Shown: one piece after another, positions 1 through 32,710 of the stretch
How the letters are laid out: every line of letters starts with the position of its first letter
How positions within the stretch are numbered: position 1 is the first letter of the stretch
Source: a virus
Lineage: Duplodnaviria > Heunggongvirae > Uroviricota > Caudoviricetes
Virus record (IMG/VR): IMGVR_UViG_2711768052_000004
Location: 1 to 32,710 of that record
DNA length: 32,710 bases
Direction: 5' to 3' (one strand)
Notes under the pieces: generated by a model
What the model saw: only the letters and a program-made list of their open reading frames with translations
What the model was told of the DNA's origin: nothing
The model's database searches: none
Program-made: the position numbers and the translations under genes

Positions 1-219
1 TTACATCCACATAATTTGCTGCCCTGACGGCAACGGGTGCGGCCTTACGGCGTGGACTTCTCCCGGCTTCACGATGTATCGCTGTACCGACTCATAAGTG
101 ATGAACGTGGCGCTGCAATTCACGTTCTGGCACTGGTGATAACGCTCTTTTGTCGTGTCAGTGATATAGCGACTTGTACGCGCATGTGCGGCATGCTGGC
201 ATAAAGGACAATGAAACAT
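1..219 (-). CDS. ogr: Late transcription activator Ogr (zinc-finger, 72 aa)
   Basis: ORF track gives 93 aa; the internal Met starting MFHCPLCQHAAHARTSRY matches the P2 Ogr N-terminus and CX2C...CX4C zinc finger as I recall it; ATG at 217-219 with GAGG about 8 nt upstream. Confidence 0.9.
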   Translation of the reverse strand: MFHCPLCQHAAHARTSRYITDTTKERYHQCQNVNCSATFITYESVQRYIVKPGEVHAVRPHPLPSGQQIMWM

Positions 220-300
220 CGCGAGCACCTCTTCCGGTTTTGTTGATGGTGCCATTTTAGTTAATTTATCCTTATAAAACAAACAGATAAAATAAAAACA
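220..300 (-). promoter_or_regulatory. Probable ogr promoter / D-ogr intergenic region
   Basis: AT-rich 81-bp spacer between D stop and ogr start; positional inference only, no motif verified. Confidence 0.3.
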
Positions 301-1464
301 TCACCCATCATCTTCTGTTTCGTACTCCACATCAGAAAGCCTGACCTCAAGCTCTAAGGACGTCGTGAAGCCGCTATTATTCAGAAAATGTGTCACCTTA
401 GTGATTGTCCAGTCCTGCTCGTCTATGACGCGCTTAAAGCCTGATACTTTGACCGGCGTTTCCGTGTAAATATCTGCCCGACCGGTAGCCAGGCTGATGG
501 AGAACTCCGCAACGCCCCGTTGCAGTTTATCCCACTTCGCCTGAGCGGCGCGCATGGCCTGCGCTTTTGTGGCATATACCGTAGTCAGGGCAAAAACATT
601 GTCAGCCTCACCAGCCATGTATTCACCTTCGCGCGCTTCCGGTACTTTTGGCGCTTTCTTCTGCGTGACTGGTTTCGCTTTCGGGTGCTCCAGTGCGCGC
701 AGGTGTTTCTCTTTCTTTTTGCGTTTCAGTTTTACCTTCTGCTTTTGCGGCTTCGGGTCTTTGGTGTGTAACCACTTTGCCGTTACGCCTGTGTAGGCTC
801 CACGGTCAGCAATCGCAAAATGATGACGGTCGCCGTCGCTGCGGGTGATGGTAATCTGCGGGATTTTTTTACCGCTGGCCGTCACCCCCTGCCCCGCTTT
901 GAGAAACAGCAGTTTTCCCATTTTTACCGACACCTCACCGCCGTTGCGTTCAGCAAGGCGGGTCAGGAATTTCGCATCGGACTCCTGCGACTGGTCGATG
1001 TGCGGGATTTTAATTCCGGCCAGTGACGGAGCGACACTGGCTTCCAGCCTGTTACGGGAGGCTATCGCCTCAACAATCGCACCGAGCGTGGTGTCATGCC
1101 AGGAGCCTTCACGGCGGGAATTGAGCGTCCCGCGAAAATCTGCACTCCGGGCGCGGATGGTGACCACATCCGGCGCGCCCCGGTGTTCAACCTCATCAAC
1201 GGTGAATTTCCCTTTGCATACCAGGGCAAAACCTTTCCAGCCGATATACACCGTCAGGACAGCGCCACGAACCGGTAGCCCGACCTGCCCGTCGGCATCG
1301 TTCAGTTCAATATCAAGCTGGTCAGCCTCAAAGCCCCGGTTATCCGTCAGGGTCATGCTCATCAGACGGTCGCTGATATTGCCGGTAATATCCCTGCTGT
1401 CGAGCATCAGCATGTAATCCGGTGTCAGCGTACTGCCTGCATCAAATGTCAGCGCATCCAGCAT
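301..1464 (-). CDS. D: Tail protein gpD (387 aa)
   Basis: 387-aa ORF; length and position after U match P2 gpD; start ATG overlaps U stop. Confidence 0.9.
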   Translation of the reverse strand: MLDALTFDAGSTLTPDYMLMLDSRDITGNISDRLMSMTLTDNRGFEADQLDIELNDADGQVGLPVRGAVLTVYIGWKGFALVCKGKFTVDEVEHRGAPDVVTIRARSADFRGTLNSRREGSWHDTTLGAIVEAIASRNRLEASVAPSLAGIKIPHIDQSQESDAKFLTRLAERNGGEVSVKMGKLLFLKAGQGVTASGKKIPQITITRSDGDRHHFAIADRGAYTGVTAKWLHTKDPKPQKQKVKLKRKKKEKHLRALEHPKAKPVTQKKAPKVPEAREGEYMAGEADNVFALTTVYATKAQAMRAAQAKWDKLQRGVAEFSISLATGRADIYTETPVKVSGFKRVIDEQDWTITKVTHFLNNSGFTTSLELEVRLSDVEYETEDDG

Positions 1465-1943
1465 TATCCCGCCCCCGTCATACCCGTGAATCTGGTCGTC
1501 ATACTGCCAGCCTTACCGATGAGCGATTCCGCCTGTTTACCGATATCGCCATAAAGCGCGGTCAGTGATTCATCAACGCGGGTGAGCGACAGCGTAAAAT
1601 CAATTTTCCGGGGTGTGCCGTCTGCAAAGAAAATACTCCCTGTTTCACTCACCCTGCTGATGACATACATGCCGTAAATCATGCCGGTGCCATCCAGCAA
1701 CGGCCACGCCCGGCCTTCCTCTGCCATCAGCCTGAGCGTGGTCATCGTCAGCTTGCCGCCGGTCAGTTCGGGATAAAGCACACCGGCCAGCGTCATGTTT
1801 TCCTCACCCACACCGAGAAACTGGTAGGCATCCCGTTTACCGATACGGGAATTTGACGGCCAGCGATAATCCGATTCACGCTGCATGGTCTGGTGTGGCA
1901 GTGTCTGGCGCATAAAAACAAACATACCTAACGCGAGCATCAT
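1464..1943 (-). CDS. U: Tail protein gpU (159 aa)
   Basis: 159-aa ORF between T and D, as in P2. Confidence 0.9.
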   Translation of the reverse strand: MMLALGMFVFMRQTLPHQTMQRESDYRWPSNSRIGKRDAYQFLGVGEENMTLAGVLYPELTGGKLTMTTLRLMAEEGRAWPLLDGTGMIYGMYVISRVSETGSIFFADGTPRKIDFTLSLTRVDESLTALYGDIGKQAESLIGKAGSMTTRFTGMTGAG

Positions 1944-1957
1944 TTTTCGTCACCTCC

Positions 1958-4405
1958 TTAACCGTCATGCATCATGCTGGCACGGGCGCGCGCACGTTTA
2001 TCCCGCTCGTATTTTTCGAGCGCATCCTGTAACTGGCGGTCAAGCTGTGTTCCCGGCGCAGTACCGCCCGTCAGGCTGATGTGATATTCGTTTTTACTCT
2101 GGTCCACATAAGAGCGGCCAGCCGGTGCCGTAACCGGCTGATAAGCCTGATAGCCTGCATAAGAGCTGGTCGCCGGAATATAACCACCGGTGCCATACGT
2201 GGCGGCTTGAGTTCTGGCGGCGGTCTGGTCAAGTGTGTCTGACTCTTTGTTGATAACACCGAGTTTTTCCAGTACCCAGTCAATGCCACTGCGCAGTTTG
2301 TTGAACGCATTAAGCGGCAGCATCAGCGCGTCAGCCAGTGCCTGCCCGAACATGACGCCCGTGTCACGGCAACGGTTCAGGGTGTCCTGGGTGGCTTTGA
2401 CCGGGGCAATCAGGTTTTTAAACCACTGCCACGCGGCCTGTAACTTTTCACCCAGCCAGTCAAACACCGGCTTCAGTGGCGTGAACAGTTCCCCCACCGG
2501 CGCAAATGCCGCTTTCAGCCCTTCAACCACACCGCCAAAGAATGCGCTGACAGGCTCCCAGTATTTACGGATAAGCAACGCCCCGGCGACAATGGCGGCC
2601 ACCACGGCCACAACCGGCCAGCTAATCGCCCCGATGGCCGTCATAACAGCACTGCTAACCGTCGTGAAGATTGCCCCCATTGCGCCTGCTGCCGCGATAA
2701 TGGCATTGATGCCAGTGATAACCGGCCAGGCTACAAGGCCAATGGCACCGATGATGCCAGTAAGCGCCAGTGCGCCACCGGCAATGAGGCCGATGGTTGA
2801 CGCCAGTGATTTATTTTTCTGTATCCAGCCGTCAAGTTTTAACACATACTTTGTGGCCGTCTGCGTGAGCTTACGCAGCGCGCCTTCCTGCTGGTCAAAC
2901 AGGTCAGTCCCCACCGCCTCATAAGCGGACTGAAACTCCTTAAAGTCACCGCCGAGGTTGTCCTGCATGATATTTACCAGCTCGGCGGTCTTCCCGTCTG
3001 AGGCTTTAAACGCAGCGGTCAGTTTGTCCAGCTTTCCGGTTGACGCGGCAGTCATCAGCACAGCGGCGGCTGAGCTGGCCTCCTCCCCGAAAATGGTTTT
3101 CATGTATTCGGCCTGCTGGGCAGTACCGAGCCGGTTTTTCTCAAAACTGGCCTGCATTTCTTTCAGAATGGTAAATACTGGTCGGGTGTTTCCCTTGCTG
3201 TCTGAGGTTTTCACACCAAGCTCTTTCAGTGCATCCCACGCTTTTCCCGTCGGTGCCTGCAGGCGGCTTAACACGGCACGGCTTCCCGTCCCCGCCATTG
3301 AGCCTGTGATTTTTGCATCATGCAGCGCCCCGACCATTGCGGCGGTTTCTTCAATGCTGACACCGGCATTTTTTGCCACAGGTGCGGCATAGGTCAGCGC
3401 ATCGCTCATGCCGTCAAAATTGGCGGCGGTTTTGTTCATCGTCATGGAGAGAACATCCCCGATATGAGCGACCTTATCGTTTGAAAGCTGAAAGGCAGAT
3501 TTCATCCCCATCAGCAGGGCGGCGTTTTCTTCCATCGTGCGGCGGTTCGCCAGCGCCATGTTCAGCGTGACCGGCGTTGCCGCCTGAATGGCATCAACAT
3601 CCCCACCGGCTTTCGCAATAATAATCTGCGCACCGGCTGCATCATCTGCCGAGGCGGCGGTATTGTCGCCGAGCTGGCGCGCCTGTTTGCGTAATGCGGC
3701 CATTTCGGCGGAGTCTTTTGCCACACCGAGCACAGCCTGCAATTCTGAGTTTTTCTGCGCAAACTCATAACCGGGCATCAGCAGCTTAACACCGGCCATC
3801 GTTCCCGCAGCAGCAATCCCCACACCGGCAGCGCCCACTGAGGCCATATTTCCGGCCAGTTCCTTTCCGGCCTGATAACGCTGTTTTACTGCGTTAAGTT
3901 TTGCCTGTTGTGCACTGACACGCGCCAGTGCGTCGCGCTGACGGTTAAGCTGTGCGGTGGTTTCACTGATACGGTTTTTCAGCCCCTGCTCATCATGTGC
4001 AAGATTGCGGGTATTAATTCCCACAGCGGCCAGTTCCCGCTGCTGGCGTTTAACGGAATCCGTCAGGCGGTTATATTTCGCCTGTAAGTCCTCCGCCGCT
4101 CGCTTTGCGGATTCCAACACTTTCGCCTGAGCACGGGTCGGTCGTTCGGTATTTTTAAACTGTGTGGCAAGGGCTTCGGCCTCCTGCCGTGCCTTTTCAA
4201 GTGCATGACCAGTCACGGCGAGCTGTGCACTGGTCTTGCGGAATCCCTCAATACGGGATGCGTGACCGTTCAGCTCGCGCAGTGATTTTTGTGTTTCCCG
4301 GATATCCCCCGACAGCGACTTACTCGCTGTGCGGATGGATTTAAACGGGCGGGATGCCTGGTCAACAGCCCTGAGCAATACCTGTAATTTTACATTGTTA
4401 CTCAT
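1958..4405 (-). CDS. T: Tail tape measure protein gpT (815 aa)
   Basis: 815-aa ORF, Ala/Gly-rich with coiled-coil N-terminus and hydrophobic central region; follows E/E' as in P2. Confidence 0.92.
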   Translation of the reverse strand: MSNNVKLQVLLRAVDQASRPFKSIRTASKSLSGDIRETQKSLRELNGHASRIEGFRKTSAQLAVTGHALEKARQEAEALATQFKNTERPTRAQAKVLESAKRAAEDLQAKYNRLTDSVKRQQRELAAVGINTRNLAHDEQGLKNRISETTAQLNRQRDALARVSAQQAKLNAVKQRYQAGKELAGNMASVGAAGVGIAAAGTMAGVKLLMPGYEFAQKNSELQAVLGVAKDSAEMAALRKQARQLGDNTAASADDAAGAQIIIAKAGGDVDAIQAATPVTLNMALANRRTMEENAALLMGMKSAFQLSNDKVAHIGDVLSMTMNKTAANFDGMSDALTYAAPVAKNAGVSIEETAAMVGALHDAKITGSMAGTGSRAVLSRLQAPTGKAWDALKELGVKTSDSKGNTRPVFTILKEMQASFEKNRLGTAQQAEYMKTIFGEEASSAAAVLMTAASTGKLDKLTAAFKASDGKTAELVNIMQDNLGGDFKEFQSAYEAVGTDLFDQQEGALRKLTQTATKYVLKLDGWIQKNKSLASTIGLIAGGALALTGIIGAIGLVAWPVITGINAIIAAAGAMGAIFTTVSSAVMTAIGAISWPVVAVVAAIVAGALLIRKYWEPVSAFFGGVVEGLKAAFAPVGELFTPLKPVFDWLGEKLQAAWQWFKNLIAPVKATQDTLNRCRDTGVMFGQALADALMLPLNAFNKLRSGIDWVLEKLGVINKESDTLDQTAARTQAATYGTGGYIPATSSYAGYQAYQPVTAPAGRSYVDQSKNEYHISLTGGTAPGTQLDRQLQDALEKYERDKRARARASMMHDG

Positions 4406-4825
4406 TCGTGTTTCCGCTTCGCCGGAGCGCCTTTTCGCGCCATGTGATGAGTTCGGTCAGGCTCATGGGGTACAGTTCTGATGGCGGCCAGTGAAATATC
4501 ACAGCCACATCCGCCATCAGGTCATCGACCGACAGATTTTTCGGAAACGTCACTGCACCGAGTTCGGCGACAAAAAACCGACCACCTTACCGGCCAGCGC
4601 CACAAGGTCAGGCAGTTCCAGCGCGGCGACCTCCTGCTCGGTCAGCATCGGTGCTGTCATGCGCGGCAGCACCTTAATCAGTGCATCGACTTCGGAGTTC
4701 GCGACCGCTGCCAGACTGACACCGCGCAGCGTCCCGGCATTGGGTTTCATCAGCGTGACCTGTTCGATAACCTGCTCACCACGCTTGACCGGATTGTCCA
4801 GGGTAATCACATTTTCTTTGTTCAT
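4398..4825 (-). CDS. E+E': gpE+E' fusion made by programmed -1 frameshift (about 142 aa)
   Basis: Hand translation in the -1 frame from the slippery site gives VAELGAVTFPKNL...RSGNTNE and a stop at 4398-4400, overlapping the T start at 4405. Confidence 0.8.
4550..4825 (-). CDS. E: Tail assembly chaperone gpE (91 aa)
   Basis: 91-aa ORF between FII and T; contains the T6G slippery site near its 3' end. Confidence 0.9.
   Translation of the reverse strand: MNKENVITLDNPVKRGEQVIEQVTLMKPNAGTLRGVSLAAVANSEVDALIKVLPRMTAPMLTEQEVAALELPDLVALAGKVVGFLSPNSVQ
4571..4577 (-). other. Slippery heptamer TTTTTTG (minus strand) for the E/E' -1 frameshift
   Basis: Plus strand reads CAAAAAA at 4571-4577; on the minus strand the zero frame is GGT TTT TTG (G-F-L, residues 83-85 of gpE). 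Confidence 0.8.
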
Positions 4826-4881
4826 GGTTTTCTCACTTCTGAATCGGGGTTAACCGGTCAGCCTGGCTGACCGGATGAAAA

Positions 4882-5400
4882 TCACAGGCCGATATTGCGG
4901 CGGTGTTGCTCCAGCCGGTCGACGCCGTTCACCTTCTCAATCATGTTAATGGTGTCGATTTCGACCAGCTCCTTACCGTCCATCGTCAGCCGGAAATAGG
5001 TGCAGACCACGGAGATTTTCGACTCGGTGTCTTCTCCCTGTTTACCCTCGCCGGTGTCGATTTCTTTCTGACGGCCACGCATGACCACCTCGACGGCCAC
5101 CGTTTCGCCGGTATCGTCGCGCTGGTAAGAGCCAGCAAAACGAATCGGTACGGCATCCACACCGGTTGCGGCGTAAAGCTCCCAGATAACCGAATCCGGG
5201 AAGCCCCCGAGCGACCACTCCATTGACAGCGCATCGTCATCAAGGCCGAGGTCTACCGGTGCGCTGCCGTTCATCCCCGCACCGCGATAGTTTTCGAGCT
5301 TACGGGTCAGTTTTGGCAGCGTGACGGACTTTGCAACGCCCTGATAGCTGTAGCCGTTCAGAAAGACGTTCATTAACTTGAGTTTGCGCGGCATTGCCAT
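4882..5400 (-). CDS. FII: Tail tube protein gpFII (172 aa)
   Basis: 172-aa ORF directly downstream of FI, as in P2. Confidence 0.92.
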   Translation of the reverse strand: MAMPRKLKLMNVFLNGYSYQGVAKSVTLPKLTRKLENYRGAGMNGSAPVDLGLDDDALSMEWSLGGFPDSVIWELYAATGVDAVPIRFAGSYQRDDTGETVAVEVVMRGRQKEIDTGEGKQGEDTESKISVVCTYFRLTMDGKELVEIDTINMIEKVNGVDRLEQHRRNIGL

Positions 5401-5412
5401 CGGTCAGGCTCC

Positions 5413-6603
5413 TTAATTGCTGTTAACCGAGGTGACCAGATTTGCCAGGTATTTATCGGTAATACGCTGGCGCAGGGTCAGGTTTTCGAGAGGAGGCACC
5501 GGTGTATAGTCGTAGTCGATATACAGTTTTCCGGCCTTGAGGGTTTCCGCATCGTTGGATTCTTCGCTGAACCAGCATGAGCCATCCACGATATAGCCGT
5601 TTGTTTTCAGCTCACGGAATTTGGCATTGATGCCGTCAACGATGTCGCGAATCAGCGTTGCGGTGATGGGCTTGTCCACCGCCCACATGTGCGCCTCAGC
5701 CATCGTATCGGCCAGCACCTGCGCGGTGCGGGTGTAGTTTTCAAAGAGGAACAGCGGGTCATCAGAGCAGGTACGGTTACCCCAGAAGCGGAAACCGTCG
5801 CGGCGAATCAGCGTTGTGACACCTGACTCATTCAACAGGTCAGCATCGGTGCCGGACTCCTGCAAATCCCAGAATACAGAGGCACTGATGCCGGTAACAC
5901 CGTTTACCCCGACGTTGGACAGCGTTTTATGCCAGCCCTGCTCCTGGTCGATTTTAGCGCGCAGACCCAGCGCACGGGCGGTGGCATACGCGGTGGCGGT
6001 GGTACTGGTGACCGTATCCCATGCGAGGAAATCCGGCCAGATAACCATCAGTTCACGCTGGCTGAAATTCTGGCGGTAGGCTTTCACCTCGGAAATGGTT
6101 TTACAGCCCCATGCGCTGATATACCCGAAAGCGCGCAGCTTCTGACAGACTGATGCCAGTGCAACAGCCACCTCTTTGGTGTCCAGTCCCGGCACGCCGA
6201 GAATACGCGGTTTAACACCAGTTACCGACTCCGCCGCCAGCAGGGCTTTCAGTCCGGTGTACTGACCGTTTTCGTCGGTGGTGCCGATGATATTGGAAAC
6301 GGTCTGCGCGAGTTTCGTTTCCTCGTCGTCGCCGGTGCCGTCTTCCACACGCACAACAACGGTGACCGGTTTTGACTGGTCGGCGATGGCCTGCAACGAT
6401 GCCGCCAGCGTGCCTTTTTTACCGGCCTTTGCAATTGCACTCTGCACATTGGTAATCAGCACCGGTTTATTGAGGGGGAAGGTTTCCGCATCCGCATCGC
6501 TGGCCGTGCAGACCATGCCGACAATGGCAGTGGATACGGTGGAAATGACGCGGGTGCCGTCGTTAATCTCCAGCACCTGCACGCCGTGATGATAGTCACT
6601 CAT
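5413..6603 (-). CDS. FI: Contractile tail sheath protein gpFI (396 aa)
   Basis: ORF track gives 434 aa; the internal Met (MSDYHHGVQVLEINDG) has ATG at 6601-6603 with GGAG upstream, and 396 aa matches P2 FI as I recall it. Confidence 0.9.
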   Translation of the reverse strand: MSDYHHGVQVLEINDGTRVISTVSTAIVGMVCTASDADAETFPLNKPVLITNVQSAIAKAGKKGTLAASLQAIADQSKPVTVVVRVEDGTGDDEETKLAQTVSNIIGTTDENGQYTGLKALLAAESVTGVKPRILGVPGLDTKEVAVALASVCQKLRAFGYISAWGCKTISEVKAYRQNFSQRELMVIWPDFLAWDTVTSTTATAYATARALGLRAKIDQEQGWHKTLSNVGVNGVTGISASVFWDLQESGTDADLLNESGVTTLIRRDGFRFWGNRTCSDDPLFLFENYTRTAQVLADTMAEAHMWAVDKPITATLIRDIVDGINAKFRELKTNGYIVDGSCWFSEESNDAETLKAGKLYIDYDYTPVPPLENLTLRQRITDKYLANLVTSVNSN

Positions 6604-6698
6604 CCGTTTAACTCCGTGGTTAATGGGTGAGTGGTATTTTGTGTTGTGCAGAGCATGAGACGCTATTTGACCTGGCTGGTCAGTGGATGAAACAACAG
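6604..6698 (-). promoter_or_regulatory. Expected late promoter P_F region (Ogr-dependent)
   Basis: Positional inference from P2, where a late promoter sits upstream of FI; contains TTGTTGT/ACAACA elements but no binding site was verified. Confidence 0.4.
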
Positions 6699-6727
6699 AT
6701 AAAGAAAAGGCGGACAATCCGCCCGCC
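6699..6727 (-). terminator. Rho-independent terminator downstream of the cargo gene and upstream of P_F
   Basis: Minus strand reads GGCGG-ATTGT-CCGCC followed by TTTTCTTTAT. Confidence 0.6.
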
Positions 6728-6787
6728 TGTCATGATTTGTACTCACTTATTTCCCGACTGACAATTTACATAGCCAAAACGCTATCA

Positions 6788-6799
6788 AATCTGACAGTC
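6788..6799. repeat. Left arm of inverted repeat flanking the G-FI cargo gene (AATCTGACAGTC)
   Basis: Exact reverse complement of 8714-8725; partner arms extend imperfectly for about 10 more bp. Confidence 0.6.
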
Positions 6800-6957
6800 T
6801 GCTTTGAGCGAGAAGCGGACTTTAGAGCTCATCATATATAACTACGATAACCAACATACTGGAATAAGTGTAGTTTACATCCTGTCTTTACTGCCCAAAA
6901 TTATTCTTATTGTTCTAGCTAATTATTTAGTGGTGAATAAATATCTTGTTAACATGT

Positions 6958-7029
6958 ACTAACTCAGCACAAGACTCCACTGAGTTAGTATATTTTTATA
7001 CTCCCCTGCGAATTTAGCAGGGAAGTATA
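6958..7029. other. Two adjacent stem-loops just 3' of the cargo gene
   Basis: ACTAACTCAG-N12-CTGAGTTAGT (6958-6989) followed by ATATTTTTATA on the plus strand; TATACTCCCCTGC-N7-GCAGGGAAGTATA (6997-7029, one mismatch). Confidence 0.5.
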
Positions 7030-7060
7030 TTACAAATTAATTTATAGTGGTTATATTAAT

Positions 7061-8500
7061 CTATGATTCACCATTTACCCTTTTATTCTCAGAGCAATAT
7101 AACCATTCAGAAACATTAATTATAGCCTCCGGATGCGAGTGTGTTGAGTGTATTAATATACCATCATTCTGTGGAGCAAATTTAATAACTTTATGATCTC
7201 CAGCTGGAGTTTCAGATGATGCAATAAAAACTTCCGGGCAAAATATTAATCGCAAATCTCCATAAGCTATGGCCTTAGCTACAGCCAACCAAAATGAAAA
7301 AATCGCAACTGGTATTGCTGCAATAAGTAAAACATGAGGAACATCCTTTGATGGTTTCAACCTTTGCCAAATGTGAGAAATAGAAGTTAATACAAAGCTT
7401 ACTAATAATACTATAATCCATGATTTTTCTTCAGGATAGAAGAACCATATTAATACACTCATGGAAATATAAAATAGGTAGCTTAAAACTGCTGACCAAT
7501 GTGTTAGCTTTTTATGACTTACTTGAGCTTTTTTTAGCTGGGAAAGAATTGCAAAACATCCTTCGTGAAGTGAACTTACAAATCTTAGGCCTGAATCGGC
7601 TTCATCACCAATTGCGTGATAAATTTCAACATTCCTAAAATCAACCGCTTCACAGTGCTCGCCACTCTCAACTTCCTGCAAAAATTCTTTTTTATATTTT
7701 TTGGAGATTATAATTTCTGCAAATATTGAAACAAAAAAAATTACTGCTGCATAATTAATATTATATAGATTCAAAGGTACAAAAAATACTGCAAGTAACA
7801 ATTGAATGGCCAAAGTTCCGCTAATATCAATAAGATTAATTAAAGCACCTGACGTTCTTTTTATCCTACGTCGAAAGATGAACGGTGGTGACAAAAGACA
7901 TACGCCTTGAATTTTTTTTGCAATATCACTTCGTAAATAAGACATTTCTCTTACAATAGCTGCCCCATGGCTATGTGCAATAATATAATTGTATTTTGCA
8001 GGAGAGTTATCAATATGCATTCCTAATTGATATGCCGCTTGTTTACGAGAGGATGCAGAGTTTTTGCCATCCCATTTAAATCGAGATATACCAATATTGG
8101 GATTCCTTGAGTTAATTGATTTGCACATTTTTGACTCAGGTTGTGTCCAAGATGCATTCGTCTCGAATGTTCCATGAACAAGGTGAACAATAACATCTTC
8201 TGATTCAGCATTAGCAATATCATTCACGGTTGTTGTTTTAGTCGAGTGGAATATAAAACGCCATGCCGTTGAAATCCCTTTTTGCCAGACAACATAATGG
8301 ACGAGTGCAACGATTAGTATTATTGCGACTGGAATAGTTACAAGGCCTATGGAAATAGTTTTAATTATATACTGAAGAACTCCTTTATTATGGGTGAAAA
8401 AATAATATGCTACAGAGGAAATAAAGAGCACTAGCATAGCCAACATTATCCCAGACAAGCCAAATAATATAATATATTTAATAAAATCGTGATTTCCCAT
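7061..8500 (-). CDS. Cargo protein (479 aa): polytopic membrane protein with a lipase/esterase-like domain; candidate defence effector
   Basis: Long AT-rich ORF in the G-FI slot; about seven hydrophobic helices by eye; soluble segment carries VHLVHGTFE and IIAHSHGAAIV (an A-x-S-x-G nucleophile-elbow-like pentapeptide); AAGG RBS upstream of ATG at 8498-8500. Confidence 0.8.
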   Translation of the reverse strand: MGNHDFIKYIILFGLSGIMLAMLVLFISSVAYYFFTHNKGVLQYIIKTISIGLVTIPVAIILIVALVHYVVWQKGISTAWRFIFHSTKTTTVNDIANAESEDVIVHLVHGTFETNASWTQPESKMCKSINSRNPNIGISRFKWDGKNSASSRKQAAYQLGMHIDNSPAKYNYIIAHSHGAAIVREMSYLRSDIAKKIQGVCLLSPPFIFRRRIKRTSGALINLIDISGTLAIQLLLAVFFVPLNLYNINYAAVIFFVSIFAEIIISKKYKKEFLQEVESGEHCEAVDFRNVEIYHAIGDEADSGLRFVSSLHEGCFAILSQLKKAQVSHKKLTHWSAVLSYLFYISMSVLIWFFYPEEKSWIIVLLVSFVLTSISHIWQRLKPSKDVPHVLLIAAIPVAIFSFWLAVAKAIAYGDLRLIFCPEVFIASSETPAGDHKVIKFAPQNDGILIHSTHSHPEAIINVSEWLYCSENKRVNGES

Positions 8501-8713
8501 TGAATTGCCTTCTATTTGGATAATCGATTATTTAACCTTTCGATTTTGTGGTTTCAACTTGAGGTTCAAACAAGAACATTGCTCGCTAGCAGTTATGAGT
8601 GAATCACTGTTAAGCGATCGTGATTTCAGCTATAGATGATCTGAACTACATGAATGCTGACTCACTAGCCTATTTTACATAATTGTGTGGATGTCTGCTA
8701 TTGGCACATAGCG

Positions 8714-8725
8714 GACTGTCAGATT
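8714..8725. repeat. Right arm of inverted repeat flanking the G-FI cargo gene (GACTGTCAGATT)
   Basis: Exact reverse complement of 6788-6799; lies in the G-to-cargo intergenic region. Confidence 0.6.
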
Positions 8726-8777
8726 AGGCTTTACTCTGTGCTATAGATATGTAAGCTCACACCAGAGATCATACAAC

Positions 8778-9305
8778 TTATTGCGGCATTTCCGGCCATT
8801 CGGGATTTGCAGGATCCACACGACTGACCAGAACGCTGTAGCGTTCCCATGCTTCCAGTCGGCTGCGTTCCTCATCCGTCGCCATATTCAGCCTGACAGC
8901 GCGTTCCAGCGGCAAAATCACGGATTCAGCTTCGGAAAGTAAAGCTGCCTTTTGTGATTCTGCCTGTTGCTCCTGTTCATCTGCCGTATAAATCCGCTTA
9001 ATCACGGCACCATCCTTAAACATCCATTTACCTGAGTCATCAGCACGTCGGTTGGAGGTAATATCAGGAACCTCGACAACGCTGAAACCTTCAGGGTTAA
9101 GCGTTGAAGCATCTCTGGTGATGCCGACAATTATATTATTCTCGTCGTAAACAATCTTTATCGTGTCTTCCTGAAAATTACTTACTTCCTCATACCAGTT
9201 TTTTCCCTCTTCGGACCATAACCAGATAACATCAAAATTTTTTGTCAGTTGATATTGGGCAACAGTTTTTGGATTACCCGCAGTAATATTTTTTAAATGC
9301 TGCAT
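8778..9305 (-). CDS. G: Tail fibre assembly protein gpG (175 aa)
   Basis: 175-aa ORF immediately downstream of H, as in P2. Confidence 0.88.
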
Positions 9306-9308
9306 AAA

Positions 9309-11354
9309 TTACACCTGTGCGACGTTATACCATGTGCCATTGATGTATTTTTGTATTGGCCTGAATACTGCGGGGTCATCACCATCGACTTCACCGACAA
9401 TACCAAGCCCGGTAATTACGTGCCCTGCTTTCTCATACATCACCCCTTTCTGCATGGTCTGGACAACACGTGTGCCAAGTCTGATATCTCTCACATAGCG
9501 GGAATCAAAGTTACCGTAATCCGAGGGATTAACACGCCCCGTAATATTTATGGTCTTATTACTTTGAATGCTTCCGGAAACAAAGCGCATAACATGGACG
9601 TTATTAGCATAAACATCCAGATTACCATCGCCATTTTGTTTAAATCCGGTGTCGTTATCACCAAGAACAATAGAGTTCCCACCCAACGCGTTATTCGTGC
9701 CAAGTGCCAGCCCGCCATCAATCCTGGCACCATTACCAACAGACACAACTCCTGTTCTTAAGTTGATGCCGAATGGCCTTAATGGCCCAATATCTCCATT
9801 TTCACCCTCATTTTCTCGTGTAGGAATGATATACAGGTTTTCTTCAGAACGGCGAAAAATAGCACCAAAAGATGAATTAAATATCCTCAGCGCATTGACT
9901 GTAGATATTTTTACTTCACTACTGAAAAGGGCTTTAACAAGAACATACAGAGCATCCCATTTAAGATTCATCAGGTCTTTTGTTGTGGTGCTCTGGCGAC
10001 TTCTCCATTTGAAATATTCATTGCCGTTGTCACCTGTTTCAAACCACATATATGAATCAGTATCGCTGTCGGCATCATTTTTAAATCCAATCTTTGCCCA
10101 GTCAGTATTTCGAATCCAGGCAAGGATTGAGTCGTTTTCAAAAGTAAGCCCGCCGGACAAGGTATCGCCATTTTTTTGCACGGCGTTCCCGGCCCTGTTT
10201 ACCGTTTCCTGTAAACCGAGATATTCGATAACGGCGGCAACGGTCGATTTAGCCAGAATATCCCGCCCGACTTTTGTCAGGGTCGCCAGGCTGGCAACAT
10301 CATTCCCCGTAAAATACGGAAACCTGTCTGCCGCAGTAGCAAGCCCCGCCAGCGCCGTCAAAGTGGCATCTTTCGGTTGCTTACCCGCAAGCGCATTAGT
10401 CATGGTGGTAGCAAAATTCGGGTCATTGCCCAGCGCCGCCGCCAGCTCGTTCAGCGTATTCAGTGCGTCAGGCGACGAGTCTACAAGGGCGGCAATCGCG
10501 GCCATAACGAAAGCCGTGTTTGCGATCTGAGTATTATTCGTTCCCTGTCGCGCAGTTGGCGTCGTTGGCGTTCCGGTCAGTGCAGGGCTGTTTAATGGCG
10601 CTTTCTTGTTCGTTTCATCCATTACCGTCTTAACGGCTTTTGGTGTTGCGGCGAGCGTTTCAGACATGCTGTTGGTCGCACTACTTAGCTGGACAAGACC
10701 TTTTCGCGCTGTGGTAGCGTCCTGTGCGGTATATTTCCCGTTAGCAAGGTCATATGCGGCCTTAACCGCTTTCGGCGTTGCGGCCAGTGTTTCAGACGTG
10801 CTGTTGGTCGCATTGCTTAACTGAGTAAAACCTTTTGCGGTCAGCGAGGCGTCCGGGTGACGTCGTGACTGTTCATGCTCTGCAATTTTGTCATCAACGT
10901 AATCCTGCGTCGCCATCACCGTTGTGGTGTCAATGGTCAGCTCCACTGAGGCCACACTGCTGACGATGATGACCATGCGACAGGTCTGCGAACGCCCTGA
11001 GCCTTCGGCAAGAGCTGGCTTATAACTTTCGGCCATGTTCGCCACGGCAATTAACGTTCCCGCATCATCGTACAGGCCAAGCTCACGCATCCAGAAGCCG
11101 CCCACCTCCGGCGGAATAACCAGCTCTGCGATAATATAATTACTGTTTCGTTTGTCCTGGCTGATTTTGTTCAGCGCATGTCGCCAGACTTCGTGGATAA
11201 GCCCGGTCTGTCCGGCATCCGGGACAGGCAATTTACCACCGCCATCCCCGACGGCCATCGTGGTAATGTTGACCTTCCGCCCTCCCGGTGCGGTTGCCGC
11301 TGCCAGCTTTGCTGCACCGGCAGTGGTGATAACGGTTTTGAATTTTGTGCTCAT
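9309..11354 (-). CDS. H: Tail fibre protein gpH (681 aa)
   Basis: 681-aa ORF rich in Ala/Thr/Gly/Asn with a repeated module; between I and G as in P2. Confidence 0.9.
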   Translation of the reverse strand: MSTKFKTVITTAGAAKLAAATAPGGRKVNITTMAVGDGGGKLPVPDAGQTGLIHEVWRHALNKISQDKRNSNYIIAELVIPPEVGGFWMRELGLYDDAGTLIAVANMAESYKPALAEGSGRSQTCRMVIIVSSVASVELTIDTTTVMATQDYVDDKIAEHEQSRRHPDASLTAKGFTQLSNATNSTSETLAATPKAVKAAYDLANGKYTAQDATTARKGLVQLSSATNSMSETLAATPKAVKTVMDETNKKAPLNSPALTGTPTTPTARQGTNNTQIANTAFVMAAIAALVDSSPDALNTLNELAAALGNDPNFATTMTNALAGKQPKDATLTALAGLATAADRFPYFTGNDVASLATLTKVGRDILAKSTVAAVIEYLGLQETVNRAGNAVQKNGDTLSGGLTFENDSILAWIRNTDWAKIGFKNDADSDTDSYMWFETGDNGNEYFKWRSRQSTTTKDLMNLKWDALYVLVKALFSSEVKISTVNALRIFNSSFGAIFRRSEENLYIIPTRENEGENGDIGPLRPFGINLRTGVVSVGNGARIDGGLALGTNNALGGNSIVLGDNDTGFKQNGDGNLDVYANNVHVMRFVSGSIQSNKTINITGRVNPSDYGNFDSRYVRDIRLGTRVVQTMQKGVMYEKAGHVITGLGIVGEVDGDDPAVFRPIQKYINGTWYNVAQV
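10629..10825. repeat. Imperfect tandem direct repeat inside H (two units of about 65 bp, period 132 bp)
   Basis: 10629-10692 and 10761-10825 are near-identical; they encode KGFTQLSNATNSTSETLAATPKAVK and KGLVQLSSATNSMSETLAATPKAVK. Confidence 0.8.
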
Positions 11355-11364
11355 TATTCCTCAC

Positions 11365-11895
11365 TTATCCGGGGTAAACCGTAATTACATCGCCGTCGTA
11401 AGCCACACCACCGGCGAACAGGTAGCCGGGAATGTCCCGGGTAATGTTCAGGCCAATAAGATGACGGCTTGCAGGTTTGGCATCAGCAATAAGCCGTTCC
11501 ATTTCCTGATACATTGCCTCTGTGATGCCACTTTCCAGTACACCAATATCAAGCCGGAAGGTGCCTGGCGGGTCACTGTTTTCCCACCACTCCGTCACGT
11601 TGATGAGATAGCCGAGCGGCTCCACCACACGCCGAATTGCGCCGATAGTGCCTTTATGACAGTGGATGAAATAGGCATCGCGGATAACGGCGCGTTTTGT
11701 CACTTCCGGCCACTTTTCATCCCACCTGTCGACTGAAAACGCCCACGCCAGCCACGGCAGCAGATTTGCCGGGCAGGTGTCCGGGTTCCACAGTTCACGA
11801 ATACTGACCGGCGTTTTTTCAATTTCCGCACAGGCTTTCGCGGCAGCAATTTCAAGCGCTGATGAGCCGGTCGGCAGCAGTCGCGAATCACTCAT
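11365..11895 (-). CDS. I: Baseplate protein gpI (176 aa)
   Basis: 176-aa ORF between J and H; start overlaps the J 3' end. Confidence 0.9.
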   Translation of the reverse strand: MSDSRLLPTGSSALEIAAAKACAEIEKTPVSIRELWNPDTCPANLLPWLAWAFSVDRWDEKWPEVTKRAVIRDAYFIHCHKGTIGAIRRVVEPLGYLINVTEWWENSDPPGTFRLDIGVLESGITEAMYQEMERLIADAKPASRHLIGLNITRDIPGYLFAGGVAYDGDVITVYPG

Positions 11896-12796
11896 CCGAG
11901 CCTCCGGTCACGACGCTGTATTCGGTGCAGAAAGACGCCTGCGTACTGTTGAGCACAATGTCGGCCAGTGGTGCGGCCAGCTCGACACGCTGCACGCCTT
12001 CCACATGCAAAGCGGCATAAATGGCAGACAGTCGGATGTCGCGCCCCAGCCGGTGCTGTGCCGTGATATACGCTTCCAGTTTTTTCACGGCGGCAGCGCG
12101 GATGGGTTCGCTTTCGGGACCAGGATAAAGGTAAAGCGTGGCGTTTATCTGGTATTCAACGATGGCGGCAGACTGCACGGTCACGCGGTCGGCCACCGGC
12201 CTGACGTCCTCGCCATTAAGGGCGTTACGCACCACAGCCAGCAGGTCTTCGGATGCGACACCGTTATTTTCACGTGACAGCACGGAGATGGTGACGCAGG
12301 CCGGAGACGGACTGGTGACAGAGATATCCGCGACACGCCCGTCAGCACTGCGGCCATGATACTGATAGGCACCCACCGACCCGGCGACGCTTAAACCTTC
12401 AAACGCCTGCTGAATACGCAGACGATAATCGGTGTCAGATTCCATCACTGCCGGTGTCGGCGGGATGGTCGAATCATCCGCCGGGGTGATAATCAGGCGC
12501 GTGGTGTTGTAATTGGCACCAATCACATCAAGGTCATTACCGGCGGCACAGGCCAGCATTACCGCCCGTGCGGCCTCATTCACACGCTGACGCCAGATAA
12601 GCTCACGATAAGCATTTTCCTCCAGCAGTTTGACGAGAGGCTCGGATTCCAGCGTCAGGGTACGGGCAACCGCCTCCTGCTGGTCTTCCGGGTAAAGGGA
12701 AATCAGTGTCGCCTTGCGTTCGGCAAGAATGGTTTCAAAGTCCAGCTCCTCGACCACATCCGGTACGGGTAGCTGGTTCAGGTCGATAATCGGCAT
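11888..12796 (-). CDS. J: Baseplate protein gpJ (302 aa)
   Basis: 302-aa ORF between W and I. Confidence 0.9.
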   Translation of the reverse strand: MPIIDLNQLPVPDVVEELDFETILAERKATLISLYPEDQQEAVARTLTLESEPLVKLLEENAYRELIWRQRVNEAARAVMLACAAGNDLDVIGANYNTTRLIITPADDSTIPPTPAVMESDTDYRLRIQQAFEGLSVAGSVGAYQYHGRSADGRVADISVTSPSPACVTISVLSRENNGVASEDLLAVVRNALNGEDVRPVADRVTVQSAAIVEYQINATLYLYPGPESEPIRAAAVKKLEAYITAQHRLGRDIRLSAIYAALHVEGVQRVELAAPLADIVLNSTQASFCTEYSVVTGGSDE

Positions 12797-12800
12797 GGTT

Positions 12801-13148
12801 TCAACTCACAGGGATGGTTAACGAAAGTGGCTGGCCGGTGTCGTTGTGCTGGCCGGTTAACGTGACCGTCATTCGCCCGTCAAAACTGCGCTCAGTGGTG
12901 ACGGATGACAGGGTGACGCGGGGTTCCCATTTCAGCACCGCCATGTAACAGGCGACCTTAATCTGCAACTCAAGCGCCGGGGTCTGCGGCTGGTCAATCA
13001 TTGACGCCAGCAATGAGCCGTAATCACGACGCATCACCCGTGAGCCGACCGGCGTGCGCAGGATATCGCCGATACTCTGGCTGATATGCTCAAGGTCAGT
13101 GACAGTCAGGCCATCACTGCGATTCATTCCAAGATAACGCGCTGTCAT
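12801..13148 (-). CDS. W: Baseplate protein gpW (115 aa)
   Basis: 115-aa ORF between V and J. Confidence 0.9.
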   Translation of the reverse strand: MTARYLGMNRSDGLTVTDLEHISQSIGDILRTPVGSRVMRRDYGSLLASMIDQPQTPALELQIKVACYMAVLKWEPRVTLSSVTTERSFDGRMTVTLTGQHNDTGQPLSLTIPVS

Positions 13149-13774
13149 AGAGGACTCCCGGTTGTGCCGCCGCTGTCGCCGGGGTGTTTATGGGTATGCA
13201 GTACCTTACCGTTTGATGAGAGTTCACCGCCGGTGTGTTCAATGTTGCCGCGCATCGTCCCGCCCTTCTGCACTTCCAGCGTGCCGGTAATCAGCCTGTT
13301 GGTGCAGACCACCTCCGGTGTGTCCAGGGTGATGCGGGTTGATGCTTTCACCATGACCACCGGCACCGTGGCAGTAACAGAATCAGAAGCCGTCACGCTG
13401 GCCGTTTTAATTCCGCTTACCATGAGTGCACTGGTTTCGGGTTCATATTCAATCACCGCCCCGTCAGGGAAACGGATATGCAGGGCATCCGCCGACGCAG
13501 ACGGCGCGGGGTTATCGCCGGAATAAATCCCCGGCAGAACGAACGCCGTGTCGAGTTCACCACCCACGGCCAGAATCAGCACCTGTTCCCCCACGGAAGG
13601 TGCCCACCATGTGCGCGAACGCCCGGCGCGATGGGTCAGCCACTGAAGCCAGTCGGTGCACATGCCGCCGGTCTGCACACGGCAGCGACCGGCATTAAGG
13701 TCGGTTTCGACGATAATGCCAGTGCGAATCATATTGCGTATAAAGCGAAGAATTTCATTGTATTGTGCATTCAT
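13145..13774 (-). CDS. V: Baseplate spike/hub protein gpV (209 aa from the chosen start)
   Basis: ORF track gives 235 aa; the Met of MNAQYNEILRFIRNMIRTGIIVETDLNAGRC (ATG at 13772-13774) matches the conserved gpV N-terminal region; stop overlaps W start. Confidence 0.85.
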   Translation of the reverse strand: MNAQYNEILRFIRNMIRTGIIVETDLNAGRCRVQTGGMCTDWLQWLTHRAGRSRTWWAPSVGEQVLILAVGGELDTAFVLPGIYSGDNPAPSASADALHIRFPDGAVIEYEPETSALMVSGIKTASVTASDSVTATVPVVMVKASTRITLDTPEVVCTNRLITGTLEVQKGGTMRGNIEHTGGELSSNGKVLHTHKHPGDSGGTTGSPL

Positions 13775-13860
13775 TCGATAATAATGATTCTGTACAATCT
13801 CGAAGTAAATCACACCACGATTTCTGGTGCACAGAACAACAAGGGACAACAAAATCCATT
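13775..13860. promoter_or_regulatory. Compressed divergent control region: expected late promoter P_V plus the cargo-gene promoter
   Basis: 86-bp spacer between divergently oriented V and the plus-strand cargo gene; plus-strand TACAAT at 13796-13801; P_V placement is positional inference from P2. Confidence 0.35.
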
Positions 13861-14934
13861 ATGAGTACTTACTTTTTCTCGTCAGAAACAATGAAAGAAT
13901 TGTTCAAAGATTATCTGGTCTTTTTGAACACGCTGACTCCCAGCACAAACTTTGAATCAAACAGAAACAAAATAATTGCTCAAGCAATAAACTTCATTTC
14001 CGAAAACCCTGAAGATTGGGACAAAAAATCCCAGTACAACATTGCTATGATTGGCGACACCTTTAAAAGTTTCTTAAGAGAGAAGGGAGAAGATAACAAC
14101 AGCATCAACCTTATATTCACTTGCTTTTTTAGATTTATCATTGAACCAAGCATTCTCTCTCCGGAAATAGAGTCTCACTTTTCACCACTAAGAACCATCA
14201 AGGATTTTGCTCTGTATAACTATAATGAATTCGATGAGCGGAGCAGAGCACAGATAGACTTTTCTCTTAGAGAACTGCCATTAGCAATGGTTAAAGAAGT
14301 TTTAAGCTCCAGCAATGTTGACACATATAAAAAATACATTGATAGTTTAAACGAAGGGCGTCAATTTTTCGAAAAGTGCGACTCCTTCTTAAAGGAGCAA
14401 CATGCCAAAATAGAGTCAATTAAAGAGTCATTAAAAGGGTATGAGGTCGCATTTAATTTTGTTGGATTGTTTGAAGGCTTTAATTCACTTGGCAAAAAGA
14501 AAGAAAGTGAAATCATGCTATCAAGAATAATTCTTATCATCTTGGCTATAATCATTCCCTCCCCGCTGATATACTATGGAATGCATAAATTACCAGCTCT
14601 CGAAACGACAAATGCTGCCACATATTTTATGTCAGCACTACCTTTTGCATCAGTTACATTGATTTTCATGTATTACTTTAGAGTTGTACTGCTAAATCAT
14701 ATATCGTTACGAACTCAGATTATGCAAATAGAACTCAGAAAGAGCCTTTGTCAGTTCATTCAGAGTTATAGCGACTATTCCTCAGAGATAAGGAAAAACA
14801 ATCCGGAAGCGCTTTCAAAATTCGAAGACGTAGTATTTTCAAACATCATGCTATCCGATGATAAGATACCATCTACATTTGATGGCATTGAGCAAATAGC
14901 ATCGTTAATCAATTCATTAAAAAATGGAAAGTAA
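13861..14934 (+). CDS. Cargo protein (357 aa from ATG 13861): soluble N-terminal domain plus two predicted TM helices; function unknown
   Basis: AT-rich ORF on the opposite strand to the flanking late genes, in the S-V slot; hydrophobic IMLSRIILIILAIIIPSPLIYYGM and ATYFMSALPFASVTLIFMYYFRVVLL; start is uncertain (in-frame ATGs at 13765, 13861, 13891). Confidence 0.75.
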   Translation: MSTYFFSSETMKELFKDYLVFLNTLTPSTNFESNRNKIIAQAINFISENPEDWDKKSQYNIAMIGDTFKSFLREKGEDNNSINLIFTCFFRFIIEPSILSPEIESHFSPLRTIKDFALYNYNEFDERSRAQIDFSLRELPLAMVKEVLSSSNVDTYKKYIDSLNEGRQFFEKCDSFLKEQHAKIESIKESLKGYEVAFNFVGLFEGFNSLGKKKESEIMLSRIILIILAIIIPSPLIYYGMHKLPALETTNAATYFMSALPFASVTLIFMYYFRVVLLNHISLRTQIMQIELRKSLCQFIQSYSDYSSEIRKNNPEALSKFEDVVFSNIMLSDDKIPSTFDGIEQIASLINSLKNGK

Positions 14935-14938
14935 TGAT

Positions 14939-14967
14939 AAAAGGCCAATAACTGGCCTTTTATTTAT
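14939..14967. terminator. Bidirectional rho-independent terminator between the cargo gene and S
   Basis: AAAAGGCCA-ATAAC-TGGCCTTTT followed by ATTTATT on the plus strand, with an A/T run on the other side. Confidence 0.7.
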
Positions 14968-15036
14968 TAACATTAAAATTCAAAATAAATTATGCTAATC
15001 AATTGATTTCTATCTTATATTCTCAGATGATTAAAG

Positions 15037-15489
15037 CTAACGATTCAGGTGAGCCAGGATAATCTCTTCAATCATCTGCACATCCTCACCGGTAAAGCCG
15101 AGCAGAGGACGCGCCGGATAATCAATTTTCTTACCGTCTTTCCGGGTTTCTTCCGACAGGCCGAACTGATGCACGCTGGCGATTTTCGGTGACTTCCCGC
15201 CGTAAAACTCCATTGATGCCTGTTCCGGGCTGGCGCGGATATGCAAAAAACGACTGGTGATAAGTTTCGCAAACATTTTTCGTTTAACACGACCAGTCTT
15301 TTTTCTGGCGCTCTGCTGCTGGCGTGGCGCGTAGGGTGTGCCGTCCGGGGCTTTCTGAGCCATCACCCGACGCTGCTGACTCTGCCGCAGACGTTTCGCC
15401 AGTTCGGCACTCAGTCGCCGACGCCCTGACGGTGACAGCGACTCAATCAGTCCGGTCAGCCGGTCTTCAAAACGCTTAAACTCATTCAT
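15037..15489 (-). CDS. S: Tail completion protein gpS (150 aa)
   Basis: 150-aa ORF downstream of R, as in P2. Confidence 0.9.
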   Translation of the reverse strand: MNEFKRFEDRLTGLIESLSPSGRRRLSAELAKRLRQSQQRRVMAQKAPDGTPYAPRQQQSARKKTGRVKRKMFAKLITSRFLHIRASPEQASMEFYGGKSPKIASVHQFGLSEETRKDGKKIDYPARPLLGFTGEDVQMIEEIILAHLNR

Positions 15490-15949
15490 CCCACTTGCTC
15501 ACCAGTTCGCCATTGATATAAAGCTCCACCGGGCGGGTGACCGGCTCCGGCGGCGTGGGTTCCGGGATATTCTTCACATGCAGCGCGCCGTCCACCTCAC
15601 TGACCAGCGTGCGCTCGGTCAGCATCAGGCTGATGCTGATATCAAAGCTGCTGTCATTGTTGATGTCTGCATAAAACGTGAAGCCCTTTTTCTGGCCTTC
15701 GTCGGTGGTCATGATGTCGGGCTGATTTTCCCGCAGCCATGCCAGCACCGGCACGATGAGCAGGTCAAAATCACCGGTAAAGTCGGTCACAATGACATTG
15801 AGCGTGTAACGCTTTTCGAATGACAACGACGCCGCCAGCGTGGAGGCAATACTCCCGTTATCCACGAATATCCGCAGCATATCGGGGTTAGTTTTCAGCA
15901 CCGTGACGGCATCAGTCAGCGCCCTGCGCAGGCTGTCGGGTTTGAGCAT
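15482..15949 (-). CDS. R: Tail completion protein gpR (155 aa)
   Basis: 155-aa ORF downstream of the lysis cassette. Confidence 0.9.
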   Translation of the reverse strand: MLKPDSLRRALTDAVTVLKTNPDMLRIFVDNGSIASTLAASLSFEKRYTLNVIVTDFTGDFDLLIVPVLAWLRENQPDIMTTDEGQKKGFTFYADINNDSSFDISISLMLTERTLVSEVDGALHVKNIPEPTPPEPVTRPVELYINGELVSKWDE

Positions 15950-16202
15950 CGTTTTCGTCCTGACAGTGTTTAATCATTTTTACCTGGCTGGCACAGCGTG
16001 CCAGCGCGCTCTCAAGCTGCCGGATATCGGCACTTAAATCGCCGTTCGTCTCCGGGTCACTGCCCGGCATCGGGCAAAGGCTCACTTTCGGGCAGGCGTT
16101 GTGGACAATCACTGGCGTCGGTGCAGGCGGGGCGCTGGTGCAACCGGCGCACAGCATCAGGCAGGTCAGCGCCGTACCAGCGGCGAAAATCTTCGTTTTC
16201 AT
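15912..16202 (-). CDS. lysC: LysC, Rz1-like outer-membrane spanin lipoprotein (96 aa), embedded out of frame in lysB
   Basis: ORF overlapping lysB in another frame; signal-like N-terminus with MLCAGC lipobox-like Cys; Pro-rich. Confidence 0.75.
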   Translation of the reverse strand: MKTKIFAAGTALTCLMLCAGCTSAPPAPTPVIVHNACPKVSLCPMPGSDPETNGDLSADIRQLESALARCASQVKMIKHCQDENDAQTRQPAQGAD

Positions 16203-16482
16203 TCAGTAACCTCGTGATGGTTTTCTCGCGCTGTGCTTCACGTTTCGCGGCGTTCTCCAGTTCCTGACGCAGTGCCACCTGCGCCAGCTCGTTTTTGTCT
16301 GCCCTGGTGAGTGCAACATGAAGCTGGTTTTTCAGCATGGTGATGGTCGTCTGCTGTTCACTGGCGACGTTGTTCGCCCTGTCCAGCGAAGCGCGCAGGC
16401 TGGCATTTTTGTGTTTCACCAGAAACAGACCGGCCACCGCCAGTGATAACAACACAACCAGCACAATCATCAGCTTTGACAT
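16057..16482 (-). CDS. lysB: LysB, Rz-like inner-membrane spanin (141 aa)
   Basis: 141-aa ORF with N-terminal TM helix and coiled-coil-like remainder; position after lysA. Confidence 0.85.
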   Translation of the reverse strand: MSKLMIVLVVLLSLAVAGLFLVKHKNASLRASLDRANNVASEQQTTITMLKNQLHVALTRADKNELAQVALRQELENAAKREAQREKTITRLLNENEDFRRWYGADLPDAVRRLHQRPACTDASDCPQRLPESEPLPDAGQ

Positions 16483-16895
16483 GATTCCCGCCCCTCAAAA
16501 CGCTGACGGCAGGCCGTACGTATCAGCCGGAAGAACACCGATGCCACGAGATAAATCAGCGCGGTAAAAATCCCCCCGGCAGCGACTAGCGCGATAAACG
16601 TCGCCACCATCACCACCAGAGCCGCCGCCCGTCTGCGCCACGGCACCGGCTGCAAAAACAGCGCCGTGACAATCTTCACGGCCAGCGATTCCGGCGGCAG
16701 CTCCCGCCCGTAGCGTTCCAGCACATACTCAGTGGCATACATGCCGACACCACCGGCAACCACACAGATAACCGTCGCCAGAATCGCCCAGGCAGCGACA
16801 AAACTGACGGCCACGCTCTGCGGGTAAATCAGGGACAGTGCAAGCATCAGCGCCAGCGACACGTTCAGCATCAGTGAAAGGGATAATTTCTTCAT
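16470..16895 (-). CDS. lysA: LysA, membrane protein of the lysis cassette (141 aa)
   Basis: 141-aa ORF with several hydrophobic helices, immediately after K. Confidence 0.85.
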   Translation of the reverse strand: MKKLSLSLMLNVSLALMLALSLIYPQSVAVSFVAAWAILATVICVVAGGVGMYATEYVLERYGRELPPESLAVKIVTALFLQPVPWRRRAAALVVMVATFIALVAAGGIFTALIYLVASVFFRLIRTACRQRFEGRESCQS

Positions 16896-16909
16896 GGTGT
16901 TTACTCCGT

Positions 16910-17407
16910 TTAAGCCGGTACGCCGCCAGCGGTACGCCAGACGGTGACCAGTTTTTCCAGTGAATGCTCACGCTGACCGTAACCGGCACCCGGCAGGGAC
17001 GCCCAGATATTGCGACAGCGTGAAATGGCGCGCTCAATGCGCCCCGCCCGGATGTCATCCAGCGCACCGCGTTCGCGGATCAACTGAATGGCGAGCCTGT
17101 CCTGTGACAACGGACTGAAATCCGGCAGGGCAAGCTGTTTGCGGTAATGCGGCCAGAACAGGTAAAGCTGCTGATAGCGACCGGAGGCCGTGGATTTTTC
17201 ACCGCGACGGTTAAACACCTTCGCCGGTCGGCCATGTGCGAACGGGTGGTCACTGTAGTCGGTGAAGATTTCCGGCTTTCCGTCCAGTCCGGTGACTATC
17301 ACGTCATAGCCCCGGTTTTTCGTCAGCGGATGATTCGCCGTCCCTTCGGACACGGCCAGCATGTCGAGAAAGGCGGCGATATTCTGATGCGTGTTAATTA
17401 CCGGCAT
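16910..17407 (-). CDS. K: Endolysin gpK (165 aa)
   Basis: 165-aa ORF after the holin; matches P2 gpK position and size. Confidence 0.9.
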   Translation of the reverse strand: MPVINTHQNIAAFLDMLAVSEGTANHPLTKNRGYDVIVTGLDGKPEIFTDYSDHPFAHGRPAKVFNRRGEKSTASGRYQQLYLFWPHYRKQLALPDFSPLSQDRLAIQLIRERGALDDIRAGRIERAISRCRNIWASLPGAGYGQREHSLEKLVTVWRTAGGVPA

Positions 17408-17688
17408 TACTGTTTCCCCCTGCCCTTAAAGCGGCGCTGAATGGCAATCTCAATCACCTGATAACCGGCGATACCCAGCATGGAGCCGATGCCGCACACC
17501 GCAGGCAGTGACAGGTCAGGAAACTGCACCAGAACAACACCGGCAACCATCGAGACAAAACCACCGAGCAACATGCGACCGATAAACAGACGCGGGGTGA
17601 TGGGTTCACCACCGGCAAGCACCTTGCCGACAACAATCAGCACCCCAATCATGAAAAGCGACAGGACGCTTTTTTCTTCTGCTGTCAT
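17407..17688 (-). CDS. Y: Holin gpY (93 aa)
   Basis: 93-aa ORF with hydrophobic helices and a charged C-terminus (RRFKGRGKQ). Confidence 0.9.
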   Translation of the reverse strand: MTAEEKSVLSLFMIGVLIVVGKVLAGGEPITPRLFIGRMLLGGFVSMVAGVVLVQFPDLSLPAVCGIGSMLGIAGYQVIEIAIQRRFKGRGKQ

Positions 17689-17691
17689 GCG

Positions 17692-17895
17692 TTACTCCCA
17701 CAGATTGACAGTTTCAGCCACGGGCGCGGTCTGAACGTCGGGCAGTTCGACGGCGGTGCCGTGTGGCAGCACCGCACCCAGTTCAGCCAGTCCCGGATTT
17801 GCGGCGAGCACGGCCTCGACCACGCCCTCAGTGCGCCCGTAATACCGGACACAAATGGCGTCGAGCGTGTCGCCCTGTAGCGCAAAGGTCTTCAT
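17692..17895 (-). CDS. X: Tail protein gpX (67 aa)
   Basis: ORF track gives 90 aa; the internal Met (MKTFALQGDTLDAICVRYYG) matches the P2 gpX N-terminus as I recall it; ATG at 17893-17895 overlaps the L stop. Confidence 0.85.
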   Translation of the reverse strand: MKTFALQGDTLDAICVRYYGRTEGVVEAVLAANPGLAELGAVLPHGTAVELPDVQTAPVAETVNLWE

Positions 17896-18404
17896 CAGAT
17901 TTGACTCACGATGCAGCGCGGCTTGTCCTGGATGCGCGCCACTGCCCAGCGCATATCCCGCCACAGCTCATCAATGGTGCTGTCTATGCTGTCGGCCTTT
18001 TTGTCGCCTTTCGCACTGGCATCCACGCCGCGATAACGCTCATAAAGCGACGCGGTCGCCATCGCGCACACGGCGCGCTCGTAGTAAAAAACCTTGATGC
18101 TTTCACCGTCGATGTCGTCCGCCGGAACGTCCGCCAGACGCGTAAAACCGGCAGCAATTTTCTGTTCGCGGTACTCGTACAGCTCCGCATTCGTCTCCGC
18201 CATGCCTGACTTGATGGCCTCACGCAGACGGGCGGGGGCGACGGTCTGCTCAAGGCGCATACGTTCCCGGACGCGCTTCGGGTCGATATCGGGAAAAAAG
18301 AACGTGTTTTTAATCACCGGCTCGTCGCCTGCCGGTTGCGGGATGACCACCGTACCCTCACCGGACACGGGAGCCTCCTTTCGTGGAATAATCAGCGTCA
18401 TCAT
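17895..18404 (-). CDS. L: Head completion protein gpL (169 aa)
   Basis: ORF track gives 189 aa; the internal Met (MMTLIIPRKEAP, ATG at 18402-18404) gives 169 aa with AGAGG upstream. Confidence 0.85.
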   Translation of the reverse strand: MMTLIIPRKEAPVSGEGTVVIPQPAGDEPVIKNTFFFPDIDPKRVRERMRLEQTVAPARLREAIKSGMAETNAELYEYREQKIAAGFTRLADVPADDIDGESIKVFYYERAVCAMATASLYERYRGVDASAKGDKKADSIDSTIDELWRDMRWAVARIQDKPRCIVSQI

Positions 18405-18503
18405 GACTACCTCTGAAAAGTCGGGCGGTGGACGCCGGTGCAGTGTCAGGTGATTCACCCTCACTGACCGGCGTGCCGCCCTGGCGCGGGGCGCATTCGG
18501 TTG

Positions 18504-19247
18504 TTAACTGGCTTTCTTTTTCGGGCGTCCACGTTTTGCCGGTGTCACGCTCCGGGTCTTACGCGGGGCGCGGGTGGCCGCTTTGGGCTGCGGCTCCGGC
18601 TTCGGTTTCAGCTCCCGCTCCAGTCGTTCAATCTCTTTTTTGACGCCTGCCTGACAGTCGAGCTGTGTCGCACGTTGCAGGTGCGCCAGCGCACCGGCGG
18701 CATCACCAGCGTCACGCAGAAACAGACCGGTGATTTTGTGCAGCTTTGCGCGCACTTCATCAGGCATGTCAGCCGTGGCGGTCAGTTCAAGGGTCTCCGT
18801 CAGCAGGCGGGTATCCACGGATTCACCGGCAGCGTGAGCGCGCATGGCCGCAAGCGCCACCTCCTCGGTGAACATGTACGGCGGGGTGCGGCGGTGTTTA
18901 CCCGGCATGGTCAGACCGTACTTCAGGGCATAACGGGCAATCTCCAGCGCACCGGCAATATCGCCGGTATCCAGACGCCACAGCATGACCGTCATCAGAA
19001 TGTCATCCTGTGCACCTTTGCCCTGCTCCAGCACGCCGTTCACCCACGGCAACCAGAACGGCAGCAGTTCGCGTTTTTTCGCGGCCTTCAGCTCTTTTGA
19101 ATAAATTGCTTTCAGTGTGCGCTGGTCTGCGGCCAGCTTGACCAGCATCTGCTCATAGACAGTTGCATGTCGCAGCGGGGCGGCTTCCCGCTGCGCGGTC
19201 ATCGCTGCCGAGACCCGCATCATGTGGCGCTGTGCGGGACTCGTCAT
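18504..19247 (-). CDS. M: Terminase small (endonuclease) subunit gpM (247 aa)
   Basis: 247-aa ORF between N and L; basic C-terminal tail. Confidence 0.9.
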   Translation of the reverse strand: MTSPAQRHMMRVSAAMTAQREAAPLRHATVYEQMLVKLAADQRTLKAIYSKELKAAKKRELLPFWLPWVNGVLEQGKGAQDDILMTVMLWRLDTGDIAGALEIARYALKYGLTMPGKHRRTPPYMFTEEVALAAMRAHAAGESVDTRLLTETLELTATADMPDEVRAKLHKITGLFLRDAGDAAGALAHLQRATQLDCQAGVKKEIERLERELKPKPEPQPKAATRAPRKTRSVTPAKRGRPKKKAS

Positions 19248-19250
19248 CGG

Positions 19251-20324
19251 TTACGCTCCCGGCTCTGCGGTCGCCTTAGCCGGTGTGGAGAAATCACCGA
19301 CCTTAATTTTTTCCACCAGACAACCGGCGGCGTAGTCTTCCACCACGTAATCAATGTTCATTGACTCGTAGTTCTCCACGCGGTCGAGTTTCGGGTTTTC
19401 CTCAATCACGCGGCGATGGCTGTCATCCATGTAGTAGATGGACAGGTTTTCCAGCTTCGTGATGAGCATCGCATCCGCCGGGAAGTACGGGACGCGTACC
19501 GCCGGCAGGTTACCGATGCGTTTCTGGCTGATGATGACGTCAGCGGCCAGCATCTCGCTGTTGTCCTGCTCCTTGTTAACGATGGGGAAATACTTGTCCG
19601 CCAGTAGCTGACGCCCCACAATCACCACAAGGTCAGGGTCTTCCTGATACCACGGCTCAATCAGGTTGTTGGTCGCATCCATCACCAGTGCATCGAGGCT
19701 GGCATAATCACCGCCCTTACCCACGCGGATGACCTCAGAGGTCGTGTGACCTTCCTCGTCAGTGACCTTGCTCATCACGCGCGCCGGGGCTTCATTGCGG
19801 TATTTCTGCAGCCAGCCGACCGCCACATCCTGCAGCATCGGATTACTGTTGCGGTCAGAGGTTTCGGCACGCTTCACGCCGTTAAAACCGGCCATGATGA
19901 AATCAAGGGACTGGCGTTTGATAATGGCGTTACGGATACGGAGCTGGAAATCCTGATAACGCGCCCACAGGTCAAGCGTTTTGTAGCGGATATAAAAATC
20001 GAAGTTAACCTGGTCGCATTCGTACTTGTTGGACGCCAGCTTCGAGAAGTCCTTCGGCTGACGCTCGGTGCCACCGGCAGTGTCGGTCGTGCTGGCAATG
20101 GGGCCGGTGACACCAATACCAATTTTTTCCCCTTTCATTTCGCTGACCGGCACAATATTGATGCGGGTCAGAAAGTCGGAAGACTCCTGCATGGTGTCCA
20201 TCAGGGTCTGGGTGACCGAAGGTTCAACGGTGAATTTTTTCGACACATCACCGGCGTCGATGCCGTTCAGTTCGGCAACACGGGACAGGTAGGCATTAAA
20301 TTTAAAGCGGGTTTCCTGGCGCAT
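19251..20324 (-). CDS. N: Major capsid protein gpN (357 aa)
   Basis: 357-aa ORF between O and M. Confidence 0.92.
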   Translation of the reverse strand: MRQETRFKFNAYLSRVAELNGIDAGDVSKKFTVEPSVTQTLMDTMQESSDFLTRINIVPVSEMKGEKIGIGVTGPIASTTDTAGGTERQPKDFSKLASNKYECDQVNFDFYIRYKTLDLWARYQDFQLRIRNAIIKRQSLDFIMAGFNGVKRAETSDRNSNPMLQDVAVGWLQKYRNEAPARVMSKVTDEEGHTTSEVIRVGKGGDYASLDALVMDATNNLIEPWYQEDPDLVVIVGRQLLADKYFPIVNKEQDNSEMLAADVIISQKRIGNLPAVRVPYFPADAMLITKLENLSIYYMDDSHRRVIEENPKLDRVENYESMNIDYVVEDYAAGCLVEKIKVGDFSTPAKATAEPGA

Positions 20325-20382
20325 ATTTTTTCCTGAAATTAAGGGTTAATCGTGAAGGTTTGCCCGGACTGGCTGACGCCGG

Positions 20383-21237
20383 TCAGCAGTTCGTCATCAG
20401 GGCGTCACCACCACCGCCGGTGGCTTTGCTGCGGCGCTGCTGGGTCAGACTTTCGGTGTGGTCGAGACTGTTTTTCAGGCGGGTGAATGCCTGGCTGGTT
20501 TCATCCGCCCTGTCAGTCACATCCTGCTTAAGTGCAGAAAAGGCGGTTTCCATCTCTGCGAGGCGCTGCTCAGTGGCGCTCAGTTTTTCCTGCACATGTT
20601 CAGCGACAGCGGTCACCGCTTCATGCACATCATTCAGACGGGCGTCATCGCTGGCCTGTTTGCGGCCAAAAATGGATTTCACCTTTTCGGTCAGGGCGGT
20701 GAACACGGTTTCAGGCAGGTCTTCAAATTCCAGCTCAACAGGCGTTGCCACTGAAATCAGGTTTTCAGGGCTTAATTTGAAGCGGTTCAGGGGGTTGTGT
20801 TTTGCCGTGCGGCAGAATTCCAGGTATTCCGTGCCGAGGCTTGCCGGGTCATCGGTGACGGCCAGCCCCACCAGATAACATTTGCCGGTGTTGGCAAAGT
20901 TCGGCTGAATTTCCATTGAGGTGTAGACCTTCTGCGCGGCCTTGTTCATCGCGATAAGGTCATCGGTCGGGGTGATTTTCGCAAACAGCGCCCATTTGCC
21001 TTTCAGCGCCGAATCATCGTCAATCTTTTCGGCCTTCAGTTCGGCCACATCGCCATAACGCTTAAAAATACCGTCAGGCAGGATGCCGCGCAGATGTTCC
21101 AGGTTAATGCGGCAACCATAGACTCGCGGGTCAAAGGTTTCGGCCATTTCCTGAATATCCTGCGCACTGATGACACGCCCGTCACAGGTGTCACCCTCAA
21201 CGCCGATACGAAAGAATTTTGAGACTTTTTTTGCCAT
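20383..21237 (-). CDS. O: Capsid scaffolding protein gpO (284 aa)
   Basis: ORF track gives 306 aa; the internal Met (MAKKVSKFFRIGVEGDTCDG, ATG at 21235-21237) gives 284 aa. Confidence 0.9.
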   Translation of the reverse strand: MAKKVSKFFRIGVEGDTCDGRVISAQDIQEMAETFDPRVYGCRINLEHLRGILPDGIFKRYGDVAELKAEKIDDDSALKGKWALFAKITPTDDLIAMNKAAQKVYTSMEIQPNFANTGKCYLVGLAVTDDPASLGTEYLEFCRTAKHNPLNRFKLSPENLISVATPVELEFEDLPETVFTALTEKVKSIFGRKQASDDARLNDVHEAVTAVAEHVQEKLSATEQRLAEMETAFSALKQDVTDRADETSQAFTRLKNSLDHTESLTQQRRSKATGGGGDALMTNC

Positions 21238-21410
21238 TGTCAGGAGTCCTGAATAGTGATTAGAGGAGTCACATGTCGGCATCAGTTTCCCGACGATGCG
21301 CATCCTCCGCCATCAGTCCCGGATGGCTTATCACTGACACAACAGCACCTTAGCGAATCGCGGGGCGCGACTCAGTAGCCTTGCCGTGTATTCATCACGG
21401 CGAGGTATTC
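21238..21410. promoter_or_regulatory. Divergent late promoter region (expected P_O and P_P, Ogr-activated)
   Basis: 173-bp spacer between divergent O and P; positional inference from P2; no binding site verified. Confidence 0.5.
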
Positions 21411-23183
21411 ATGACCATCACCACAGACACCACTCTTTTACACGACCCGCGTCGTCAGGCGGCGCTGCTGTACTGGCAGGGGTTTTCCGTGCCGCAGATT
21501 GCCGCCATGTTGCAGATGAAACGCCCGACGGTGCAGAGCTGGAAACAGCGCGACGGCTGGGACAGCGTTGCCCCCATCAGCCGTGTCGAAATGAGTCTGG
21601 AAGCGCGACTGACCCAGCTCATCATCAAACCGCAGAAAACCGGCGGTGATTTCAAGGAAATTGACCTGCTGGGACGCCAGATTGAACGACTGGCACGGGT
21701 AAACCGCTACAGCCAGACCGGCAACGAGGCAGACCTTAATCCGAACGTCGCTAACCGCAACAAAGGCGGGCGGCGCAAACCGAAAAAGAATTTTTTCAGT
21801 GACGAGGCCATCGAAAAGCTGGAGCAGATTTTCTTTGAGCAGTCTTTCGAATATCAGTTGTACTGGTATCGCGCCGGGCTTGAGCACCGCATCCGCGATA
21901 TCCTGAAATCCCGCCAGATTGGCGCAACGTTTTATTTTTCCCGCGAGGCGCTGCTGCGCGCCCTGAAAACCGGCCATAACCAGATTTTTCTGTCGGCCAG
22001 TAAAACGCAGGCGTATGTGTTCCGTGAATACATCATCGCCTTTGCCCGTCTGGTTGACGTTGACCTGACCGGTGACCCGATTGTCCTGGGCAATAACGGC
22101 GCAAAACTGATTTTTCTCGGCACAAACTCCAACACTGCGCAGAGCCATAACGGCGACCTGTACGTCGACGAGATTTTCTGGATCCCGAATTTTCAGGTGC
22201 TGCGTAAGGTGGCATCAGGTATGGCCTCACAGAGTCACCTGCGCTCGACCTATTTCTCCACCCCGTCCACGCTGGCGCACGACGCCTACCCGTTCTGGTC
22301 GGGTGAACTGTTCAACCGGGGACGCGCCAGCGCCGCCGAACGCGTGGAAATCGACGTCAGTCATAACGCCCTTGCCGGTGGGCTTCTCTGTGCAGACGGC
22401 CAGTGGCGGCAGATTGTCACCATTGAGGACGCCCTGAAAGGTGGCTGCACGCTGTTCGACATTGAACAGCTCAAACGCGAAAACAGCGCCGACGATTTTA
22501 AAAACCTGTTCATGTGTGAATTTGTTGACGACAAGGCGTCGGTGTTCCCGTTCGAGGAGTTGCAACGCTGCATGGTCGACACGCTGGAAGAATGGGAAGA
22601 CTATGCACCCTTTGCCGCCAATCCGTTCGGTTCCCGCCCGGTATGGATTGGTTACGACCCGTCACACCGTGGCGACAGCGCCGGATGCGTGGTGCTGGCA
22701 CCGCCGGTGGTGGCCGGTGGCAAATTCAGAATACTTGAGCGTCACCAGTGGAAAGGCATGGACTTTGCCACTCAGGCTGAATCCATCCGCAAACTCACCG
22801 AAAAATATAACGTCGAATACATCGGTATTGATGCCACCGGCCTCGGTGTCGGCGTGTTCCAGCTCGTGCGCTCGTTCTATCCCGCCGCGCGCGATATCCG
22901 CTACACGCCGGAAATGAAAACCGCAATGGTGCTCAAGGCAAAAGACGTTATCCGCCGTGGCTGTCTGGAATATGACGTCAGCGCCACCGACATCACCAGC
23001 TCGTTTATGGCTATCCGCAAGACCATGACCAGCAGCGGACGCAGTGCCACCTATGAGGCCAGCCGCAGCGAGGAAGCCAGCCACGCCGACCTCGCCTGGG
23101 CGACCATGCACGCCCTGTTAAATGAGCCACTCACCGCCGGTATCAGCACTCCGCTGACATCCACCATTCTGGAGTTTTACTGA
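21411..23183 (+). CDS. P: Terminase large (ATPase) subunit gpP (590 aa)
   Basis: ORF track gives 600 aa from 21381; ATG at 21411 (MTITTDTTLL) has GAGG upstream and gives 590 aa. Confidence 0.9.
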   Translation: MTITTDTTLLHDPRRQAALLYWQGFSVPQIAAMLQMKRPTVQSWKQRDGWDSVAPISRVEMSLEARLTQLIIKPQKTGGDFKEIDLLGRQIERLARVNRYSQTGNEADLNPNVANRNKGGRRKPKKNFFSDEAIEKLEQIFFEQSFEYQLYWYRAGLEHRIRDILKSRQIGATFYFSREALLRALKTGHNQIFLSASKTQAYVFREYIIAFARLVDVDLTGDPIVLGNNGAKLIFLGTNSNTAQSHNGDLYVDEIFWIPNFQVLRKVASGMASQSHLRSTYFSTPSTLAHDAYPFWSGELFNRGRASAAERVEIDVSHNALAGGLLCADGQWRQIVTIEDALKGGCTLFDIEQLKRENSADDFKNLFMCEFVDDKASVFPFEELQRCMVDTLEEWEDYAPFAANPFGSRPVWIGYDPSHRGDSAGCVVLAPPVVAGGKFRILERHQWKGMDFATQAESIRKLTEKYNVEYIGIDATGLGVGVFQLVRSFYPAARDIRYTPEMKTAMVLKAKDVIRRGCLEYDVSATDITSSFMAIRKTMTSSGRSATYEASRSEEASHADLAWATMHALLNEPLTAGISTPLTSTILEFY

Positions 23184-24217
23184 TGAGCAAGAAAAAAGGG
23201 AAAACACCGCAACCTGCGGCAAAAAAAATGACCGCCAGCGCCCCGAAAATGGAGGCATTCACCTTTGGTGAGCCGGTGCCGGTACTCGACCGCCGTGACA
23301 TTCTGGATTACGTCGAGTGCATCAGTAACGGCAGATGGTATGAGCCACCGGTCAGCTTTACCGGTCTGGCAAAAAGCCTGCGTGCTGCCGTGCATCACAG
23401 CTCACCGATTTACGTCAAACGCAATATTCTGGCCTCGACATTTATCCCGCATCCGTGGCTTTCCCAGCAGGATTTCAGCCGCTTTGTGCTGGATTTTCTG
23501 GTGTTCGGTAATGCGTTTCTGGAAAAGCGTTACAGCACCACCGGTAAGGTCATCAGACTGGAAACCTCACCGGCAAAATATACCCGCCGTGGCGTGGAGG
23601 AGGATGTTTACTGGTGGGTGCCGTCCTTCAACGAGCCGACAGCCTTCACGCCCGGCTCCGTGTTTCACCTGCTGGAGCCCGATATTAATCAGGAGCTGTA
23701 CGGCCTGCCGGAATATCTCAGCGCCCTTAACTCTGCCTGGCTGAATGAGTCGGCCACGCTGTTCCGCCGCAAGTATTACGAAAACGGCGCACATGCCGGA
23801 TACATCATGTACGTCACCGATGCCGTGCAGGATCGCAACGATATCGAAATGCTTCGCGAAAACATGGTGAAGTCGAAAGGCCGCAACAACTTTAAAAACC
23901 TGTTTCTCTATGCCCCGCAGGGGAAAGCCGACGGCATTAAAATTATCCCGCTCAGTGAAGTGGCGACGAAGGACGATTTTTTTAATATCAAAAAAGCCAG
24001 CGCCGCTGACCTGCTGGATGCGCACCGCATCCCCTTTCAGTTGATGGGCGGCAAGCCGGAGAACGTCGGGTCGCTGGGTGATATTGAGAAAGTGGCAAAG
24101 GTCTTTGTCCGCAATGAGCTTATCCCGCTACAGGACAGGATCCGCGAGATAAACGGCTGGCTCGGTCAGGAGGTCATCCGCTTTAAAAACTACTCACTGG
24201 ACACTGACAACGGCTGA
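23183..24217 (+). CDS. Q: Portal protein gpQ (344 aa)
   Basis: 344-aa ORF whose start overlaps the P stop. Confidence 0.92.
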   Translation: MSKKKGKTPQPAAKKMTASAPKMEAFTFGEPVPVLDRRDILDYVECISNGRWYEPPVSFTGLAKSLRAAVHHSSPIYVKRNILASTFIPHPWLSQQDFSRFVLDFLVFGNAFLEKRYSTTGKVIRLETSPAKYTRRGVEEDVYWWVPSFNEPTAFTPGSVFHLLEPDINQELYGLPEYLSALNSAWLNESATLFRRKYYENGAHAGYIMYVTDAVQDRNDIEMLRENMVKSKGRNNFKNLFLYAPQGKADGIKIIPLSEVATKDDFFNIKKASAADLLDAHRIPFQLMGGKPENVGSLGDIEKVAKVFVRNELIPLQDRIREINGWLGQEVIRFKNYSLDTDNG

Positions 24218-24222
24218 ACATC

Positions 24223-24244
24223 GCCGCCTGCGGGCGGCTTTTTT
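24223..24244 (+). terminator. Rho-independent terminator of the P-Q operon
   Basis: GCCGCC-TGCG-GGCGGC followed by TTTTTT, starting 6 nt after the Q stop. Confidence 0.75.
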
Positions 24245-24409
24245 ACACCCCGTCATCACGGCCTCACACGCTCACCACCGCACAAAACACCCCGCAGACA
24301 CACCAACGCCCCGGCAGGCCGACTAAATGCCATCACGACGCGCTCAGACGCAAAAAAACTGTCACTACCACGCCGTTACGTTGGCCACATAAAATGTGGC
24401 CAACTCCAG

Positions 24410-25411
24410 TTATAATAATTTGTCCAGCCTAGCTGAAACAATACCTAGAACAACTGTTGAAACTATATTTACCACCACTCTTAAAATACTCTTCTTTCGC
24501 TTCTTACTATATTCATCATACAACCTCTCATCACCCTTATTTAATACAATGTACGATGCTGGAGTATAACCATCAATTAATCTCTCTAGGCCTTCACCTA
24601 AATGCTCCGCTAACAATGGGATAATAGAAAACGCACCAAGAAAGAGCATTAAAAATTTTACTAACCTTTCTTTATCACCAATATCAATATATTCACCAAC
24701 ATTGTACAGTGCATAACTTAAAATCAATATAGAAAAAGAAAACCGCATAATCAGTGGAATTAAATACGATATCCTTTGAGCTTGCTGTATCAATGGTATT
24801 TTGTTTGTAACTCTTTGACATCCTTCAACCCATTCTTTAAATGCTTCGATAAAACCTCTAGCCACTACATAATCAGCATATTCAACAACTATTTCTGCTG
24901 AACTGGTGAGCATGAATGCAACAAAACGCCCCCTAATGAAAGGTGGTGCATCTTCTTCCATTTCTTTCTGCATAGCAATTCTTGATGCTAATTTAACAGT
25001 AACTTCATAGTGGTTAGGTAATGATGCCCCTGTCGATAAAATTGCAAAGTTATATTTTAAAATTACACTAATTGTTGGACTACTTCCCGCACTACTCGAC
25101 ATTGCAAACTTATCAAAAGAGGTAAACTGTTCCTTTCTATCTTTTGAATGTAAAATAGTTACCGTTTCATTTTTCGATATAATATTATGAACATCACACA
25201 ATTGATTTATTTTTTGATGAACGCTTCTTATCTCATCGATATTTATAAGTAAATTCTCAGAGGTTCTCTGCCTTATTGTTTCTGTTGTTCCCGTTATATG
25301 TTGATAAATTTGCTGATAAATACGAATGCTAGTATTAATATCCCGAGAAGCAGGTAACCCACTATTAACCCCATTATTTTTTTCATTTGACTCATCAATT
25401 ATAATACTCAT
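24410..25411 (-). CDS. Cargo protein (333 aa): soluble N-terminal domain plus three C-terminal TM helices; function unknown; candidate defence effector
   Basis: AT-rich ORF between the cos-like site and Q; AGGA 5 nt upstream of ATG at 25409-25411; hydrophobic ISYLIPLIMRFSFSILILSYALY, LVKFLMLFLGAFSIIPLLAEHL, ILRVVVNIVSTVVLGIVSA. Confidence 0.8.
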   Translation of the reverse strand: MSIIIDESNEKNNGVNSGLPASRDINTSIRIYQQIYQHITGTTETIRQRTSENLLINIDEIRSVHQKINQLCDVHNIISKNETVTILHSKDRKEQFTSFDKFAMSSSAGSSPTISVILKYNFAILSTGASLPNHYEVTVKLASRIAMQKEMEEDAPPFIRGRFVAFMLTSSAEIVVEYADYVVARGFIEAFKEWVEGCQRVTNKIPLIQQAQRISYLIPLIMRFSFSILILSYALYNVGEYIDIGDKERLVKFLMLFLGAFSIIPLLAEHLGEGLERLIDGYTPASYIVLNKGDERLYDEYSKKRKKSILRVVVNIVSTVVLGIVSARLDKLL

Positions 25412-25657
25412 TTTATTTCCTATAAAAACTTAACCAGCAAATTAAACAAAAAGAACACAAGGTTATTATTTAGCGTGCAACAACACGATTGCACAACCAA
25501 ATGCCACGTGTACGAATCTAACCATTCTCTTATATTAAATCAAGTCAATACAACCTAATAGACACATTTTTTATCGCAGTTATACACTTGGTTAACAATA
25601 TGCGGATAGTTACTCAAATCAAATTACATATATGACAAAATGAACAATTGCGCGCAG

Positions 25658-25676
25658 TGCTATCCCCGCCTCGCCT
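25658..25676. other. cos-like site (19-nt cohesive-end sequence)
   Basis: GTGCTATCCCCGCCTCGCC is the reverse complement of GGCGAGGCGGGGATAGCAC, an 18/19 match to the P2 cohesive end as I remember it (GGCGAGGCGGGGAAAGCAC). Confidence 0.65.
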
Positions 25677-25890
25677 GCCCGCTTTATGGGTCGGTTTTAA
25701 TGCAGGTGCACGAATACACCGGAGGCGCGCCGGCACTGGTGGCGCTCAGACGCAACAGGGGAGGAAAACGCATGCAATTGAATGCATTTCTAGGCACACC
25801 TAAAAATGAAAAAATGTTATGACAATTAATCATTTTAAACACACTGATTAAGGGTAGAATTCTCCTAGTAAAATCATAGAAAAACCGCTA

Positions 25891-26820
25891 TCAAACCAGG
25901 CTTTTGCCTTGCTTCATTTTTTTAGATGAGTCTAAAAATTTGAAATTATCATTAGATGAAAATATTCTTTCTGCGGTATGCCGAATGACTGAAGTATTGA
26001 AGACCGCAGCCTGCTCCTCATTACAACTGAATACACCCTCATGACCATCAAACTCGCCCGCCAAAAGAAGGTTTTTTGATACTGGGAACAAAACTAAAGT
26101 GTCTTTTACACCAAACCCGGGGGAATAAGGGCCTCGTGCTAATTCAGGATTAGTCCACATTAAGCAAACTGGGTTATCTGAAGTTATAAATGACCCTTGC
26201 CCATCAGATATGGTCATAAGTGACCAGTTGCGTTGATGCAACAACTTGGTGATAACAGGTACACATTTCATTTCCATATCTATCATGAACTCTCTGATTA
26301 CATTGATTTCGAAATTATCCCCATCCACAAAATTTTTAATTTTTTCGTAAGCGAGATCATATGGCAAAGACTCACCCATTTCTTTCTCATAAGCTAATTT
26401 ACAATCGTCCCAACGCTCAGCCGAACTAACTGAGGATTTCATGATAAACTTTGCTATTTGTTTCAATGGAGATGATAAATGTTCTCGCTGAGCAGGCGTA
26501 CGTATTGCCAATAAGGAAATAAACTCCAGAATAACATCTTTGGTTTCGCCTGAAAACTCGCCCCCCTCCTCAAGTTTTCTTAAATGAGTAGCGACACTGC
26601 CTTCAAACTCTGCAAGAGAACTCTCGAGATAGTTTGGGTCAACTCCATCCAATTCTAATCGGTTGAAATCTCTAACCCCCCCGACATTGCGAGTATTACT
26701 CTCAAAAGTTTTGCGCTCCTTTAAATCTATTACAGTTAATTTTGATTTTTTCCCCCCATTACTTGTAAACCCTTTCAAATAACATTGGGATAAAAAATGA
26801 TGATGCCTTGCAACACTCAT
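25891..26820 (-). CDS. Cargo protein (309 aa from ATG 26820) with DUF4238-like N-terminal motif; candidate single-gene defence protein
   Basis: AT-rich ORF between A and the cos-like site (the P2 tin/old slot); N-terminus MSVARHHHFLSQCYLKGFT fits the H-x3-Q-x-YL-x2-F signature I associate with DUF4238; GGAG 6 nt upstream of the chosen ATG. Confidence 0.75.
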   Translation of the reverse strand: MSVARHHHFLSQCYLKGFTSNGGKKSKLTVIDLKERKTFESNTRNVGGVRDFNRLELDGVDPNYLESSLAEFEGSVATHLRKLEEGGEFSGETKDVILEFISLLAIRTPAQREHLSSPLKQIAKFIMKSSVSSAERWDDCKLAYEKEMGESLPYDLAYEKIKNFVDGDNFEINVIREFMIDMEMKCVPVITKLLHQRNWSLMTISDGQGSFITSDNPVCLMWTNPELARGPYSPGFGVKDTLVLFPVSKNLLLAGEFDGHEGVFSCNEEQAAVFNTSVIRHTAERIFSSNDNFKFLDSSKKMKQGKSLV

Positions 26821-26923
26821 ACTCAGCTCCGTTATGGCTATAATCGCATAAATAATAAGCACTTATATTGCAATCATCTAGTTAAATACACAATATTTAT
26901 GACTCCGAAATTTCATTAAATCA

Positions 26924-29095
26924 CTATTGATAGGTTTTACCAATTAGTGCCAGCTCGAAATGGATGCGTGGAATCTGCGAACGTTCAGCCTTTGTCATCC
27001 GCCCTGATGGCGCTATCTGGTACGGTTTTAATGGTTCGCAGTTTCTTTGTTGCCAATTCGGTCTCGGTGCACCATGTTTTAATGCACTCCTGAGCACCGT
27101 CACAACTTCCGGGTCATCCCATCCGATAACACCACTATCAACCAGATTTAACACCGCTGCGGCATGCTCAGACGGTGTAGGGTGCATAACCGGAACGTCA
27201 CCGCCGGTGAACTTTCCACAGTTATTGACAGGACTCCGAGGCGCGGCGATGCCGCTTTTTAAAGTCAAAGGCTCAACGACCGGAACTTTCGGCACAATGC
27301 GCCAGTCCGTCGTTCTGGTGATATGAATATGACGCGCGCCGAGATGCGGCGCGTAAATGCCGACCACTCTCTCGACTTCTTCCTCGTACTCGTTAACTTC
27401 ATCCGACGGACTACGGGCGACCCTGACAGTCTGACAATCGCGCGGGACATTTGCCCCACCCTGCGCGCTGATATACAACGCAAAATCACCACTGTCTGCG
27501 GCGGCGCGTGCAGCCTCGACTCGCTCGTCAAACTCATCAGCAATGCTGACGCCGCGAGGCAATTTTCGTAGTTCACGGTAAGCCCCCATTGTCGGCAGAC
27601 CAACCGTTTTAAATTGTGGGATGCGCCACGTTGACGCCCATGCGGTAACAGCCGCAGCAGTGTCTTTCAGCGGTCTGCCGGTATCGTTATCGAGCTGACC
27701 ATCCAGTGCATAGCCATCGATGTTTTTTGAGATGTATTTCGCGATATACCCCGCAGCACCGCCCTGGTTAAGGTGTTTTGCCTGAAAACGGTTTCGCGCG
27801 GCTCCTCTTTCGTCGCCATCCTCTTTGAGCGCATAGCGACGCATGATTTCGATAATCTGGTTACGCTGGCGTGGATTACAAAAAAGCATCATATGCCAGT
27901 GCGGCGTTCCGTCGTGGTGTGGCTCGACGACACGCAAACCGTAGACCTGTAAATCATTATCCTTGAATGCCGTGCGCATCAGGCTCCAGATATGGCAGAG
28001 ATAACGCTGCGCATCCTTTGGATTAAATGCCTCATCGTTCCAGCCGTGATTTAGCTGGACGGTTTTACTTTCGCCTTTTCCGACCTGACGTGTCGGGTGA
28101 TACTTTGACGGCGCGGTAAGCGTGATAAACATCCCCACATCACCCTCTGCGGCGGCGTAACGCTCAATACCGGCAATGGTGTTCATCAGCTCCATCCGGC
28201 GAATTTCAGGATTAGAAATACTGCCCATCACCTTACTGATAAGGTCGATGCGCTCGCCGGTTTCCCTGTTTTCAAGGTCACACGATTTAAGAAATTCCAG
28301 ATTTGCCTGGCGGCGTGCACGCACATCACGAATGGCATGTTTACTGGCATAAGGAGAACGGTCTTTATTCACCTCCCCGACAGCAATCAGTAACGCCTCA
28401 TGCCAGCGCATACGCTGGCCTTTGAGCTGATGAGTCCACCACTCATCGTTAAACAGACGGGCAATGGCAGAATATGCCTGCCTCGTGGTCATCTGTCCTT
28501 TACGGTATTTTTTCCAGTAAAGCGGGGAAATATTGAAAGCACGTGCAGCGCCAGCAACATGACCATAGAGGTGAGCCTGCGCCTCATCCGTAAACAGCGA
28601 TTCTTTTTCGCCATGTGCATCCACCCAGGCATCGCTGAGTTCCTCATACATCATGAAAAGCTGCGATGAGATACGGGCGGCAAACTTTTTCAGCTCCTTG
28701 TCATTCATTCCCGGCAGGCGCGCATAGTGGTCACGCTCTGCCAGAAACAGCAACGACGCGTCGGTGTTCATTTCATGGCGCTGATTCACACGCTCAATGC
28801 GCGGCCATAAACGACGCTGAAAAGTGGATGTGAGGAAATAAAACCCGTGCACCGGGCTTTTATTGCGCCGGATGTAGTCATAGCGTGAAGTAAACAGCGA
28901 GCGCAAAAAGTAAGGCAGGCGGTTAATCGTGGATAAAACACCTTGCACCTGACGCATCTCGTCACGTGTAAGGGGTCTTTCGCGCCCGACGGCCTCGCGT
29001 GGCGCGTTCCATGCATAAGCACCGGTAAACGTCTCACCGGTGCCTGCGGCAAATGCTGACGGAGGGACAAAATGCCCGGAGGCTTTAACGGTCAT
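26924..29095 (-). CDS. A: Replication initiation protein gpA (rolling-circle nickase family)
   Basis: 737-aa ORF; likely start at the Met of MTVKASGHFVPP (ATG at 29093-29095), with 29137 as an alternative; position at the end of the early operon. Confidence 0.88.
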   Translation of the reverse strand: MTVKASGHFVPPSAFAAGTGETFTGAYAWNAPREAVGRERPLTRDEMRQVQGVLSTINRLPYFLRSLFTSRYDYIRRNKSPVHGFYFLTSTFQRRLWPRIERVNQRHEMNTDASLLFLAERDHYARLPGMNDKELKKFAARISSQLFMMYEELSDAWVDAHGEKESLFTDEAQAHLYGHVAGAARAFNISPLYWKKYRKGQMTTRQAYSAIARLFNDEWWTHQLKGQRMRWHEALLIAVGEVNKDRSPYASKHAIRDVRARRQANLEFLKSCDLENRETGERIDLISKVMGSISNPEIRRMELMNTIAGIERYAAAEGDVGMFITLTAPSKYHPTRQVGKGESKTVQLNHGWNDEAFNPKDAQRYLCHIWSLMRTAFKDNDLQVYGLRVVEPHHDGTPHWHMMLFCNPRQRNQIIEIMRRYALKEDGDERGAARNRFQAKHLNQGGAAGYIAKYISKNIDGYALDGQLDNDTGRPLKDTAAAVTAWASTWRIPQFKTVGLPTMGAYRELRKLPRGVSIADEFDERVEAARAAADSGDFALYISAQGGANVPRDCQTVRVARSPSDEVNEYEEEVERVVGIYAPHLGARHIHITRTTDWRIVPKVPVVEPLTLKSGIAAPRSPVNNCGKFTGGDVPVMHPTPSEHAAAVLNLVDSGVIGWDDPEVVTVLRSALKHGAPRPNWQQRNCEPLKPYQIAPSGRMTKAERSQIPRIHFELALIGKTYQ

Positions 29096-29360
29096 ATGAG
29101 CCAAAAGCCTCTGAACAACGCTTGCTGAGTTGCTCAACCTGCGCGTTTAAATCAGCAAAAGACTTTGCGCTTCCGGTCAGAATATCGTGATGCATCAGGC
29201 CGGAAACGAGCTGGCTTAATTTCGGGTAATAACCAACCACCGCCAGCCATTCCTGACCGGCGTTTTTACCGCTTTCCGCTCTCTTTTTCTCGTGGAGAAT
29301 AAACTGAAAGCTGTCACTGGTAACGACATAACGTTCGCCAATTTCAATACGAATACTCAT
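29085..29360 (-). CDS. Early-operon small protein (91 aa), P2 orf83-position analogue
   Basis: ORF translationally coupled to the upstream ORF (ATGA overlap) and overlapping the A start. Confidence 0.6.
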   Translation of the reverse strand: MSIRIEIGERYVVTSDSFQFILHEKKRAESGKNAGQEWLAVVGYYPKLSQLVSGLMHHDILTGSAKSFADLNAQVEQLSKRCSEAFGSYDR

Positions 29361-29581
29361 GCCGTTCTCCGGTAATGTTTGTTTTTTGCTTCAAAGACTG
29401 CCTGACAGGAAACACAACGCGTGGCTGACGGATAAGCCGCACGACGGGCAGCAGGTATTGGCGCGTCACACTCTTCGCAAACCAGCGCAGAAGCACCGCA
29501 ATGTTTTACCCTTGCCGCGTTAATCTGGCGCTCCAGTAATTCAGCCTGTTGTTCCTGAATAAAATCTATGTTGTCCGGCAT
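29357..29581 (-). CDS. DksA/TraR-family C4 zinc-finger protein (74 aa), P2 orf82-position analogue
   Basis: CEECDAPIPAARRAAYPSATRCVSCQ contains a CxxC-N17-CxxC motif typical of TraR/DksA-like proteins. Confidence 0.7.
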   Translation of the reverse strand: MPDNIDFIQEQQAELLERQINAARVKHCGASALVCEECDAPIPAARRAAYPSATRCVSCQAVFEAKNKHYRRTA

Positions 29582-29886
29582 TACCAGTTCCTTTTGTCGT
29601 TCAGTTTTTTAAATTCATCAGCGCAATAGCTGGCGATTTCTGTCGTTAATTTCGTCAGTTCATCCACGGAGGAGATTTGCTTGTGAAATACAGCGCGTTT
29701 AACAAGTAAATTGACCACATCAGACAGGAGATTTAATTCGTTCTGATAAATCGCGATAACAGACTCAGTTATTTCGCGTTTTTCTTTATCAAGACCAAGT
29801 TGAATAAGAGATAAATCGCCATTTTTCATAACGGCGATTTTTAAGGCGTTATTCAGTAATACAACTGAACGAGAACAGGACATCAA
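29581..29886 (-). CDS. Early-operon hypothetical protein (101 aa), P2 orf81-position analogue
   Basis: ORF with start overlapping the stop of the upstream ORF (ATGA). Confidence 0.6.
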
Positions 29887-30107
29887 AGCACCTCCCCGCG
29901 AGACAATCCGATATTGTGAAATTTTTCCGACTCCTGACTGAGCAGCTCGACTATCTCCACGCGGGATAACTCCGCCTTTGTGATGTGGCGAATCATGGCG
30001 TCAAGATGAGAAGAAAAGCGCGTCGCTGCGTCGGCCTGTGCTTCGGTTCTGGCCTGTTGCAGCAGTAATGCGTATTTACCGCACTGATTTTCAGAAACTG
30101 TATGCAT
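29883..30107 (-). CDS. Early-operon hypothetical protein (74 aa from ATG 30107), P2 orf80-position analogue
   Basis: ORF track gives 85 aa; the internal ATG at 30105-30107 has GGAG 6 nt upstream. Confidence 0.55.
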
Positions 30108-30170
30108 GACTTTCTCCAGGCAAAAAGAAGCCCCGCACAATTAAGTGCGTTAAAAACTCTGGTTAATTAC

Positions 30171-30671
30171 TTAATGCAGATATTGCTCTGGTTTTACCGA
30201 CGTCAGAATTGTCGGTGCATACTCAAACAGACTGAATAATTCACGTAATGCACGGAATAAAGCATCACGCCAGTAACATGACTCTTCATTAATTCGCCAG
30301 TATGGCTGGTTGAATTCTTTTTCAGTCAATCCGGCATGCATAAATAAAGTACGACGCTGACTGACTGTTAAAAAACTAATATATGCATACTCACTTGCGC
30401 CAACCTGACGGCGTTTTGAGAATGCATCACGCAATTCATCAATTGCACATACCAGTCGTTCACGTTCGACGTCGTTCATTTCTTCAAAACGCATCGTTGC
30501 GTGACGCTGTTTTAACTGAGCATGGAAGCAAACCGTTAACCGTTCGCGCTCCATCATCTGATTATAATAATCACATGTATCCTGCCAGCGAGGAACGGCA
30601 AGATGCTTACCAATTATCCGGCGCATAGCTGCTGGCTGTTTTTCAACGAGATTGAGCGTCATCACTGTCAT
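30171..30671 (-). CDS. B: Replication protein gpB (166 aa)
   Basis: Start MTVMTLNLVEKQPAAMRRIIGKHL matches the P2 gpB N-terminus as I recall it; ATG overlaps the stop of the upstream small ORF. Confidence 0.85.
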   Translation of the reverse strand: MTVMTLNLVEKQPAAMRRIIGKHLAVPRWQDTCDYYNQMMERERLTVCFHAQLKQRHATMRFEEMNDVERERLVCAIDELRDAFSKRRQVGASEYAYISFLTVSQRRTLFMHAGLTEKEFNQPYWRINEESCYWRDALFRALRELFSLFEYAPTILTSVKPEQYLH

Positions 30672-30838
30672 TTCCATACCCTCCGGCTTTTCAGAAAGGT
30701 CAGAGCCTTCTTTAACGGACTCTGTTTTTTGGTGCGGATAATGATTCCCTTACGCCCCTTACCGTGGGTGATGGTGAAGTCAATCGCCCTGGGGCTTTCA
30801 TTACGCAATAGCTGAGCAATACAACGAGGCTCGTTCAT
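30668..30838 (-). CDS. Small early protein (about 56 aa), P2 orf78-position analogue
   Basis: ORF between cox and B; chosen ATG at 30836-30838 has AAGGTGG 4 nt upstream; longer in-frame starts would overlap cox. Confidence 0.5.
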   Translation of the reverse strand: MNEPRCIAQLLRNESPRAIDFTITHGKGRKGIIIRTKKQSPLKKALTFLKSRRVWK

Positions 30839-30848
30839 CCTTTCCACC

Positions 30849-31205
30849 TTAAGCCGCACGGCCATGTCTTGATTTGCTGTAACTAATGCGATTTTTCCAG
30901 TCATGCCATTCTGTCGGAGCTTCATCAACTAGTTGGGCTGCGTACCTGTCCCACTCACGGCGATTAATCCATAACTCAGCATGACCGCCCGGCTTTAATG
31001 GGTCCGTCATATAAAAGGCTGGTAACTTGCCTGCTTTCGCCATTTCAGCAACAGCACGAGGCGTCTTACCGATGTAAAGAGCAAATCCCTCTTTCGAGAG
31101 CAAATCCGACGGTGCGGCTGCAAGTTTGATGTCACATTTTTTACTTTTTGTGAGATCAGATACTTTTTCTCCAACATCGTTATTCATTTCTGATCCAATA
31201 CTCAT
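30849..31205 (-). CDS. cox: Cox/Apl-like excisionase and early transcriptional regulator (118 aa)
   Basis: First gene of the early operon, divergent from C; HTH-like segment FALYIGKTPRAVAEMAKAGKLP; GAGGA upstream of ATG at 31203-31205. Longer than P2 Cox as I recall it. Confidence 0.65.
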   Translation of the reverse strand: MSIGSEMNNDVGEKVSDLTKSKKCDIKLAAAPSDLLSKEGFALYIGKTPRAVAEMAKAGKLPAFYMTDPLKPGGHAELWINRREWDRYAAQLVDEAPTEWHDWKNRISYSKSRHGRAA

Positions 31206-31309
31206 TTTGATATCCTCAACTTTGGTGCCATTCAACCAGAGCTATTTGAAGCCGCTCTGCGTTGTTCTGGCGTGTCGCATGCAACATAAATTACGAGATA
31301 CGACAATTC
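31206..31309. promoter_or_regulatory. Immunity switch region (expected face-to-face promoters Pe and Pc with C and Cox operators)
   Basis: 104-bp spacer between divergent cox and C; architecture inferred from P2/186; individual promoter elements not resolved. Confidence 0.5.
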
Positions 31310-31621
31310 ATGTCAAATACACAAATCACATCTCAAGCAGAGAAACTCGCACTTATTCGGGAGTCAGAAAGAATGACAAGGAAGCAAGTTGCTGAATTAA
31401 CTGGAATTAACTACAACACCTATGCTGGATATGAGCAGGGAAAAGTAAAGATGTCTTTTGACGCAGGCATGAAATTTTTCAAGCCAGAAAGATTTCGCAA
31501 GTACCGTGACTGGTTCATGTTTGATGAAACTGATCCCGCTGGCGGACAAATAGCCCCGGCGCTCGCGCACATTGGGCAAGACTCAACAACCTTGCACCAC
31601 TCAGACCAAAAGACTGGCTGA
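31310..31621 (+). CDS. C: Immunity repressor C (103 aa)
   Basis: ORF track gives 119 aa; the internal Met (MSNTQITSQAEKLALIRESERMTRKQVAELTG) gives an HTH protein whose C-terminus GGQIAPALAHIGQDSTTLHHSDQKTG closely resembles P2 C as I recall it. Confidence 0.85.
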   Translation: MSNTQITSQAEKLALIRESERMTRKQVAELTGINYNTYAGYEQGKVKMSFDAGMKFFKPERFRKYRDWFMFDETDPAGGQIAPALAHIGQDSTTLHHSDQKTG

Positions 31622-31714
31622 CGATTTATTCAGCATATGTGTGCAGTAAATGTACGAAAGAAAATTGCATTAATTTTCAAGTAGTAGAAGTAAACAGCGT
31701 CATCGGAGGGCTTT

Positions 31715-32710
31715 ATGTCTATTAAAAAGCTCGATGATGGTCGTTATGAAGTGGACGTCAGACCGCAGGGTGCAGATGGAAAACGTATCAGGCGGAAATT
31801 TAAAACTAAAGGTGAAGCTCAAGCATTCGAACGTCATGTACTGGTTAACTACCACAACAAAGAGTGGCTGGAGAAGCCAGCCGACCGCCGAACTCTTACA
31901 GAGTTGTTAGGCAGATGGTGGATATATCACGGAAAATCACATGAGCGTGGAGATATTGAACGGGGGCGTTTGACGACAATAATCGCCAAATTTGCAGAAA
32001 TGGGAGTGTCCAGAGCTGACCAGCTAACAAAGAAAACGATAACTGATTATCGCGTTGTAATGATGAACGATGGTCTAAAACCAGCCAGCGTAAATCGGCA
32101 TCTGGCAATAATGAGCGGGATGTTCACCAAGTTAATTGACGCCGGTGAATACCATTCTCACAACCCGTTCCGTGAGGTTAAGCGATTACGTGAAGCTGTT
32201 ACAGAAATGGCTTTTTTGTCCAGTGAAGAGATTACACGGCTGTTATCCATGCTCGATGGTGATGAATTAAATGCGACTCTGGTCTGCCTTTCTACTGGTG
32301 GACGCTGGAGTGAAGTGTCTAATTTAAAAGCTGAACACATCATTAACCAGATGGTTACGTTTATGAAAACTAAAAACGGAAAGCGCAGGACAATTCCCGT
32401 TTCGCAGGACCTGATTAAACGGATCAAGACCAAAAACTCAGGCAGGCTTTTTAATGCCAGTTACTACAAAGTGCGCAACGCTCTCAGGGAAGTAAAACCC
32501 GATTTACCTGACGGACAGGCAGTGCATGTTTTGAGGCATACATTTGCCACACATTTTATAATGAATGGAGGTAACATAATCACATTGCAGCGCATCCTGG
32601 GTCATTCTAACATTCAGCAAACTATGACCTACGCACACTTTGCACCGGATTTCTTACAAGATGCTGTGACTCTTAACCCGGTGTCAGGAATGTCCATAAT
32701 GCGTCCATAA
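31715..32710 (+). CDS. int: Tyrosine integrase (331 aa)
   Basis: Start MSIKKLDDGRYEVDVRP with GGAGGG RBS; C-terminal HxLRHTFATH...Y catalytic-region motifs of tyrosine recombinases; downstream of C as in P2. Confidence 0.92.
   Translation: MSIKKLDDGRYEVDVRPQGADGKRIRRKFKTKGEAQAFERHVLVNYHNKEWLEKPADRRTLTELLGRWWIYHGKSHERGDIERGRLTTIIAKFAEMGVSRADQLTKKTITDYRVVMMNDGLKPASVNRHLAIMSGMFTKLIDAGEYHSHNPFREVKRLREAVTEMAFLSSEEITRLLSMLDGDELNATLVCLSTGGRWSEVSNLKAEHIINQMVTFMKTKNGKRRTIPVSQDLIKRIKTKNSGRLFNASYYKVRNALREVKPDLPDGQAVHVLRHTFATHFIMNGGNIITLQRILGHSNIQQTMTYAHFAPDFLQDAVTLNPVSGMSIMRP

Follow-up and report, generated by a model that had tools for sequence, protein, structure and literature searches.

Do the variable sites of a P2-like prophage carry several independent anti-phage genes, or merely the cargo usual for such phages? 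A preliminary description of the window, by which we mean the whole 32,710-nt stretch of DNA analyzed here, had pictured all three variable slots as filled with AT-rich genes, most of them encoding membrane proteins, and had taken the prophage for a carrier of several independent candidate defense modules. Our best overall explanation, to which we give a probability of roughly 0.6, is that this P2-like prophage bears four independent cassettes, cargo genes A, B, C and D, each a horizontally acquired single gene that moves on its own, with D serving in defense and A, B and C in phage exclusion.

Backbone, cargo sites and cos

Alignment of the window to P2 (NC_001895) by blastn yielded four blocks, at 1–6819, 9930–13738, 15032–24358 and 26962–30852, with 96.7–97.6% identity. 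The blocks total ~23.8 kb and keep P2 gene order across the late, early and replication modules, with ORF lengths that fit those of P2 genes. We take the window to be an apparently intact P2-type (Peduovirus) prophage of E. coli, in agreement with the preliminary description.

The first backbone segment (1–6819, minus strand; 96.7% identity to P2 24254–17433) holds ogr, D, U, T, E/E', FII, FI and the pF promoter region. The second (8693–13774, minus strand; blocks at 86% and 96.7% to P2) holds G, H with a diverged C-terminal tip, I, J, W and V. The third (15037–24217; 97.6% to P2 9372–48) has S, R, lysB/C, lysA, K, Y, X, L, M, N and O on the minus strand, and P and Q on the plus strand. At 24221–24238 (plus strand), 3' of the portal gene, lies a tQ-like terminator, a GC-rich hairpin followed by TTTTTT that is the counterpart of the annotated P2 tQ. 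The last segment (26924–32710) comprises the replication gene A, early genes, a non-P2 immunity region and the integrase, at 97% identity to P2 over 26962–30852 and ~67% thereafter. Its replication gene A encodes 723 aa with a C-terminus unlike that of P2, and orf91 is absent; strain L725 has the same 2172-nt form of the gene, annotated there as intact. No RNA genes turned up in Rfam and tRNA scans covering the whole window, and promoter and terminator scans of the window performed no better than on shuffled sequence.

The P2 alignment left three gaps at the classical variable sites, 6820–8692 (G/FI), 13739–15031 (S/V) and 24359–26961 (Q/A), which bears out the earlier view that these stretches are cargo and not conserved backbone. 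Their proposed AT-richness was confirmed as well: GC content in 500-nt windows revealed three islands at 0.33–0.39, against ~0.55 for the backbone. Four intact cargo ORFs were found, A (GC 0.342), B (0.351), C (0.328) and D (0.389), lying ~5–6.5 sd under the backbone as gauged in 1-kb windows of the P2-homologous sequence (mean 0.555, sd 0.033, minimum 0.433; GC 0.551 overall). Island 1, at the G/FI (Z/fun) site, spans 6820–8692 (GC 0.338), and island 2, at the S/V (orf30) site, spans 13775–15036 (GC 0.341). Separately, the stretch 8693–10250, at GC 0.44, consists of tail-fiber tip and assembly genes; it is not cargo, since P2 has the same tail-fiber genes.

The third gap is itself divided. 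The 19-nt cohesive-end sequence cos (GTGCTATCCCCGCCTCGCC; 25657–25675, minus strand) matches the reverse complement of P2 cos at 18 of 19 bases, and with its flanks (25657–25704) shows 89.6% identity to the P2 right end. Because cos sits between cargo genes C and D, the A–Q interval comprises two separate sites: the Q–cos gap (24359–25649; GC 0.331), which takes the place of P2 positions 27–47, and the classical cos–A (tin/old, 'TO') site (25705–26961; no P2 homology; GC 0.387). The three slots first described are indeed the classical sites, but the insertion sites number four. Of 79 related loci, 78 have an empty Q–cos gap of ~173 bp; members of family C recur in this gap in four genera.

That four AT-rich genes fill the classical slots held up, but such filling is not special, as P2 itself is likewise filled. 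Its lysogenic-conversion genes orf30, fun(Z), tin and old (GC 0.33–0.35) occupy the same three sites, and like the cargo here are four in number, similarly AT-rich and non-essential within a conserved backbone. The two sets differ in that A–D have no sequence similarity to the P2 genes. P2 Orf30, Fun(Z), Tin, Old and Orf91 searched against the window by tblastn gave a best E of 0.29, and for Tin, Old, Fun(Z) and Orf30 the best of blastp and tblastn was E ~0.03 over 23 residues; the reported absence of tin, old and Z/fun therefore stands, and orf30 can be added. They differ also in orientation, P2 cargo genes all being antisense to their neighbors, whereas here gene A runs in the direction of the tail genes and D in that of the replication gene. 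Finally, P2 has nothing on the portal side of cos, where gene C sits.

The three characteristic moron regions of P2-like phages have already been described in print as hotspots for anti-phage genes, and of the P2 elements that bear complete systems, 10% have several, spread over the hotspots. Non-defense cargo is also housed there, for example partition systems and cytolethal distending toxin. In its remaining aspects the locus is a textbook example of this already known phenomenon.

Gene D and the independence of the cassettes

Gene D (25891–26820, minus strand; 309 aa) matched the PADLOC model DUF4238-Pers (PDLC03000) over positions 1–309 of 309 at E 1.5e-219, and the Pfam family DUF4238 (PF14022) at 135.1 bits, where the cut-off is 27. 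Its sequence is the same (100% identity) as that of the system-50 representative in the P2-hotspot catalog of Rousset et al. 2022 (Table S5B) and agrees at 284/309 positions (92%) with the DUF4238 protein of pFR101, which blocks T7 (Rousset et al. 2022). With the known system it thus has in common the end-to-end model match, the hotspot position and identity to a catalogued representative, and it differs in being 92%, not 100%, identical to the T7-tested protein. By these matches gene D is a DUF4238 defense gene, a single-gene anti-phage system already validated through its 92%-identical relative. It stands alone between cos and gpA in the gpA–gpQ hotspot, with no partner gene, a layout also present in strain L725 and in Table S5 of Rousset et al. 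2022. The pairing of D with C, exactly as here, is already found in Table S5A of that work.

Each of the four cargo modules was found without the others in other genomes. Strain L725 has gene D alone, and strain TB06052 has gene A. The STN0717-20 prophage, 99.3% identical over window positions 11459–25704, has B and C and lacks A; an AAA ATPase replaces D, with homology stopping at 25704 and restarting at 27075. The claim of several independent defense modules is thereby upheld as to independence, and as to defense for D, which belongs to a validated family; for A, B and C the evidence on defense is genomic association.

The membrane-protein cargo

The preliminary description had assigned predicted TM helices together with a soluble domain to three of the four cargo proteins, and we agree. 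Taking as a hydrophobic segment any Kyte-Doolittle 19-residue window scoring at least 1.6, we found D to have no such segment, and A, B and C to have ~7, 2 and 3, respectively. In the AlphaFold models of B and C, long helices lie at these positions. The positive-inside rule, applied by hand, would place the large soluble segments of A, B and C all in the cytoplasm, judging by their Lys/Arg-rich flanks.

Gene A (7061–8500, minus strand; 479 aa) is a candidate membrane-embedded serine hydrolase. The motifs AHSHG (S177), GDEAD (D299) and HSTHS (H451/H454) are invariant in 39 homologues, down to 32% identity, and a further motif, HGTF, is invariant or nearly so in the same set. AHSHG is a nucleophile elbow (small-x-Ser-x-Gly) and HGTF an upstream HG oxyanion motif; both align to the matching motifs of 6tj2 and 7x2p. 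The family profile matched the alpha/beta hydrolase 6tj2 in the PDB (E 4.5e-4), in its N-terminal part only. The best Pfam match, Ser_hydrolase, scored 19 bits, under the cut-off of 22, and PADLOC, PHROGs and NCBIfam gave no matches. Predicted membrane helices part the D299 and H451/H454 segments from the nucleophile (the helix count is ambiguous at residues 335–411), so that the protein may be a serine hydrolase divided by membrane helices.

The P4-satellite HAD-like hydrolase + TM system of Rousset et al. 2022 is likewise a hydrolase with membrane association at a phage cargo site. That system, however, has two genes, whereas gene A encodes one polypeptide, which does not have a HAD fold but bears a Ser-Asp-His signature of the alpha/beta-hydrolase type, split by membrane hairpins; neither gene A nor its family had a PADLOC match.

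Gene A lies on the strand of the flanking late genes G and FI (the late tail operon); on one side of it the V operon ends, and on the other, at 6708–6728, is a hairpin of the backbone (minus strand; 9-bp stem with 6 GC pairs, then a T-run). The hairpin, probably a terminator, is within a P2-homologous block; it follows gene A and precedes pF/FI. Whereas P2 fun(Z) is antisense to its neighbors, gene A shares the orientation of the late tail operon, and it might therefore be transcribed with the tail genes and have a late lytic function that benefits the phage, such as lysis or release via membrane lipids. We consider this very improbable. The gene is dispensable: of 5426 complete E. coli genomes only 2 have it, whereas more than 1600 have unrelated cargo at the G/FI site; in other E. 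coli prophages that site holds DUF4145, HNH or Shedu genes. It is also found outside phages, in a Burkholderia pseudomallei defense island with HsdR, TIR, DEAD helicase, HNH and PIN genes and in a Klebsiella islet. A DNA copy 99.5% identical to gene A is in a lambdoid prophage of strain Rb-50.

Gene B (13861–14934, plus strand; 357 aa) is predicted to be all-helical and to contain a coiled coil as well as a membrane hairpin (aa ~219–279). Among the libraries searched (PADLOC, Pfam, PHROGs and NCBIfam) it matched one unnamed PHROG. It is present in 60/5426 complete E. coli genomes, and homologues were located at the S/V site of a Pantoea P2-like prophage, in Yersinia P2-like phages, and in a satellite-like island near putAbiC. 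We preferred the ATG at 13861 as its start because the N-terminus is then conserved across homologues; a GTG start at 13765 was rejected, as it would overlap the start of gene V. Relatedness of B to C was also rejected (hhalign probability 0.7%).

Gene C (24410–25411, minus strand; 333 aa) combines an alpha/beta domain at the N-terminus with three membrane helices at the C-terminus, as read from its hydrophobic segments and AlphaFold model (mean pLDDT 80.2, pTM 0.70). It had no matches in Pfam, PADLOC, PHROGs or NCBIfam, and none that was significant among solved structures. The family comprises 1013 clusters at 50% identity and includes a 548-aa member with an N-terminal extension that has no Pfam match. 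Found in 10/5426 complete E. coli genomes, gene C adjoins different partners in different genomes. Its homologues appear in Yersinia and Klebsiella P2-like prophages, in an integrase islet, and in a Limnohabitans island that also holds PIN, Fic, HsdM_N, NERD and BrnT genes. CorA chains led its Foldseek matches, though below significance (TM-score 0.11, probability ≤0.23, best E 3.9e-3), and the GMN motif is absent; membership among CorA-like channels was not supported. CorA has an alpha/beta cytoplasmic domain, long stalk helices and C-terminal membrane helices, the same domain order as in the gene C model; the likeness is one of architecture only.

Possible roles of A, B and C

Known defense systems offered no counterpart. 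Against 5027 PADLOC models (PADLOC-DB 2.0.0), A, B and C scored nothing beyond chance, and a PADLOC scan of family members (57 for A, 60 for B, 39 for C) gave only single chance matches, at E > 0.003. In a search by accession and peptide substring, none of the three was found among the systems tested by Rousset et al. 2022 or in the DefensePredictor tables, in the parts of those sources that were accessible. Their accessions are cited in no paper among the searchable literature, and A and C had no match in 50,697 deposited phage genome records. An anti-phage role for A, B and C is nevertheless plausible from genomic association, as their relatives occupy prophage moron sites and defense islands.

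Most likely, A, B and C would be stand-alone phage-exclusion genes, presumably expressed from the prophage in the lysogen. Cytoplasmic domain and inner-membrane anchor together could make a sensor fused to a membrane effector, and that effector would damage or depolarize the membrane, stopping the infection (abortive infection). Gene A would supply, as its effector, a Ser-Asp-His hydrolase embedded in the membrane, a lipase or esterase facing the cytoplasmic leaflet; in B and C the effector would be the membrane helices themselves, after oligomerization. CBASS patatin-like phospholipases are lipase-type membrane effectors. Gene A would plausibly act on the membrane likewise, but it has no adjoining signaling partner gene.

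Small prophage membrane proteins can also block injection, and T4 Imm, P22 SieA and HK97 gp15 exclude incoming phage DNA. One or more of A, B and C, all predicted inner-membrane proteins from a prophage, could in the same way act by superinfection exclusion, blocking phage DNA entry at the inner membrane and not killing the cell. This seems unlikely to us, given that each has a large conserved cytoplasmic domain (~210–300 residues) and very short predicted periplasmic loops. The invariant catalytic triad motifs of gene A would be needless in a passive blocker, and homologues reside in chromosomal defense and toxin-antitoxin islands, outside prophages.

Rather less likely still is that one or more of the three are lysogenic-conversion or fitness cargo with no anti-phage role, concerned with envelope or lipid remodeling, stress tolerance or colonization. 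The partition systems and toxins known from P2 hotspots set a precedent, remodeling of envelope lipids is within the reach of a membrane lipase or esterase, and A, B and C are without any defense-model match. Their neighbors in distant genomes, however, are mostly restriction, TIR, HNH, PIN, Fic, NERD and Abi-type genes, and rare near-identical copies across different mobile elements are the pattern described for defense cargo. Phage exclusion from the prophage is the reading that we prefer.

We further propose, tentatively, a pair of claims whose joint truth we put a little short of even odds. One is that A, B or C, or more than one of them, is the first member of a new family of membrane-anchored, single-gene anti-phage systems, A being the most distinctive candidate. 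The other is that the gap between portal terminator and cos, at the extreme left end of the packaged DNA, is a cargo site of P2-like phages in its own right, seldom occupied and preferentially by family C, which would make the published gpA–gpQ hotspot two sites divided by cos. This division matters for automated hotspot surveys, which now pool cargo from both sides. STN0717-20, TB06052 and L725 form a natural near-isogenic comparison set with which a combinatorial test of the cargo is practical. Should A, B or C prove protective, the defense catalog would gain as many as three compact membrane effectors, each a single gene, and gene A would bring to it an unusual membrane-split hydrolase.

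Backbone and cargo of the prophage

The window begins at the ogr stop codon (position 1), ends with the integrase gene (32710) and is collinear with phage P2 (NC_001895), which blastn matched at 96.7–97.6% identity in blocks 1–6819, 9930–13738, 15032–24358 and 26962–30852. A separate P2-matching block, at 86% identity, covers the tail-fibre assembly gene and the fibre tip. The full set of P2 structural, lysis and replication genes is present as ORFs of the expected lengths; replication gene A encodes 723 aa, compared with 761 in P2, and E. coli L725 has the same 723-aa form, annotated there as intact. A prophage of E. coli STN0717-20, integrated between pflB and pflA, has 98.4% identity to the window over 1–6730 and 99.3% over 11459–25704. 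E. coli assemblies also contain the exact proteins of cargo genes A, B and C. Based on P2 collinearity, gene content, the STN0717-20 match and these E. coli copies, the element is a P2-like E. coli prophage that appears to be complete.

It is heteroimmune to P2, and its attachment site probably differs from that of P2. The immunity region and integrase (30853–32710) are a P2-matching remnant at ∼67% identity by blastn, and have 95.6% identity to the STN0717-20 prophage. The stretch at 8693–10250, encoding the C-terminus of H (the tail-fibre tip) and assembly gene G, has GC content 0.44 and 80–86% identity to P2; it is a host-range module rather than cargo.

Three GC troughs appeared in a composition profile with 500-nt windows, coinciding exactly with the unaligned gaps of the P2 alignment. 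GC content of the P2-homologous backbone is 0.551 (1-kb windows: mean 0.555, sd 0.033, minimum 0.433), as against 0.342 for cargo gene A (7061–8500, minus strand, 479 aa; G/FI site), 0.351 for B (13861–14934, plus strand, 357 aa; S/V site), 0.328 for C (24410–25411, minus strand, 333 aa) and 0.389 for D (25891–26820, minus strand, 309 aa). By hydropathy, A has about seven membrane-like segments, B two, C three and D none. Counterparts of P2 Orf30, Fun(Z), Tin, Old and Orf91 were not found in the window. The preliminary description, which had reported AT-rich islands of cargo apart from the backbone, predicted transmembrane helices in three of the four cargo proteins, and absence of P2 tin, old and Z/fun, was therefore correct in these respects. 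P2 itself likewise carries four cargo genes (GC 0.33–0.35) in the same sites, so what was described is a typical P2-like prophage. Among its cargo genes, one is a known defence gene and three are uncharacterised candidates.

Gene D and the two sites flanking cos

Judged by sequence matches, gene D is the known defence gene. PADLOC DUF4238-Pers covers the whole protein (E 1.5e-219), and Pfam DUF4238 scores 135 bits. In Table S5B of Rousset et al. 2022, system 50 (DUF4238, 80 occurrences) is represented by exactly this sequence. Of its 309 residues, 284 are shared with the pFR101 protein, which gave strong T7 resistance (Rousset et al. 2022). The pairing of D with C was already catalogued there, as "DUF4238 + hypothetical WP_053285577" (Table S5A).

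The last ∼50 codons of replication gene A (26924–27075) differ from P2 and from the STN0717-20 prophage, which is otherwise nearly identical, and orf91 (DUF3850) is absent; the DUF4238 cassette thus brings its own 3′ end of replication gene A (723 aa versus 755–761). The P2-homologous block excludes the first 12 codons of baseplate gene V as well as the 86-bp V–B intergenic region (13739–13860), indicating that the late pV promoter region was exchanged along with the gene B cassette.

The 19-nt cos was located at 25657–25675, with one mismatch to P2 cos; conserved TGCGCGC flanks it on one side, and 30 nt homologous to the P2 right end on the other. The portal-gene terminator and cos bound the site of gene C; gene D has the classical tin/old, or "TO", site between cos and replication gene A. 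Packaging as linear DNA would place C at the far left of the genome and D at the far right. The published treatments consulted, including Rousset et al. 2022 and Moura de Sousa et al. 2026, take the interval between replication gene A and portal gene Q as a single cos-proximal hotspot. With cos between C and D, this gpA–gpQ "hotspot" is really two sites. The A–Q slot proposed from the initial reading does hold AT-rich cargo (C and D), but it is not a single slot.

We measured both sites in 79 IMG/VR loci with a portal protein at least 99% identical to that of the window, a sample neither dereplicated nor random. In 78 of them cos lay 160–177 bp (about 173 bp) from the end of Q, i.e., the Q–cos gap was empty; in the one exception (L064) the distance was 1879 bp, with a DUF262-like gene and a 204-aa gene. 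Across the same loci the cos-to-A distance ranged from 1.0 to 5.8 kb. Four genera (E. coli, Klebsiella, Pantoea and Yersinia) have homologs of gene C (family C) on the portal side of cos. This was so in every E. coli locus inspected; in Klebsiella pneumoniae the start codon follows 10 nt after the end of a perfect P2 cos, and the Pantoea copy is in a remnant. In E. coli TB06052 the Q–cos gap holds an AAA ATPase. Beside window 24359–25675, loci bearing on the split interval are L001, L002, L004, L005, L064, L102 and L103. The splitting of gpA–gpQ by cos, and the rare Q–cos cargo with family C recurring there, go beyond the literature searched.

Candidate exclusion proteins A, B and C

The 58 homologs of cargo gene A are all named as hypothetical, lipase family or alpha/beta hydrolase proteins. 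In an alignment of 39 of them, reaching down to 32% identity, the motifs HGTF, AHSHG (S177), GDEAD (D299) and HSTHS (H451, H454) are invariant or nearly so, and the positions of the hydrophobic segments are kept. The N-terminal part of the family profile, and only that part, aligns to alpha/beta hydrolase 6tj2 (E 4.5e-4), pairing the oxyanion and nucleophile motifs; Pfam gave matches below threshold only. The putative catalytic residues are spread over three soluble segments with membrane hairpins in between, and lysine/arginine-rich flanks suggest that these segments are cytoplasmic. This predicted membrane-split hydrolase architecture goes beyond the literature searched. Co-orientation of cargo gene A with the tail genes suggests, alternatively, a late lytic role.

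Family C comprises 1013 clusters at 50% identity (E ≤1e-3), almost all of ∼330 aa, in which no Pfam domain was found. The structure model of gene C (mean pLDDT 80.2, pTM 0.70) consists of an alpha/beta domain with seven strands and, after it, three long helices; it had no significant match among solved structures. The top Foldseek match was CorA, at probability 0.23 and TM-score 0.11. B and C were compared and are unrelated to each other.

Distant homologs were found in varied neighborhoods. For A, one such neighborhood is an island of Burkholderia pseudomallei that also encodes HsdR, a TIR protein, a DEAD helicase, HNH, PIN and integrases; further A homologs lie beside a CHAT-like protein in Chromobacterium and in a Klebsiella integrase/resolvase islet. 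B homologs are at the same S/V site of a Pantoea P2-like prophage, in Yersinia P2-like phages, and near putAbiC in a satellite-like element; distant B relatives (26–28% identity over 60–68% of the protein) were also noted in ∼110-kb Klebsiella phage-plasmid records (H50–H53). C homologs are in a Limnohabitans island with PIN, Fic, HsdM_N, DUF6602, NERD and BrnT, and in an Acidovorax integrase islet. No partner gene of A, B or C was conserved among these neighborhoods, so each looks self-contained.

None of the three matched defence models, and no tested system corresponding to them was found in searchable sources. Rival readings are that they act by entry exclusion or serve non-defence lysogenic conversion. 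The best-supported reading, from architecture, conservation and association, is that A, B and C are candidate membrane-damaging phage-exclusion proteins. Each would stand alone, its sensing or catalytic domain lying in the cytoplasm and anchored to the inner membrane, and would act by damaging the membrane.

Independence and mobility of the cassettes

Among 5426 complete E. coli genomes, cargo DNA of A was found in 2, of B in 60 and of C in 10; C and D were together in none. The STN0717-20 prophage has B, C and cos inside the 99.3%-identical 14.2-kb stretch (window 11459–25704), a 2.35-kb AAA ATPase gene where the window has D, and only tail-fibre-assembly fragments, with no cargo, at the G/FI site. 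STN0717-20 and the window form a natural cargo-swap series. TB06052 carries gene A plus other cargo, and L725 carries D alone.

Strain Rb-50 (L020) carries the second complete-genome copy of gene A, in a lambdoid prophage; L020 positions 9001–10916 match window 6797–8712 at 99.5% DNA identity, with intS on one side and a truncated tail-fibre-assembly gene on the other. One cassette thus travels between phages of unrelated types, perhaps via homology in tail-fibre-assembly genes. Of P2 elements with complete systems, 10% carry several systems across hotspots (Moura de Sousa et al. 2026). The distribution of the cargo is an instance of the rapid cassette swapping described in that study.

What the first reader, a model, noticed from the sequence alone, without database searches (positions are those of the whole stretch)
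6788..8725. Inverted repeat bracketing the G-FI cargo gene
AATCTGACAGTC (6788-6799) and its exact reverse complement GACTGTCAGATT (8714-8725) lie in the two intergenic flanks of the 479-aa cargo gene, with imperfect extension to about 19 of 23 bp. An AGCGGACT direct repeat is also present in both flanks (6814-6821 and 8710-8717). This could be a footprint of acquisition, for example insertion into the loop of an ancestral terminator hairpin, or terminal repeats of a small mobile cassette. A 12-bp inverted match within 2 kb can occur by chance in 32 kb, so this is suggestive only.
Basis: seen in the sequence. Interest (0 to 1): 0.45.

Follow-up and report, generated by a model that had tools for sequence, protein, structure and literature searches.

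The report
Transposon-like repeats bracketing P2 cargo
The short inverted repeat is real and is the conserved inner part of two 90-base terminal repeats that frame the accessory-gene slot of P2-like phages, a feature annotated in 2004, and the same repeats frame other cargo in satellites, plasmids and chromosomes with the marks of transposition.

Summary
The 12-bp inverted repeat is present exactly as described and extends to 33 nt. Each arm is itself a 9-bp-stem hairpin followed by an outward-facing TGTCAGATT. It is not specific to this cargo. Both arms occur at the same place in 70 P2-like loci carrying 38 unrelated cargos, and homology breaks within about 2 nt of the inner hairpin edge. GenBank records AJ512676-83 (Nilsson et al. 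2004) already annotate these as the left and right inverted repeats of the P2 "Z region", so the feature is known.

New here, as far as the held literature shows: the arms are the inner 40 nt of 90-nt terminal inverted repeats (window 6738-6827 and 8686-8775). The same repeat pair, with one L-type and one R-type end, brackets other cargo in a P4-like satellite, in the P2 old/tin slot, in plasmids and in chromosomes. In 12 independent contexts it is flanked by 7-bp direct repeats (six 7/7, five 6/7, one 5/7). Two uninterrupted empty sites were found.

In P2 coliphages the copy lies between the G stop codon and the V-operon terminator. Its termini are decayed and it has no clean duplication. No transposase was found. 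The reading of insertion into a terminator loop is refuted at this locus; the terminal-repeat reading is partly right.

The parts
6738..6827 (+). Left 90-nt terminal inverted repeat (L-type end, FI side), read outer to inner on the + strand. Terminal TGTACTCACTTA at 6738-6749 is the decayed TGTATTAGCTCA.
   Evidence: Positional alignment with 90-nt ends of 12 family members. Outer 50 nt are 29/50 identical to the L-type consensus; inner 40 nt are 34/40.
6755..6764 (+). Outer CTGAC box of the left repeat (CGACTGACAA; family consensus GATCTGACAG at repeat positions 18-27).
   Evidence: Family consensus. Sequence.
6788..6796 (+).
   Evidence: At least 93% conserved in 85 distinct arms.
6797..6820 (+). 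Left arm hairpin: outer half GTCTGCTTT (6797-6805), loop GAGCGA (6806-6811), inner half GAAGCGGAC (6812-6820).
   Evidence: (fold -17.6 kcal/mol, z -2.66 on the + strand).
7061..8500 (-). Cargo gene: 479-aa protein of unknown function. It has hydrophobic, membrane-like stretches (by eye; not predicted with a tool) and a sub-threshold serine-hydrolase-like match.
   Evidence: no PADLOC hit; Ser_hydrolase 19 bits, below the cut-off of 22; no NCBIfam; 2 of 5426 E. coli genomes.
8693..8716 (+). Right arm hairpin: inner half GTCTGCTAT (8693-8701), loop TGGCAC (8702-8707), outer half ATAGCGGAC (8708-8716).
8717..8725 (+). Inner box TGTCAGATT of the right repeat.
8686..8775 (-). Right 90-nt terminal inverted repeat (R-type end, G side), read outer to inner on the - strand. 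Terminal TGTATGATCTCT lies at 8775-8764.
   Evidence: Outer 50 nt are 33/50 identical to the R-type consensus; inner 40 nt are 31/40. It corresponds to the 'left inverted repeat' annotated in AJ512680.
8778..9305 (-). Tail-fibre assembly gene G. Its stop codon (8778-8780) is 2 nt from the element's end.
   Evidence: annotation of relatives.
6698..6728 (-). Intrinsic terminator (stem 6728-6708, then a T tract), 10 nt outside the element. Probably the displaced terminator of the V-W-J-I-H-G operon and the homologue of phage 186 t45.
6670..6698 (-). Probable Ogr/activator site of the late promoter P_F, upstream of FI (start codon 6601-6603).
   Evidence: By position against the P2 annotation (activator site 17555-17583) and sequences. 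Inferred by eye; no formal alignment was made.

Best explanation
The repeat is the most conserved inner part of the two 90-nt terminal inverted repeats of a non-autonomous, transposon-like cassette carrier. In the window the carrier occupies 6738-8775, between the stop codon of tail gene G and the intrinsic terminator that precedes the late promoter of FI.

Shown:
- Family members have one L-type and one R-type end. The two ends share about 25 terminal nt (TGTATTAGCTCAGACTTGATCTGAC) and an inner block made of AATCTGACAG plus a 9-bp-stem hairpin.
- They sit at many unrelated sites, flanked by 7-bp duplications of target sequence, usually beside or inside hairpin terminators.
- Uninterrupted empty sites exist.

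Inferred:
- An unidentified transposase supplied in trans, probably of the DDE type, recognises the termini and the repeated CTGAC boxes.
- In P2-like coliphages the insertion is ancestral and fixed, with decayed termini.
- Cargo is replaced inside the frame by recombination within the arms with other family members present in the same cell.

The role of the hairpins themselves is not resolved. They could be a transposase-binding site, an insulator or the cassette boundary.
For: Arms are independent of cargo.
- 14 phage genomes and 70 loci with 38 cargo clusters all break homology within about 2 nt of GCGGAC-RTT on the left and AAY-GTCCGC on the right.
- The outer junctions are identical across cargo types, which implies one ancestral insertion.

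The same repeat pair occurs elsewhere.
- A P4-like satellite between int and psu (L105).
- A distant P2-like phage directly after the gpA homologue, in the old/tin slot (L102).
- A locus next to integrases (L109).
- Plasmids: 63 records from Klebsiella, Salmonella, Providencia, Yersinia, Pantoea and Serratia (L139, L140).
- Genome contigs of Erwinia, Morganella, Kosakonia, Klebsiella and others.

Termini and duplications.
- The repeats are exactly 90 nt at both ends.
- 7-bp direct repeats lie just outside them.
- 7/7 matches: L109, L073, L102, L151, L149, L139a.
- 6/7 matches: L029, L105, L057, L129, L140.
- 5/7 match: L139b.
- Chance probability per site is 0.00024 for 7/7, 0.004 for 6/7 and 0.03 for 5/7.
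- The duplicated sequences differ between sites.

Empty sites.
- L138 carries one GCTAACT. Both of its flanks are 97-98% identical to the L109 flanks.
- The reconstructed L140 target matches as a single 400-nt piece in 184 plasmid records. It has one CGTCAGC, in a hairpin loop.

Decay in the window.
- The outer 50 nt are 29/50 and 33/50 identical to the consensus.
- The inner 40 nt are 34/40 and 31/40 identical.

Evidence of exchange within the arms.
- L053 has a chimeric arm: L-type loop and outer half joined to an R-type flank.
- Side-diagnostic positions exist only in the loop and outer half (total variation distance between the two sides' base frequencies 0.93-1.0). None exist in the inner half (0.24 or less).
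Against: - No 7-bp duplication at the window copy: CATGATT versus ACTTATT, 4/7. P2 itself gives 5/7.
- No P2-like coliphage with an empty slot was found. The only slot-empty relative, phage 186, belongs to another genus.
- No transposase was found in any cargo examined. The only transposase genes seen were secondary insertion sequences of other families: the IS30-like (L143) and IS630-like (L146) assignments come from Pfam domains; the IS4-like and IS630-like reading of the L116 ORFs rests on my reading of their sequences (no domain scan was run).
- No autonomous relative was found, and 7 bp is not the duplication length of Tn7, Mu or Tn402 (5 bp, from my knowledge).
- Homologues of this cargo (68-85% identical) in Proteus, Klebsiella and Pectobacterium contexts have no arms, so genes enter and leave the frame by some other route.
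- How unrelated cargos come to share a boundary exact to about 2 nt is not explained by homologous recombination alone.
- The text of Nilsson et al. 2004 could not be read.
Confidence: 0.7

Rival explanations
1. The arm hairpins are sites of a dedicated site-specific recombination system that swaps cassettes in and out of a fixed frame. The crossover would lie at the junction of loop and inner stem. This is my understanding of the idea implied by the title of Nilsson et al. 2004. It could coexist with transposition of the whole frame.
For: - The homology break is exact to about 2 nt in 38 unrelated cargo clusters.
- The loop and outer half are side-specific, while the inner half plus RTT is one shared pool on both sides.
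- Left inner halves pair better with the right-type outer half than with their own (6.76 versus 6.27 Watson-Crick pairs).
- There is no compensatory covariation between the two halves (78.6% of positions paired versus 77.9% in shuffles, 50/500).
- The architecture of 9-nt arms around a 6-nt spacer resembles recombinase core sites (resemblance from my knowledge, not tested).
Against: - The two loops differ (TGGCAC versus TCGCTC/GAGCGA). A shared overlap region, as tyrosine recombinases need, is therefore absent.
- No recombinase is linked to the elements.
- Whole-frame insertions with variable 7-bp duplications are explained by transposition, not by such a system.
- Cargo homologues elsewhere carry no half-sites.
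Confidence: 0.15
2. The arms are ordinary phage backbone elements, for example paired outward-facing terminators or insulators, or RNA 3'-end stabilisers. They would shield the late tail operons from cargo transcription and have no role in mobility.
For: - Both arms present the same RNA motif (hairpin, then UGUCAGAUU) to transcripts leaving the cargo in either direction.
- The inner 40 nt stay conserved in P2 although the termini have decayed, which suggests a local function.
- The elements sit at operon 3' ends.
Against: - The arms are not called as terminators and have no T tract.
- Folding z-scores are modest and strand-dependent (-0.28 to -2.66).
- There is no covariation.
- pro147-type phages lack the left arm, and pro147 forms plaques (PMC5285337).
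- This explanation does not account for the same 90-nt pair with 7-bp duplications and empty sites in unrelated replicons.
Confidence: 0.1
3. Chance match in AT-rich intergenic DNA.
For: About four 12-bp inverted pairs within 2 kb are expected in 32.7 kb (my arithmetic). A longer perfect 15-bp pair lies inside the cargo gene.
Against: - Extension to 33 nt, with 0 of 2000 shuffles reaching the score.
- Covariance-model E-values of about 1e-13.
- Conservation in more than 100 loci.
- Annotated as repeats in GenBank.
Confidence: 0.01

Closest known systems
Inverted repeats of the P2 'Z region' (Z/fun slot between G and FI). Annotated in GenBank AJ512676-AJ512683; Nilsson, Karlsson & Haggard-Ljungquist, Mol Biol Evol 2004.
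   Same: Same locus and same sequences. The annotated 'left inverted repeat' (113 nt, reaching into the G 3' end) and 'right inverted repeat' (91 nt) of P2-EC46 contain the window's arms almost base for base. The insert between them is AT-rich and foreign.
   Different: The cargo here (479 aa) is not among those fetched and is rare (2 of 5426 E. coli genomes). The paper's text was not available, so I cannot say whether it reports the 90-nt ends, the 7-bp duplications or the empty sites. Its title points to site-specific recombination rather than transposition.
Non-autonomous transposable elements that carry passenger genes between terminal inverted repeats (mobile insertion cassettes, MITE-like elements); recalled from general knowledge.
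   Same: Terminal inverted repeats, a target-site duplication of fixed length, empty sites, no transposase inside and variable passenger genes.
   Different: The repeats are long (90 nt) and asymmetric (L and R types), with an internal hairpin at the cargo boundary. No partner transposase or autonomous element is known. The P2 copy appears fixed and decayed.
Tn7-like, Mu and Tn402-type elements (ends begin TGT, several transposase-binding repeats per end; Tn7 inserts at the glmS terminator and often carries defence cargo); from my knowledge.
   Same: TGT termini, repeated boxes in each end, asymmetric left and right ends, insertion beside terminators, defence-like cargo.
   Different: The duplication is 7 bp, not 5 bp. 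No tnsABC, tniABQ or MuA-like genes lie inside. No sequence similarity of the ends was tested.
Integron gene cassettes (attC hairpins).
   Same: Unrelated single genes or operons delimited by imperfect hairpins, with a conserved triplet (RTT / AAY) at the boundary.
   Different: No IntI, no attI and no cassette arrays. attC core sites (GTTRRRY / RYYYAAC) are absent. There are two hairpins per cassette in inverted order, and whole-unit insertions make 7-bp duplications.

Membership tests
P2 Z-region inverted repeats (Nilsson et al. 2004 / AJ512676-83) | Lies between tail-fibre assembly gene G and sheath gene FI of a P2-like phage. | tested here: met
P2 Z-region inverted repeats (Nilsson et al. 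2004 / AJ512676-83) | Sequence homologous to the annotated left and right inverted repeats. | tested here: met
   The arm and flank sequences of AJ512680 match the window almost base for base.
P2 Z-region inverted repeats (Nilsson et al. 2004 / AJ512676-83) | Encloses AT-rich foreign ORF(s) that differ between phages. | tested here: met
   G+C 0.29-0.38 versus 0.55; 38 cargo clusters.
Transposable element with terminal inverted repeats | Terminal inverted repeats of defined length. | tested here: met
   90 nt at both ends in 12 contexts. The window copy aligns positionally but its outer 50 nt are only 58-66% identical to the consensus.
Transposable element with terminal inverted repeats | Target-site duplication flanking the element. 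| tested here: inconclusive
   Met for the family: 7 bp, with six sites at 7/7, five at 6/7 and one at 5/7. Not met for the window copy (4/7); P2 gives 5/7.
Transposable element with terminal inverted repeats | Empty (uninterrupted) target sites in relatives. | tested here: inconclusive
   Met for two other family members: L138 versus L109 and 184 plasmid records versus L140. For the P2 slot only phage 186, from another genus, is empty. No empty coliphage slot was found.
Transposable element with terminal inverted repeats | A transposase, in cis or identified in trans. | tested here: not met
   None found in the cargos examined; only unrelated secondary insertion sequences. The sampling was small.
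Tn7 / Mu / Tn402-type elements | 5-bp target duplication and transposition genes of the tnsB, MuA or tniA type inside the element. | tested here: not met
   The duplication is 7 bp. No such genes were found. The 5-bp figure is from my knowledge.
Integron gene cassette | attC with RYYYAAC / GTTRRRY core sites, and an adjacent intI/attI platform. | tested here: not met
   The arm consensus is AAY-GTCCGCTYY-loop-RRAGCRGAC-TGTCAGATT. No integron integrase appears in the annotation of neighbours.
Intrinsic (Rho-independent) terminator | G+C-rich hairpin directly followed by a T tract. | tested here: not met
   The scan calls 6728-6708 but not the arms. The sequence after either arm is not T-rich.
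Known RNA families (Rfam 15) | Match to a curated covariance model. | tested here: not met
   No match with E of 1 or less in 6600-8900.

The most novel reading that the evidence does not exclude
The accessory-gene (largely defence) cargo of the P2 Z/fun slot is carried by one dispersed family of non-autonomous transposable elements. Members also occur in some P4-like satellites, in the old/tin slot of some P2-like phages, in conjugative plasmids and in chromosomes.

Features of the family:
- 90-nt asymmetric terminal repeats.
- 7-bp target duplications.
- A preference for terminator hairpins as targets.

These shared ends would be the missing vehicle, or the missing homology, by which defence systems shuttle between phages, satellites and plasmids.

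The held literature does not describe this.
- A September 2026 survey of P2 and P4 hotspots states that transposable elements are almost nonexistent there, and that the recombination processes "still need to be elucidated" (PMC13586616).
- No held paper contains the terminal 12-mer.
- Nilsson et al. 2004 could not be read and may already contain part of this.
Probability: 0.45. Interest if true: 0.8.

Novelty: new member of a known kind. Interest (0 to 1): 0.6.

Why it matters
P2-like prophages and P4-like satellites are major carriers of anti-phage systems in E. coli and its relatives. Their cargo is swapped very fast, and the mechanism is openly unknown (PMC13586616; PMC9122126).

If the repeats that frame the Z/fun slot are the ends of a transposable cassette carrier, three things follow:
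- The exact and recurrent slot boundaries are explained.
- A sequence signature (the 90-nt ends, or the 40-nt arm model) becomes available to find cargo and new defence candidates in any replicon.
- The question of mechanism becomes testable with a marked mini-element.

For the window itself the practical result is modest. The repeat is a known, conserved landmark. The interesting unknown is the rare 479-aa membrane-associated hydrolase-like cargo.

Tried and rejected
- **Arms as terminators.** The consensus scan does not call them and they have no T tract. The real terminator is at 6728-6708.
- **Structure-level selection.** Pair counts on 85 distinct arms show no covariation beyond shuffles. 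Single-sequence fold z-scores are weak and strand-dependent.
- **Extending the repeat beyond TGTCAGATT within the window alone.** Not significant (708 of 2000 shuffles). The shared terminal 25 nt show up only at family level.
- **Empty P2 slot.** Two gapped exact-pattern scans of viral contigs found nothing.
- **Empty sites for L073, L102 and L151.** Exact patterns found nothing.
- **Transposase hunt.** Large cargos and long one-ended loci hold defence-like genes and unrelated insertion sequences (IS30-like and IS630-like by Pfam domains; IS4-like and IS630-like in L116 by my reading of the ORFs), but no shared candidate.
- **Does this cargo travel with the arms?** Homologues in Proteus, Klebsiella and Pectobacterium have no arms. 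The two E. coli genomes with the same cargo were found; the one examined (H119) has it in the same P2 slot.
- **Cargo function.** No PADLOC, NCBIfam or above-threshold Pfam match.
- **Rfam.** Nothing.
- **Integron, IS200/IS605 and REP-like readings.** Considered and dropped. The core sites do not match, and the 7-bp duplications do not fit those mechanisms.
- **Alternative helix GGCACAGAG / CTCTGTGCC in the R-type end.** My count mixed L- and R-type ends and is inconclusive.
- **Literature.** Nilsson 2004 and Odegrip 2006 are not held.
Full report
**Setting**

The window is a P2-like (Peduovirus) prophage. On the minus strand the gene order is:
- tail fibre H (11354-9309)
- tail-fibre assembly G (9305-8778)
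- a 479-aa ORF (8500-7061)
- tail sheath FI (6603-5413)

Megablast of 6300-9300 against phage genomes finds 145 P2-like records. These match only the two flanks (about 37% of the query) and never the middle. This is the Z/fun accessory slot of P2, which recent work treats as a defence hotspot (PMC9519451; bioRxiv 2024.10.15.618418).

Yes.
- The 12-mer and its reverse complement are at the stated coordinates. They are the only two copies in the window, even with one mismatch allowed.
- A 12-bp inverted pair within 2 kb is expected a few times in 32.7 kb. A perfect 15-bp pair in fact lies inside the cargo gene. The 12-mer alone proves nothing.
- The match extends to 33 nt at 79%. Its local alignment score is 31, against a shuffle maximum of 28 in 2000 trials.
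- The arms sit at the G+C step from about 0.55 to 0.29-0.38.
- Each arm is itself a hairpin with a 9-bp stem followed by an outward-facing TGTCAGATT.

**The arms belong to the phage lineage, not to this cargo**

- Flanks of 14 phage genomes with different inserts were aligned. In all of them homology runs up to the inner edge of each hairpin and then stops. The exception is the pro147 type, which lacks the left arm.
- A scan of viral contigs for GCRGACTGTCAGATT gave 119 loci.
- 70 loci had both flanks. They hold 38 unrelated cargo clusters of 908-5903 nt and none is empty.
- The outer junctions with G and with the FI upstream region are the same throughout.
- The loop and outer half-stem are nearly invariant. 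The inner half-stem plus three bases (GCGGAC-ATT, GCGGAC-GTT or GCGGAA-GTT, and their complements on the other side) varies and travels with the cargo type.

**Already annotated**

A BLAST search with an arm sequence hit GenBank entries AJ512676-AJ512683 ("Bacteriophage P2-EC46 proviral Z-region" and similar). In these, the matching stretches are annotated "left inverted repeat" (113 nt, reaching into the G 3' end) and "right inverted repeat" (91 nt). The sequences are almost identical to the window's.

[quoted passage not shown] The attribution is from memory: no tool output links the records to the paper. The paper's reference is cited in several held papers, but its text is not held. The inverted repeat as a feature of the slot is therefore known.

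**Anatomy of the arm**

Read from the inside outwards, 85 distinct arms align without gaps:
- R type: AAY-GTCCGCTYY-TGGCAC-AGAGCGGAC-TGTCAGATT
- L type: AAY-GTCCGCTYY-TCGCTC-AAAGCAGAC-TGTCAGATT

Positions that tell the two sides apart lie only in the loop and outer half (columns 18, 21, 24 and 28; total variation distance between the two sides' base frequencies 0.93-1.0). The inner half has none (0.24 or less). Left inner halves would pair slightly better with the right-type outer half than with their own.

The helix is plausible: 78.6% of positions pair, against 20-52% when the partners are shifted. It shows no covariation beyond column shuffles (50/500). The arms are not called as terminators and match no Rfam family.

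A covariance model of the arm finds exactly two copies in the window.

**The same repeats frame cargo elsewhere**

The model finds outward-facing pairs in loci that are not the G-FI slot.

| Locus | Context |
|---|---|
| L105 | P4-like satellite with integrase, Psu-like protein, repressor and primase; the pair sits between int and psu |
| L102 | Distant P2-like phage; the pair follows the gpA homologue, in the old/tin slot |
| L109 | The pair frames three genes next to two integrases |
| L139, L140 | Plasmids, including an IncFII leading region with a TerB-N / ATPase / helicase cargo |

- An 83-nt L-type end matches 63 plasmid records from Klebsiella, Salmonella, Providencia, Yersinia, Pantoea and Serratia.
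- An exact 24-mer matches genome contigs of Erwinia, Morganella, Pectobacterium, Rouxiella, Kosakonia and Klebsiella.
- Every complete element has one L-type and one R-type end. The two types are therefore properties of the element, not of the host locus.

**Marks of transposition**

- Outside the 40-nt arm the similarity continues for exactly 50 nt, to a terminus TGTATTAGCTCA. The repeats are thus 90 nt at both ends in 12 independent contexts.
- The two ends share their first 25 nt or so, differ in the middle, and share the inner block again. A second CTGAC box lies at positions 18-27.
- Immediately outside lie 7-bp direct repeats that differ from site to site:

| Locus | Left / right 7-mer | Match |
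|---|---|---|
| L109 | GCTAACT | 7/7 |
| L073 | CATTAAT | 7/7 |
| L102 | AATAATT | 7/7 |
| L151 | GCTAATA | 7/7 |
| L149 | CTTAATC | 7/7 |
| L139a | TATTAGC | 7/7 |
| L029, L105, L057, L129, L140 | | 6/7 |
| L139b | AATATGG / CATAGGG | 5/7 |

- With a per-position match probability of 0.30, a 7/7 match has p = 0.00024 and a 6/7 match has p = 0.004.

Two empty sites were found:
- L138 has the uninterrupted target with one GCTAACT. It aligns at 97-98% to both flanks of L109, whose insert is 4.1 kb. The target is an intrinsic-terminator stem-loop.
- The reconstructed target of L140 (200 + 200 nt with one copy of the 7-mer) matches as a single piece over 1-400 at 96% in 184 plasmid records. In a Klebsiella electrica IncFII plasmid the single CGTCAGC lies in the loop of a long hairpin.

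Several other insertions lie within about 25 nt of a terminator hairpin.

**The window copy**

By position the element is 6738-8775.
- Its right end is 2 nt from the G stop codon.
- Its left end is 10 nt from the intrinsic terminator at 6728-6708. The probable P_F activator site and FI follow, by comparison with the P2 annotation.
- Phage 186, of the sister genus, has no insert. Its order is tail-fibre-assembly stop, 3 nt, terminator t45, B-protein site, promoter pJ, sheath gene. The intergenic region is 128 nt and has no arm; the best model hit is 9.1 bits.
- The element therefore sits between the stop codon and an intact terminator, not inside the terminator.
- The termini of the window copy are decayed: the outer 50 nt are 29/50 and 33/50 identical to consensus, while the inner 40 nt are 34/40 and 31/40.
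- The flanking 7-mers do not match: 4/7 here and 5/7 in P2.
- With the invariant outer junctions, this points to one old insertion that is now fixed, with turnover of what lies inside.

**How it most likely works**

Shown:
- The arms are the inner part of 90-nt terminal repeats.
- The family has inserted at many sites with 7-bp duplications.
- Empty sites exist.
- Targets are at or near hairpin terminators.
- The P2 copy is fixed and carries dozens of different cargos.

Inferred:
- A transposase supplied in trans recognises the termini and the CTGAC boxes.
- In P2 coliphages cargo is renewed by recombination within the arms with other family members in the same cell.
- The chimeric arm of L053 and the pooling of inner half-stems across both sides fit exchange inside the arms.
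- The sharpness of the boundary leaves room for a site-specific step at the hairpins, which I keep as a rival.

No transposase or autonomous copy was found in the small sample examined.

**The cargo**

- The 479-aa protein has no PADLOC or NCBIfam match and only sub-threshold serine-hydrolase Pfam matches.
- It occurs in 2 of 5426 complete E. coli genomes. In the one examined (H119) it lies in the same slot.
- It has homologues across Enterobacterales and Burkholderia, a few of them named lipase or alpha/beta hydrolase.
- Three homologues at 68-85% identity sit in other contexts without arms:
  - next to CBASS-like genes in Proteus
  - next to an integrase fragment in Klebsiella
  - next to Gabija-like genes on a conjugative element in Pectobacterium

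**What is known and what may be new**

The inverted repeats of the Z region are known. Four points were not found in the held literature: the 90-nt ends, the 7-bp duplications, the empty sites, and the presence of the same ends in satellites, plasmids and chromosomes.
- Rousset et al. 2022 do not mention repeats or hairpins, and propose recombination near cos.
- Moura de Sousa et al. 2026 state that transposable elements are almost nonexistent in these hotspots, and that the recombination processes remain to be elucidated.
- No held paper contains the terminal 12-mer.
- Because the 2004 paper could not be read, I rate the chance that this reading is undescribed at about 0.45.

**Verdict**

The repeats are terminal repeats of a mobile cassette family, but they are not a footprint of this cargo's acquisition, and the element did not insert into a terminator loop here.
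- The feature in the window is a new member, with a new cargo, of a known kind.
- Interest is 0.6, because it leads to a testable mechanism for an openly stated problem.

Noticed in passing
window 6698-6728 (- strand): Strong intrinsic terminator between the element and the FI late promoter. It is homologous in position to phage 186 t45. The P2 GenBank record does not annotate it and instead places the 'putative V operon terminator' inside the cargo, next to fun(Z).
   Followed up: partly
window 7145-7159 and 7447-7461: Perfect 15-bp inverted repeat inside the cargo gene, longer than the 12-mer under study. Probably chance in AT-rich coding DNA.
   Followed up: no
L053 3461-3530: Chimeric arm: L-type loop and outer half (TCGCTC, AAAGCAGAC) joined at TGTCAGATT to an R-type outer flank (AGGTTTAGCTCTGTGCTATAG). 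This points to recombination between the two end types.
   Followed up: partly
L010, L028, L031 (pro147 type), left junction: The left arm is missing. Homology ends about 6 nt before it and an 810-nt metal-binding-domain gene fills the slot. pro147 forms plaques (PMC5285337), so the left arm is not essential for the phage.
   Followed up: partly
window 8708-8716 with 8736-8745; R-type ends in general: In R-type ends, GGCACAGAG(C) about 20 nt outside the hairpin is complementary to the hairpin's loop plus outer half ((G)CTCTGTGCC). The two structures would be mutually exclusive. My pair count mixed end types and is inconclusive.
   Followed up: partly
L139 1234-4621 and L151 5632-7830: Two independent insertions duplicated TATTAGC / GCTAATA, which resembles the element's own terminus TGTATTAGC. 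Their left flanks contain TGTAT. This could reflect a target preference or nesting next to an older end.
   Followed up: no
L140 9001-15653 (Klebsiella electrica IncFII plasmid): A family member in the plasmid leading region, between anti-restriction / methylase genes and psiB. It carries a TerB-N protein, an ATPase and a DEAD/DEAH helicase. 184 related plasmid records have the site empty.
   Followed up: partly
L152, L157 (cargo homologues): Homologues of the 479-aa protein lie next to Cap15 / CD-NTase (CBASS-like) genes in Proteus mirabilis, and next to an OLD-like TOPRIM ATPase plus UvrD helicase (Gabija-like) on a T4SS element in Pectobacterium. This hints at a defence-island association.
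   Followed up: no
L116 slot (5.9 kb): The largest Z-slot insert seems to owe its size to secondary insertion sequences inside the cargo. I read two of its ORFs as IS4-like and IS630-like transposases from their sequences alone; no domain scan was run on them.
   Followed up: no
L088, L100, L114: In a P2-like lineage with only 46% identical sheath protein and a different gene order, an R-type arm lies about 60 nt downstream of the gpD homologue's 3' end. The arms are thus conserved far beyond coliphage P2.
   Followed up: partly

Follow-up and report, generated by a model that had tools for sequence, protein, structure and literature searches.

A membrane-interleaved alpha/beta-hydrolase, carried as the only cargo of a mobile cassette in the P2 G-FI slot, is a candidate anti-phage protein

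The window analyzed here, a stretch of 32,710 nucleotides from a tailed-phage (Caudoviricetes) record, carries in its P2 G-FI slot a predicted membrane hydrolase that is a good candidate for a new anti-phage protein. The best reading of the evidence is that it would act as a single-gene defence or exclusion effector that hydrolyses membrane lipids. More specifically, we propose that the protein is an inner-membrane serine hydrolase, the sole cargo of its cassette, whose hydrolysis of lipid on infection would abort that infection and protect lysogens, a reading to which we assign a probability slightly below one half (about 0.48).

The immediate neighbours of the gene are a tail-fibre assembly gene and a tail sheath gene (Table 1), which identifies the slot as P2 G-FI. 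Like the Z/fun cargo of P2, the hydrolase gene lies between G and FI, is AT-rich, and varies among phages; GC content across 7001-8500 is 0.33-0.36, compared with ~0.57 in the flanking tail genes. The first-pass annotation had placed an AT-rich 479-aa ORF in this slot, and both the Pfam-matched neighbours and the GC values bear this out. The true ATG of the sheath gene is at 6603, and a terminator-like hairpin belonging to the phage backbone lies at 6708-6728. That the slot is a defence-enriched hotspot is likewise documented, although the source is Vassallo et al. (2022) and not Rousset et al. (2022), to whom it had been credited: the hotspot surveyed in P2-like phages by Rousset et al. (2022) is gpA-gpQ (old/tin), whereas Vassallo et al. 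(2022) describe the fun locus as a second hotspot unnoted by earlier analysis; three of their PD systems are cargo of this slot. The other hotspot of the same prophage holds a validated DUF4238 system. The slot cargo of P2, P2_AC1, L-413C, and phage 899 consists of proteins unrelated to the membrane hydrolase, that of P2 being a 299-aa protein.

Table 1. Features of the hydrolase gene, its cassette, and the surrounding slot, in window coordinates.
Feature	Coordinates	Strand	Remarks
Tail sheath gene (P2 FI)	5413..6603	-	Slot boundary, downstream neighbour; Phage_sheath_1 match, E 1.2e-33
Outer flank	6788..6796		...CTGTCAGATT (gene strand); common to P2-like phages with other cargo
Type-B boundary hairpin	6797..6820		Cassette 3' end; gene strand GTCCGCTT-CTCGCTCA-AAGCAGAC
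3' region	6821..7060	-	Conserved, non-coding; GC hairpin and inverted repeat
ORF, 479 aa, ATG start	7061..8500	-	Polytopic membrane serine hydrolase (predicted), split alpha/beta-hydrolase
Core C, residues 414-470	7091..7261	-	G414-D415, S429-E430-T431-P432, beta8, H451, alphaF with W466
Seventh hydrophobic helix, residues 390-413	7262..7333	-	
TM5-TM6, residues 336-378	7367..7495	-	
Core B, residues 291-333	7502..7630	-	beta7, invariant G298-D299-E300-A301, alphaE
TM3-TM4 hairpin, residues 223-266	7703..7834	-	Inserted after beta6, the canonical lid position
Core A, residues 101-215	7856..8200	-	beta3 to beta6; oxyanion motif and nucleophile elbow
N-terminal TM hairpin, residues 10-67	8300..8473	-	TM1 10-28, TM2 49-67
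5' leader	8501..8692	-	Conserved, non-coding; Shine-Dalgarno GAAGG 7 nt before ATG
Type-A boundary hairpin	8693..8716		Cassette 5' end; gene strand GTCCGCTAT-GTGCCA-ATAGCAGAC
Outer flank	8717..8725		AATCTGACAG... (gene strand); directly after gene G
Tail-fibre assembly gene (P2 G)	8778..9305	-	Slot boundary, upstream neighbour; Caudo_TAP match, E 4.8e-35

The ORF is a real gene, since dN/dS values of 0.11-0.25 against five homologues indicate purifying selection. Its homologues form 58 clusters, nearly all of 460-500 aa (three are 329-434 aa and two are 550-575 aa), within a wider superfamily of 2,637 representatives at E<1e-10. An AlphaFold2 (AF2) model of the 479-aa protein (pLDDT 85.6, pTM 0.80) shows the central beta-sheet and helices of an alpha/beta-hydrolase, with the catalytic core in the form of a minimal lipase/esterase-type fold. 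Foldseek matched the model to Bacillus subtilis LipA at 20-23% identity, and matches to PDB profiles span exactly the HGT...AHS region; no structure in BFVD or PDB was found by Foldseek to cover the membrane part or the architecture as a whole, with TM-scores to the query of at most 0.24. Curated Pfam families (Ser_hydrolase, Hydrolase_4, Abhydrolase_1/6, DUF676, PGAP1, and the lipase families, each at its gathering threshold) did not recover the protein, Ser_hydrolase coming closest with 19.0 bits (cut-off 22), and 30 family members gave weak generic matches only, most commonly to Hydrolase_4 (15/30). The expected alpha/beta-hydrolase fold was thus upheld by AF2, Foldseek, and PDB profiles but not at Pfam thresholds. 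No family in PADLOC, Pfam, PHROG, or NCBIfam exceeded its threshold, and the PADLOC, PHROG, and NCBIfam matches were at noise level. The defence models suggested for identifying the protein (PADLOC-DB v2.0.0) therefore gave no assignment, the sole match being noise (Cas6, E = 0.037).

The candidate catalytic triad in the model comprises Ser177 of AHSHG (codon 7970-7972), Asp299 (7604-7606), and His451 (7148-7150), together with an HG oxyanion motif. Both motifs quoted in the first-pass annotation were confirmed in the translation (VHLVHGTFE, residues 104-112; IIAHSHGAAIV, residues 173-183), and their assignment as oxyanion motif and nucleophile elbow is supported by their invariance in the family. 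The oxyanion motif, H109-G110-T111-F112, lies in core A, and A175-H176-S177-H178-G179 lies between strand 170-176 and helix 178-189 in the AF2 model, as a nucleophile elbow does. D299 follows strand 291-296 and H451 follows strand 437-441, both invariant and both at the canonical positions of the acid and base, so that the catalytic motifs sit after beta3, beta5, beta7, and beta8, each where the fold places it. HGTF, AHSH, GDEA, and H451 are invariant in 30/30 homologues (A175 and H176-S177-H178 among them), and H109-G110-T111, H176-S177-H178, D299-E300-A301, and H451 are retained in a further comparison of 13 sequences extending down to 19% identity (13/13 for H176-S177-H178). As modelled, the fold is indicative of a serine hydrolase and not of a phospholipase in particular; a thioesterase, protein deacylase, or other esterase would be equally compatible.

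The hydrolase is not contiguous along the chain. The protein has seven hydrophobic 19-mers (10-28, 49-67, 223-241, 248-266, 336-354, 360-378, and 390-408), in agreement with an earlier count of two plus about five TM helices, and no signal peptide. The same description had a soluble hydrolase domain followed by the later helices; the parts are present, but the helices interrupt the fold. The order is two TM helices, core A, two TM helices, core B, three hydrophobic helices, and core C, and in the model the core is split in three by a TM hairpin at the lid position and by the three hydrophobic helices between alphaE and beta8. Candidate acid D299 lies beyond the first TM insertion and candidate base H451, invariant in the family, beyond the second. 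The sequence RRRIKR precedes the TM3-TM4 hairpin, a positive-inside signal, and in the hydrophobicity and charge pattern K/R-rich loops border the hydrolase pieces. AlphaE runs straight into TM5 (helix 300-354 in the AF2 model). If the hydrolase forms one folded domain, the three helices between alphaE and beta8 cannot all be membrane-spanning, and helix 390-413 is probably not a full span; its conservation, 0.74, is on par with that of the catalytic core, compared with 0.38-0.47 for TM1 and TM3-TM6 and 0.58 for TM2. Distant relatives begin right at the HGT strand and also have no signal peptide.

The N-terminal TM hairpin bears on a different explanation, namely that the protein is a superinfection-exclusion factor that constitutively blocks phage genome entry at the inner membrane without killing the cell, either sterically or by local remodelling of a lipid or lipoprotein that DNA injection requires, in the manner of P2 Z/fun against T5 or of SieA/Imm-type proteins. 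The loop connecting TM1 and TM2 is conserved (H37, G40, and K47 at >=90%) and predicted to be extracytoplasmic, the protein is a polytopic inner-membrane protein in the same slot as P2 fun, and in different phage types the gene often comes immediately behind a tail-fibre or tail-fibre-assembly gene, which is where exclusion genes and receptor-related morons are typically located. However, the membrane hydrolase is not homologous to P2 Z/fun, the strict conservation of the candidate triad argues for catalysis rather than mere presence as the function, and some copies reside on a plasmid, an ICE, and chromosomal islands, where one would less expect exclusion of the prophage type. On balance, we consider exclusion of this kind unlikely.

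The hydrolase gene is the only cargo of a 1.9-kb mobile cassette, whose carriers include P2-like and lambdoid prophages, a plasmid, an ICE, and genomic islands; near-identical copies occur in six different mobile backgrounds. It is a single-gene unit without a conserved partner: across ~20 contexts (~15 of them distinct), there was no conserved neighbour gene, and the small ORFs of the cassette were not conserved. Two hidden partners were considered, a hydrophobic ORF of 52 aa on the antisense strand (6804-6962) and one of 44 aa within the leader, and both are broken in 84-87% identical cassettes. The 5' leader contains no conserved small ORF, and a structured RNA at this position was not supported, as the leader has neither compensatory pairs nor an Rfam match. 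A sigma-70 consensus scan of the gene strand at 8501-8777 found no promoter. The 3' region includes a GC hairpin, CCCTGCTAAATTCGCAGGGG, at 7003-7022 and an inverted repeat at 6951-6996. This organization also bears on whether the protein could be a toxin that stabilizes its carrier element through addiction or by killing competitors. A lipase-like enzyme embedded in the membrane could plausibly be toxic, and the gene invariably lies on or beside mobile DNA, but there is neither a conserved antitoxin or immunity gene nor a conserved small ORF in the cassette, the protein has no secretion signal, no T6SS or other delivery system was present in any context examined, and in producing cells the catalytic domain is predicted to face the cytoplasm, all of which make a toxin very improbable.

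The distribution of the gene is patchy. It is present in 2/5,426 complete E. coli genomes and at 7 loci among 185,579 species representatives, and tblastn against 50,697 deposited phage genomes, P2 included, gave no match to the membrane hydrolase. A P2-specific gene can be ruled out, as 0/23 loci from other genera have P2 structural genes nearby; on one P2-like viral contig, the homologue occupies the S-V slot instead. Homologues adjoin Gabija in Pectobacterium and, at only 39% identity, in Curvibacter; in Proteus, one lies directly beside a CBASS operon, in a Dickeya island a NACHT NTPase is two genes downstream (~1.6 kb), in Burkholderia the homologue is within a TIR/HsdR/helicase island, and in Scandinavium it is near SNIPE/T5orf172. 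One type I R-M operon ends with the gene for a distant superfamily member. Such defence adjacency recurs in Gammaproteobacteria, Betaproteobacteria, and one Verrucomicrobia MAG, while in Kluyvera and Paraburkholderia the homologues are lone insertions among housekeeping genes with no defence neighbour. The neighbouring defence systems give the defence hypothesis real associative support, from co-localisation across ~15 contexts that is anecdotal and not a genome-wide statistic. A literature search found no trace of an alpha/beta-hydrolase plus TM defence protein, nor of the accessions of this protein.

These contexts also bear on the idea that the gene is a fitness or lysogenic-conversion moron unrelated to defence, encoding an esterase or lipase for envelope-lipid remodelling, ester detoxification, or colonisation and virulence. 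Membrane-anchored alpha/beta-hydrolases with housekeeping roles in lipid remodelling exist, such as PlaF and PGAP1/Bst1, the very large size of the superfamily could reflect a general physiological role, and some copies stand alone among metabolic genes, with arsenic resistance and transporter genes among the hairpin-bounded cargo described below. Nevertheless, the patchy spread, AT-rich foreign composition, six mobile backgrounds, and recurrent defence adjacency are hallmarks of defence genes and not of housekeeping lipid enzymes, and a non-defence role seems doubtful to us.

The cassette is delimited by two hairpins, type A and type B, and the outer flank at 6788-6796 pairs as an inverted repeat with that at 8717-8725, the latter being common to P2, P2_AC1, L-413C, and phage 899. 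Such pairs enclose highly diverse, defence-rich cargo in >100 viral contigs and in at least 865 E. coli genomes. Of 72 cargo representatives, at least 19 are PADLOC defence proteins; non-defence cargo includes ArsB/ArsC, an MFS transporter, and thymidylate synthase. The hairpins also form tandem cassette arrays with B-16/18 nt-A junctions. A genome-wide REP/ERIC-type repeat was ruled out, as E. coli genomes that have any of these hairpins have 1-3 copies. Simple terminators of the cargo gene are unlikely, as the hairpins lack T-runs and their orientation tracks the backbone even when the cargo is on the opposite strand. Our literature search did not find hairpin-bounded defence cassettes, although the boundary repeats may have been described earlier. 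According to a 2026 study of P2/P4 defence repertoires, it is unknown how defence cargo is exchanged with other mobile elements. The hairpin pair, being conserved and present at the two ends of such varied and defence-rich cargo, is a concrete, testable candidate for this mechanism.

For the proposed defence effector, the mechanism might be as follows. The hydrolase pieces would be cytoplasmic, their active site abutting the membrane, an arrangement in which the membrane helices would act as lid and substrate channel. The substrate would be an ester bond of a membrane lipid, in the simplest case an inner-leaflet phospholipid cleaved by phospholipase A or lysophospholipase activity. The enzyme would be kept inactive until phage infection disturbs the membrane domain or the conserved extracytoplasmic loop, at which point lipid hydrolysis would collapse the membrane barrier and abort the infection, so that the lysogen population would be shielded from competing phages, as with other cargo of the P2 Z/fun slot. 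With no partner gene, the sensor of the membrane hydrolase would have to be built in.

Should its role in defence be borne out, the membrane hydrolase would amount to a one-protein system that weaves an integral membrane domain and a lipase-type core into a single fold. The PDB and BFVD libraries searched contain no structure covering this architecture, and the few defence proteins acting at the membrane would gain a further member. Direct tests are feasible, since the protein is small, offers a clear candidate triad for mutagenesis, and is accompanied by its native regulatory flanks. A broader view, which we regard as speculative and rather unlikely as a whole, is that the protein would be the first characterized member of a large unnamed superfamily of TM-interrupted alpha/beta-hydrolases (~2,600 clusters, E<1e-10) that serve as self-contained antiviral membrane sensor-effectors, and that type-A and type-B hairpins constitute an undescribed cassette-exchange system. 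Were the superfamily part true, the membrane domain would both sense phage attack and gate the access of lipid to the active site; were the hairpin part true, it would explain how defence cargo moves among P2-like hotspots, prophages, plasmids, and ICEs without flanking homologous genes. The hairpin pair also provides a sequence tag for mining new cargo genes, and its relevance may exceed this gene.

It had been suggested that the protein corresponds to the anti-T7 "hydrolase + transmembrane" system described by Rousset et al. (2022), in which a HAD-like hydrolase is paired with a TM protein encoded by its own gene; that system comes from the P4 psu-int hotspot, and its authors propose abortive infection for it. 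The likeness is superficial, as both are hydrolases with membrane helices on an element of the P2/P4 family; here the fold is alpha/beta and not HAD, there is one gene rather than two, and the location is P2 G-FI and not the P4 hotspot. Neither the window protein nor the 30 family members had a Pfam match to HAD, and together with the lack of a PADLOC match, the fold and gene architecture refute this identity, leaving membership in that system a negligible prospect. With P2 Z/fun and other G-FI cargo, the cassette shares the slot, the AT-rich foreign character, the boundary hairpins, and the flanks, but P2 Z/fun and the PD systems modelled in PADLOC have no sequence similarity to the membrane hydrolase (tblastn; PADLOC).

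Among characterized enzymes, the family I.4 lipases (B. subtilis LipA; Lip_vut1, PDB 6nkc) share the A-x-S-x-G pentapeptide and the minimal lid-less core. They are, however, secreted soluble proteins of ~19 kDa, whereas the window protein is 479 aa, membrane-bound, and without a signal peptide, has four to five hydrophobic helices inside the fold, and belongs to no lipase Pfam family. The action proposed for the membrane hydrolase, infection-triggered hydrolysis of membrane phospholipids leading to cell death or arrest, would be that of the patatin-like CapV of CBASS, and the gene occurs in the same types of island as phospholipase Abi effectors, once immediately next to a CBASS operon. CapV itself is soluble, has the patatin fold and a Ser-Asp dyad, and is switched on by a cyclic nucleotide from its partner cyclase; the protein described here differs in its alpha/beta-hydrolase fold, its candidate Ser-Asp-His triad, its integral membrane nature, and the absence of a partner gene. 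Membrane-anchored alpha/beta-hydrolases are represented by PlaF of Pseudomonas aeruginosa and by the eukaryotic PGAP1/Bst1 and ABHD6, in which the catalytic domain is contiguous and the TM helices lie before or after it, whereas in the membrane hydrolase TM hairpins break the fold at two internal positions.

From its sequence and a predicted model, the hydrolase gene at the G-FI (Z/fun) slot is read as coding for an integral membrane protein in which a serine-hydrolase active site is conserved and membrane helices occupy lid positions. Both motifs from which the first-pass annotation had predicted an alpha/beta-hydrolase fold, VHLVHGTFE and IIAHSHGAAIV, are found in the protein. The Pfam alpha/beta-hydrolase matches do centre on the AHSHG region, but all lie below threshold, and PADLOC v2, where a defence-system match had been considered, gave no meaningful match, nor did PHROGs or NCBIfam; the protein is claimed by no curated family. 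Homologs fall into 58 clusters in a word-indexed search; they come from Enterobacterales, Burkholderiales, and Chromobacterium, and almost all measure 460-500 aa. An exhaustive profile search delimited a tight family of ~14 clusters at 50% identity within a vast superfamily (2,637 representatives at E<1e-10, 5,470 at E<1e-3). Because H109-G110-T111, H176-S177-H178, D299-E300-A301, and H451 do not vary within the family or among relatives with as little as 19% identity, and in the model follow canonical beta3, beta5, beta7, and beta8, respectively, the predicted fold is well supported, with an intact Ser-Asp-His machinery whose triad is placed by sequence and strand order.

In the predicted model, the catalytic domain is non-contiguous, interrupted by membrane helices into three pieces (cores A to C). 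Seven hydrophobic segments were counted, in line with the two plus about five helices reported earlier. The soluble domain and the helices described at that time are both present, but the helices are inserted inside the fold rather than simply following it, and the architecture is more unusual than that description; as a whole, it is covered by no solved or viral-predicted structure in a structure search. The hydrolase pieces are predicted to lie in the cytoplasm because their flanking loops are rich in K/R (RRRIKR ahead of TM3 is one example) and because relatives lack a signal peptide, opening directly with the HGT strand. With three full spans ahead of it, core C would end up on the non-cytoplasmic side. 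Helix 390-413, with a conservation of 0.74, equal to that of the catalytic core (versus 0.38-0.47 for TM1 and TM3-TM6 and 0.58 for TM2), is probably non-spanning and part of the substrate-access machinery. A protein of this kind could also act in superinfection exclusion, either catalysis-dependent or steric, which we consider unlikely.

Coordinates of the hydrolase, its cassette, and related features
Feature	Location	Strand	Details
TM1-TM2	residues 10-67		first element
Core A	residues 101-215		oxyanion motif, nucleophile
TM3-TM4	residues 223-266		insertion after beta6, usual lid site
Core B	residues 291-333		acid, alphaE
Three hydrophobic helices	residues 336-354, 360-378, 390-413		between core B and core C
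Core C	residues 414-470		beta8, catalytic His, alphaF
Hydrolase ORF	window 7061-8500	-	479 aa
Tail-fibre assembly gene	window 8778-9305		Caudo_TAP; neighbour of hydrolase ORF
Type-A hairpin, 5' end	window 8693-8716		loop GTGCCA; GTCYGCTnnGTGCCAnnAGCRGAC
Type-B hairpin, 3' end	window 6797-6820		loop TCGCTCA; GTCCGCTnnTCGCTCAnnGCRGAC
Outer flanks	window 6788-6796 and 8717-8725		AATCTGACAG and CTGTCAGATT
Fragments ahead of cassette	L026 5430-5606; L013 6092-6715		E. coli Rb-50; Proteus mirabilis
Insertion in type-A region	L027 7650-7880		inverted repeat GGCTGTGTGAAAAC / GTTTTCACACAGCC
Hydrolase gene and Gabija pair	L015 9009-11673; L031 8879-11993		Pectobacterium, 85% identity; Curvibacter, 39% identity
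Type I R-M operon with P0086	L032 2821-8278		Verrucomicrobia MAG
DUF4238 protein	window 25891-26862	-	gpA-gpQ (old/tin) hotspot; PADLOC DUF4238-Pers 725 bits; Pfam E 5e-39
ORF adjoining DUF4238	window 24410-25411	-	333 aa; GC ~0.31-0.34
Third AT-rich island	window 13765-14934	+	between tail-completion (S-like) and baseplate V genes; GC 0.33-0.36

The prophage in the window is P2-like, with genes mainly on the minus strand (GPD, tape measure, tube, sheath, tail fibre, baseplate, capsid, terminase, portal, GPA, and integrase). The hydrolase ORF lies between the tail-fibre assembly gene and the sheath gene and therefore occupies the P2 G-FI slot. The AT-rich ORF noted in the first pass is real, with a GC of 0.33-0.36 versus ~0.57 in the flanking genes, and its dN/dS of 0.11-0.25 against five homologs indicates purifying selection. 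The argument that this slot is a defence hotspot also stands, as the fun locus is a second defence-enriched P2 hotspot (Vassallo et al. 2022), with which later papers agree, but its attribution to Rousset et al. 2022 does not, as that survey covered the gpA-gpQ hotspot.

The gene is rare: a search of 5,426 complete E. coli genomes located it in 2, species genomes (185,579) gave seven loci, a single plasmid carries it, and none was found in deposited phage genomes. It travels as a discrete module of ~1.92 kb (window ~6797-8717), with nearly identical end-points and 84-99% nucleotide identity across six backgrounds: a P2-like prophage, a lambdoid prophage end, an IncFIB plasmid, a Scandinavium chromosome, a Pectobacterium ICE, and a Proteus island. 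In one P2-like viral contig (L027), a 72% identical homolog occupies the S-V slot, not G-FI, flanked by the same boundary motifs. A ~190-nt insertion between inverted repeats interrupts the type-A region there, with the appearance of a small MITE-like element within the boundary hairpin. Outside P2, the cassette directly follows truncated tail-fibre-assembly or phage-tail C-terminal fragments, which suggests that it is carried along with pieces of the tail-fibre module in recombination between different phage types. No conserved neighbour gene was found across the contexts examined, nor conservation of small ORFs inside the cassette; by sequence comparison it is a single-gene unit, and an addiction or toxin role is very improbable.

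Both cassette ends are related 24-nt hairpins, a pattern with exactly two occurrences in the window versus 0.02 expected by chance. Unrelated cargo lies between the same hairpins and outer flanks in P2, P2_AC1, L-413C, and phage 899, and paired hairpins recur at L033, L034, L035, L155, and L036-L154. Scanning for exact matches to the 20 specified bases of type B recovered at least 119 viral contigs. Among the matches listed, ~35 nt on the backbone side of the hairpin are conserved, whereas the cargo side is not; the P2 G-FI junction accounts for only ~15 of 122 type-B sites, and a type-A hairpin lies 0.4-4.3 kb upstream in 74 of the 122. Again among the matches listed, 115 ORFs adjoining hairpins, mostly AT-rich, form an extremely diverse set of 88 clusters, and PADLOC defence models match at least 19 of 72 representatives (at least 26%), including PD-T7-1, PD-T7-5, RT-protease, RT-Toprim, RT-TIR, HEC-06, SAVED-HNH, and a 4TM effector, to which Pfam adds HEPN, SIR2, GmrSD, and YobI families. 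In 20 of 28 cases among these matches, type B is followed by the next type A after 16-18 nt, a composite that forms a ~66-nt junction separating tandem cassettes, as in the clean two-cassette array of phage 899. This junction, unannotated and without an Rfam family, is present in no fewer than 865 of the 5,426 E. coli genomes, with 1-3 occurrences in each. Searches of the available literature yielded no description of the hairpin element; an earlier account of repeats at this locus, in Nilsson et al. 2004, is possible. Such elements go unmentioned in a 2026 study of defence exchange in P2/P4, which treated the transfer mechanism as open. It is possible that the paired hairpins are a cassette-exchange or portable-homology element.

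The hydrolase gene often has defence genes nearby: CBASS in Proteus, a NACHT protein of 1,633 aa encoded two genes downstream in a Dickeya island, an island with TIR, HsdR, and helicase genes in B. pseudomallei, SNIPE/T5orf172 in Scandinavium, and Gabija in Pectobacterium and in Curvibacter (the latter homolog at only 39% protein identity). In these last two, very distant hosts, the gene is convergent to the Gabija pair (GajA-like AAA_15/AAA_21 plus OLD-TOPRIM and UvrD-like GajB), which may reflect a coincidence of island content or functional pairing. A distant superfamily member is the closing gene of a type I R-M operon. This protein, P0086 (425 aa, TM-split), ends an HsdR-HsdS operon with a 4-nt overlap with the HsdS stop, suggesting translational coupling with the R-M system. 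The Kluyvera and Paraburkholderia copies are lone insertions amid metabolic genes, and a non-defence fitness role is a doubtful alternative.

The prophage carries other cargo, including a DUF4238 protein, which Rousset et al. 2022 validated as a single-gene anti-T7 system, and, in the same gpA-gpQ hotspot, an adjoining AT-rich 333-aa ORF without a Pfam or PADLOC match. The S-V island, the same slot that holds the hydrolase homolog in L027, contains an oppositely oriented ORF of 389 aa for which Pfam and PADLOC give no match.

By sequence comparison, the hydrolase cassette is single-gene, mobile, and defence-gene-associated, and a defence role is plausible, better supported than in the first-pass annotation and still associative. 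In the reading that we favour, with a probability of roughly 0.48, the active site would be turned toward the cytoplasmic leaflet, the substrate would be a membrane lipid ester, and infection would activate the hydrolase, leading to membrane failure and abortive infection.

We found no described alpha/beta-hydrolase plus TM defence protein, nor this protein's accessions, in the literature, and we regard the protein as a candidate membrane-acting, lipase-type single-gene defence system. Its tentative equation with the hydrolase plus TM system of Rousset et al. 2022 was mistaken: that system, from P4, has two components, a HAD-like hydrolase and a TM protein distinct from it, whereas the gene described here encodes a single alpha/beta-hydrolase with its own membrane helices.

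What the first reader, a model, noticed from the sequence alone, without database searches (positions are those of the whole stretch)
13861..14934. Opposite-strand AT-rich membrane protein inserted between tail genes S and V
The whole late region is on the minus strand except this one plus-strand gene, wedged between S and V at the P2 orf30 position. It is AT-rich against a GC-rich backbone and ends at a bidirectional terminator (14939-14967). It encodes a roughly 245-aa soluble domain, two TM helices and a roughly 70-aa C-terminal tail, with no family I recognise. Opposite-strand placement inside a late operon implies expression in the lysogen, as expected for lysogenic-conversion or defence cargo.
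Basis: partly seen in the sequence, partly recalled or inferred. Interest (0 to 1): 0.75.

Follow-up and report, generated by a model that had tools for sequence, protein, structure and literature searches.

The report
Uncharacterised membrane-protein cargo gene in P2 prophage
A P2-like E. coli prophage carries, in the known variable slot between tail genes S and V, a real, selected, self-contained AT-rich gene for a membrane-anchored protein of a widespread family of untested function, whose front half is swapped between otherwise near-identical phages as conflict (probably anti-phage) genes are.

Summary
A 357-aa ORF (13861..14934, + strand) lies between gpV and gpS of a P2-like prophage, at the position of P2 orf30. 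Its GC is 0.33-0.36 against 0.55-0.60 in the flanks, and it ends at a hairpin that folds on both strands. It is a real gene: dN/dS is 0.13 between E. coli alleles, 925 50%-identity clusters match it, and the fold is confident. It is accessory, present in 60 of 1571 E. coli genomes that have this junction.

It has no Pfam, PADLOC or NCBIfam match. It hits only PHROG 9373 (unknown function) and is unrelated to P2 Orf30.

Predicted topology is N-in/C-in. A variable cytoplasmic helical domain (1-150) is followed by a long helix, a two-helix membrane hairpin and a highly conserved C-terminal module.

In eight other Enterobacterales P2-like phages from seven genera, 36-45%-identical homologues occupy the same slot and orientation. 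Backbones 85-93% identical carry 45%-identical alleles, and one recombination breakpoint lies inside the gene, so the N-terminal part is swapped while the C-terminal module is kept. Outside P2 it is a lone AT-rich gene in several phyla with no conserved partner.

Best reading, not shown: a prophage-expressed single-gene phage-exclusion protein with a variable sensor and a conserved membrane effector. Expression, phenotype and mechanism are all untested. Moderate interest.

The parts
13739..13774 (-). First ~12 codons of gpV, which differ from P2 and Wphi. This is the left edge of the exchanged cassette.
   Evidence: Alignment of the window with P2 and Wphi: identity ends just after window 13738 and V starts at 13774. 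The V protein is otherwise 92-94% identical to P2 and Wphi.
13821..13838 (-). Probable late-activator (Ogr-type) site of the pV promoter, TGT-N12-AAA, starting 64 nt upstream of the V start codon.
   Evidence: Found by eye at the same distance (64-65 nt) as TGT-N11/12-ACA sites in P2 and in loci L001 and L007. The P2 record annotates an activator-binding site at the equivalent place. The match is imperfect and function is inferred.
13770..13798 (+). Candidate sigma-70 promoter of the cargo gene: TTCATT, 17 nt, TACAAT. It overlaps the V start codon.
   Evidence: Found by eye only. The consensus scan reported no + strand site upstream of the ATG. The -10-like TACAAT is unchanged in the allele whose 1801-bp region is 93.9% identical. 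Weak evidence.
13861..14934 (+). Cargo CDS of 357 aa, PHROG 9373, no known function.
   Evidence: ORF. dN/dS 0.13 between two E. coli alleles. 925 50%-identity clusters at E <= 1e-3, listed hits mostly about 350-370 aa. PHROG hit. No Pfam, PADLOC or NCBIfam match.
13861..14310 (+). N-terminal cytoplasmic helical domain, residues 1-150. It is variable; only F6, W53, D54 and E95 are invariant.
14311..14508 (+). Long linker helix (residues 151-198) followed by a conserved helix just before the membrane (residues 199-216, NFVGL..GF..LG..K).
   Evidence: AF2 gives a continuous helix 156-231. In the pre-membrane helix, conservation repeats with helical periodicity (about 98 degrees per residue), and the majority-residue frequency is 0.68.
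14512..14694 (+). Membrane hairpin: TM1 residues 218-241, a 12-residue loop, TM2 residues 254-278.
   Evidence: Kyte-Doolittle 19-residue windows reach 2.4 and 1.8. The loop is the least conserved segment (0.23). Mean K+R is 3.0 before TM1, 0.9 in the loop and 4.1 after TM2, which by the positive-inside rule predicts N-in/C-in.
14695..14931 (+). Conserved cytoplasmic C-terminal module, residues 279-357, with motifs QIELRKSLCQFIQSY, KFE..FSNIM and KIPSTFDG.
   Evidence: Majority-residue frequency 0.69-0.75, with 24 of the gene's 38 invariant columns in these 79 residues. An HMM of residues 199-357 (which includes this module) hits all 31 homologues at 1e-30 to 1e-79. The last 27 residues have pLDDT below 50 although they include the invariant PSTFDG motif.
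14937..14963 (.). Bidirectional intrinsic-terminator hairpin, serving the cargo gene on + and the O operon ending in S on -.
   Evidence: Terminator scan. RNA folds on both strands, z about -4.2. P2 annotates an O-operon terminator at the equivalent place.
14964..15036 (.). AT-rich non-coding tail of the cassette, up to the gpS stop codon. This is the right edge of the exchanged cassette.
   Evidence: Homology to P2 and Wphi resumes at about 15033. No Rfam match.

Best explanation
The region from about 13739 to 15036 is a self-contained accessory cassette (a 'moron') in the S-V (orf30) variable slot of a P2-like prophage. It brings its own V 5' end and pV promoter region, one gene and a two-way terminator.

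The gene encodes an inner-membrane protein with both ends in the cytoplasm. It has a fast-evolving N-terminal helical domain that is exchanged by recombination, a long helix, a two-helix membrane hairpin, and a strongly conserved C-terminal module.

The most likely function is a stand-alone phage-exclusion protein made by the prophage. In this model the variable N-terminal domain recognises a component or effect of an infecting phage. The conserved membrane module then assembles and disturbs the inner membrane (depolarisation or leak), which stops the infection in an abortive-infection manner.

Shown: the gene is real, selected, accessory, mobile, membrane-anchored and modular.

Inferred: expression in the lysogen, the anti-phage role, the sensor/effector split and the membrane-damage step.
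For: Real and selected:
- dN/dS is 0.13 between two E. coli alleles.
- 925 clusters match, and the listed hits have a uniform length of mostly 350-370 aa.
- The fold is confident.

Accessory:
- 60 of 1571 E. coli genomes with the V-S junction carry it. The others are empty or carry orf30.

Cassette features:
- Low GC and its own bidirectional terminator.
- Junctions lie inside the V 5' end and at the S stop codon.
- The same prophage carries the validated defence gene Rst_DUF4238 in the old/tin slot (PMC9122126).
- The orf30 region is one of three recognised horizontally acquired regions of P2-like phages (PMC3091744).

Conflict-type evolution:
- Homologues occupy the same slot and orientation in Yersinia, Erwinia, Pectobacterium, Enterobacter, Kosakonia, Pantoea and Citrobacter phages.
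- Cargo identity stays at 0.32-0.45 however similar the backbones are. L004 and L047 have V 93%, W 91%, S 85% but cargo 45%.
- Between L004 and L047, nucleotide homology resumes inside the gene at about codon 260.
- N-domain identity is 0.33-0.35 against 0.55-0.58 for the C-module.
- The C-module HMM hits all 31 homologues, while the N-domain HMM fails in 6.

Mobility:
- The gene has GC 0.25-0.43 and is AT-rich relative to its flanks in 29 of 30 loci across several phyla.
- A distant homologue is a lone opposite-strand gene in a Klebsiella phage-plasmid.
- No conserved partner gene exists, so it acts alone.
- Some loci adjoin RM, KAP NTPase or AriA-like ATPase genes.

Topology:
- N-in/C-in, so both conserved parts face the cytoplasm, where a phage trigger would be met.
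Against: - There is no similarity to any known defence protein (PADLOC) or to any Pfam family, including 2TM effector families.
- No informative structural relative was found.
- Outside P2 phages most neighbours are housekeeping genes, and only a handful of 28 loci have a defence-type gene within three genes. That is little above expectation.
- The consensus scan found no promoter for the gene, so expression in the lysogen is unproven.
- The S-V slot has few alleles in E. coli (empty, orf30, this gene), unlike the hyper-diverse validated P2 defence hotspots (PMC9122126).
- Low GC that persists in every host could reflect amino-acid composition or silencing rather than recent transfer.
- Allele swapping also occurs in genes under other kinds of conflict, such as immunity to bacteriocins.
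Confidence: 0.42

Rival explanations
1. It is a non-abortive superinfection-exclusion protein. It sits in the inner membrane and blocks genome entry or ejection of incoming phages, in the way of T4 Imm, P22 SieA or HK97 gp15, without harming the cell.
For: It is a prophage-borne inner-membrane protein that stands alone. P2 Orf30 in the same slot is also a multi-pass membrane protein of a different family, so the slot may favour membrane-acting exclusion genes.
Against: The only periplasm-facing part is a 12-residue loop that is the least conserved segment. The conserved and the variable parts both face the cytoplasm, which fits sensing after entry better than blocking entry. There is no similarity to known Sie or Imm proteins.
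Confidence: 0.15
2. It is a lysogenic-conversion or host-fitness gene unrelated to phages, for example immunity to a tailocin or bacteriocin, envelope-stress tolerance, or a membrane signalling role.
For: In most non-P2 loci it is a solitary gene among housekeeping genes. In four loci it follows a two-component sensor kinase gene. No defence signature was found. Swapping of specificity domains is also typical of immunity and toxin systems.
Against: It has no conserved partner such as a toxin or transporter. It is repeatedly housed in phages and a phage-plasmid as a lone opposite-strand insert. Divergent alleles turn over rapidly between near-identical phages, and the same prophage carries a validated defence gene.
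Confidence: 0.2
3. It is an accessory gene for the phage's own lytic cycle or counter-defence, for example modulating lysis timing, supporting tail assembly near the membrane, or inhibiting a host defence.
For: It sits next to lysis and tail genes. It is stably associated with the S-V slot across seven genera of P2-like phages. Its candidate promoter overlaps the late pV promoter.
Against: It is absent from the great majority of E. coli P2-like prophages and from P2 and Wphi themselves, so it is dispensable. It is on the strand opposite to the late operons and has no recognisable late-activator site of its own. It also occurs in chromosomal, non-phage contexts in distant phyla.
Confidence: 0.1
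4. It is a spurious ORF or a decaying remnant in AT-rich spacer DNA.
For: No curated family matches. A truncated 201-aa allele circulates.
Against: dN/dS is 0.13. Hundreds of full-length homologues exist with 38 invariant columns. The predicted fold is confident.
Confidence: 0.01

Closest known systems
P2 orf30 (nonessential gene between S and V of phage P2)
   Same: Same slot, same opposite orientation, AT-rich, followed by the O-operon terminator, and it starts about 85 bp from the V start codon. It is also a predicted multi-pass membrane protein of unknown function.
   Different: No detectable sequence or profile similarity (BLASTP E > 1; hhalign probability 0.2%). Orf30 is 261 aa with hydrophobic segments at the N-terminus, middle and C-terminus, against 357 aa with a central hairpin here.
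Phage 'morons' (autonomous transcription units inserted between genes of a phage late region, as defined by Hendrix and colleagues; from my own knowledge)
   Same: It is inserted between two late transcription units, has a deviant base composition and its own terminator, and is absent from close relatives.
   Different: Its own promoter and its expression from the prophage are not demonstrated.
Validated P2 defence-hotspot cargo (old/tin slot and Z/fun slot; e.g. Rst_DUF4238, PD-T4/PD-lambda systems)
   Same: AT-rich accessory cargo in a fixed slot of P2-like prophages, exchanged between near-identical phages (PMC9122126, PMC9519451, PMC13586616).
   Different: It lies in a different slot that has few alleles in E. 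coli. It matches no PADLOC model, and no phenotype data exist.
Single-protein membrane-anchored abortive-infection proteins of prophages (e.g. PdpSau of S. aureus prophages, PMC10127798)
   Same: A prophage-encoded, stand-alone, membrane-anchored protein. This is the kind of mechanism proposed here.
   Different: The analogy rests on the paper's abstract only. I did not compare the sequences, and the function of the present protein is untested.
Four-helix-bundle membrane-executioner domains (plant NLR CC domains, MLKL N-terminal domain, HeLo-like)

Membership tests
PHROG 9373 (phage protein family, unknown function) | Full-length match to the family profile | tested here: met
   E = 8.6e-134, residues 13-356 against profile positions 7-387 of 388.
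P2 Orf30 family | Sequence or profile similarity to P2 Orf30 | tested here: not met
   BLASTP best E = 1.6. hhalign probability 0.2%.
P2 Orf30 family | Position and orientation between S and V | tested here: met
   Same slot and strand as in the P2 record.
Phage moron | Inserted between genes of a phage late region and absent from close relatives | tested here: met
   Wphi and most E. coli P2-like prophages have an empty slot; in Wphi the V-S intergenic region is 66 bp.
Phage moron | Base composition different from the surrounding phage genome | tested here: met
   GC 0.33-0.36 against 0.55-0.60.
Phage moron | Own terminator | tested here: met
   Hairpin at 14937-14963 with T-runs on both strands, z about -4.2.
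Phage moron | Own promoter | tested here: inconclusive
   The consensus scan found none upstream. The only candidate, TTCATT-17-TACAAT at 13770-13798, was found by eye, and its -10 element is conserved in a diverged allele.
Phage moron | Expressed from the repressed prophage | not testable with these tools
   Needs RNA-seq or 5'-RACE of a lysogen.
Known anti-phage defence systems (PADLOC-DB v2.0.0) | Match to a model of a known or candidate defence protein | tested here: not met
   No families at E <= 1. The database dates from 2023, so later systems are not covered.
Known anti-phage defence systems | Protection against phage infection | not testable with these tools
   Needs phage-challenge assays.
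Known anti-phage defence systems | Enrichment next to known defence genes | tested here: inconclusive
   In P2 phages it shares the element with Rst_DUF4238. In the 28 non-P2 loci scanned, only a few have RM, KAP NTPase, AriA-like or JukA-like neighbours within three genes, and the rest are housekeeping genes.
Pfam 2TM effector, holin or other membrane families | Match to any Pfam-A model at or near the gathering score | tested here: not met
   Best hit is DUF3810 at E = 0.027 (14 bits against a cut-off of 28). No family recurs among the 32 members scanned.
Core P2 structural or lysis proteins | Conserved presence in P2-like phages | tested here: not met
   Present in 60 of 1571 E. coli genomes with the junction, and absent from P2 and Wphi.
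CC / MLKL / HeLo four-helix-bundle executioner domains | Significant structural similarity of the N-terminal domain | tested here: inconclusive

The most novel reading that the evidence does not exclude
The gene founds an undescribed, widely transferred family of single-protein, membrane-anchored anti-phage effectors. A recombination-swappable N-terminal helical sensor, possibly related to the CC/MLKL-type four-helix bundles of eukaryotic cell-death executioners, controls a conserved two-helix membrane module with an invariant KIPSTFDG tail. On this reading the S-V (orf30) slot is a third functional defence locus of P2-like phages, one dedicated to membrane-acting exclusion genes.
Probability: 0.3. 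Interest if true: 0.65.

Novelty: new member of a known kind. Interest (0 to 1): 0.45.

Why it matters
The two main variable slots of P2-like prophages have been a rich source of new anti-phage systems. The third classical variable region, orf30 between S and V, has not been examined functionally in the papers I could read.

This gene gives that slot a concrete, testable candidate. It is a single 1.07-kb gene with no partner. About 4% of E. coli P2-like prophages carry it, and it belongs to a family of more than 900 sequence clusters across several phyla that has no Pfam or defence annotation.

Its architecture suggests direct experiments. Natural alleles keep the C-terminal membrane module and exchange the N-terminal domain, so swapping N-domains should change specificity if it is a sensor.

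If it is not a defence gene, it is still one of the more widespread uncharacterised membrane-protein families carried by temperate phages.

Tried and rejected
- **Sequence families.** Pfam, NCBIfam and PADLOC scans of the protein found nothing. A Pfam scan of all 32 alignment members found no recurrent weak hit.
- **Solved structures by sequence.** A profile search of PDB sequences gave only chance coiled-coil matches at E >= 0.12.
- **Homology to P2 Orf30.** Rejected.
- **Conserved partner gene.** Clustering all neighbour ORFs of 37 loci found none. The recurring clusters were ABC transporters and two-component systems, present in at most six loci.
- **Domain fusions.** A search of the 5.8-billion-protein set with the C-module profile returned only fragments and short forms with no added Pfam domains.
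- **Co-divergence with the phage backbone.** Rejected. Cargo identity is flat at 0.32-0.45 and only weakly correlated with backbone identity (Spearman 0.38).
- **Non-coding RNA in the cassette.** No Rfam match.
- **Literature.** Searches for accession numbers and the PHROG id found no paper. Brenes & Laub 2025 (Cell Host Microbe), a screen of E. coli prophage genes, could not be read.
- **Longer GTG start at 13765.** Rejected, because it overlaps gpV and the extension has no counterpart in homologues.

Full report
**What is there**

The window is a P2-like (Peduovirus) prophage. The flanks of the finding are 95-97% identical to phage P2 and its relatives. The neighbouring ORFs are gpV, W, J, I on one side and gpS, R and the lysis genes on the other, all on the minus strand.

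Between gpV (13145..13774; the longer TTG ORF over-extends it) and gpS (15037..15489) lies one + strand ORF. From the ATG at 13861 it encodes 357 aa and stops at 14934. The family alignment has an invariant Phe at residue 6, upstream of the Met-11 start that RefSeq uses in one genome. RefSeq itself uses 13861 in another allele, so 13861 is the better start.

GC falls from 0.55-0.60 to 0.33-0.36 across 13750-15000. Three bases after the stop codon there is a GGCC-stem hairpin (14937-14963) flanked by A-runs and T-runs. It folds on both strands with z of about -4.2. It occupies the place of the annotated O-operon terminator of P2.

- The soluble N-terminal part is about 217 aa, not about 245 aa.
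- The P/Q late operon is also on the + strand.
- The gene lies in the gap between two late operons, not inside one.
- The family is catalogued as PHROG 9373, function unknown.

**The cassette and the slot**

Compared with P2 and with Wphi, which has an empty 66-bp V-S spacer, homology stops inside gpV about 12 codons from its start. It resumes at the gpS stop codon.

The exchanged unit (about 13739-15036) therefore carries the V 5' end, the pV promoter region, the gene and the terminator. A TGT-N12-AAA element lies 64 nt upstream of the V start codon, the same distance as TGT-N11/12-ACA activator-type sites in P2 and two related phages. The late promoter of V thus seems to be retained.

The consensus scan finds no sigma-70 promoter for the cargo gene. 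By eye there is TTCATT-17-TACAAT at 13770-13798, overlapping the V start codon, and its -10 element is unchanged in a diverged allele. That is weak evidence, and expression in the lysogen remains unproven.

Among 5426 complete E. coli genomes, 1571 have this V-S junction and 60 carry this gene. An evenly spaced sample of the rest shows mostly empty slots and orf30-type inserts.

Published work already names the orf30 region as one of three regions of P2-like phages that hold horizontally acquired genes (PMC3091744). Phage R18C has yet another ORF there (PMC6823313). The P2 defence hotspots tested so far are the A-Q (old/tin) and Z/fun slots (PMC9122126, PMC9519451). A 2026 survey notes a defence hotspot within the tail genes (PMC13586616).

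P2 Orf30 itself is an unrelated 261-aa protein with three hydrophobic segments.

**The gene is real and accessory**

- Two E. coli alleles differ at 77 nucleotides and 27 residues, giving dN/dS of 0.13.
- A profile search of 1.84 billion representative proteins finds 925 clusters at E <= 1e-3. Of these, 668 are at E <= 1e-30, and the listed hits are mostly full-length proteins of about 350-370 aa.
- Every source that gives a name calls it 'hypothetical protein' or 'uncharacterized protein'.

**The protein**

There are no Pfam, NCBIfam or PADLOC matches, neither for this protein nor recurrently among 32 relatives.

AlphaFold2 predicts an all-helical protein with mean pLDDT 78.5. The N-terminal 152 residues modelled alone give pLDDT 93 and pTM 0.89, with seven helices. 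A long helix (156-231) runs into the first hydrophobic segment. A second long helix (252-313) starts with the second hydrophobic segment.

Hydropathy places the membrane helices at 218-241 and 254-278, joined by a 12-residue loop. That loop is the least conserved part of the protein. Lys and Arg cluster before TM1 and after TM2, so by the positive-inside rule both large parts face the cytoplasm.

Conservation is lopsided. The N-domain and linker have a majority-residue frequency of about 0.42, with only F6, W53, D54 and E95 invariant. From residue 199 onwards it is 0.63-0.75 apart from TM1 (0.49) and the loop (0.23), and the motifs FNFVGL..GF..LG..K, YYFR, QIELRKSLCQFIQSY, KFE..FSNIM and KIPSTFDG lie here. 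The last 27 residues have low model confidence although they include the invariant PSTFDG motif, which suggests a contact that a monomer model cannot show.

**Distribution and evolution**

In Enterobacterales the family is tied to the same slot. Homologues that are 36-45% identical sit between V and S, in the same orientation, in:
- a Yersinia phage;
- Erwinia and Pectobacterium genomes;
- Enterobacter, Kosakonia, Pantoea and Citrobacter genomes.

This is not co-divergence with the phage. Pairwise cargo identity stays at 0.32-0.45 whatever the backbone identity:
- L004 and L047 have V 93%, W 91% and S 85% identical, but cargo only 45%.
- L044 and L048 have V 82%, W 88% and R 90% identical, but cargo only 40%.

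Between L004 and L047, nucleotide homology ends 83 bp upstream of the gene and resumes inside it at about codon 260. The promoter region, N-domain and first membrane helix were therefore exchanged, while the C-terminal module stayed with the backbone. In agreement, an HMM of the C-module recognises all 31 homologues examined (1e-30 to 1e-79), whereas an HMM of the N-domain fails on six of them.

Outside P2-like phages the family occurs in Gamma- and Betaproteobacteria, Geobacter relatives, Nitrospirales and Bacteroidota.
- It is always a single gene with no conserved neighbour.
- It has GC 0.25-0.43 and is AT-rich relative to its flanks in 29 of 30 loci.
- A distant relative is a lone opposite-strand gene between replication genes of a Klebsiella phage-plasmid.
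- Neighbours are mixed. A few loci have RM, KAP NTPase or AriA-like ATPase genes next door. In one Vibrio locus the KAP NTPase gene overlaps the homologue by 8 nt.
- Most neighbours, however, are housekeeping genes.

**Interpretation**

Shown:
- It is a genuine, selected, dispensable, mobile, one-gene cassette.
- It encodes an inner-membrane hairpin protein with cytoplasmic ends.
- Its N-terminal part is exchanged between alleles while the C-terminal membrane module is kept.

Inferred: this pattern is what is seen in proteins that pair a specificity or sensor domain with a fixed effector. It combines a fixed locus in a temperate phage, rapid allele replacement between near-identical phages, a variable recognition-like domain on a conserved module, and solitary AT-rich copies scattered across phyla.

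The element's other cargo includes the validated defence gene Rst_DUF4238 (PMC9122126). Taken together, the most likely role is a prophage-expressed single-gene phage-exclusion protein that acts at the inner membrane after cytoplasmic sensing. I put this at about 0.4.

The rivals are:
- non-abortive blocking of genome entry, which the tiny unconserved periplasmic loop makes less likely;
- a membrane function unrelated to phages, which the mostly housekeeping neighbourhoods outside phages do not exclude;
- an accessory role in the phage's own cycle, which is unlikely given the gene's absence from most relatives and its presence outside phages.

A spurious ORF is excluded.

**Novelty and interest**

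The slot and the general phenomenon (AT-rich acquired genes at orf30) are known. The gene is catalogued but uncharacterised.

It is best filed as a new member of a known kind: accessory cargo of a P2 variable region and a candidate defence gene. It is a well-defined and cheap experimental target, and the interest is moderate.

Noticed in passing
window 25891-26862 (-) and 24410-25411 (-): The old/tin slot between gpQ and gpA is AT-rich (GC 0.33-0.39). It holds a DUF4238 protein matching the validated defence gene Rst_DUF4238 (PADLOC E = 1.8e-219), plus a 333-aa ORF with no Pfam or PADLOC match.
   Followed up: partly
window 7061-8500 (-): The Z/fun slot is also AT-rich (GC 0.33-0.37). It holds a 479-aa ORF with no Pfam or PADLOC match, a second uncharacterised cargo gene in a slot known to carry defence genes.
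   Followed up: partly
window 8400-10200: The tail-fibre assembly gene and the 3' half of the tail-fibre gene H have intermediate GC (0.42) against 0.55 for the 5' half. This suggests an exchanged host-range module.
   Followed up: no
window 13739-13774: The first ~12 codons of gpV differ from P2 and Wphi and travel with the cargo cassette, so cassette exchange rewrites the N-terminus of an essential baseplate protein.
   Followed up: partly
window 13861 vs 13891: RefSeq annotates the same gene from Met-11 (347 aa, WP_249962873.1) in one genome and from Met-1 (357 aa, WP_087904339.1) in another. Family conservation of Phe-6 supports the longer form.
   Followed up: yes
protein cluster P0004 (E. 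coli): A 201-aa truncated allele (56 deposited sequences, 99% identical) ends at ...AFNFG, just before the membrane module. This could be a circulating loss-of-function variant.
   Followed up: no
L007:7097-7729 (-), Pectobacterium zantedeschiae: Here the S-V slot holds the homologue plus a second gene, a 210-aa ORF6N-domain protein with a weak PDC-S05 PADLOC hit. The slot can therefore hold more than one cargo gene.
   Followed up: partly
L021:1325-2851 and 2844-3956, Vibrio brasiliensis: A KAP-family P-loop NTPase gene overlaps the start of the homologue by 8 nt on the same strand. This may be a two-gene operon in that lineage.
   Followed up: no
L043:3072-4238 (+), Klebsiella phage-plasmid pJN2-26: A distant homologue (388 aa; C-module HMM E = 2e-30, N-domain not recognisable) is a lone opposite-strand gene between DNA primase/helicase genes and a ligase operon. 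This repeats the 'wedged-in' layout seen in P2.
   Followed up: partly
L004 vs L047 (Erwinia MAG vs Pantoea sp.): Nucleotide homology between these two P2-like prophages breaks 83 bp upstream of the cargo gene and resumes inside it at about codon 260. The conserved C-terminal module therefore acts as a recombination site for swapping N-terminal parts.
   Followed up: yes

Follow-up and report, generated by a model that had tools for sequence, protein, structure and literature searches.

A mobile cassette beside cos in a P2-like prophage encodes a predicted membrane protein of a widespread uncharacterised family, a candidate single-gene phage-defence module

The gene under study lies on the minus strand of the window, the 32,710-nucleotide stretch of DNA analysed here. 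The ORF list places it at 24410-25411, with its ATG at 25411 and its stop codon at 24410-24412, and it encodes a protein of 333 amino acids (Table 1). The GC content around this ORF was 0.31-0.34, compared with ~0.55 in the phage backbone. The protein is identical to WP_053285577 (strain STN0717-20), and WP_000022316 is a 99.7% variant of it; all database names for the protein and its relatives are "hypothetical protein". A non-coding, AT-rich stretch of 245 bp separates the ATG from the cohesive-end sequence. The ORF, the AGGA ribosome-binding site and an AT-rich upstream region of about this length had all been described in the first-pass annotation, and each was found in its place by sequence and GC content. 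Pattern scans for promoters and terminators returned nothing above chance, and the promoter of the gene was thus inferred rather than located. The hairpin that had been described past the stop codon is real, but its size had to be corrected: instead of a 9-bp stem at 24381-24405, it has a perfect 11-bp stem (24380-24390 paired with 24394-24404) closed by a 3-nt loop, with a folding energy of -20.2 kcal/mol (z = -2.6). It is not followed by a U-run, indicating that it is no canonical intrinsic terminator, and the pattern scan did not report one there. The cassette (24359-25649) contained no further ORF of note. A retron was also looked for, and neither an RVT domain in the 333-aa protein nor a matching RNA family in an Rfam search of 24200-25900 was found.

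Table 1. Features of the cassette, the encoded protein and the surrounding genes (positions in the window).
Feature	Position	Strand	Remark
Inserted AT-rich cassette, 1,291 bp	24359..25649	.	Replaces ~21 bp of P2 backbone
333-aa protein CDS	24410..25411	-	Hypothetical protein in RefSeq
AGGA ribosome-binding site	25418..25421	-	6 nt 5' of the ATG; read from the sequence
AT-rich upstream non-coding region	25412..25649	-	Presumed seat of the gene's own promoter
Hairpin inside the cassette	24380..24404	.	5 nt 3' of the stop codon
Cytoplasmic alpha/beta N-domain (predicted), residues 24-205	24797..25342	-	
TM helix 1 (predicted), residues ~214-237	24701..24772	-	Hydropathy (protein and family); modelled long helix
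TM helix 2 (predicted), residues ~249-271	24599..24667	-	Hydropathy; model
TM2-TM3 loop, residues 272-306	24494..24598	-	Conserved; cytoplasmic by the positive-inside rule
TM helix 3 (predicted), residues ~307-329	24425..24493	-	Hydropathy; model; conserved L-G-I-x-S
P2-type 19-nt cohesive-end sequence (cos), GGCGAGGCGGGGATAGCAC	25657..25675	-	Context, outside the cassette
Portal gene Q	23183-24217	+	Converges on the 333-aa ORF
DUF4238 gene, 323 aa	25891-26862	-	PADLOC DUF4238-Pers 1.8e-219; Pfam DUF4238 5e-39
Replication gene A	26924-29137	-	Beyond cos from the 333-aa gene

Alignment with the window showed that homology to pro483 and P2 stops at 24358 and restarts at 25650, indicating that the cargo is a 1,291-bp cassette comprising the ORF, its upstream region and the hairpin. 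The two homology arms are only ~21 bp apart in P2 and pro483, which bears out the earlier statement that the cos-to-Q interval is normally short. The right edge of the cassette lies 7 nt from the cohesive end and borders a 61-bp stretch (25650-25710) with 93% identity to P2. In length this stretch approximates the 55-bp cos core described in the literature as common to P2 and P4, and the same cos core was found in P2, pro483 and related prophages. The 333-aa gene therefore sits between A and Q of a P2-like prophage, a layout also seen in the E. coli records, and its placement in the A-Q variable region was confirmed by the gene layout and by the alignment with P2 and pro483.

Two perfect copies of a 14-nt direct repeat, GCGCTCAGACGCAA, lie on either side of the cos region, at 24340-24353 and 25742-25755. 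The backbone of pro483 contains near-copies of it (13-14 of 14 nt); in the P2 record, no right-hand copy was seen. The cassette shifts the left copy 1.3 kb away from cos; if these repeats matter for terminase recognition, the packaging of cassette-bearing prophages could be affected. Elsewhere in the window, a phage integrase ORF with Int_N and Phage_integrase domains (31715-32710, plus strand) ends at the last base, and two more AT-rich islands were noted. One of them, with a GC content of ~0.33, carries a 479-aa ORF (7061-8500, minus strand) immediately downstream of the genes for the tail fibre (9309-11354) and for tail-fibre assembly (8778-9305), a site that corresponds to the Z/fun-type second hotspot of P2-like phages. 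This ORF had no Pfam or PADLOC match, indicating another unannotated cargo gene. The other island (GC 0.33-0.36) carries a 389-aa ORF (13765-14934, plus strand), likewise with no Pfam or PADLOC match, as a third AT-rich cargo candidate of the prophage.

We found the cassette in 10 of 5,426 complete E. coli genomes, with all copies at least 99.6% identical, whereas the surrounding region was matched at least in part by 1,591 of the same genomes. In E. coli strain H9 the cassette is interrupted by IS1, and P2 and pro483 are devoid of it. The gene is thus not present in all P2-like phages, and it is cargo rather than core, as had been proposed. Its position beside cos and the portal gene is the sole point that speaks for a core phage function of the cos/Q module, be it packaging, structural or lysis. 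Against such a function, P2, pro483 and 50,697 phage records lack the gene, and of the 1,591 E. coli genomes with a match to the surrounding region only 10 carry it; its product matched no structural family in PHROG or Pfam and no fold in BFVD, so that no homology to a structural or packaging protein emerged. The probability of a core function is close to nil, and the distribution of the gene refutes it.

Across cos from the cassette, the window holds a DUF4238 gene, which is adjacent to the 333-aa gene and co-oriented with it. The ORF called at 25891-26862 starts ~14 aa upstream of the profile start, and the true start may be an internal ATG. Adjacency and orientation would suit a two-gene system in which the 333-aa and DUF4238 proteins act together across cos, and the pair appears in Rousset's table as "DUF4238 + hypothetical". 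However, DUF4238 is known as a single-gene system that protects against T7 when cloned alone (Rousset et al. 2022, PMC9122126), which speaks against a second component. The 333-aa protein itself gave no DUF4238 domain match. The DUF4238 gene occurs without the cassette in at least 14 complete E. coli genomes. Conversely, all 10 cassette-bearing complete genomes diverge from the window just past cos, where the two genomes inspected encode a 305-aa hypothetical protein (MS 16-3) and a 783-aa AAA ATPase (STN0717-20), and DUF4238 never adjoins the homologues elsewhere (28 loci). The different cargo beyond cos, together with the occurrence of DUF4238 without the cassette, indicates two independent modules that recombine around cos. 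A two-gene system, which we regard as extremely improbable, is refuted by this independent assortment.

Hydropathy analysis detected three hydrophobic segments in both the 333-aa protein and the family average. Hydropathy and the structural model agreed on a soluble N-domain of ~205 aa followed by three predicted TM helices, the architecture that the first-pass annotation had read from the sequence. No signal peptide was found in the 333-aa protein and the TM2-TM3 loop contains nine K/R residues, which together predict an N-in, C-out topology. This loop carries E276, D280 and the motif S-Y-x-x-L-N-K-G-D-E, followed by the basic run KKRKK. The TM1-TM2 loop, predicted to be periplasmic, is ~11 residues long and is the least conserved part of the protein.

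In the family alignment, the N-terminus "MS.IIE" is common to most members. Among 236 sequences, residues Q33, Y36, T40, E44, Q70, Y135, S143, D180, Y181, A184, W194, G293 and D294 were at least 95% conserved, and those conserved at 85-95% include K67, F96, S98, F99, F102, Y120, Y178, R185, S215, E276, S286, Y287 and N291. Mean conservation over the same 236 sequences was 0.56 for the N-domain and 0.54 for the TM2-TM3 loop, and it was 0.34-0.39 for the TM helices and 0.28 for the TM1-TM2 loop. Essentially every constrained residue is thereby predicted to face the cytoplasm.

This distribution of conserved residues bears on non-abortive superinfection exclusion, in which genome entry would be blocked at the inner membrane and the cell would not be killed. 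P22 SieA, T4 Imm and HK97 gp15 block the entry of incoming phage genomes without killing. A prophage-encoded, predicted inner-membrane protein with its own expression signals fits such a role, and the exclusion genes tin and old are known from the locus. In the 333-aa protein, however, the conserved parts are nearly all on the predicted cytoplasmic side and the short periplasmic loop is poorly conserved; there was also no PHROG match to a known exclusion family, and many homologues lie outside prophages. Since nothing conserved is predicted to face the periplasm, entry exclusion is disfavoured, and we consider it improbable.

The AlphaFold model had a pLDDT of 77.6 and a pTM of 0.66 for the whole protein, and a pLDDT of 77.2 and a pTM of 0.71 for residues 24-206. 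The modelled N-domain is a six-stranded antiparallel sheet with flanking helices, and the modelled C-terminal part consists of three helices of ~36 residues each; between helices 2 and 3, the conserved S-Y-(I/L) forms a short strand. Structure comparison of the model placed the N-domain fold in the generic TBP-like/helix-grip sandwich. So generic a modelled fold does not in itself point to sensing, and "sensor" denotes a putative role of the N-domain throughout. A BFVD structure search returned nothing with E ≤ 0.001, and a PDB sequence-profile search returned 0 matches at E ≤ 10.

Searches of family and defence databases agreed with the earlier impression that the 333-aa protein has no recognised motif: Pfam, NCBIfam, PHROG, PADLOC and the PDB contain no entry that matches it. 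The best Pfam match, DUF3894, scored 18.6 bits, which is under the 25-bit cut-off, and fell on a TM helix. NCBIfam gave no match, the best PHROG E value was 0.23, and none of the 5,027 models of PADLOC-DB v2.0.0 matched the protein at E ≤ 1. When 40 family members were searched, no consistent Pfam match was obtained, and PADLOC models produced only scattered matches with E ≥ 0.007.

A word-indexed search retrieved 197 full-length relatives from Gamma- and Betaproteobacteria, with Pfam domains in none of them. Comparison of the N-domain profile with 1.84 billion cluster representatives yielded 707 matches at E ≤ 0.001, of which 488 had E ≤ 1e-10; the family size is accordingly given as 707 clusters at 50% identity. 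Nearly all of these matches have a length of 320-345 aa and carry the domain in the same place, and distant members (down to 21% identity) retain the hydrophobic segments and the motifs. A search for the C-terminal TM module on other N-domains gave only 7 short fragments, indicating no sign of domain shuffling. Judged by their sequences, these proteins form a large, widespread family with one fixed ~330-aa architecture, and the gene product is a predicted inner-membrane protein of this uncharacterised family. No member was found in 50,697 sequenced phage genomes, so the phage-linked examples are all prophages; the family is also nearly absent from plasmids.

Homologues with 41-56% identity were found in the cos-Q interval of P2-like prophages of Klebsiella, Serratia, Pantoea and Yersinia, in each of which cos was located. 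In the same elements Q is 64-81% and terminase 72-88% identical, compared with the lower identity of the 333-aa homologues. The gene order in Klebsiella is A - DinI - cos - X - Q, the Pantoea homologue adjoins a truncated portal gene, and the Yersinia homologue is in inverted orientation, in an interval that also holds an old-like AAA_15/AAA_21 gene. In the Yersinia enterocolitica prophage (loci L005-L007, 5728-7548) the latter gene encodes 606 aa, and the presence of two genes in this interval indicates that cargo on the cos-Q side is not limited to a single gene. The cos-Q slot was also occupied in four of five IMG/VR viral contigs, the fifth being a short contig with a partial copy only. 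The recurrent use of the cos-Q slot thus extends over five genera.

The homologues also occur in other contexts. In Shewanella putrefaciens (CP080634.1, annotated as a plasmid), a full-length homologue with 28% identity resides in a different temperate element, between integrase/early genes and a pair of repressor-type (HTH, Cro/CI) genes. It lies directly beside a CHAT protein (PDC-S66-like) and an HNH + DUF2326 pair (PDC-M68A/B), PDC-S66 and PDC-M68A/B being PADLOC candidate systems. At locus L044 (7983-12830), the homologue heads a run of CHAT, HNH endonuclease, small ORF and DUF2326. The Limnohabitans homologue is in an island with Fic, an HsdM fragment, DUF6602, NERD and toxin-antitoxin genes, the Acidovorax homologue is beside a split integrase, and the Enterobacter homologue is in a variable region with a TIR/SEFIR gene. 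Several lone homologues are surrounded by housekeeping genes and have neither defence nor mobile-element genes beside them: they were found between gyrB and topA, between xseA and sodB, and inside fatty-acid operons. Pfam and PADLOC searches of 145 neighbours from 20 non-P2 loci detected Fic/SoFic three times, NERD twice, type IV restriction, a DRT-type RT and transposases, and also many housekeeping genes. These neighbours are at most suggestive of an enrichment in defence and mobile-element genes.

All-against-all clustering of the neighbours identified no conserved neighbour gene in 28 loci, and a conserved partner gene was rejected on this basis. As the cassette otherwise lacks notable ORFs and known RNAs, the earlier description of a single-gene unit holds. 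The GC content of the gene was below that of its flanks in 41 of 41 loci, by 3-24 points (mean 14.5), indicating that it looks like recently acquired foreign DNA everywhere. The gene in the window is therefore a stand-alone, horizontally mobile accessory ("moron") cassette in a cos-proximal hotspot.

Disrupted copies of the gene carried a frameshift, an IS insertion, truncations or the IS1 insertion, as expected for a costly accessory gene. Such copies would also fit a membrane toxin, either one that serves the prophage as an addiction or stabilisation factor or one that belongs to a toxin-antitoxin pair with an unrecognised antitoxin, and small TM-helix modules are often toxic. Opposed to this reading are the 28 loci with no conserved adjacent ORF, together with a cassette in which no small ORF of note and no known RNA were found, and a large conserved N-domain unlike type I toxins. 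A toxin is very unlikely on these grounds. In Thauera phenolivorans (locus L027, 7956-10321), a 376-aa gene that resembles an IS element interrupts the homologue, and a second copy of this gene follows immediately downstream.

P2-like phages have their principal defence hotspot in the gpA-gpQ interval (PMC9122126, PMC9519451, PMC13586616), from which exclusion genes such as tin and old are known (PMC9122126). The cos-Q sub-interval was long ago proposed as an insertion hotspot and holds the retrons Ec67/Ec86 and ctx of phiCTX. WP_053285577 is listed in Table S5A of Rousset et al. 2022 under "DUF4238 + hypothetical" and "hypothetical + hypothetical", and was not among the systems cloned in that study. 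Elsewhere in the searchable literature and in the DefensePredictor supplements, neither the accession nor the peptide was found. The module had been called undescribed, and this stands for the family, which carries no annotation, but not for the locus, which is a published hotspot, nor for the protein, which is already listed; the novelty therefore lies in the family and not in the locus. Both the type of locus and the design of a soluble module with TM helices are familiar, and a further candidate in this hotspot will not surprise a specialist. What is new is the delineation of the family by size, fixed architecture, motifs, topology and fold class, the mapping of the cassette boundaries at cos and the independence from DUF4238, and the recurrence in the cos-Q slot described above.

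The best functional reading of the cassette is a candidate one-gene phage-exclusion (defence) module composed of a cytoplasmic sensor and a membrane effector, a reading that we consider about evenly balanced. It rests on the location, the architecture, and the compositional and turnover pattern, and these leave its chances at roughly half. In its favour, the cassette lies in the gpA-gpQ hotspot, occupies the cos-Q slot of retrons Ec67/Ec86 and is beside DUF4238, and some homologues elsewhere have Fic, NERD, type IV restriction, TIR, toxin-antitoxin or integrase genes around them. Against it, there was no PADLOC family match, several homologues are alone among housekeeping genes, the cos-Q slot also takes non-defence cargo (the ctx cytotoxin), the fold of the N-domain is generic, the family was not in 50,697 phage genomes, and no promoter was located by the pattern scan.

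Some of the same observations suit a non-defence moron, that is, a lysogenic-conversion or fitness factor such as a membrane-tethered lipid- or ligand-binding protein that would alter envelope physiology or stress tolerance. The lone chromosomal insertions, the lipid-binding-like fold matches and the precedent of ctx in the same slot all favour such a factor, which we nevertheless judge unlikely.

If the gene serves in defence, we infer the following course of events. The 333-aa protein would be expressed from the prophage in the lysogen and would insert into the inner membrane with its N-terminus inside, so that the ~180-residue alpha/beta domain and the TM2-TM3 loop face the cytoplasm. These two parts may jointly recognise a phage protein or a small ligand as the sign of infection. 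Detection would then switch the three-helix membrane module, which is probably oligomeric, to compromise the inner membrane, and the resulting membrane damage would abort the infection and thereby protect the lysogen population and the resident prophage. This specific abortive-membrane mechanism is less likely than the defence reading itself.

A broader proposal is that the protein is the founding member of a new stand-alone anti-phage family, in which a hitherto unrecognised TBP-like cytoplasmic sensor and a three-helix membrane effector are joined via the conserved S-Y-x-x-L-N-K-G-D-E loop. This family would comprise at least 700 clusters (50% identity), mainly from Gamma- and Betaproteobacteria, and would spread as a one-gene cassette, with repeated insertion into the cos-Q slot of P2-like phages and into other moron sites of temperate phages. 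We put this proposal forward tentatively, with somewhat less than an even chance of being correct. A defence role would make the gene a single-gene system of compact size (1 kb) in which the sensor fold is new, would assign a function to several hundred unannotated clusters from clinical Enterobacterales and environmental Proteobacteria, and would make the cos-portal slot worth mining separately from the better-known tin/old side of cos. If the role is not defence, the gene still encodes a conserved, always-foreign, prophage-carried membrane protein with no known function.

Among known systems, the cargo of the gpA-gpQ interval (old, tin, Rst_DUF4238, DprA-PRTase, PD-T4/PD-lambda and, in cos-Q, retrons Ec67/Ec86) shares its niche with the 333-aa cassette. 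Like these genes, the cassette is AT-rich, self-contained and variable among near-identical phages, and it recombines independently of the cargo on the other side of cos. Unlike them, the 333-aa protein has no sequence or domain relationship to any member of this group, nor does the cassette contain a reverse transcriptase or an ncRNA. The topology of the modelled N-domain resembles that of two-layer alpha/beta domains of the TBP-like/helix-grip type (SRPBCC, KA1, AdoMetDC-like). The resemblance goes no further, as identity is at most 15%, no catalytic or ligand-binding residues are in common and the model has a pLDDT of 77.

Membrane-acting abortive-infection effectors, namely RexB with RexA, Pycsar PycTM, CBASS Cap15/2TM and the 3TM partner of Rst_Hydrolase-3Tm, likewise combine a soluble cytoplasmic module with a few TM helices and are found in phage or defence hotspots. 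In contrast to them, the 333-aa protein consists of one polypeptide and lacks a partner cyclase, sensor or hydrolase, and it matches none of their models. Its N-domain is not of the cNMP-binding, SAVED or beta-barrel type, and membrane damage by it is presumptive. P22 SieA/SieB, T4 Imm and HK97 gp15 are, like the 333-aa protein, prophage-borne inner-membrane proteins with their own expression signals. Compared with these, the 333-aa protein gave no PHROG match, has minimal and unconserved predicted periplasmic exposure, and is much larger, with a conserved 180-residue domain that is predicted to be cytoplasmic.

Follow-up and report, generated by a model that had tools for sequence, protein, structure and literature searches.

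A P2-type cos site with an asymmetric conserved signal between two cargo modules of a P2-like prophage

A 19-nucleotide sequence, GTGCTATCCCCGCCTCGCC, lies at positions 25657–25675 of a stretch of viral DNA of 32,710 nucleotides (the whole of which is called the window here), between two cargo genes that are in turn bounded by the portal gene Q and the replication gene A of a P2-like prophage. Is it the cohesive end of the packaged genome, how much of the DNA around it belongs to the cos signal, and what does its position tell us about the cargo on either side? The minus strand of the 19-mer, GGCGAGGCGGGGATAGCAC, its reverse complement, is the equivalent of the P2 top strand and shares 18 of its 19 bases with the P2 cohesive end, GGCGAGGCGGGGAAAGCAC, the one difference being an A-to-T change in the overhang. 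We took the reference from the P2 record itself, AF063097, where it is annotated as cosL (1–19) and as cosR. A preliminary description of the window had proposed just this match in reverse complement, and the P2 sequence on which it relied proves to be the annotated one. The coordinates that it gave, 25658–25676, need a small correction: the sequence is present but its true span begins one base to the left. The P2 cos pattern has a single match in the window at three or fewer mismatches, where 0.01 are expected (100 shuffles). The allele of the 19-mer carried by the window is found also in phage pro483 and in eight other P2-like prophage loci; it occurs in Enterobacter-group prophages. On sequence grounds, an apparently intact P2-like (Peduovirus) prophage very probably has its cos site here, from 25650 to about 25800.

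The window contains a complete prophage of this type in reverse P2 orientation, from ogr to int, and a nearly identical prophage of E. coli STN0717-20 sits between pflB and pflA. Prophages of the P2 type are not SOS-inducible. The terminase, portal and structural reading frames are intact, as is the rest of the P2 gene order. On the minus strand lie a gpM-like small terminase subunit of 247 aa (18504–19247; Pfam Phage_term_smal, 3e-48), the capsid gene N (19251–20324) and the scaffold gene O (20383–21303). These are followed on the plus strand by the gpP-like large terminase or ATPase subunit (21381–23183; Pfam Terminase_5, Terminase_6N and Terminase_6C) and the gpQ portal protein of 344 aa (23183–24217; Pfam Phage_portal), which aligns with Q of P2 and pro483. 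The gpA replication endonuclease is encoded at 26924–29137 (minus strand; Pfam Phage_GPA, 2e-124), and cos thus lies between Q and A in a prophage whose cognate terminase genes, M and P, are intact. Directly after Q a remnant of the Q-to-cos spacer (24218–24376, plus strand) aligns with P2, pro483 and 186 and includes the tQ hairpin, a terminator-like site at 24223–24238, equivalent in place to the tQ annotated in P2. Homology to the standard spacer stops at about 24376; in cargo-free relatives the spacer runs straight into cos.

Anchored on the cohesive end, P2, 186, P4 and the window have in common the pattern ...CTGCATTAAAACCG.CCC....AAG.GGGC. / 19-mer /.GCGCGC. The cos core of the window is made up of 7 + 19 + 29 = 55 bp (25650–25704) and is in register with those of P2, 186 and P4 (AF063097, U32222 and NC_001609), all of which have GCGCGC, the 19-mer and 29 bp ending in TTTTAATGCA, with distal ATGCA repeats and a site placed between portal and replication genes. 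Alignment with the P2 and 186 cos regions, the check that the preliminary description had proposed, gives this common core directly. A 55-bp core shared by P2-type cos sites was described by Ziermann & Calendar in 1990, as cited in PMC5694545 and PMC9594776, and we take 25650–25704 to be that core. The window differs from the three reference sites in the A-to-T change in the overhang, in a degenerate third ATGCA and in a spacer split by a 1.27-kb insertion.

The extent of the signal was determined from 80 P2-like loci, one per bacterial species, fetched with a gpQ query; Q and cos were both located in 79 of them, and the conservation profile was computed over 80 distinct cos sequences at a threshold of at least 95%. 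Conservation at this level is limited to positions −7 to −1 (GCGCGCA), most of the 19-mer, and +19 to +47 (TGCCCGCTT...TTTTAATGCA), and every position so conserved is present in the cos core of the window. On the Q side, which would become the left end, GCGCGCA (25650–25656) is the sole conserved flank, and P2, 186, P4 and the window all diverge immediately beyond GCGCGC. On the A side, the prospective right end, the 29-bp part of the core, TGCCCGCTTTATGGGTCGGTTTTAATGCA (25676–25704), is conserved in the 80 loci as well as in P2, 186 and P4, and is followed by an extended flank at 25705–25806, the last position being that at which BLAST similarity of the window to other P2-like phages stops. 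The motif ATGCA recurs through the A side at fixed offsets from cos, at +43 and at about +115, +125 and +135; copies are found in the +40s in 78 of the 80 loci, in the +110s and the +120s in 62 each, and in the +130s in 72. The array is present in P2, 186 and P4 also and the motif is essentially absent elsewhere within ±200 bp. Copies in the window are at 25700–25704, 25772–25776 and 25782–25786, so that two of the three distal repeats are intact; the third reads AGGCA and is in the same state in pro483. The array may well serve in recognition by the terminase. The literature that we searched gave no description of it, and on the minimal length of cos yielded only the statement of the 55-bp core.

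The conserved signal over the 80 loci thus comes to ~150 bp in all, of which 7 bp lie towards Q and ~130 bp towards A. The preliminary description had placed the flanks to be preserved for packaging within about 215–245 bp on each side. Its gene geometry is correct, the start codon of a 333-aa cargo gene being 245 bp from the 19-mer and the stop-codon end of a DUF4238 gene (25891) 215 bp from it, but as a measure of the preserved flank these distances are too loose and give an upper bound only. The 238 bp between the 333-aa start codon and GCGCGCA are part of a cargo module, not cos flank.

Several smaller features accompany the site. An imperfect GC-rich palindrome, GCGCCGGCACTGGTGGCGC, is located at 25727–25745, between the core and the distal ATGCA repeats, and may be a terminator for A-side transcription; palindromes of the form CGCCAGCxCTGGCG are found at +45 to +80 from cos in many relatives and in 186 and P4, and are absent in P2 itself. 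A perfect 14-nt direct repeat, GCGCTCAGACGCAA, occurs in the Q-proximal spacer (24340–24353) and again in the A-side cos flank (25742–25755), 1,402 bp apart, where by our own estimate roughly 0.005 would be expected by chance in 1.7 kb. Cargo-free relatives have a Q-side motif, GCTCAGRCGC, about 35–45 bp from cos, P4 carries CGCTCAGAC on its right-end side, and the phiCTX record annotates repeats R4–R6 across its cos. A reading frame of 60 aa (25640–25822, plus strand) crosses the core, at a place where pro483 is annotated with a 40-aa hypothetical ORF12; it is almost certainly not a gene.

The cargo on the A side, which starts about 130 bp from the nick position, is an open reading frame of 323 aa at 25891–26862 on the minus strand (Pfam DUF4238, 5e-39; PHROG 29785). 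The PADLOC model DUF4238-Pers matches it at 1.8e-219 over residues 15–323, and the real gene is therefore probably 25891–26820 (minus strand), starting at Met15 and encoding 309 aa. This is equal to ORF11 of pro483, to which the protein is 100% identical. By this match the hotspot in the window carries a recognised anti-phage system; strong protection against T7 has been shown for one DUF4238 protein of the P2 hotspot (Rousset et al. 2022, PMC9122126). The likeness to pro483 (KR073661) goes beyond the DUF4238 gene itself and takes in the cos core with its extended flank and, at its 3′ end, gene A. On the Q side the two differ, pro483 having an ordinary Q-to-cos spacer of 168 bp and no cargo. 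A literature search for virion evidence on pro483 found nothing useful.

The Q-side cargo module of the window is 1,273 bp long (24377–25649, minus strand) and ends directly against GCGCGCA, so that the standard 160-bp spacer between Q and cos is split by a 1.27-kb insertion; the Q-to-cos interval is 168–186 bp in P2, 186 and pro483, which are without the module. It consists of a perfect hairpin with an 11-bp stem at 24380–24404, just downstream of the gene, the 333-aa reading frame itself (24410–25411, minus strand) and 238 bp of AT-rich upstream DNA. Both cargoes stand apart in composition, with 33% GC in the Q-side module and 37% in the A-side cargo compared with 53% for Q and A. As traces of transposition we looked for target duplications and terminal inverted repeats at the cargo junctions and found no convincing insertion signature. 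The whole module is found at 99.6% identity or better in 10 of 5,426 complete E. coli genomes, equivalent to 10 of about 1,700 E. coli P2-like prophage places, in strains from Japan, the USA, China, Egypt, Belgium and Panama. It has no similarity to any phage record, and none of the 50,697 phage records searched contains a member of the 333-aa family. The exact protein is indexed in 597 blocks of a sequence collection. One of the E. coli copies, in strain H9 (NZ_CP195976.1, locus 4932–6471), has its 333-aa gene interrupted by IS1A.

The 333-aa protein belongs to an uncharacterised family. It has no match above threshold in Pfam, PADLOC, PHROG, NCBIfam or PDB; its 197 detectable homologues, with ~40% identity and from Proteobacteria, are all named “hypothetical”. 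In an AlphaFold2 model (pLDDT 82) an alpha/beta domain at the N-terminus is followed by three long helices at the C-terminus, and hydropathy likewise predicts three transmembrane segments at about residues 214–236, 250–272 and 308–330. Fold searches with the model gave generic matches only, none of them informative. Relatives occupy the same Q-side slot in Yersinia enterocolitica, in Klebsiella pneumoniae and in a Pantoea prophage remnant; that in Yersinia enterocolitica adjoins a gene for an AAA_15/AAA_21 ATPase, and a relative in Acidovorax adjoins an integrase. Q-side cargo proteins of 355–359 aa in Dryocola and Buttiauxella (L055:9105–10169 and L065:9130–10206) have the same layout, with hydrophobic helices at the C-terminus after a soluble N-terminal domain. 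Aligned with HHalign, the 333-aa protein matches these two weakly, at a probability of 15%, and may be a distant relative of them.

Cargo on both sides of cos is already known in P2-like phages. The cos-proximal region between gpA and gpQ is a defence hotspot (Rousset et al. 2022, PMC9122126; also PMC13586616), and the window resembles it in having variable, AT-rich and defence-rich content between A and Q next to cos. As set out in the accessible passages of these papers, the hotspot is defined by its flanking genes A and Q and the two sides of cos are not separated; the window fills the sub-slot on the Q side too. The interval between cos and Q was itself proposed as a hotspot by Dodd & Egan (1996) and Nakayama (1999), as quoted in PMC5694545; cargo there has been known since 1996–1999. 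Examples are the retrons Ec67 and Ec86 of 186-like prophages, which lie between cosL and the portal gene (Dodd & Egan 1996, via PMC5694545), ORF1–4 of phiRSY1 in the same place (PMC5694545) and, from its record, the ctx toxin gene of phiCTX between cosL (1–21) and Q (1417–2469). In these phages, as in the window, foreign genes interrupt the stretch from cos to the portal-operon terminator or take its place; the cargo of the window differs in being an unnamed membrane protein of 333 aa.

How often the Q side is filled can be judged from the same set of loci. The interval from Q to cos exceeds 0.5 kb in 32 of the 79 species-representative loci, with a maximum of 4.2 kb, and unrelated DNA starts directly beyond GCGCGCA in 25 of the 35 loci (the window included) in which the interval is longer than 230 bp. 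E. coli has spacer and cos contiguous in 1,515 of 1,608 records, and the Q-side slot filled in at most 6%. A filled Q-side slot is thus uncommon in E. coli and common across other species. The intervals of other genera encode Olokun, Lamassu, PD-T7-4 and PADLOC candidate (PDC) systems, a type II methyltransferase and HicAB-like pairs. Two isolates that were checked, vB_YpM_50 and ST147-VIM1phi7.1, have no Q-side cargo.

The two sides of cos have different relatives. From 19801 to 25649 the window is 99.0–100% identical, in 200-bp segments, to the prophage of STN0717-20, and from 25650 to about 27200 it is 99.5–100% identical, by the same measure, to pro483. Ten E. coli loci with the Q-side module carry the P2 allele of the 19-mer together with a different A-side core haplotype; the window must therefore pass from one parent to the other within 13 bp (25649 to 25662), where the cos core borders on the Q side. 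A second crossover falls near 27200, within gene A. Towards its 3′ end (27001–27200) this gene is 100% identical to its pro483 counterpart and only 74–77% identical to those of nine other closely related prophage lineages, which indicates that the C-terminus of gpA travels with the A-side (DUF4238) cargo module. An identical 333-aa gene is paired in other E. coli with at least seven different A-side modules; its partners are an AAA ATPase, a HEPN protein, DUF7380, a reverse transcriptase, a DUF3850 cluster, other hypothetical proteins, or nothing at all, and DUF4238, the arrangement of the window, is the partner in two assemblies. Gene content between A and Q is accordingly highly variable, with at least seven A-side modules beside the same Q, Q-side cargo and cos. 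As judged from these alignments, the window is a recombinant in which the Q-side and the A-side cargo are independently exchangeable modules. The suggestion in the preliminary description that the layout dates both insertions relative to the packaging site finds no support, because the modules exchange independently and the window is itself a recombinant that switches at the cos core.

The identification of a P2-type cos site is a matter of observed sequence identity and conservation pattern, whilst cleavage and packaging in this prophage we infer by analogy with P2. The substrate would be replicated circular DNA: the gpM/gpP terminase would recognise its cos region and nick the two strands 19 nt apart (25657/25675), at the two ends of the 19-mer, to give linear virion DNA whose cohesive ends are 5′ overhangs. 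The left end would then carry the 333-aa gene and Q, and the right end A with the DUF4238 gene, so that the placement of the two cargo genes at the extreme ends of the packaged genome, as the preliminary description had it, agrees with the position of a P2-type cos. Foreign DNA could then sit as close as 7 bp to the nick on the Q side, compared with ~130 bp for cargo on the A side; it would be tolerated there because so little conserved signal is needed on that side. The cos core, or the physical end that it forms, would act as a short block of homology across which the two cargo modules exchange independently.

Could the 19-mer resemble the P2 cos by chance and have no packaging role? Nothing favours this beyond the single mismatch to P2, and with 0.01 matches expected by chance, the 19-mer embedded in a full 55-bp core with its ATGCA array, and its position the canonical one, flanked by the Q and A genes of a complete P2-like set, its probability is close to nil. 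A different possibility is that the site is a relic, packaging having been inactivated by cargo 7 bp from the nick or by the degenerate third ATGCA, in a defective prophage that spreads only vertically. The degenerate repeat itself, the rarity of the 333-aa module among E. coli P2-like prophage places and its absence from sequenced phage records would all fit. We nevertheless find a relic improbable, since all invariant positions of the core and the terminase, portal and structural reading frames are intact, GCGCGC(A) likewise abuts unrelated DNA in P4, whose packaging relies on the P2 terminase (PMC9122126), and in 24 further prophage lineages, and pro483 has the same A-side flank. Moreover, the occurrence of the module in strains from six countries, beside different A-side modules and with the exact protein in 597 blocks, argues for repeated horizontal movement and recombination. 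As to how the two sides came together, the junction, a single case, fits either recombination within the short core or end joining between two genomes. In the latter case the cohesive ends of two co-resident P2-like genomes would anneal and be ligated, a route on which Rousset et al. speculate (PMC9122126); this would account for a switch confined to 13 bp at the Q-side edge, with the 19-mer allele and the whole A-side core following the pro483-like parent, and thirteen identical bases are few for an exchange of the RecA type. Set against this, there is only the one case, a crossover within a core of ~61 bp at roughly 93% identity has a prior chance of about 0.2 of falling in the first 13 bp, and unsampled intermediates may exist; the second crossover inside gene A is ordinary homologous recombination, and the left arm as a whole is not from one parent. 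We therefore regard end joining as rather unlikely. A swap of the whole arm, joined at cos and at att as might follow from packaging across tandem lysogens, was considered and rejected: the essentially 100% identity to the STN0717-20 prophage is confined to the stretch from ~19.8 kb to cos, with 98–99% further to the left.

The role of the Q-side cargo is less certain. Our best guess, and the most likely reading of its location and architecture, is that the 333-aa protein is a defence or exclusion factor encoded by the prophage, its N-terminal domain acting as the sensor and its three transmembrane helices as the effector. A sensor-like domain and transmembrane helices in a single gene are a common architecture among abortive-infection effectors. 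It might instead be another kind of lysogenic-conversion factor, such as a modifier of the surface or envelope or a fitness or virulence factor: PADLOC does not recognise it, cargo in the Q-side position can be a toxin, as ctx is in phiCTX, and homologues are found outside prophages also, next to integrases in Acidovorax. This we hold to be on the doubtful side, given that the Q-side interval of relatives is dominated by recognisable defence and toxin-antitoxin systems, that the Yersinia neighbour is an ATPase gene of a sort typical of defence loci, and that the domain arrangement is the one just described. Returning to the reading as a defence or exclusion factor, a more specific version can be put forward tentatively, as a possibility short of a probability: the protein would be an undescribed single-gene anti-phage system, of the abortive-infection or exclusion type, in a portal-side sub-hotspot 7 bp from the cos nick, with the cos core or cohesive end as the joint at which both defence slots are independently reshuffled.

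The assignment of cos gives the correct annotation for this region, with the predicted virion ends of the prophage and both flanking genes as accessory cargo in a documented hotspot. The gpA–gpQ hotspot is in effect two slots, split by cos and assorting independently, of which that on the portal side is common outside E. coli, with Olokun, Lamassu and other systems. The asymmetric map, 7 bp on the portal side and ~130 bp with the ATGCA repeats on the replication side, should be of use in the design of P2/P4 cosmids and in delimiting hotspots. The 333-aa family, a widespread and unannotated family of membrane proteins, is a candidate for a defence gene and a modest lead.

Away from cos, two further reading frames resemble cargo. 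One of 479 aa (7061–8500, minus strand) lies between the tail sheath gene and the tail fibre assembly gene G, in the Z/fun position, and one of 389 aa (13765–14934, plus strand) lies between V and S, in the orf30 position; neither has a Pfam or PADLOC match. The tail-fibre region (H and G, 6731–11458) is the only long stretch of the window without high identity to the prophage of STN0717-20 and is a typical host-range module swap.

Follow-up and report, generated by a model that had tools for sequence, protein, structure and literature searches.

The gene that fills the slot between replication gene A and cos in this P2-like prophage is, with a probability of about 90%, a prophage copy of the known single-gene anti-phage system named Rst_DUF4238 in DefenseFinder and DUF4238-Pers in PADLOC; this figure covers both the identity of the gene and its role. 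The finding is already known, being a known system in a known place. In P2-like prophages Rousset et al. (2022) delimited a cos-adjacent defence hotspot between gpA and gpQ, from which systems were cloned under their native promoters, among them DUF4238 from E. coli TA007, cloned as pFR101 (PMC9122126). Carried by a low-copy plasmid together with its native upstream region, the TA007 allele was enough by itself to give E. coli strong T7 resistance (PMC9122126). This is the single-gene anti-phage DUF4238 system from phage and satellite hotspots to which the first-pass annotation of this DNA had referred. The window, which is the whole stretch of 32,710 nucleotides that was analysed, consists otherwise of a P2-like prophage with terminase, portal, capsid and tail genes, cox, repressor and integrase. 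The features that define the slot are as follows.

26,924 to 29,137, minus strand: replication gene A (Phage_GPA, E 2e-124), the flank of the slot upstream of the DUF4238 gene.
26,821 to 26,923, minus strand: spacer of 103 nt that separates the DUF4238 start from the end of gene A, AT-rich, 29% GC.
25,891 to 26,820, minus strand: DUF4238 gene, 309 aa plus stop, ATG at 26,820, with Pfam, PADLOC and PHROG matches.
25,657 to 25,675, minus strand: P2-type cos 19-mer, GGCGAGGCGGGGATAGCAC, with one mismatch, bounding the gpA-side cargo slot.
24,410 to 25,411, minus strand: ORF of 333 aa between cos and the portal gene, 32.8% GC, with three membrane segments predicted in its C-terminal part.
23,183 to 24,217, plus strand: portal gene Q (Phage_portal, E 2.9e-14), annotated in phage pro483 and in E. 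coli prophages, the far flank of the hotspot.

The DUF4238 gene had been described as encoding an AT-rich protein of about 309 aa, and both its length and its composition agree with that description: its GC content is 38.9%, whereas gene A has 52.9%, the portal gene 53.8% and the window as a whole 50.5%. The protein begins with MSVARHHHFLSQCYLKGF, and a GGAG ribosome-binding site lies at 26830-26827, 6 nt 5' of the ATG. An alternative start at the in-frame GTG 26862, which would give 323 aa, finds no support, because the PADLOC and PHROG profiles both have 309 positions and were matched from 1 to 309; it is also at odds with public annotations of identical proteins, which have 309 aa. The protein has no hydrophobic segment and is predicted to be soluble.

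The place of the gene between gene A and a cos-like site, likewise proposed from the first reading, is confirmed on both sides by the Phage_GPA flank and the cos 19-mer. Gene A ends at 26924, 103 nt upstream of the DUF4238 start; its ORF has 737 aa from the first TTG and its product is annotated as 723 aa in near-identical prophages. The P2 cohesive-end 19-mer with which cos was located has one match in the window against 0.01 expected by chance. The interval thus has the Phage_GPA and Phage_portal flanks, the cos site and the GC drop (to 31-40%) of the gpA-cos-gpQ hotspot, and other cargos fill the same gpA-gpQ place in related prophages. Between gene A and the portal gene there are just two ORFs, DUF4238 and the one of 333 aa. 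Pfam and PADLOC searches of both slot ORFs found no Old- or Tin-like protein, in keeping with the earlier remark that neither tin nor old was recognisable here; both ORFs are also too short to be Old, which has about 586 aa. P2 itself carries in this slot tin and old, prophage-encoded exclusion genes (PMC9122126). The question of what occupies the tin/old slot is settled for the window: it is a known, experimentally supported anti-phage gene.

Three further observations concern the surroundings of the slot and the rest of the prophage. An exact 14-nt direct repeat, GCGCTCAGACGCAA, at 24340-24353 and 25742-25755, flanks the 333-aa gene together with cos and perhaps marks a past recombination or belongs to duplicated sequence around cos. 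Two AT-rich islands of 33-36% GC lie elsewhere in the window, each holding an ORF that has no match in Pfam or PADLOC. One ORF, of 479 aa (7061-8500, minus strand), adjoins the tail-fibre and tail-fibre-assembly genes, probably where P2 has its Z/fun cargo slot. The other, of 389 aa (13765-14934, plus strand), is on the strand opposite to the surrounding ORFs and is a third unexplained cargo gene.

Membership of the DUF4238 family, which had been read from a short motif with a Pfam search named as its test, is borne out by profile searches. Pfam DUF4238 (PF14022) matched with an E-value of 4.2e-39 and 135.1 bits against a cut-off of 27, aligning residues 7-291 with positions 2-280 of the 281-position model, and no competing Pfam family was found on the protein. 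The PADLOC model DUF4238-Pers (PDLC03000) matched over its whole length (1-309/309; E 1.5e-219, 725.5 bits), as did phrog_29785 (E 3e-223), which is in the function unknown category; NCBIfam gave no match. The protein is 100% identical to a cluster (P0001) found on at least 1000 contigs, with the annotation 'DUF4238 domain-containing protein' in Enterobacteriaceae, and to gp11 of Escherichia phage pro483 (NC_028943), the sole isolated phage with the identical protein in a collection of 50,697 records. It is also letter-identical to the 'DUF4238' entry in Table S5B of Rousset et al., which has the value 80 (PMC9122126), read here as an occurrence count. Alignment with the pFR101 protein (Table S2), the comparison with a characterised defence protein that the first-pass annotation had proposed, gave 284 of 309 identical residues (92%) and 98% positives, with 25 substitutions and no gaps.

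The similarity to the tested clone extends into the upstream DNA. About 85 nt before the DUF4238 ATG are common to the window and the pFR101 clone, including the ribosome-binding site and a 31-nt block of the spacer (26872-26902) that, in an alignment to the insert, perfectly matches the native-promoter fragment. A consensus sigma-70 scan did not find a promoter-like site in the spacer 26821-26923, which we presume to hold a putative promoter of the DUF4238 gene's own. In the lysogen, transcription of the gene would start from this promoter in the 103-nt AT-rich spacer.

Among 1.84 billion cluster representatives, a profile search picked up 7,970 relatives at E<=0.001. Nearly all of the best 150 of these 7,970 relatives have 290-340 aa, and ten longer or atypical relatives, eight of them of 336-390 aa, contain no additional Pfam domain. 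All ORFs within 6 kb were clustered at 48 loci, 44 from different species plus 4 others. Only the DUF4238 ORF (47 of the 48 loci) and antisense shadow ORFs were recurrent; no neighbour family was present at more than 4 of the 48 loci, and none was fixed in position or orientation. Among the 146 nearest neighbours the commonest Pfam family, GNAT, appeared 4 times, and PADLOC matches among neighbours were scattered single cases (GajA, ThsA, ThsB, DpdF, PDC-S39, RT, PsyrT and UzuA). The DUF4238 gene therefore stands alone, without an obligatory partner, which is new in this analysis. In P2-like prophages the identical DUF4238 protein is always at the gpA-cos position and is usually the sole cargo between gpA and the portal gene. 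One E. coli prophage locus (L007, 7261-9699) carries the identical DUF4238 gene followed by a gene for an 812-aa SIR2_2 protein before the portal gene, and is a further case of stacked hotspot cargo.

The contexts of more distant homologues vary. A Vibrio homologue (P0011) is in a prophage and adjoins a KAP NTPase; one E. coli homologue (P0005) is in an integrative island and adjoins type I RM and GmrSD, and another (P0036) is in an integrase-bearing element; a Pseudomonas homologue (P0045) is in a variable region, with Gabija nearby on two short metagenome contigs; and a Citrobacter homologue (P0104) is in an island with putAbiC. Homologues were also found on 25 plasmids, 16 of which are predicted to be conjugative. 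Defence genes near homologues include KAP NTPase, type I RM plus GmrSD, Gabija, Thoeris, DpdF and putAbiC. These contexts are consistent with a mobile stand-alone defence gene. In Kluyvera intermedia (L030 5580-8945, NZ_JAKCNS010000008.1), the yegS/yegQ site holds a degraded P2-like prophage. All that is left of it is the 3' end of gene A, the DUF4238 gene, whose DNA is 97% identical to that of the window, cos, and a gene for a 555-aa fused AAA_21-DUF4435 protein (PARIS-like); this remnant looks like a host keeping the defence hotspot after loss of the phage.

The same contexts bear on whether the gene is cargo with a role other than defence, such as interference with the P4 satellite or a P2 relative, an addiction toxin or a host-physiology factor. 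The hotspot also carries non-defence items such as partition systems and cytolethal distending toxin, and the TA007 allele was active against only 1 of 8 phages (PMC9122126). Many neighbours of distant homologues are, moreover, housekeeping genes, so that a defence role may not hold for the whole DUF4238 family. Against such a role for the gene in the window, an allele with 92% identity has a direct phenotype in T7 plaque assays (PMC9122126), and the gene recurs beside other defence genes and on mobile elements. We consider non-defence cargo improbable, and the gene is best read as a copy of the known anti-phage system. Since the slot holds an anti-phage gene, the lysogen would likely resist T7-like phages, by analogy with the tested allele.

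The 333-aa gene across cos is a second cargo gene of the hotspot. It has no match in Pfam, PADLOC, PHROGs or NCBIfam, and compared with pro483 the window has 1291 bp of inserted DNA here (24359-25649), which contain the gene and stop 7 nt short of cos. P2-like prophages of E. coli often carry the gene (597 index blocks). The exact protein was found beside at least 6 different gpA-side cargos, among them DUF3850, AAA_13, a reverse transcriptase and a hypothetical protein of 440 aa, or beside none. Its adjacency to the DUF4238 gene on the same strand, the AT-richness of both genes and its three predicted membrane segments would suit a two-gene system made of a cytoplasmic sensor and a membrane effector. 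The pairing also exists in public assemblies, in one locus (L022; GCA_022971535.1, JAGMQW010000001.1 64886-77887) that matches window positions 18410-31411 at 99.98% over 13 kb and in 4 similar places, and Table S5A of Rousset et al. contains a 'DUF4238 + hypothetical' arrangement (PMC9122126). However, the two genes are 479 bp apart with cos, the cut site of the packaged genome, between them, and the TA007 DUF4238 gene was active by itself (PMC9122126). The majority of identical DUF4238 copies have no 333-aa neighbour, just as the 333-aa gene keeps company with other cargos or none, and the two genes never occur together in 5,426 complete E. coli RefSeq genomes, although each is found there without the other. 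A two-gene system is therefore largely refuted and very improbable. The DUF4238 gene and the 333-aa gene are independent modules in two sub-slots flanking cos, the latter being a candidate accessory or defence gene.

How the DUF4238 protein acts as a single-gene system was approached through its conserved residues. Rousset et al. called the molecular function of DUF4238 unknown (PMC9122126), a 2024 survey could assign Rst_DUF4238 to no known domain family, and later literature, in which we did not find a mechanism for DUF4238, merely lists the system. Among 73 relatives of 27-41% identity, H8, Y14, L15, F18, R112, R197, W199 and N275 are invariant, and H7 (96%), D32, R50, D51, E66, E73, R107, E183 and D215 are at least 90% conserved; Q12 is invariant among closer relatives only. 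The H-x3-Q-x-Y-L-x2-F motif on which the family assignment had first been based is borne out and belongs to the N-terminal block, where conservation is highest. The conserved blocks are 5-20, 44-56, 101-112, 211-220 and 241-257, and the freely variable stretches are 81-90, 121-160, 221-230 and 261-270, the second of these lying in a wider, more variable part (about 115-175). In all, about 15 polar residues are kept down to about 30% identity, which is also new in this analysis. R107-x6-H114 resembles the Rx4-6H motif of HEPN by eye; this candidate was rejected because H114 is not conserved in the alignments.

An AlphaFold2 model built on an alignment of 37 sequences is confident and compact (pLDDT 88.8, pTM 0.86). 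Its parts are the N-terminal motif with a beta-hairpin, a loop that is conserved, six helices in residues 64-195 and, at the C-terminus, a region rich in beta structure. Foldseek found nothing in the PDB at E<=0.001, phmmer and profile searches of PDB chains gave no meaningful match, and the sole Foldseek match among viral models was an uncharacterised protein of Stenotrophomonas phage Smp131. Because the fold has no solved relative, the structure gives no reading of function.

From its sequence the protein would be a soluble enzyme or ligand-binding protein. That it is an enzyme is a tentative reading to which we give rather less than an even chance, and it is suggested by the retention of H7, H8, Y14, D32, R50, D51, E66, E73, R107, R112, E183, R197, D215 and N275 down to about 30% identity. 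The mixture of histidine, acidic and arginine residues could, with the same reserve, make up a site that needs a metal and acts on a substrate bearing phosphate, whether nucleic acid or nucleotide. We propose that the soluble cytoplasmic protein may both detect infection by T7-like phages and stop it, with phage specificity perhaps carried by the variable stretches, including the helical ones. DUF4238 would then combine sensor and effector in one self-contained enzyme, a type that has so far not been described in immunity, with the conserved His-His/Asp-Glu/Arg residues as its site; this fuller proposal is possible but doubtful. As to the outcome, we lean towards abortive infection over direct interference, in line with most single-protein systems.

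The protein might instead have no catalytic activity. It could block a component of T7 (for example RNA polymerase, DNA entry or the capsid) by stoichiometric binding, or act as a sensor working through a host factor. The narrow specificity for T7 would suit a protein that recognises one particular phage protein, and no catalytic fold was recognised in the structure comparison. A sensor role would also fit a validated E. coli TIR system that is reported to contain a DUF4238 domain and in which the TIR NADase site is essential (PMC11350192). On the other side, neither a TIR fusion nor a recurrent TIR neighbour was seen in the sampled relatives and the 48 loci; the single TIR-like neighbour, ThsB, is accompanied by a ThsA match, and the two are read as a putative Thoeris system. 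Interfaces with phage proteins usually evolve fast, and about 15 charged or polar residues that are invariant or nearly so at 27-41% identity are more typical of a catalytic or ligand-binding site. A non-catalytic blocker or sensor is the main alternative, a possibility that we hold with considerable doubt.

The window does not extend the range of known kinds of system. The DUF4238 family is large and has a validated defence phenotype, and its stand-alone architecture together with the list of invariant residues gives concrete targets for mutagenesis. If the protein is indeed a sensor-effector enzyme, this abundant and easily expressed P2-borne allele would be a convenient entry to its mechanism, helped by the clean T7 phenotype shown for the 92%-identical allele (PMC9122126).

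Four known systems can be compared with the one in the window. The E. coli TIR system (Nat Commun 2024) involves the same domain family and is experimentally validated as anti-phage, but it depends on the TIR NADase site (PMC11350192), whereas the window protein has neither a TIR domain nor a TIR neighbour. P2 tin and old share the slot by cos and the general role of excluding other phages; their proteins are unrelated to DUF4238, Old being an ATPase-TOPRIM nuclease (PMC9122126). Phage pro483 encodes the identical protein as gp11 in a locus with 98-99% DNA identity, but it does not have the 1291-bp insertion with the 333-aa gene. The pFR101 system resembles that of the window in family, length (309 aa), gpA-cos/gpQ slot, proximal upstream block, ribosome-binding site and single-gene organisation, and differs in that the DNA farther upstream than the conserved block is not the same and that the window has a second cargo gene across cos.
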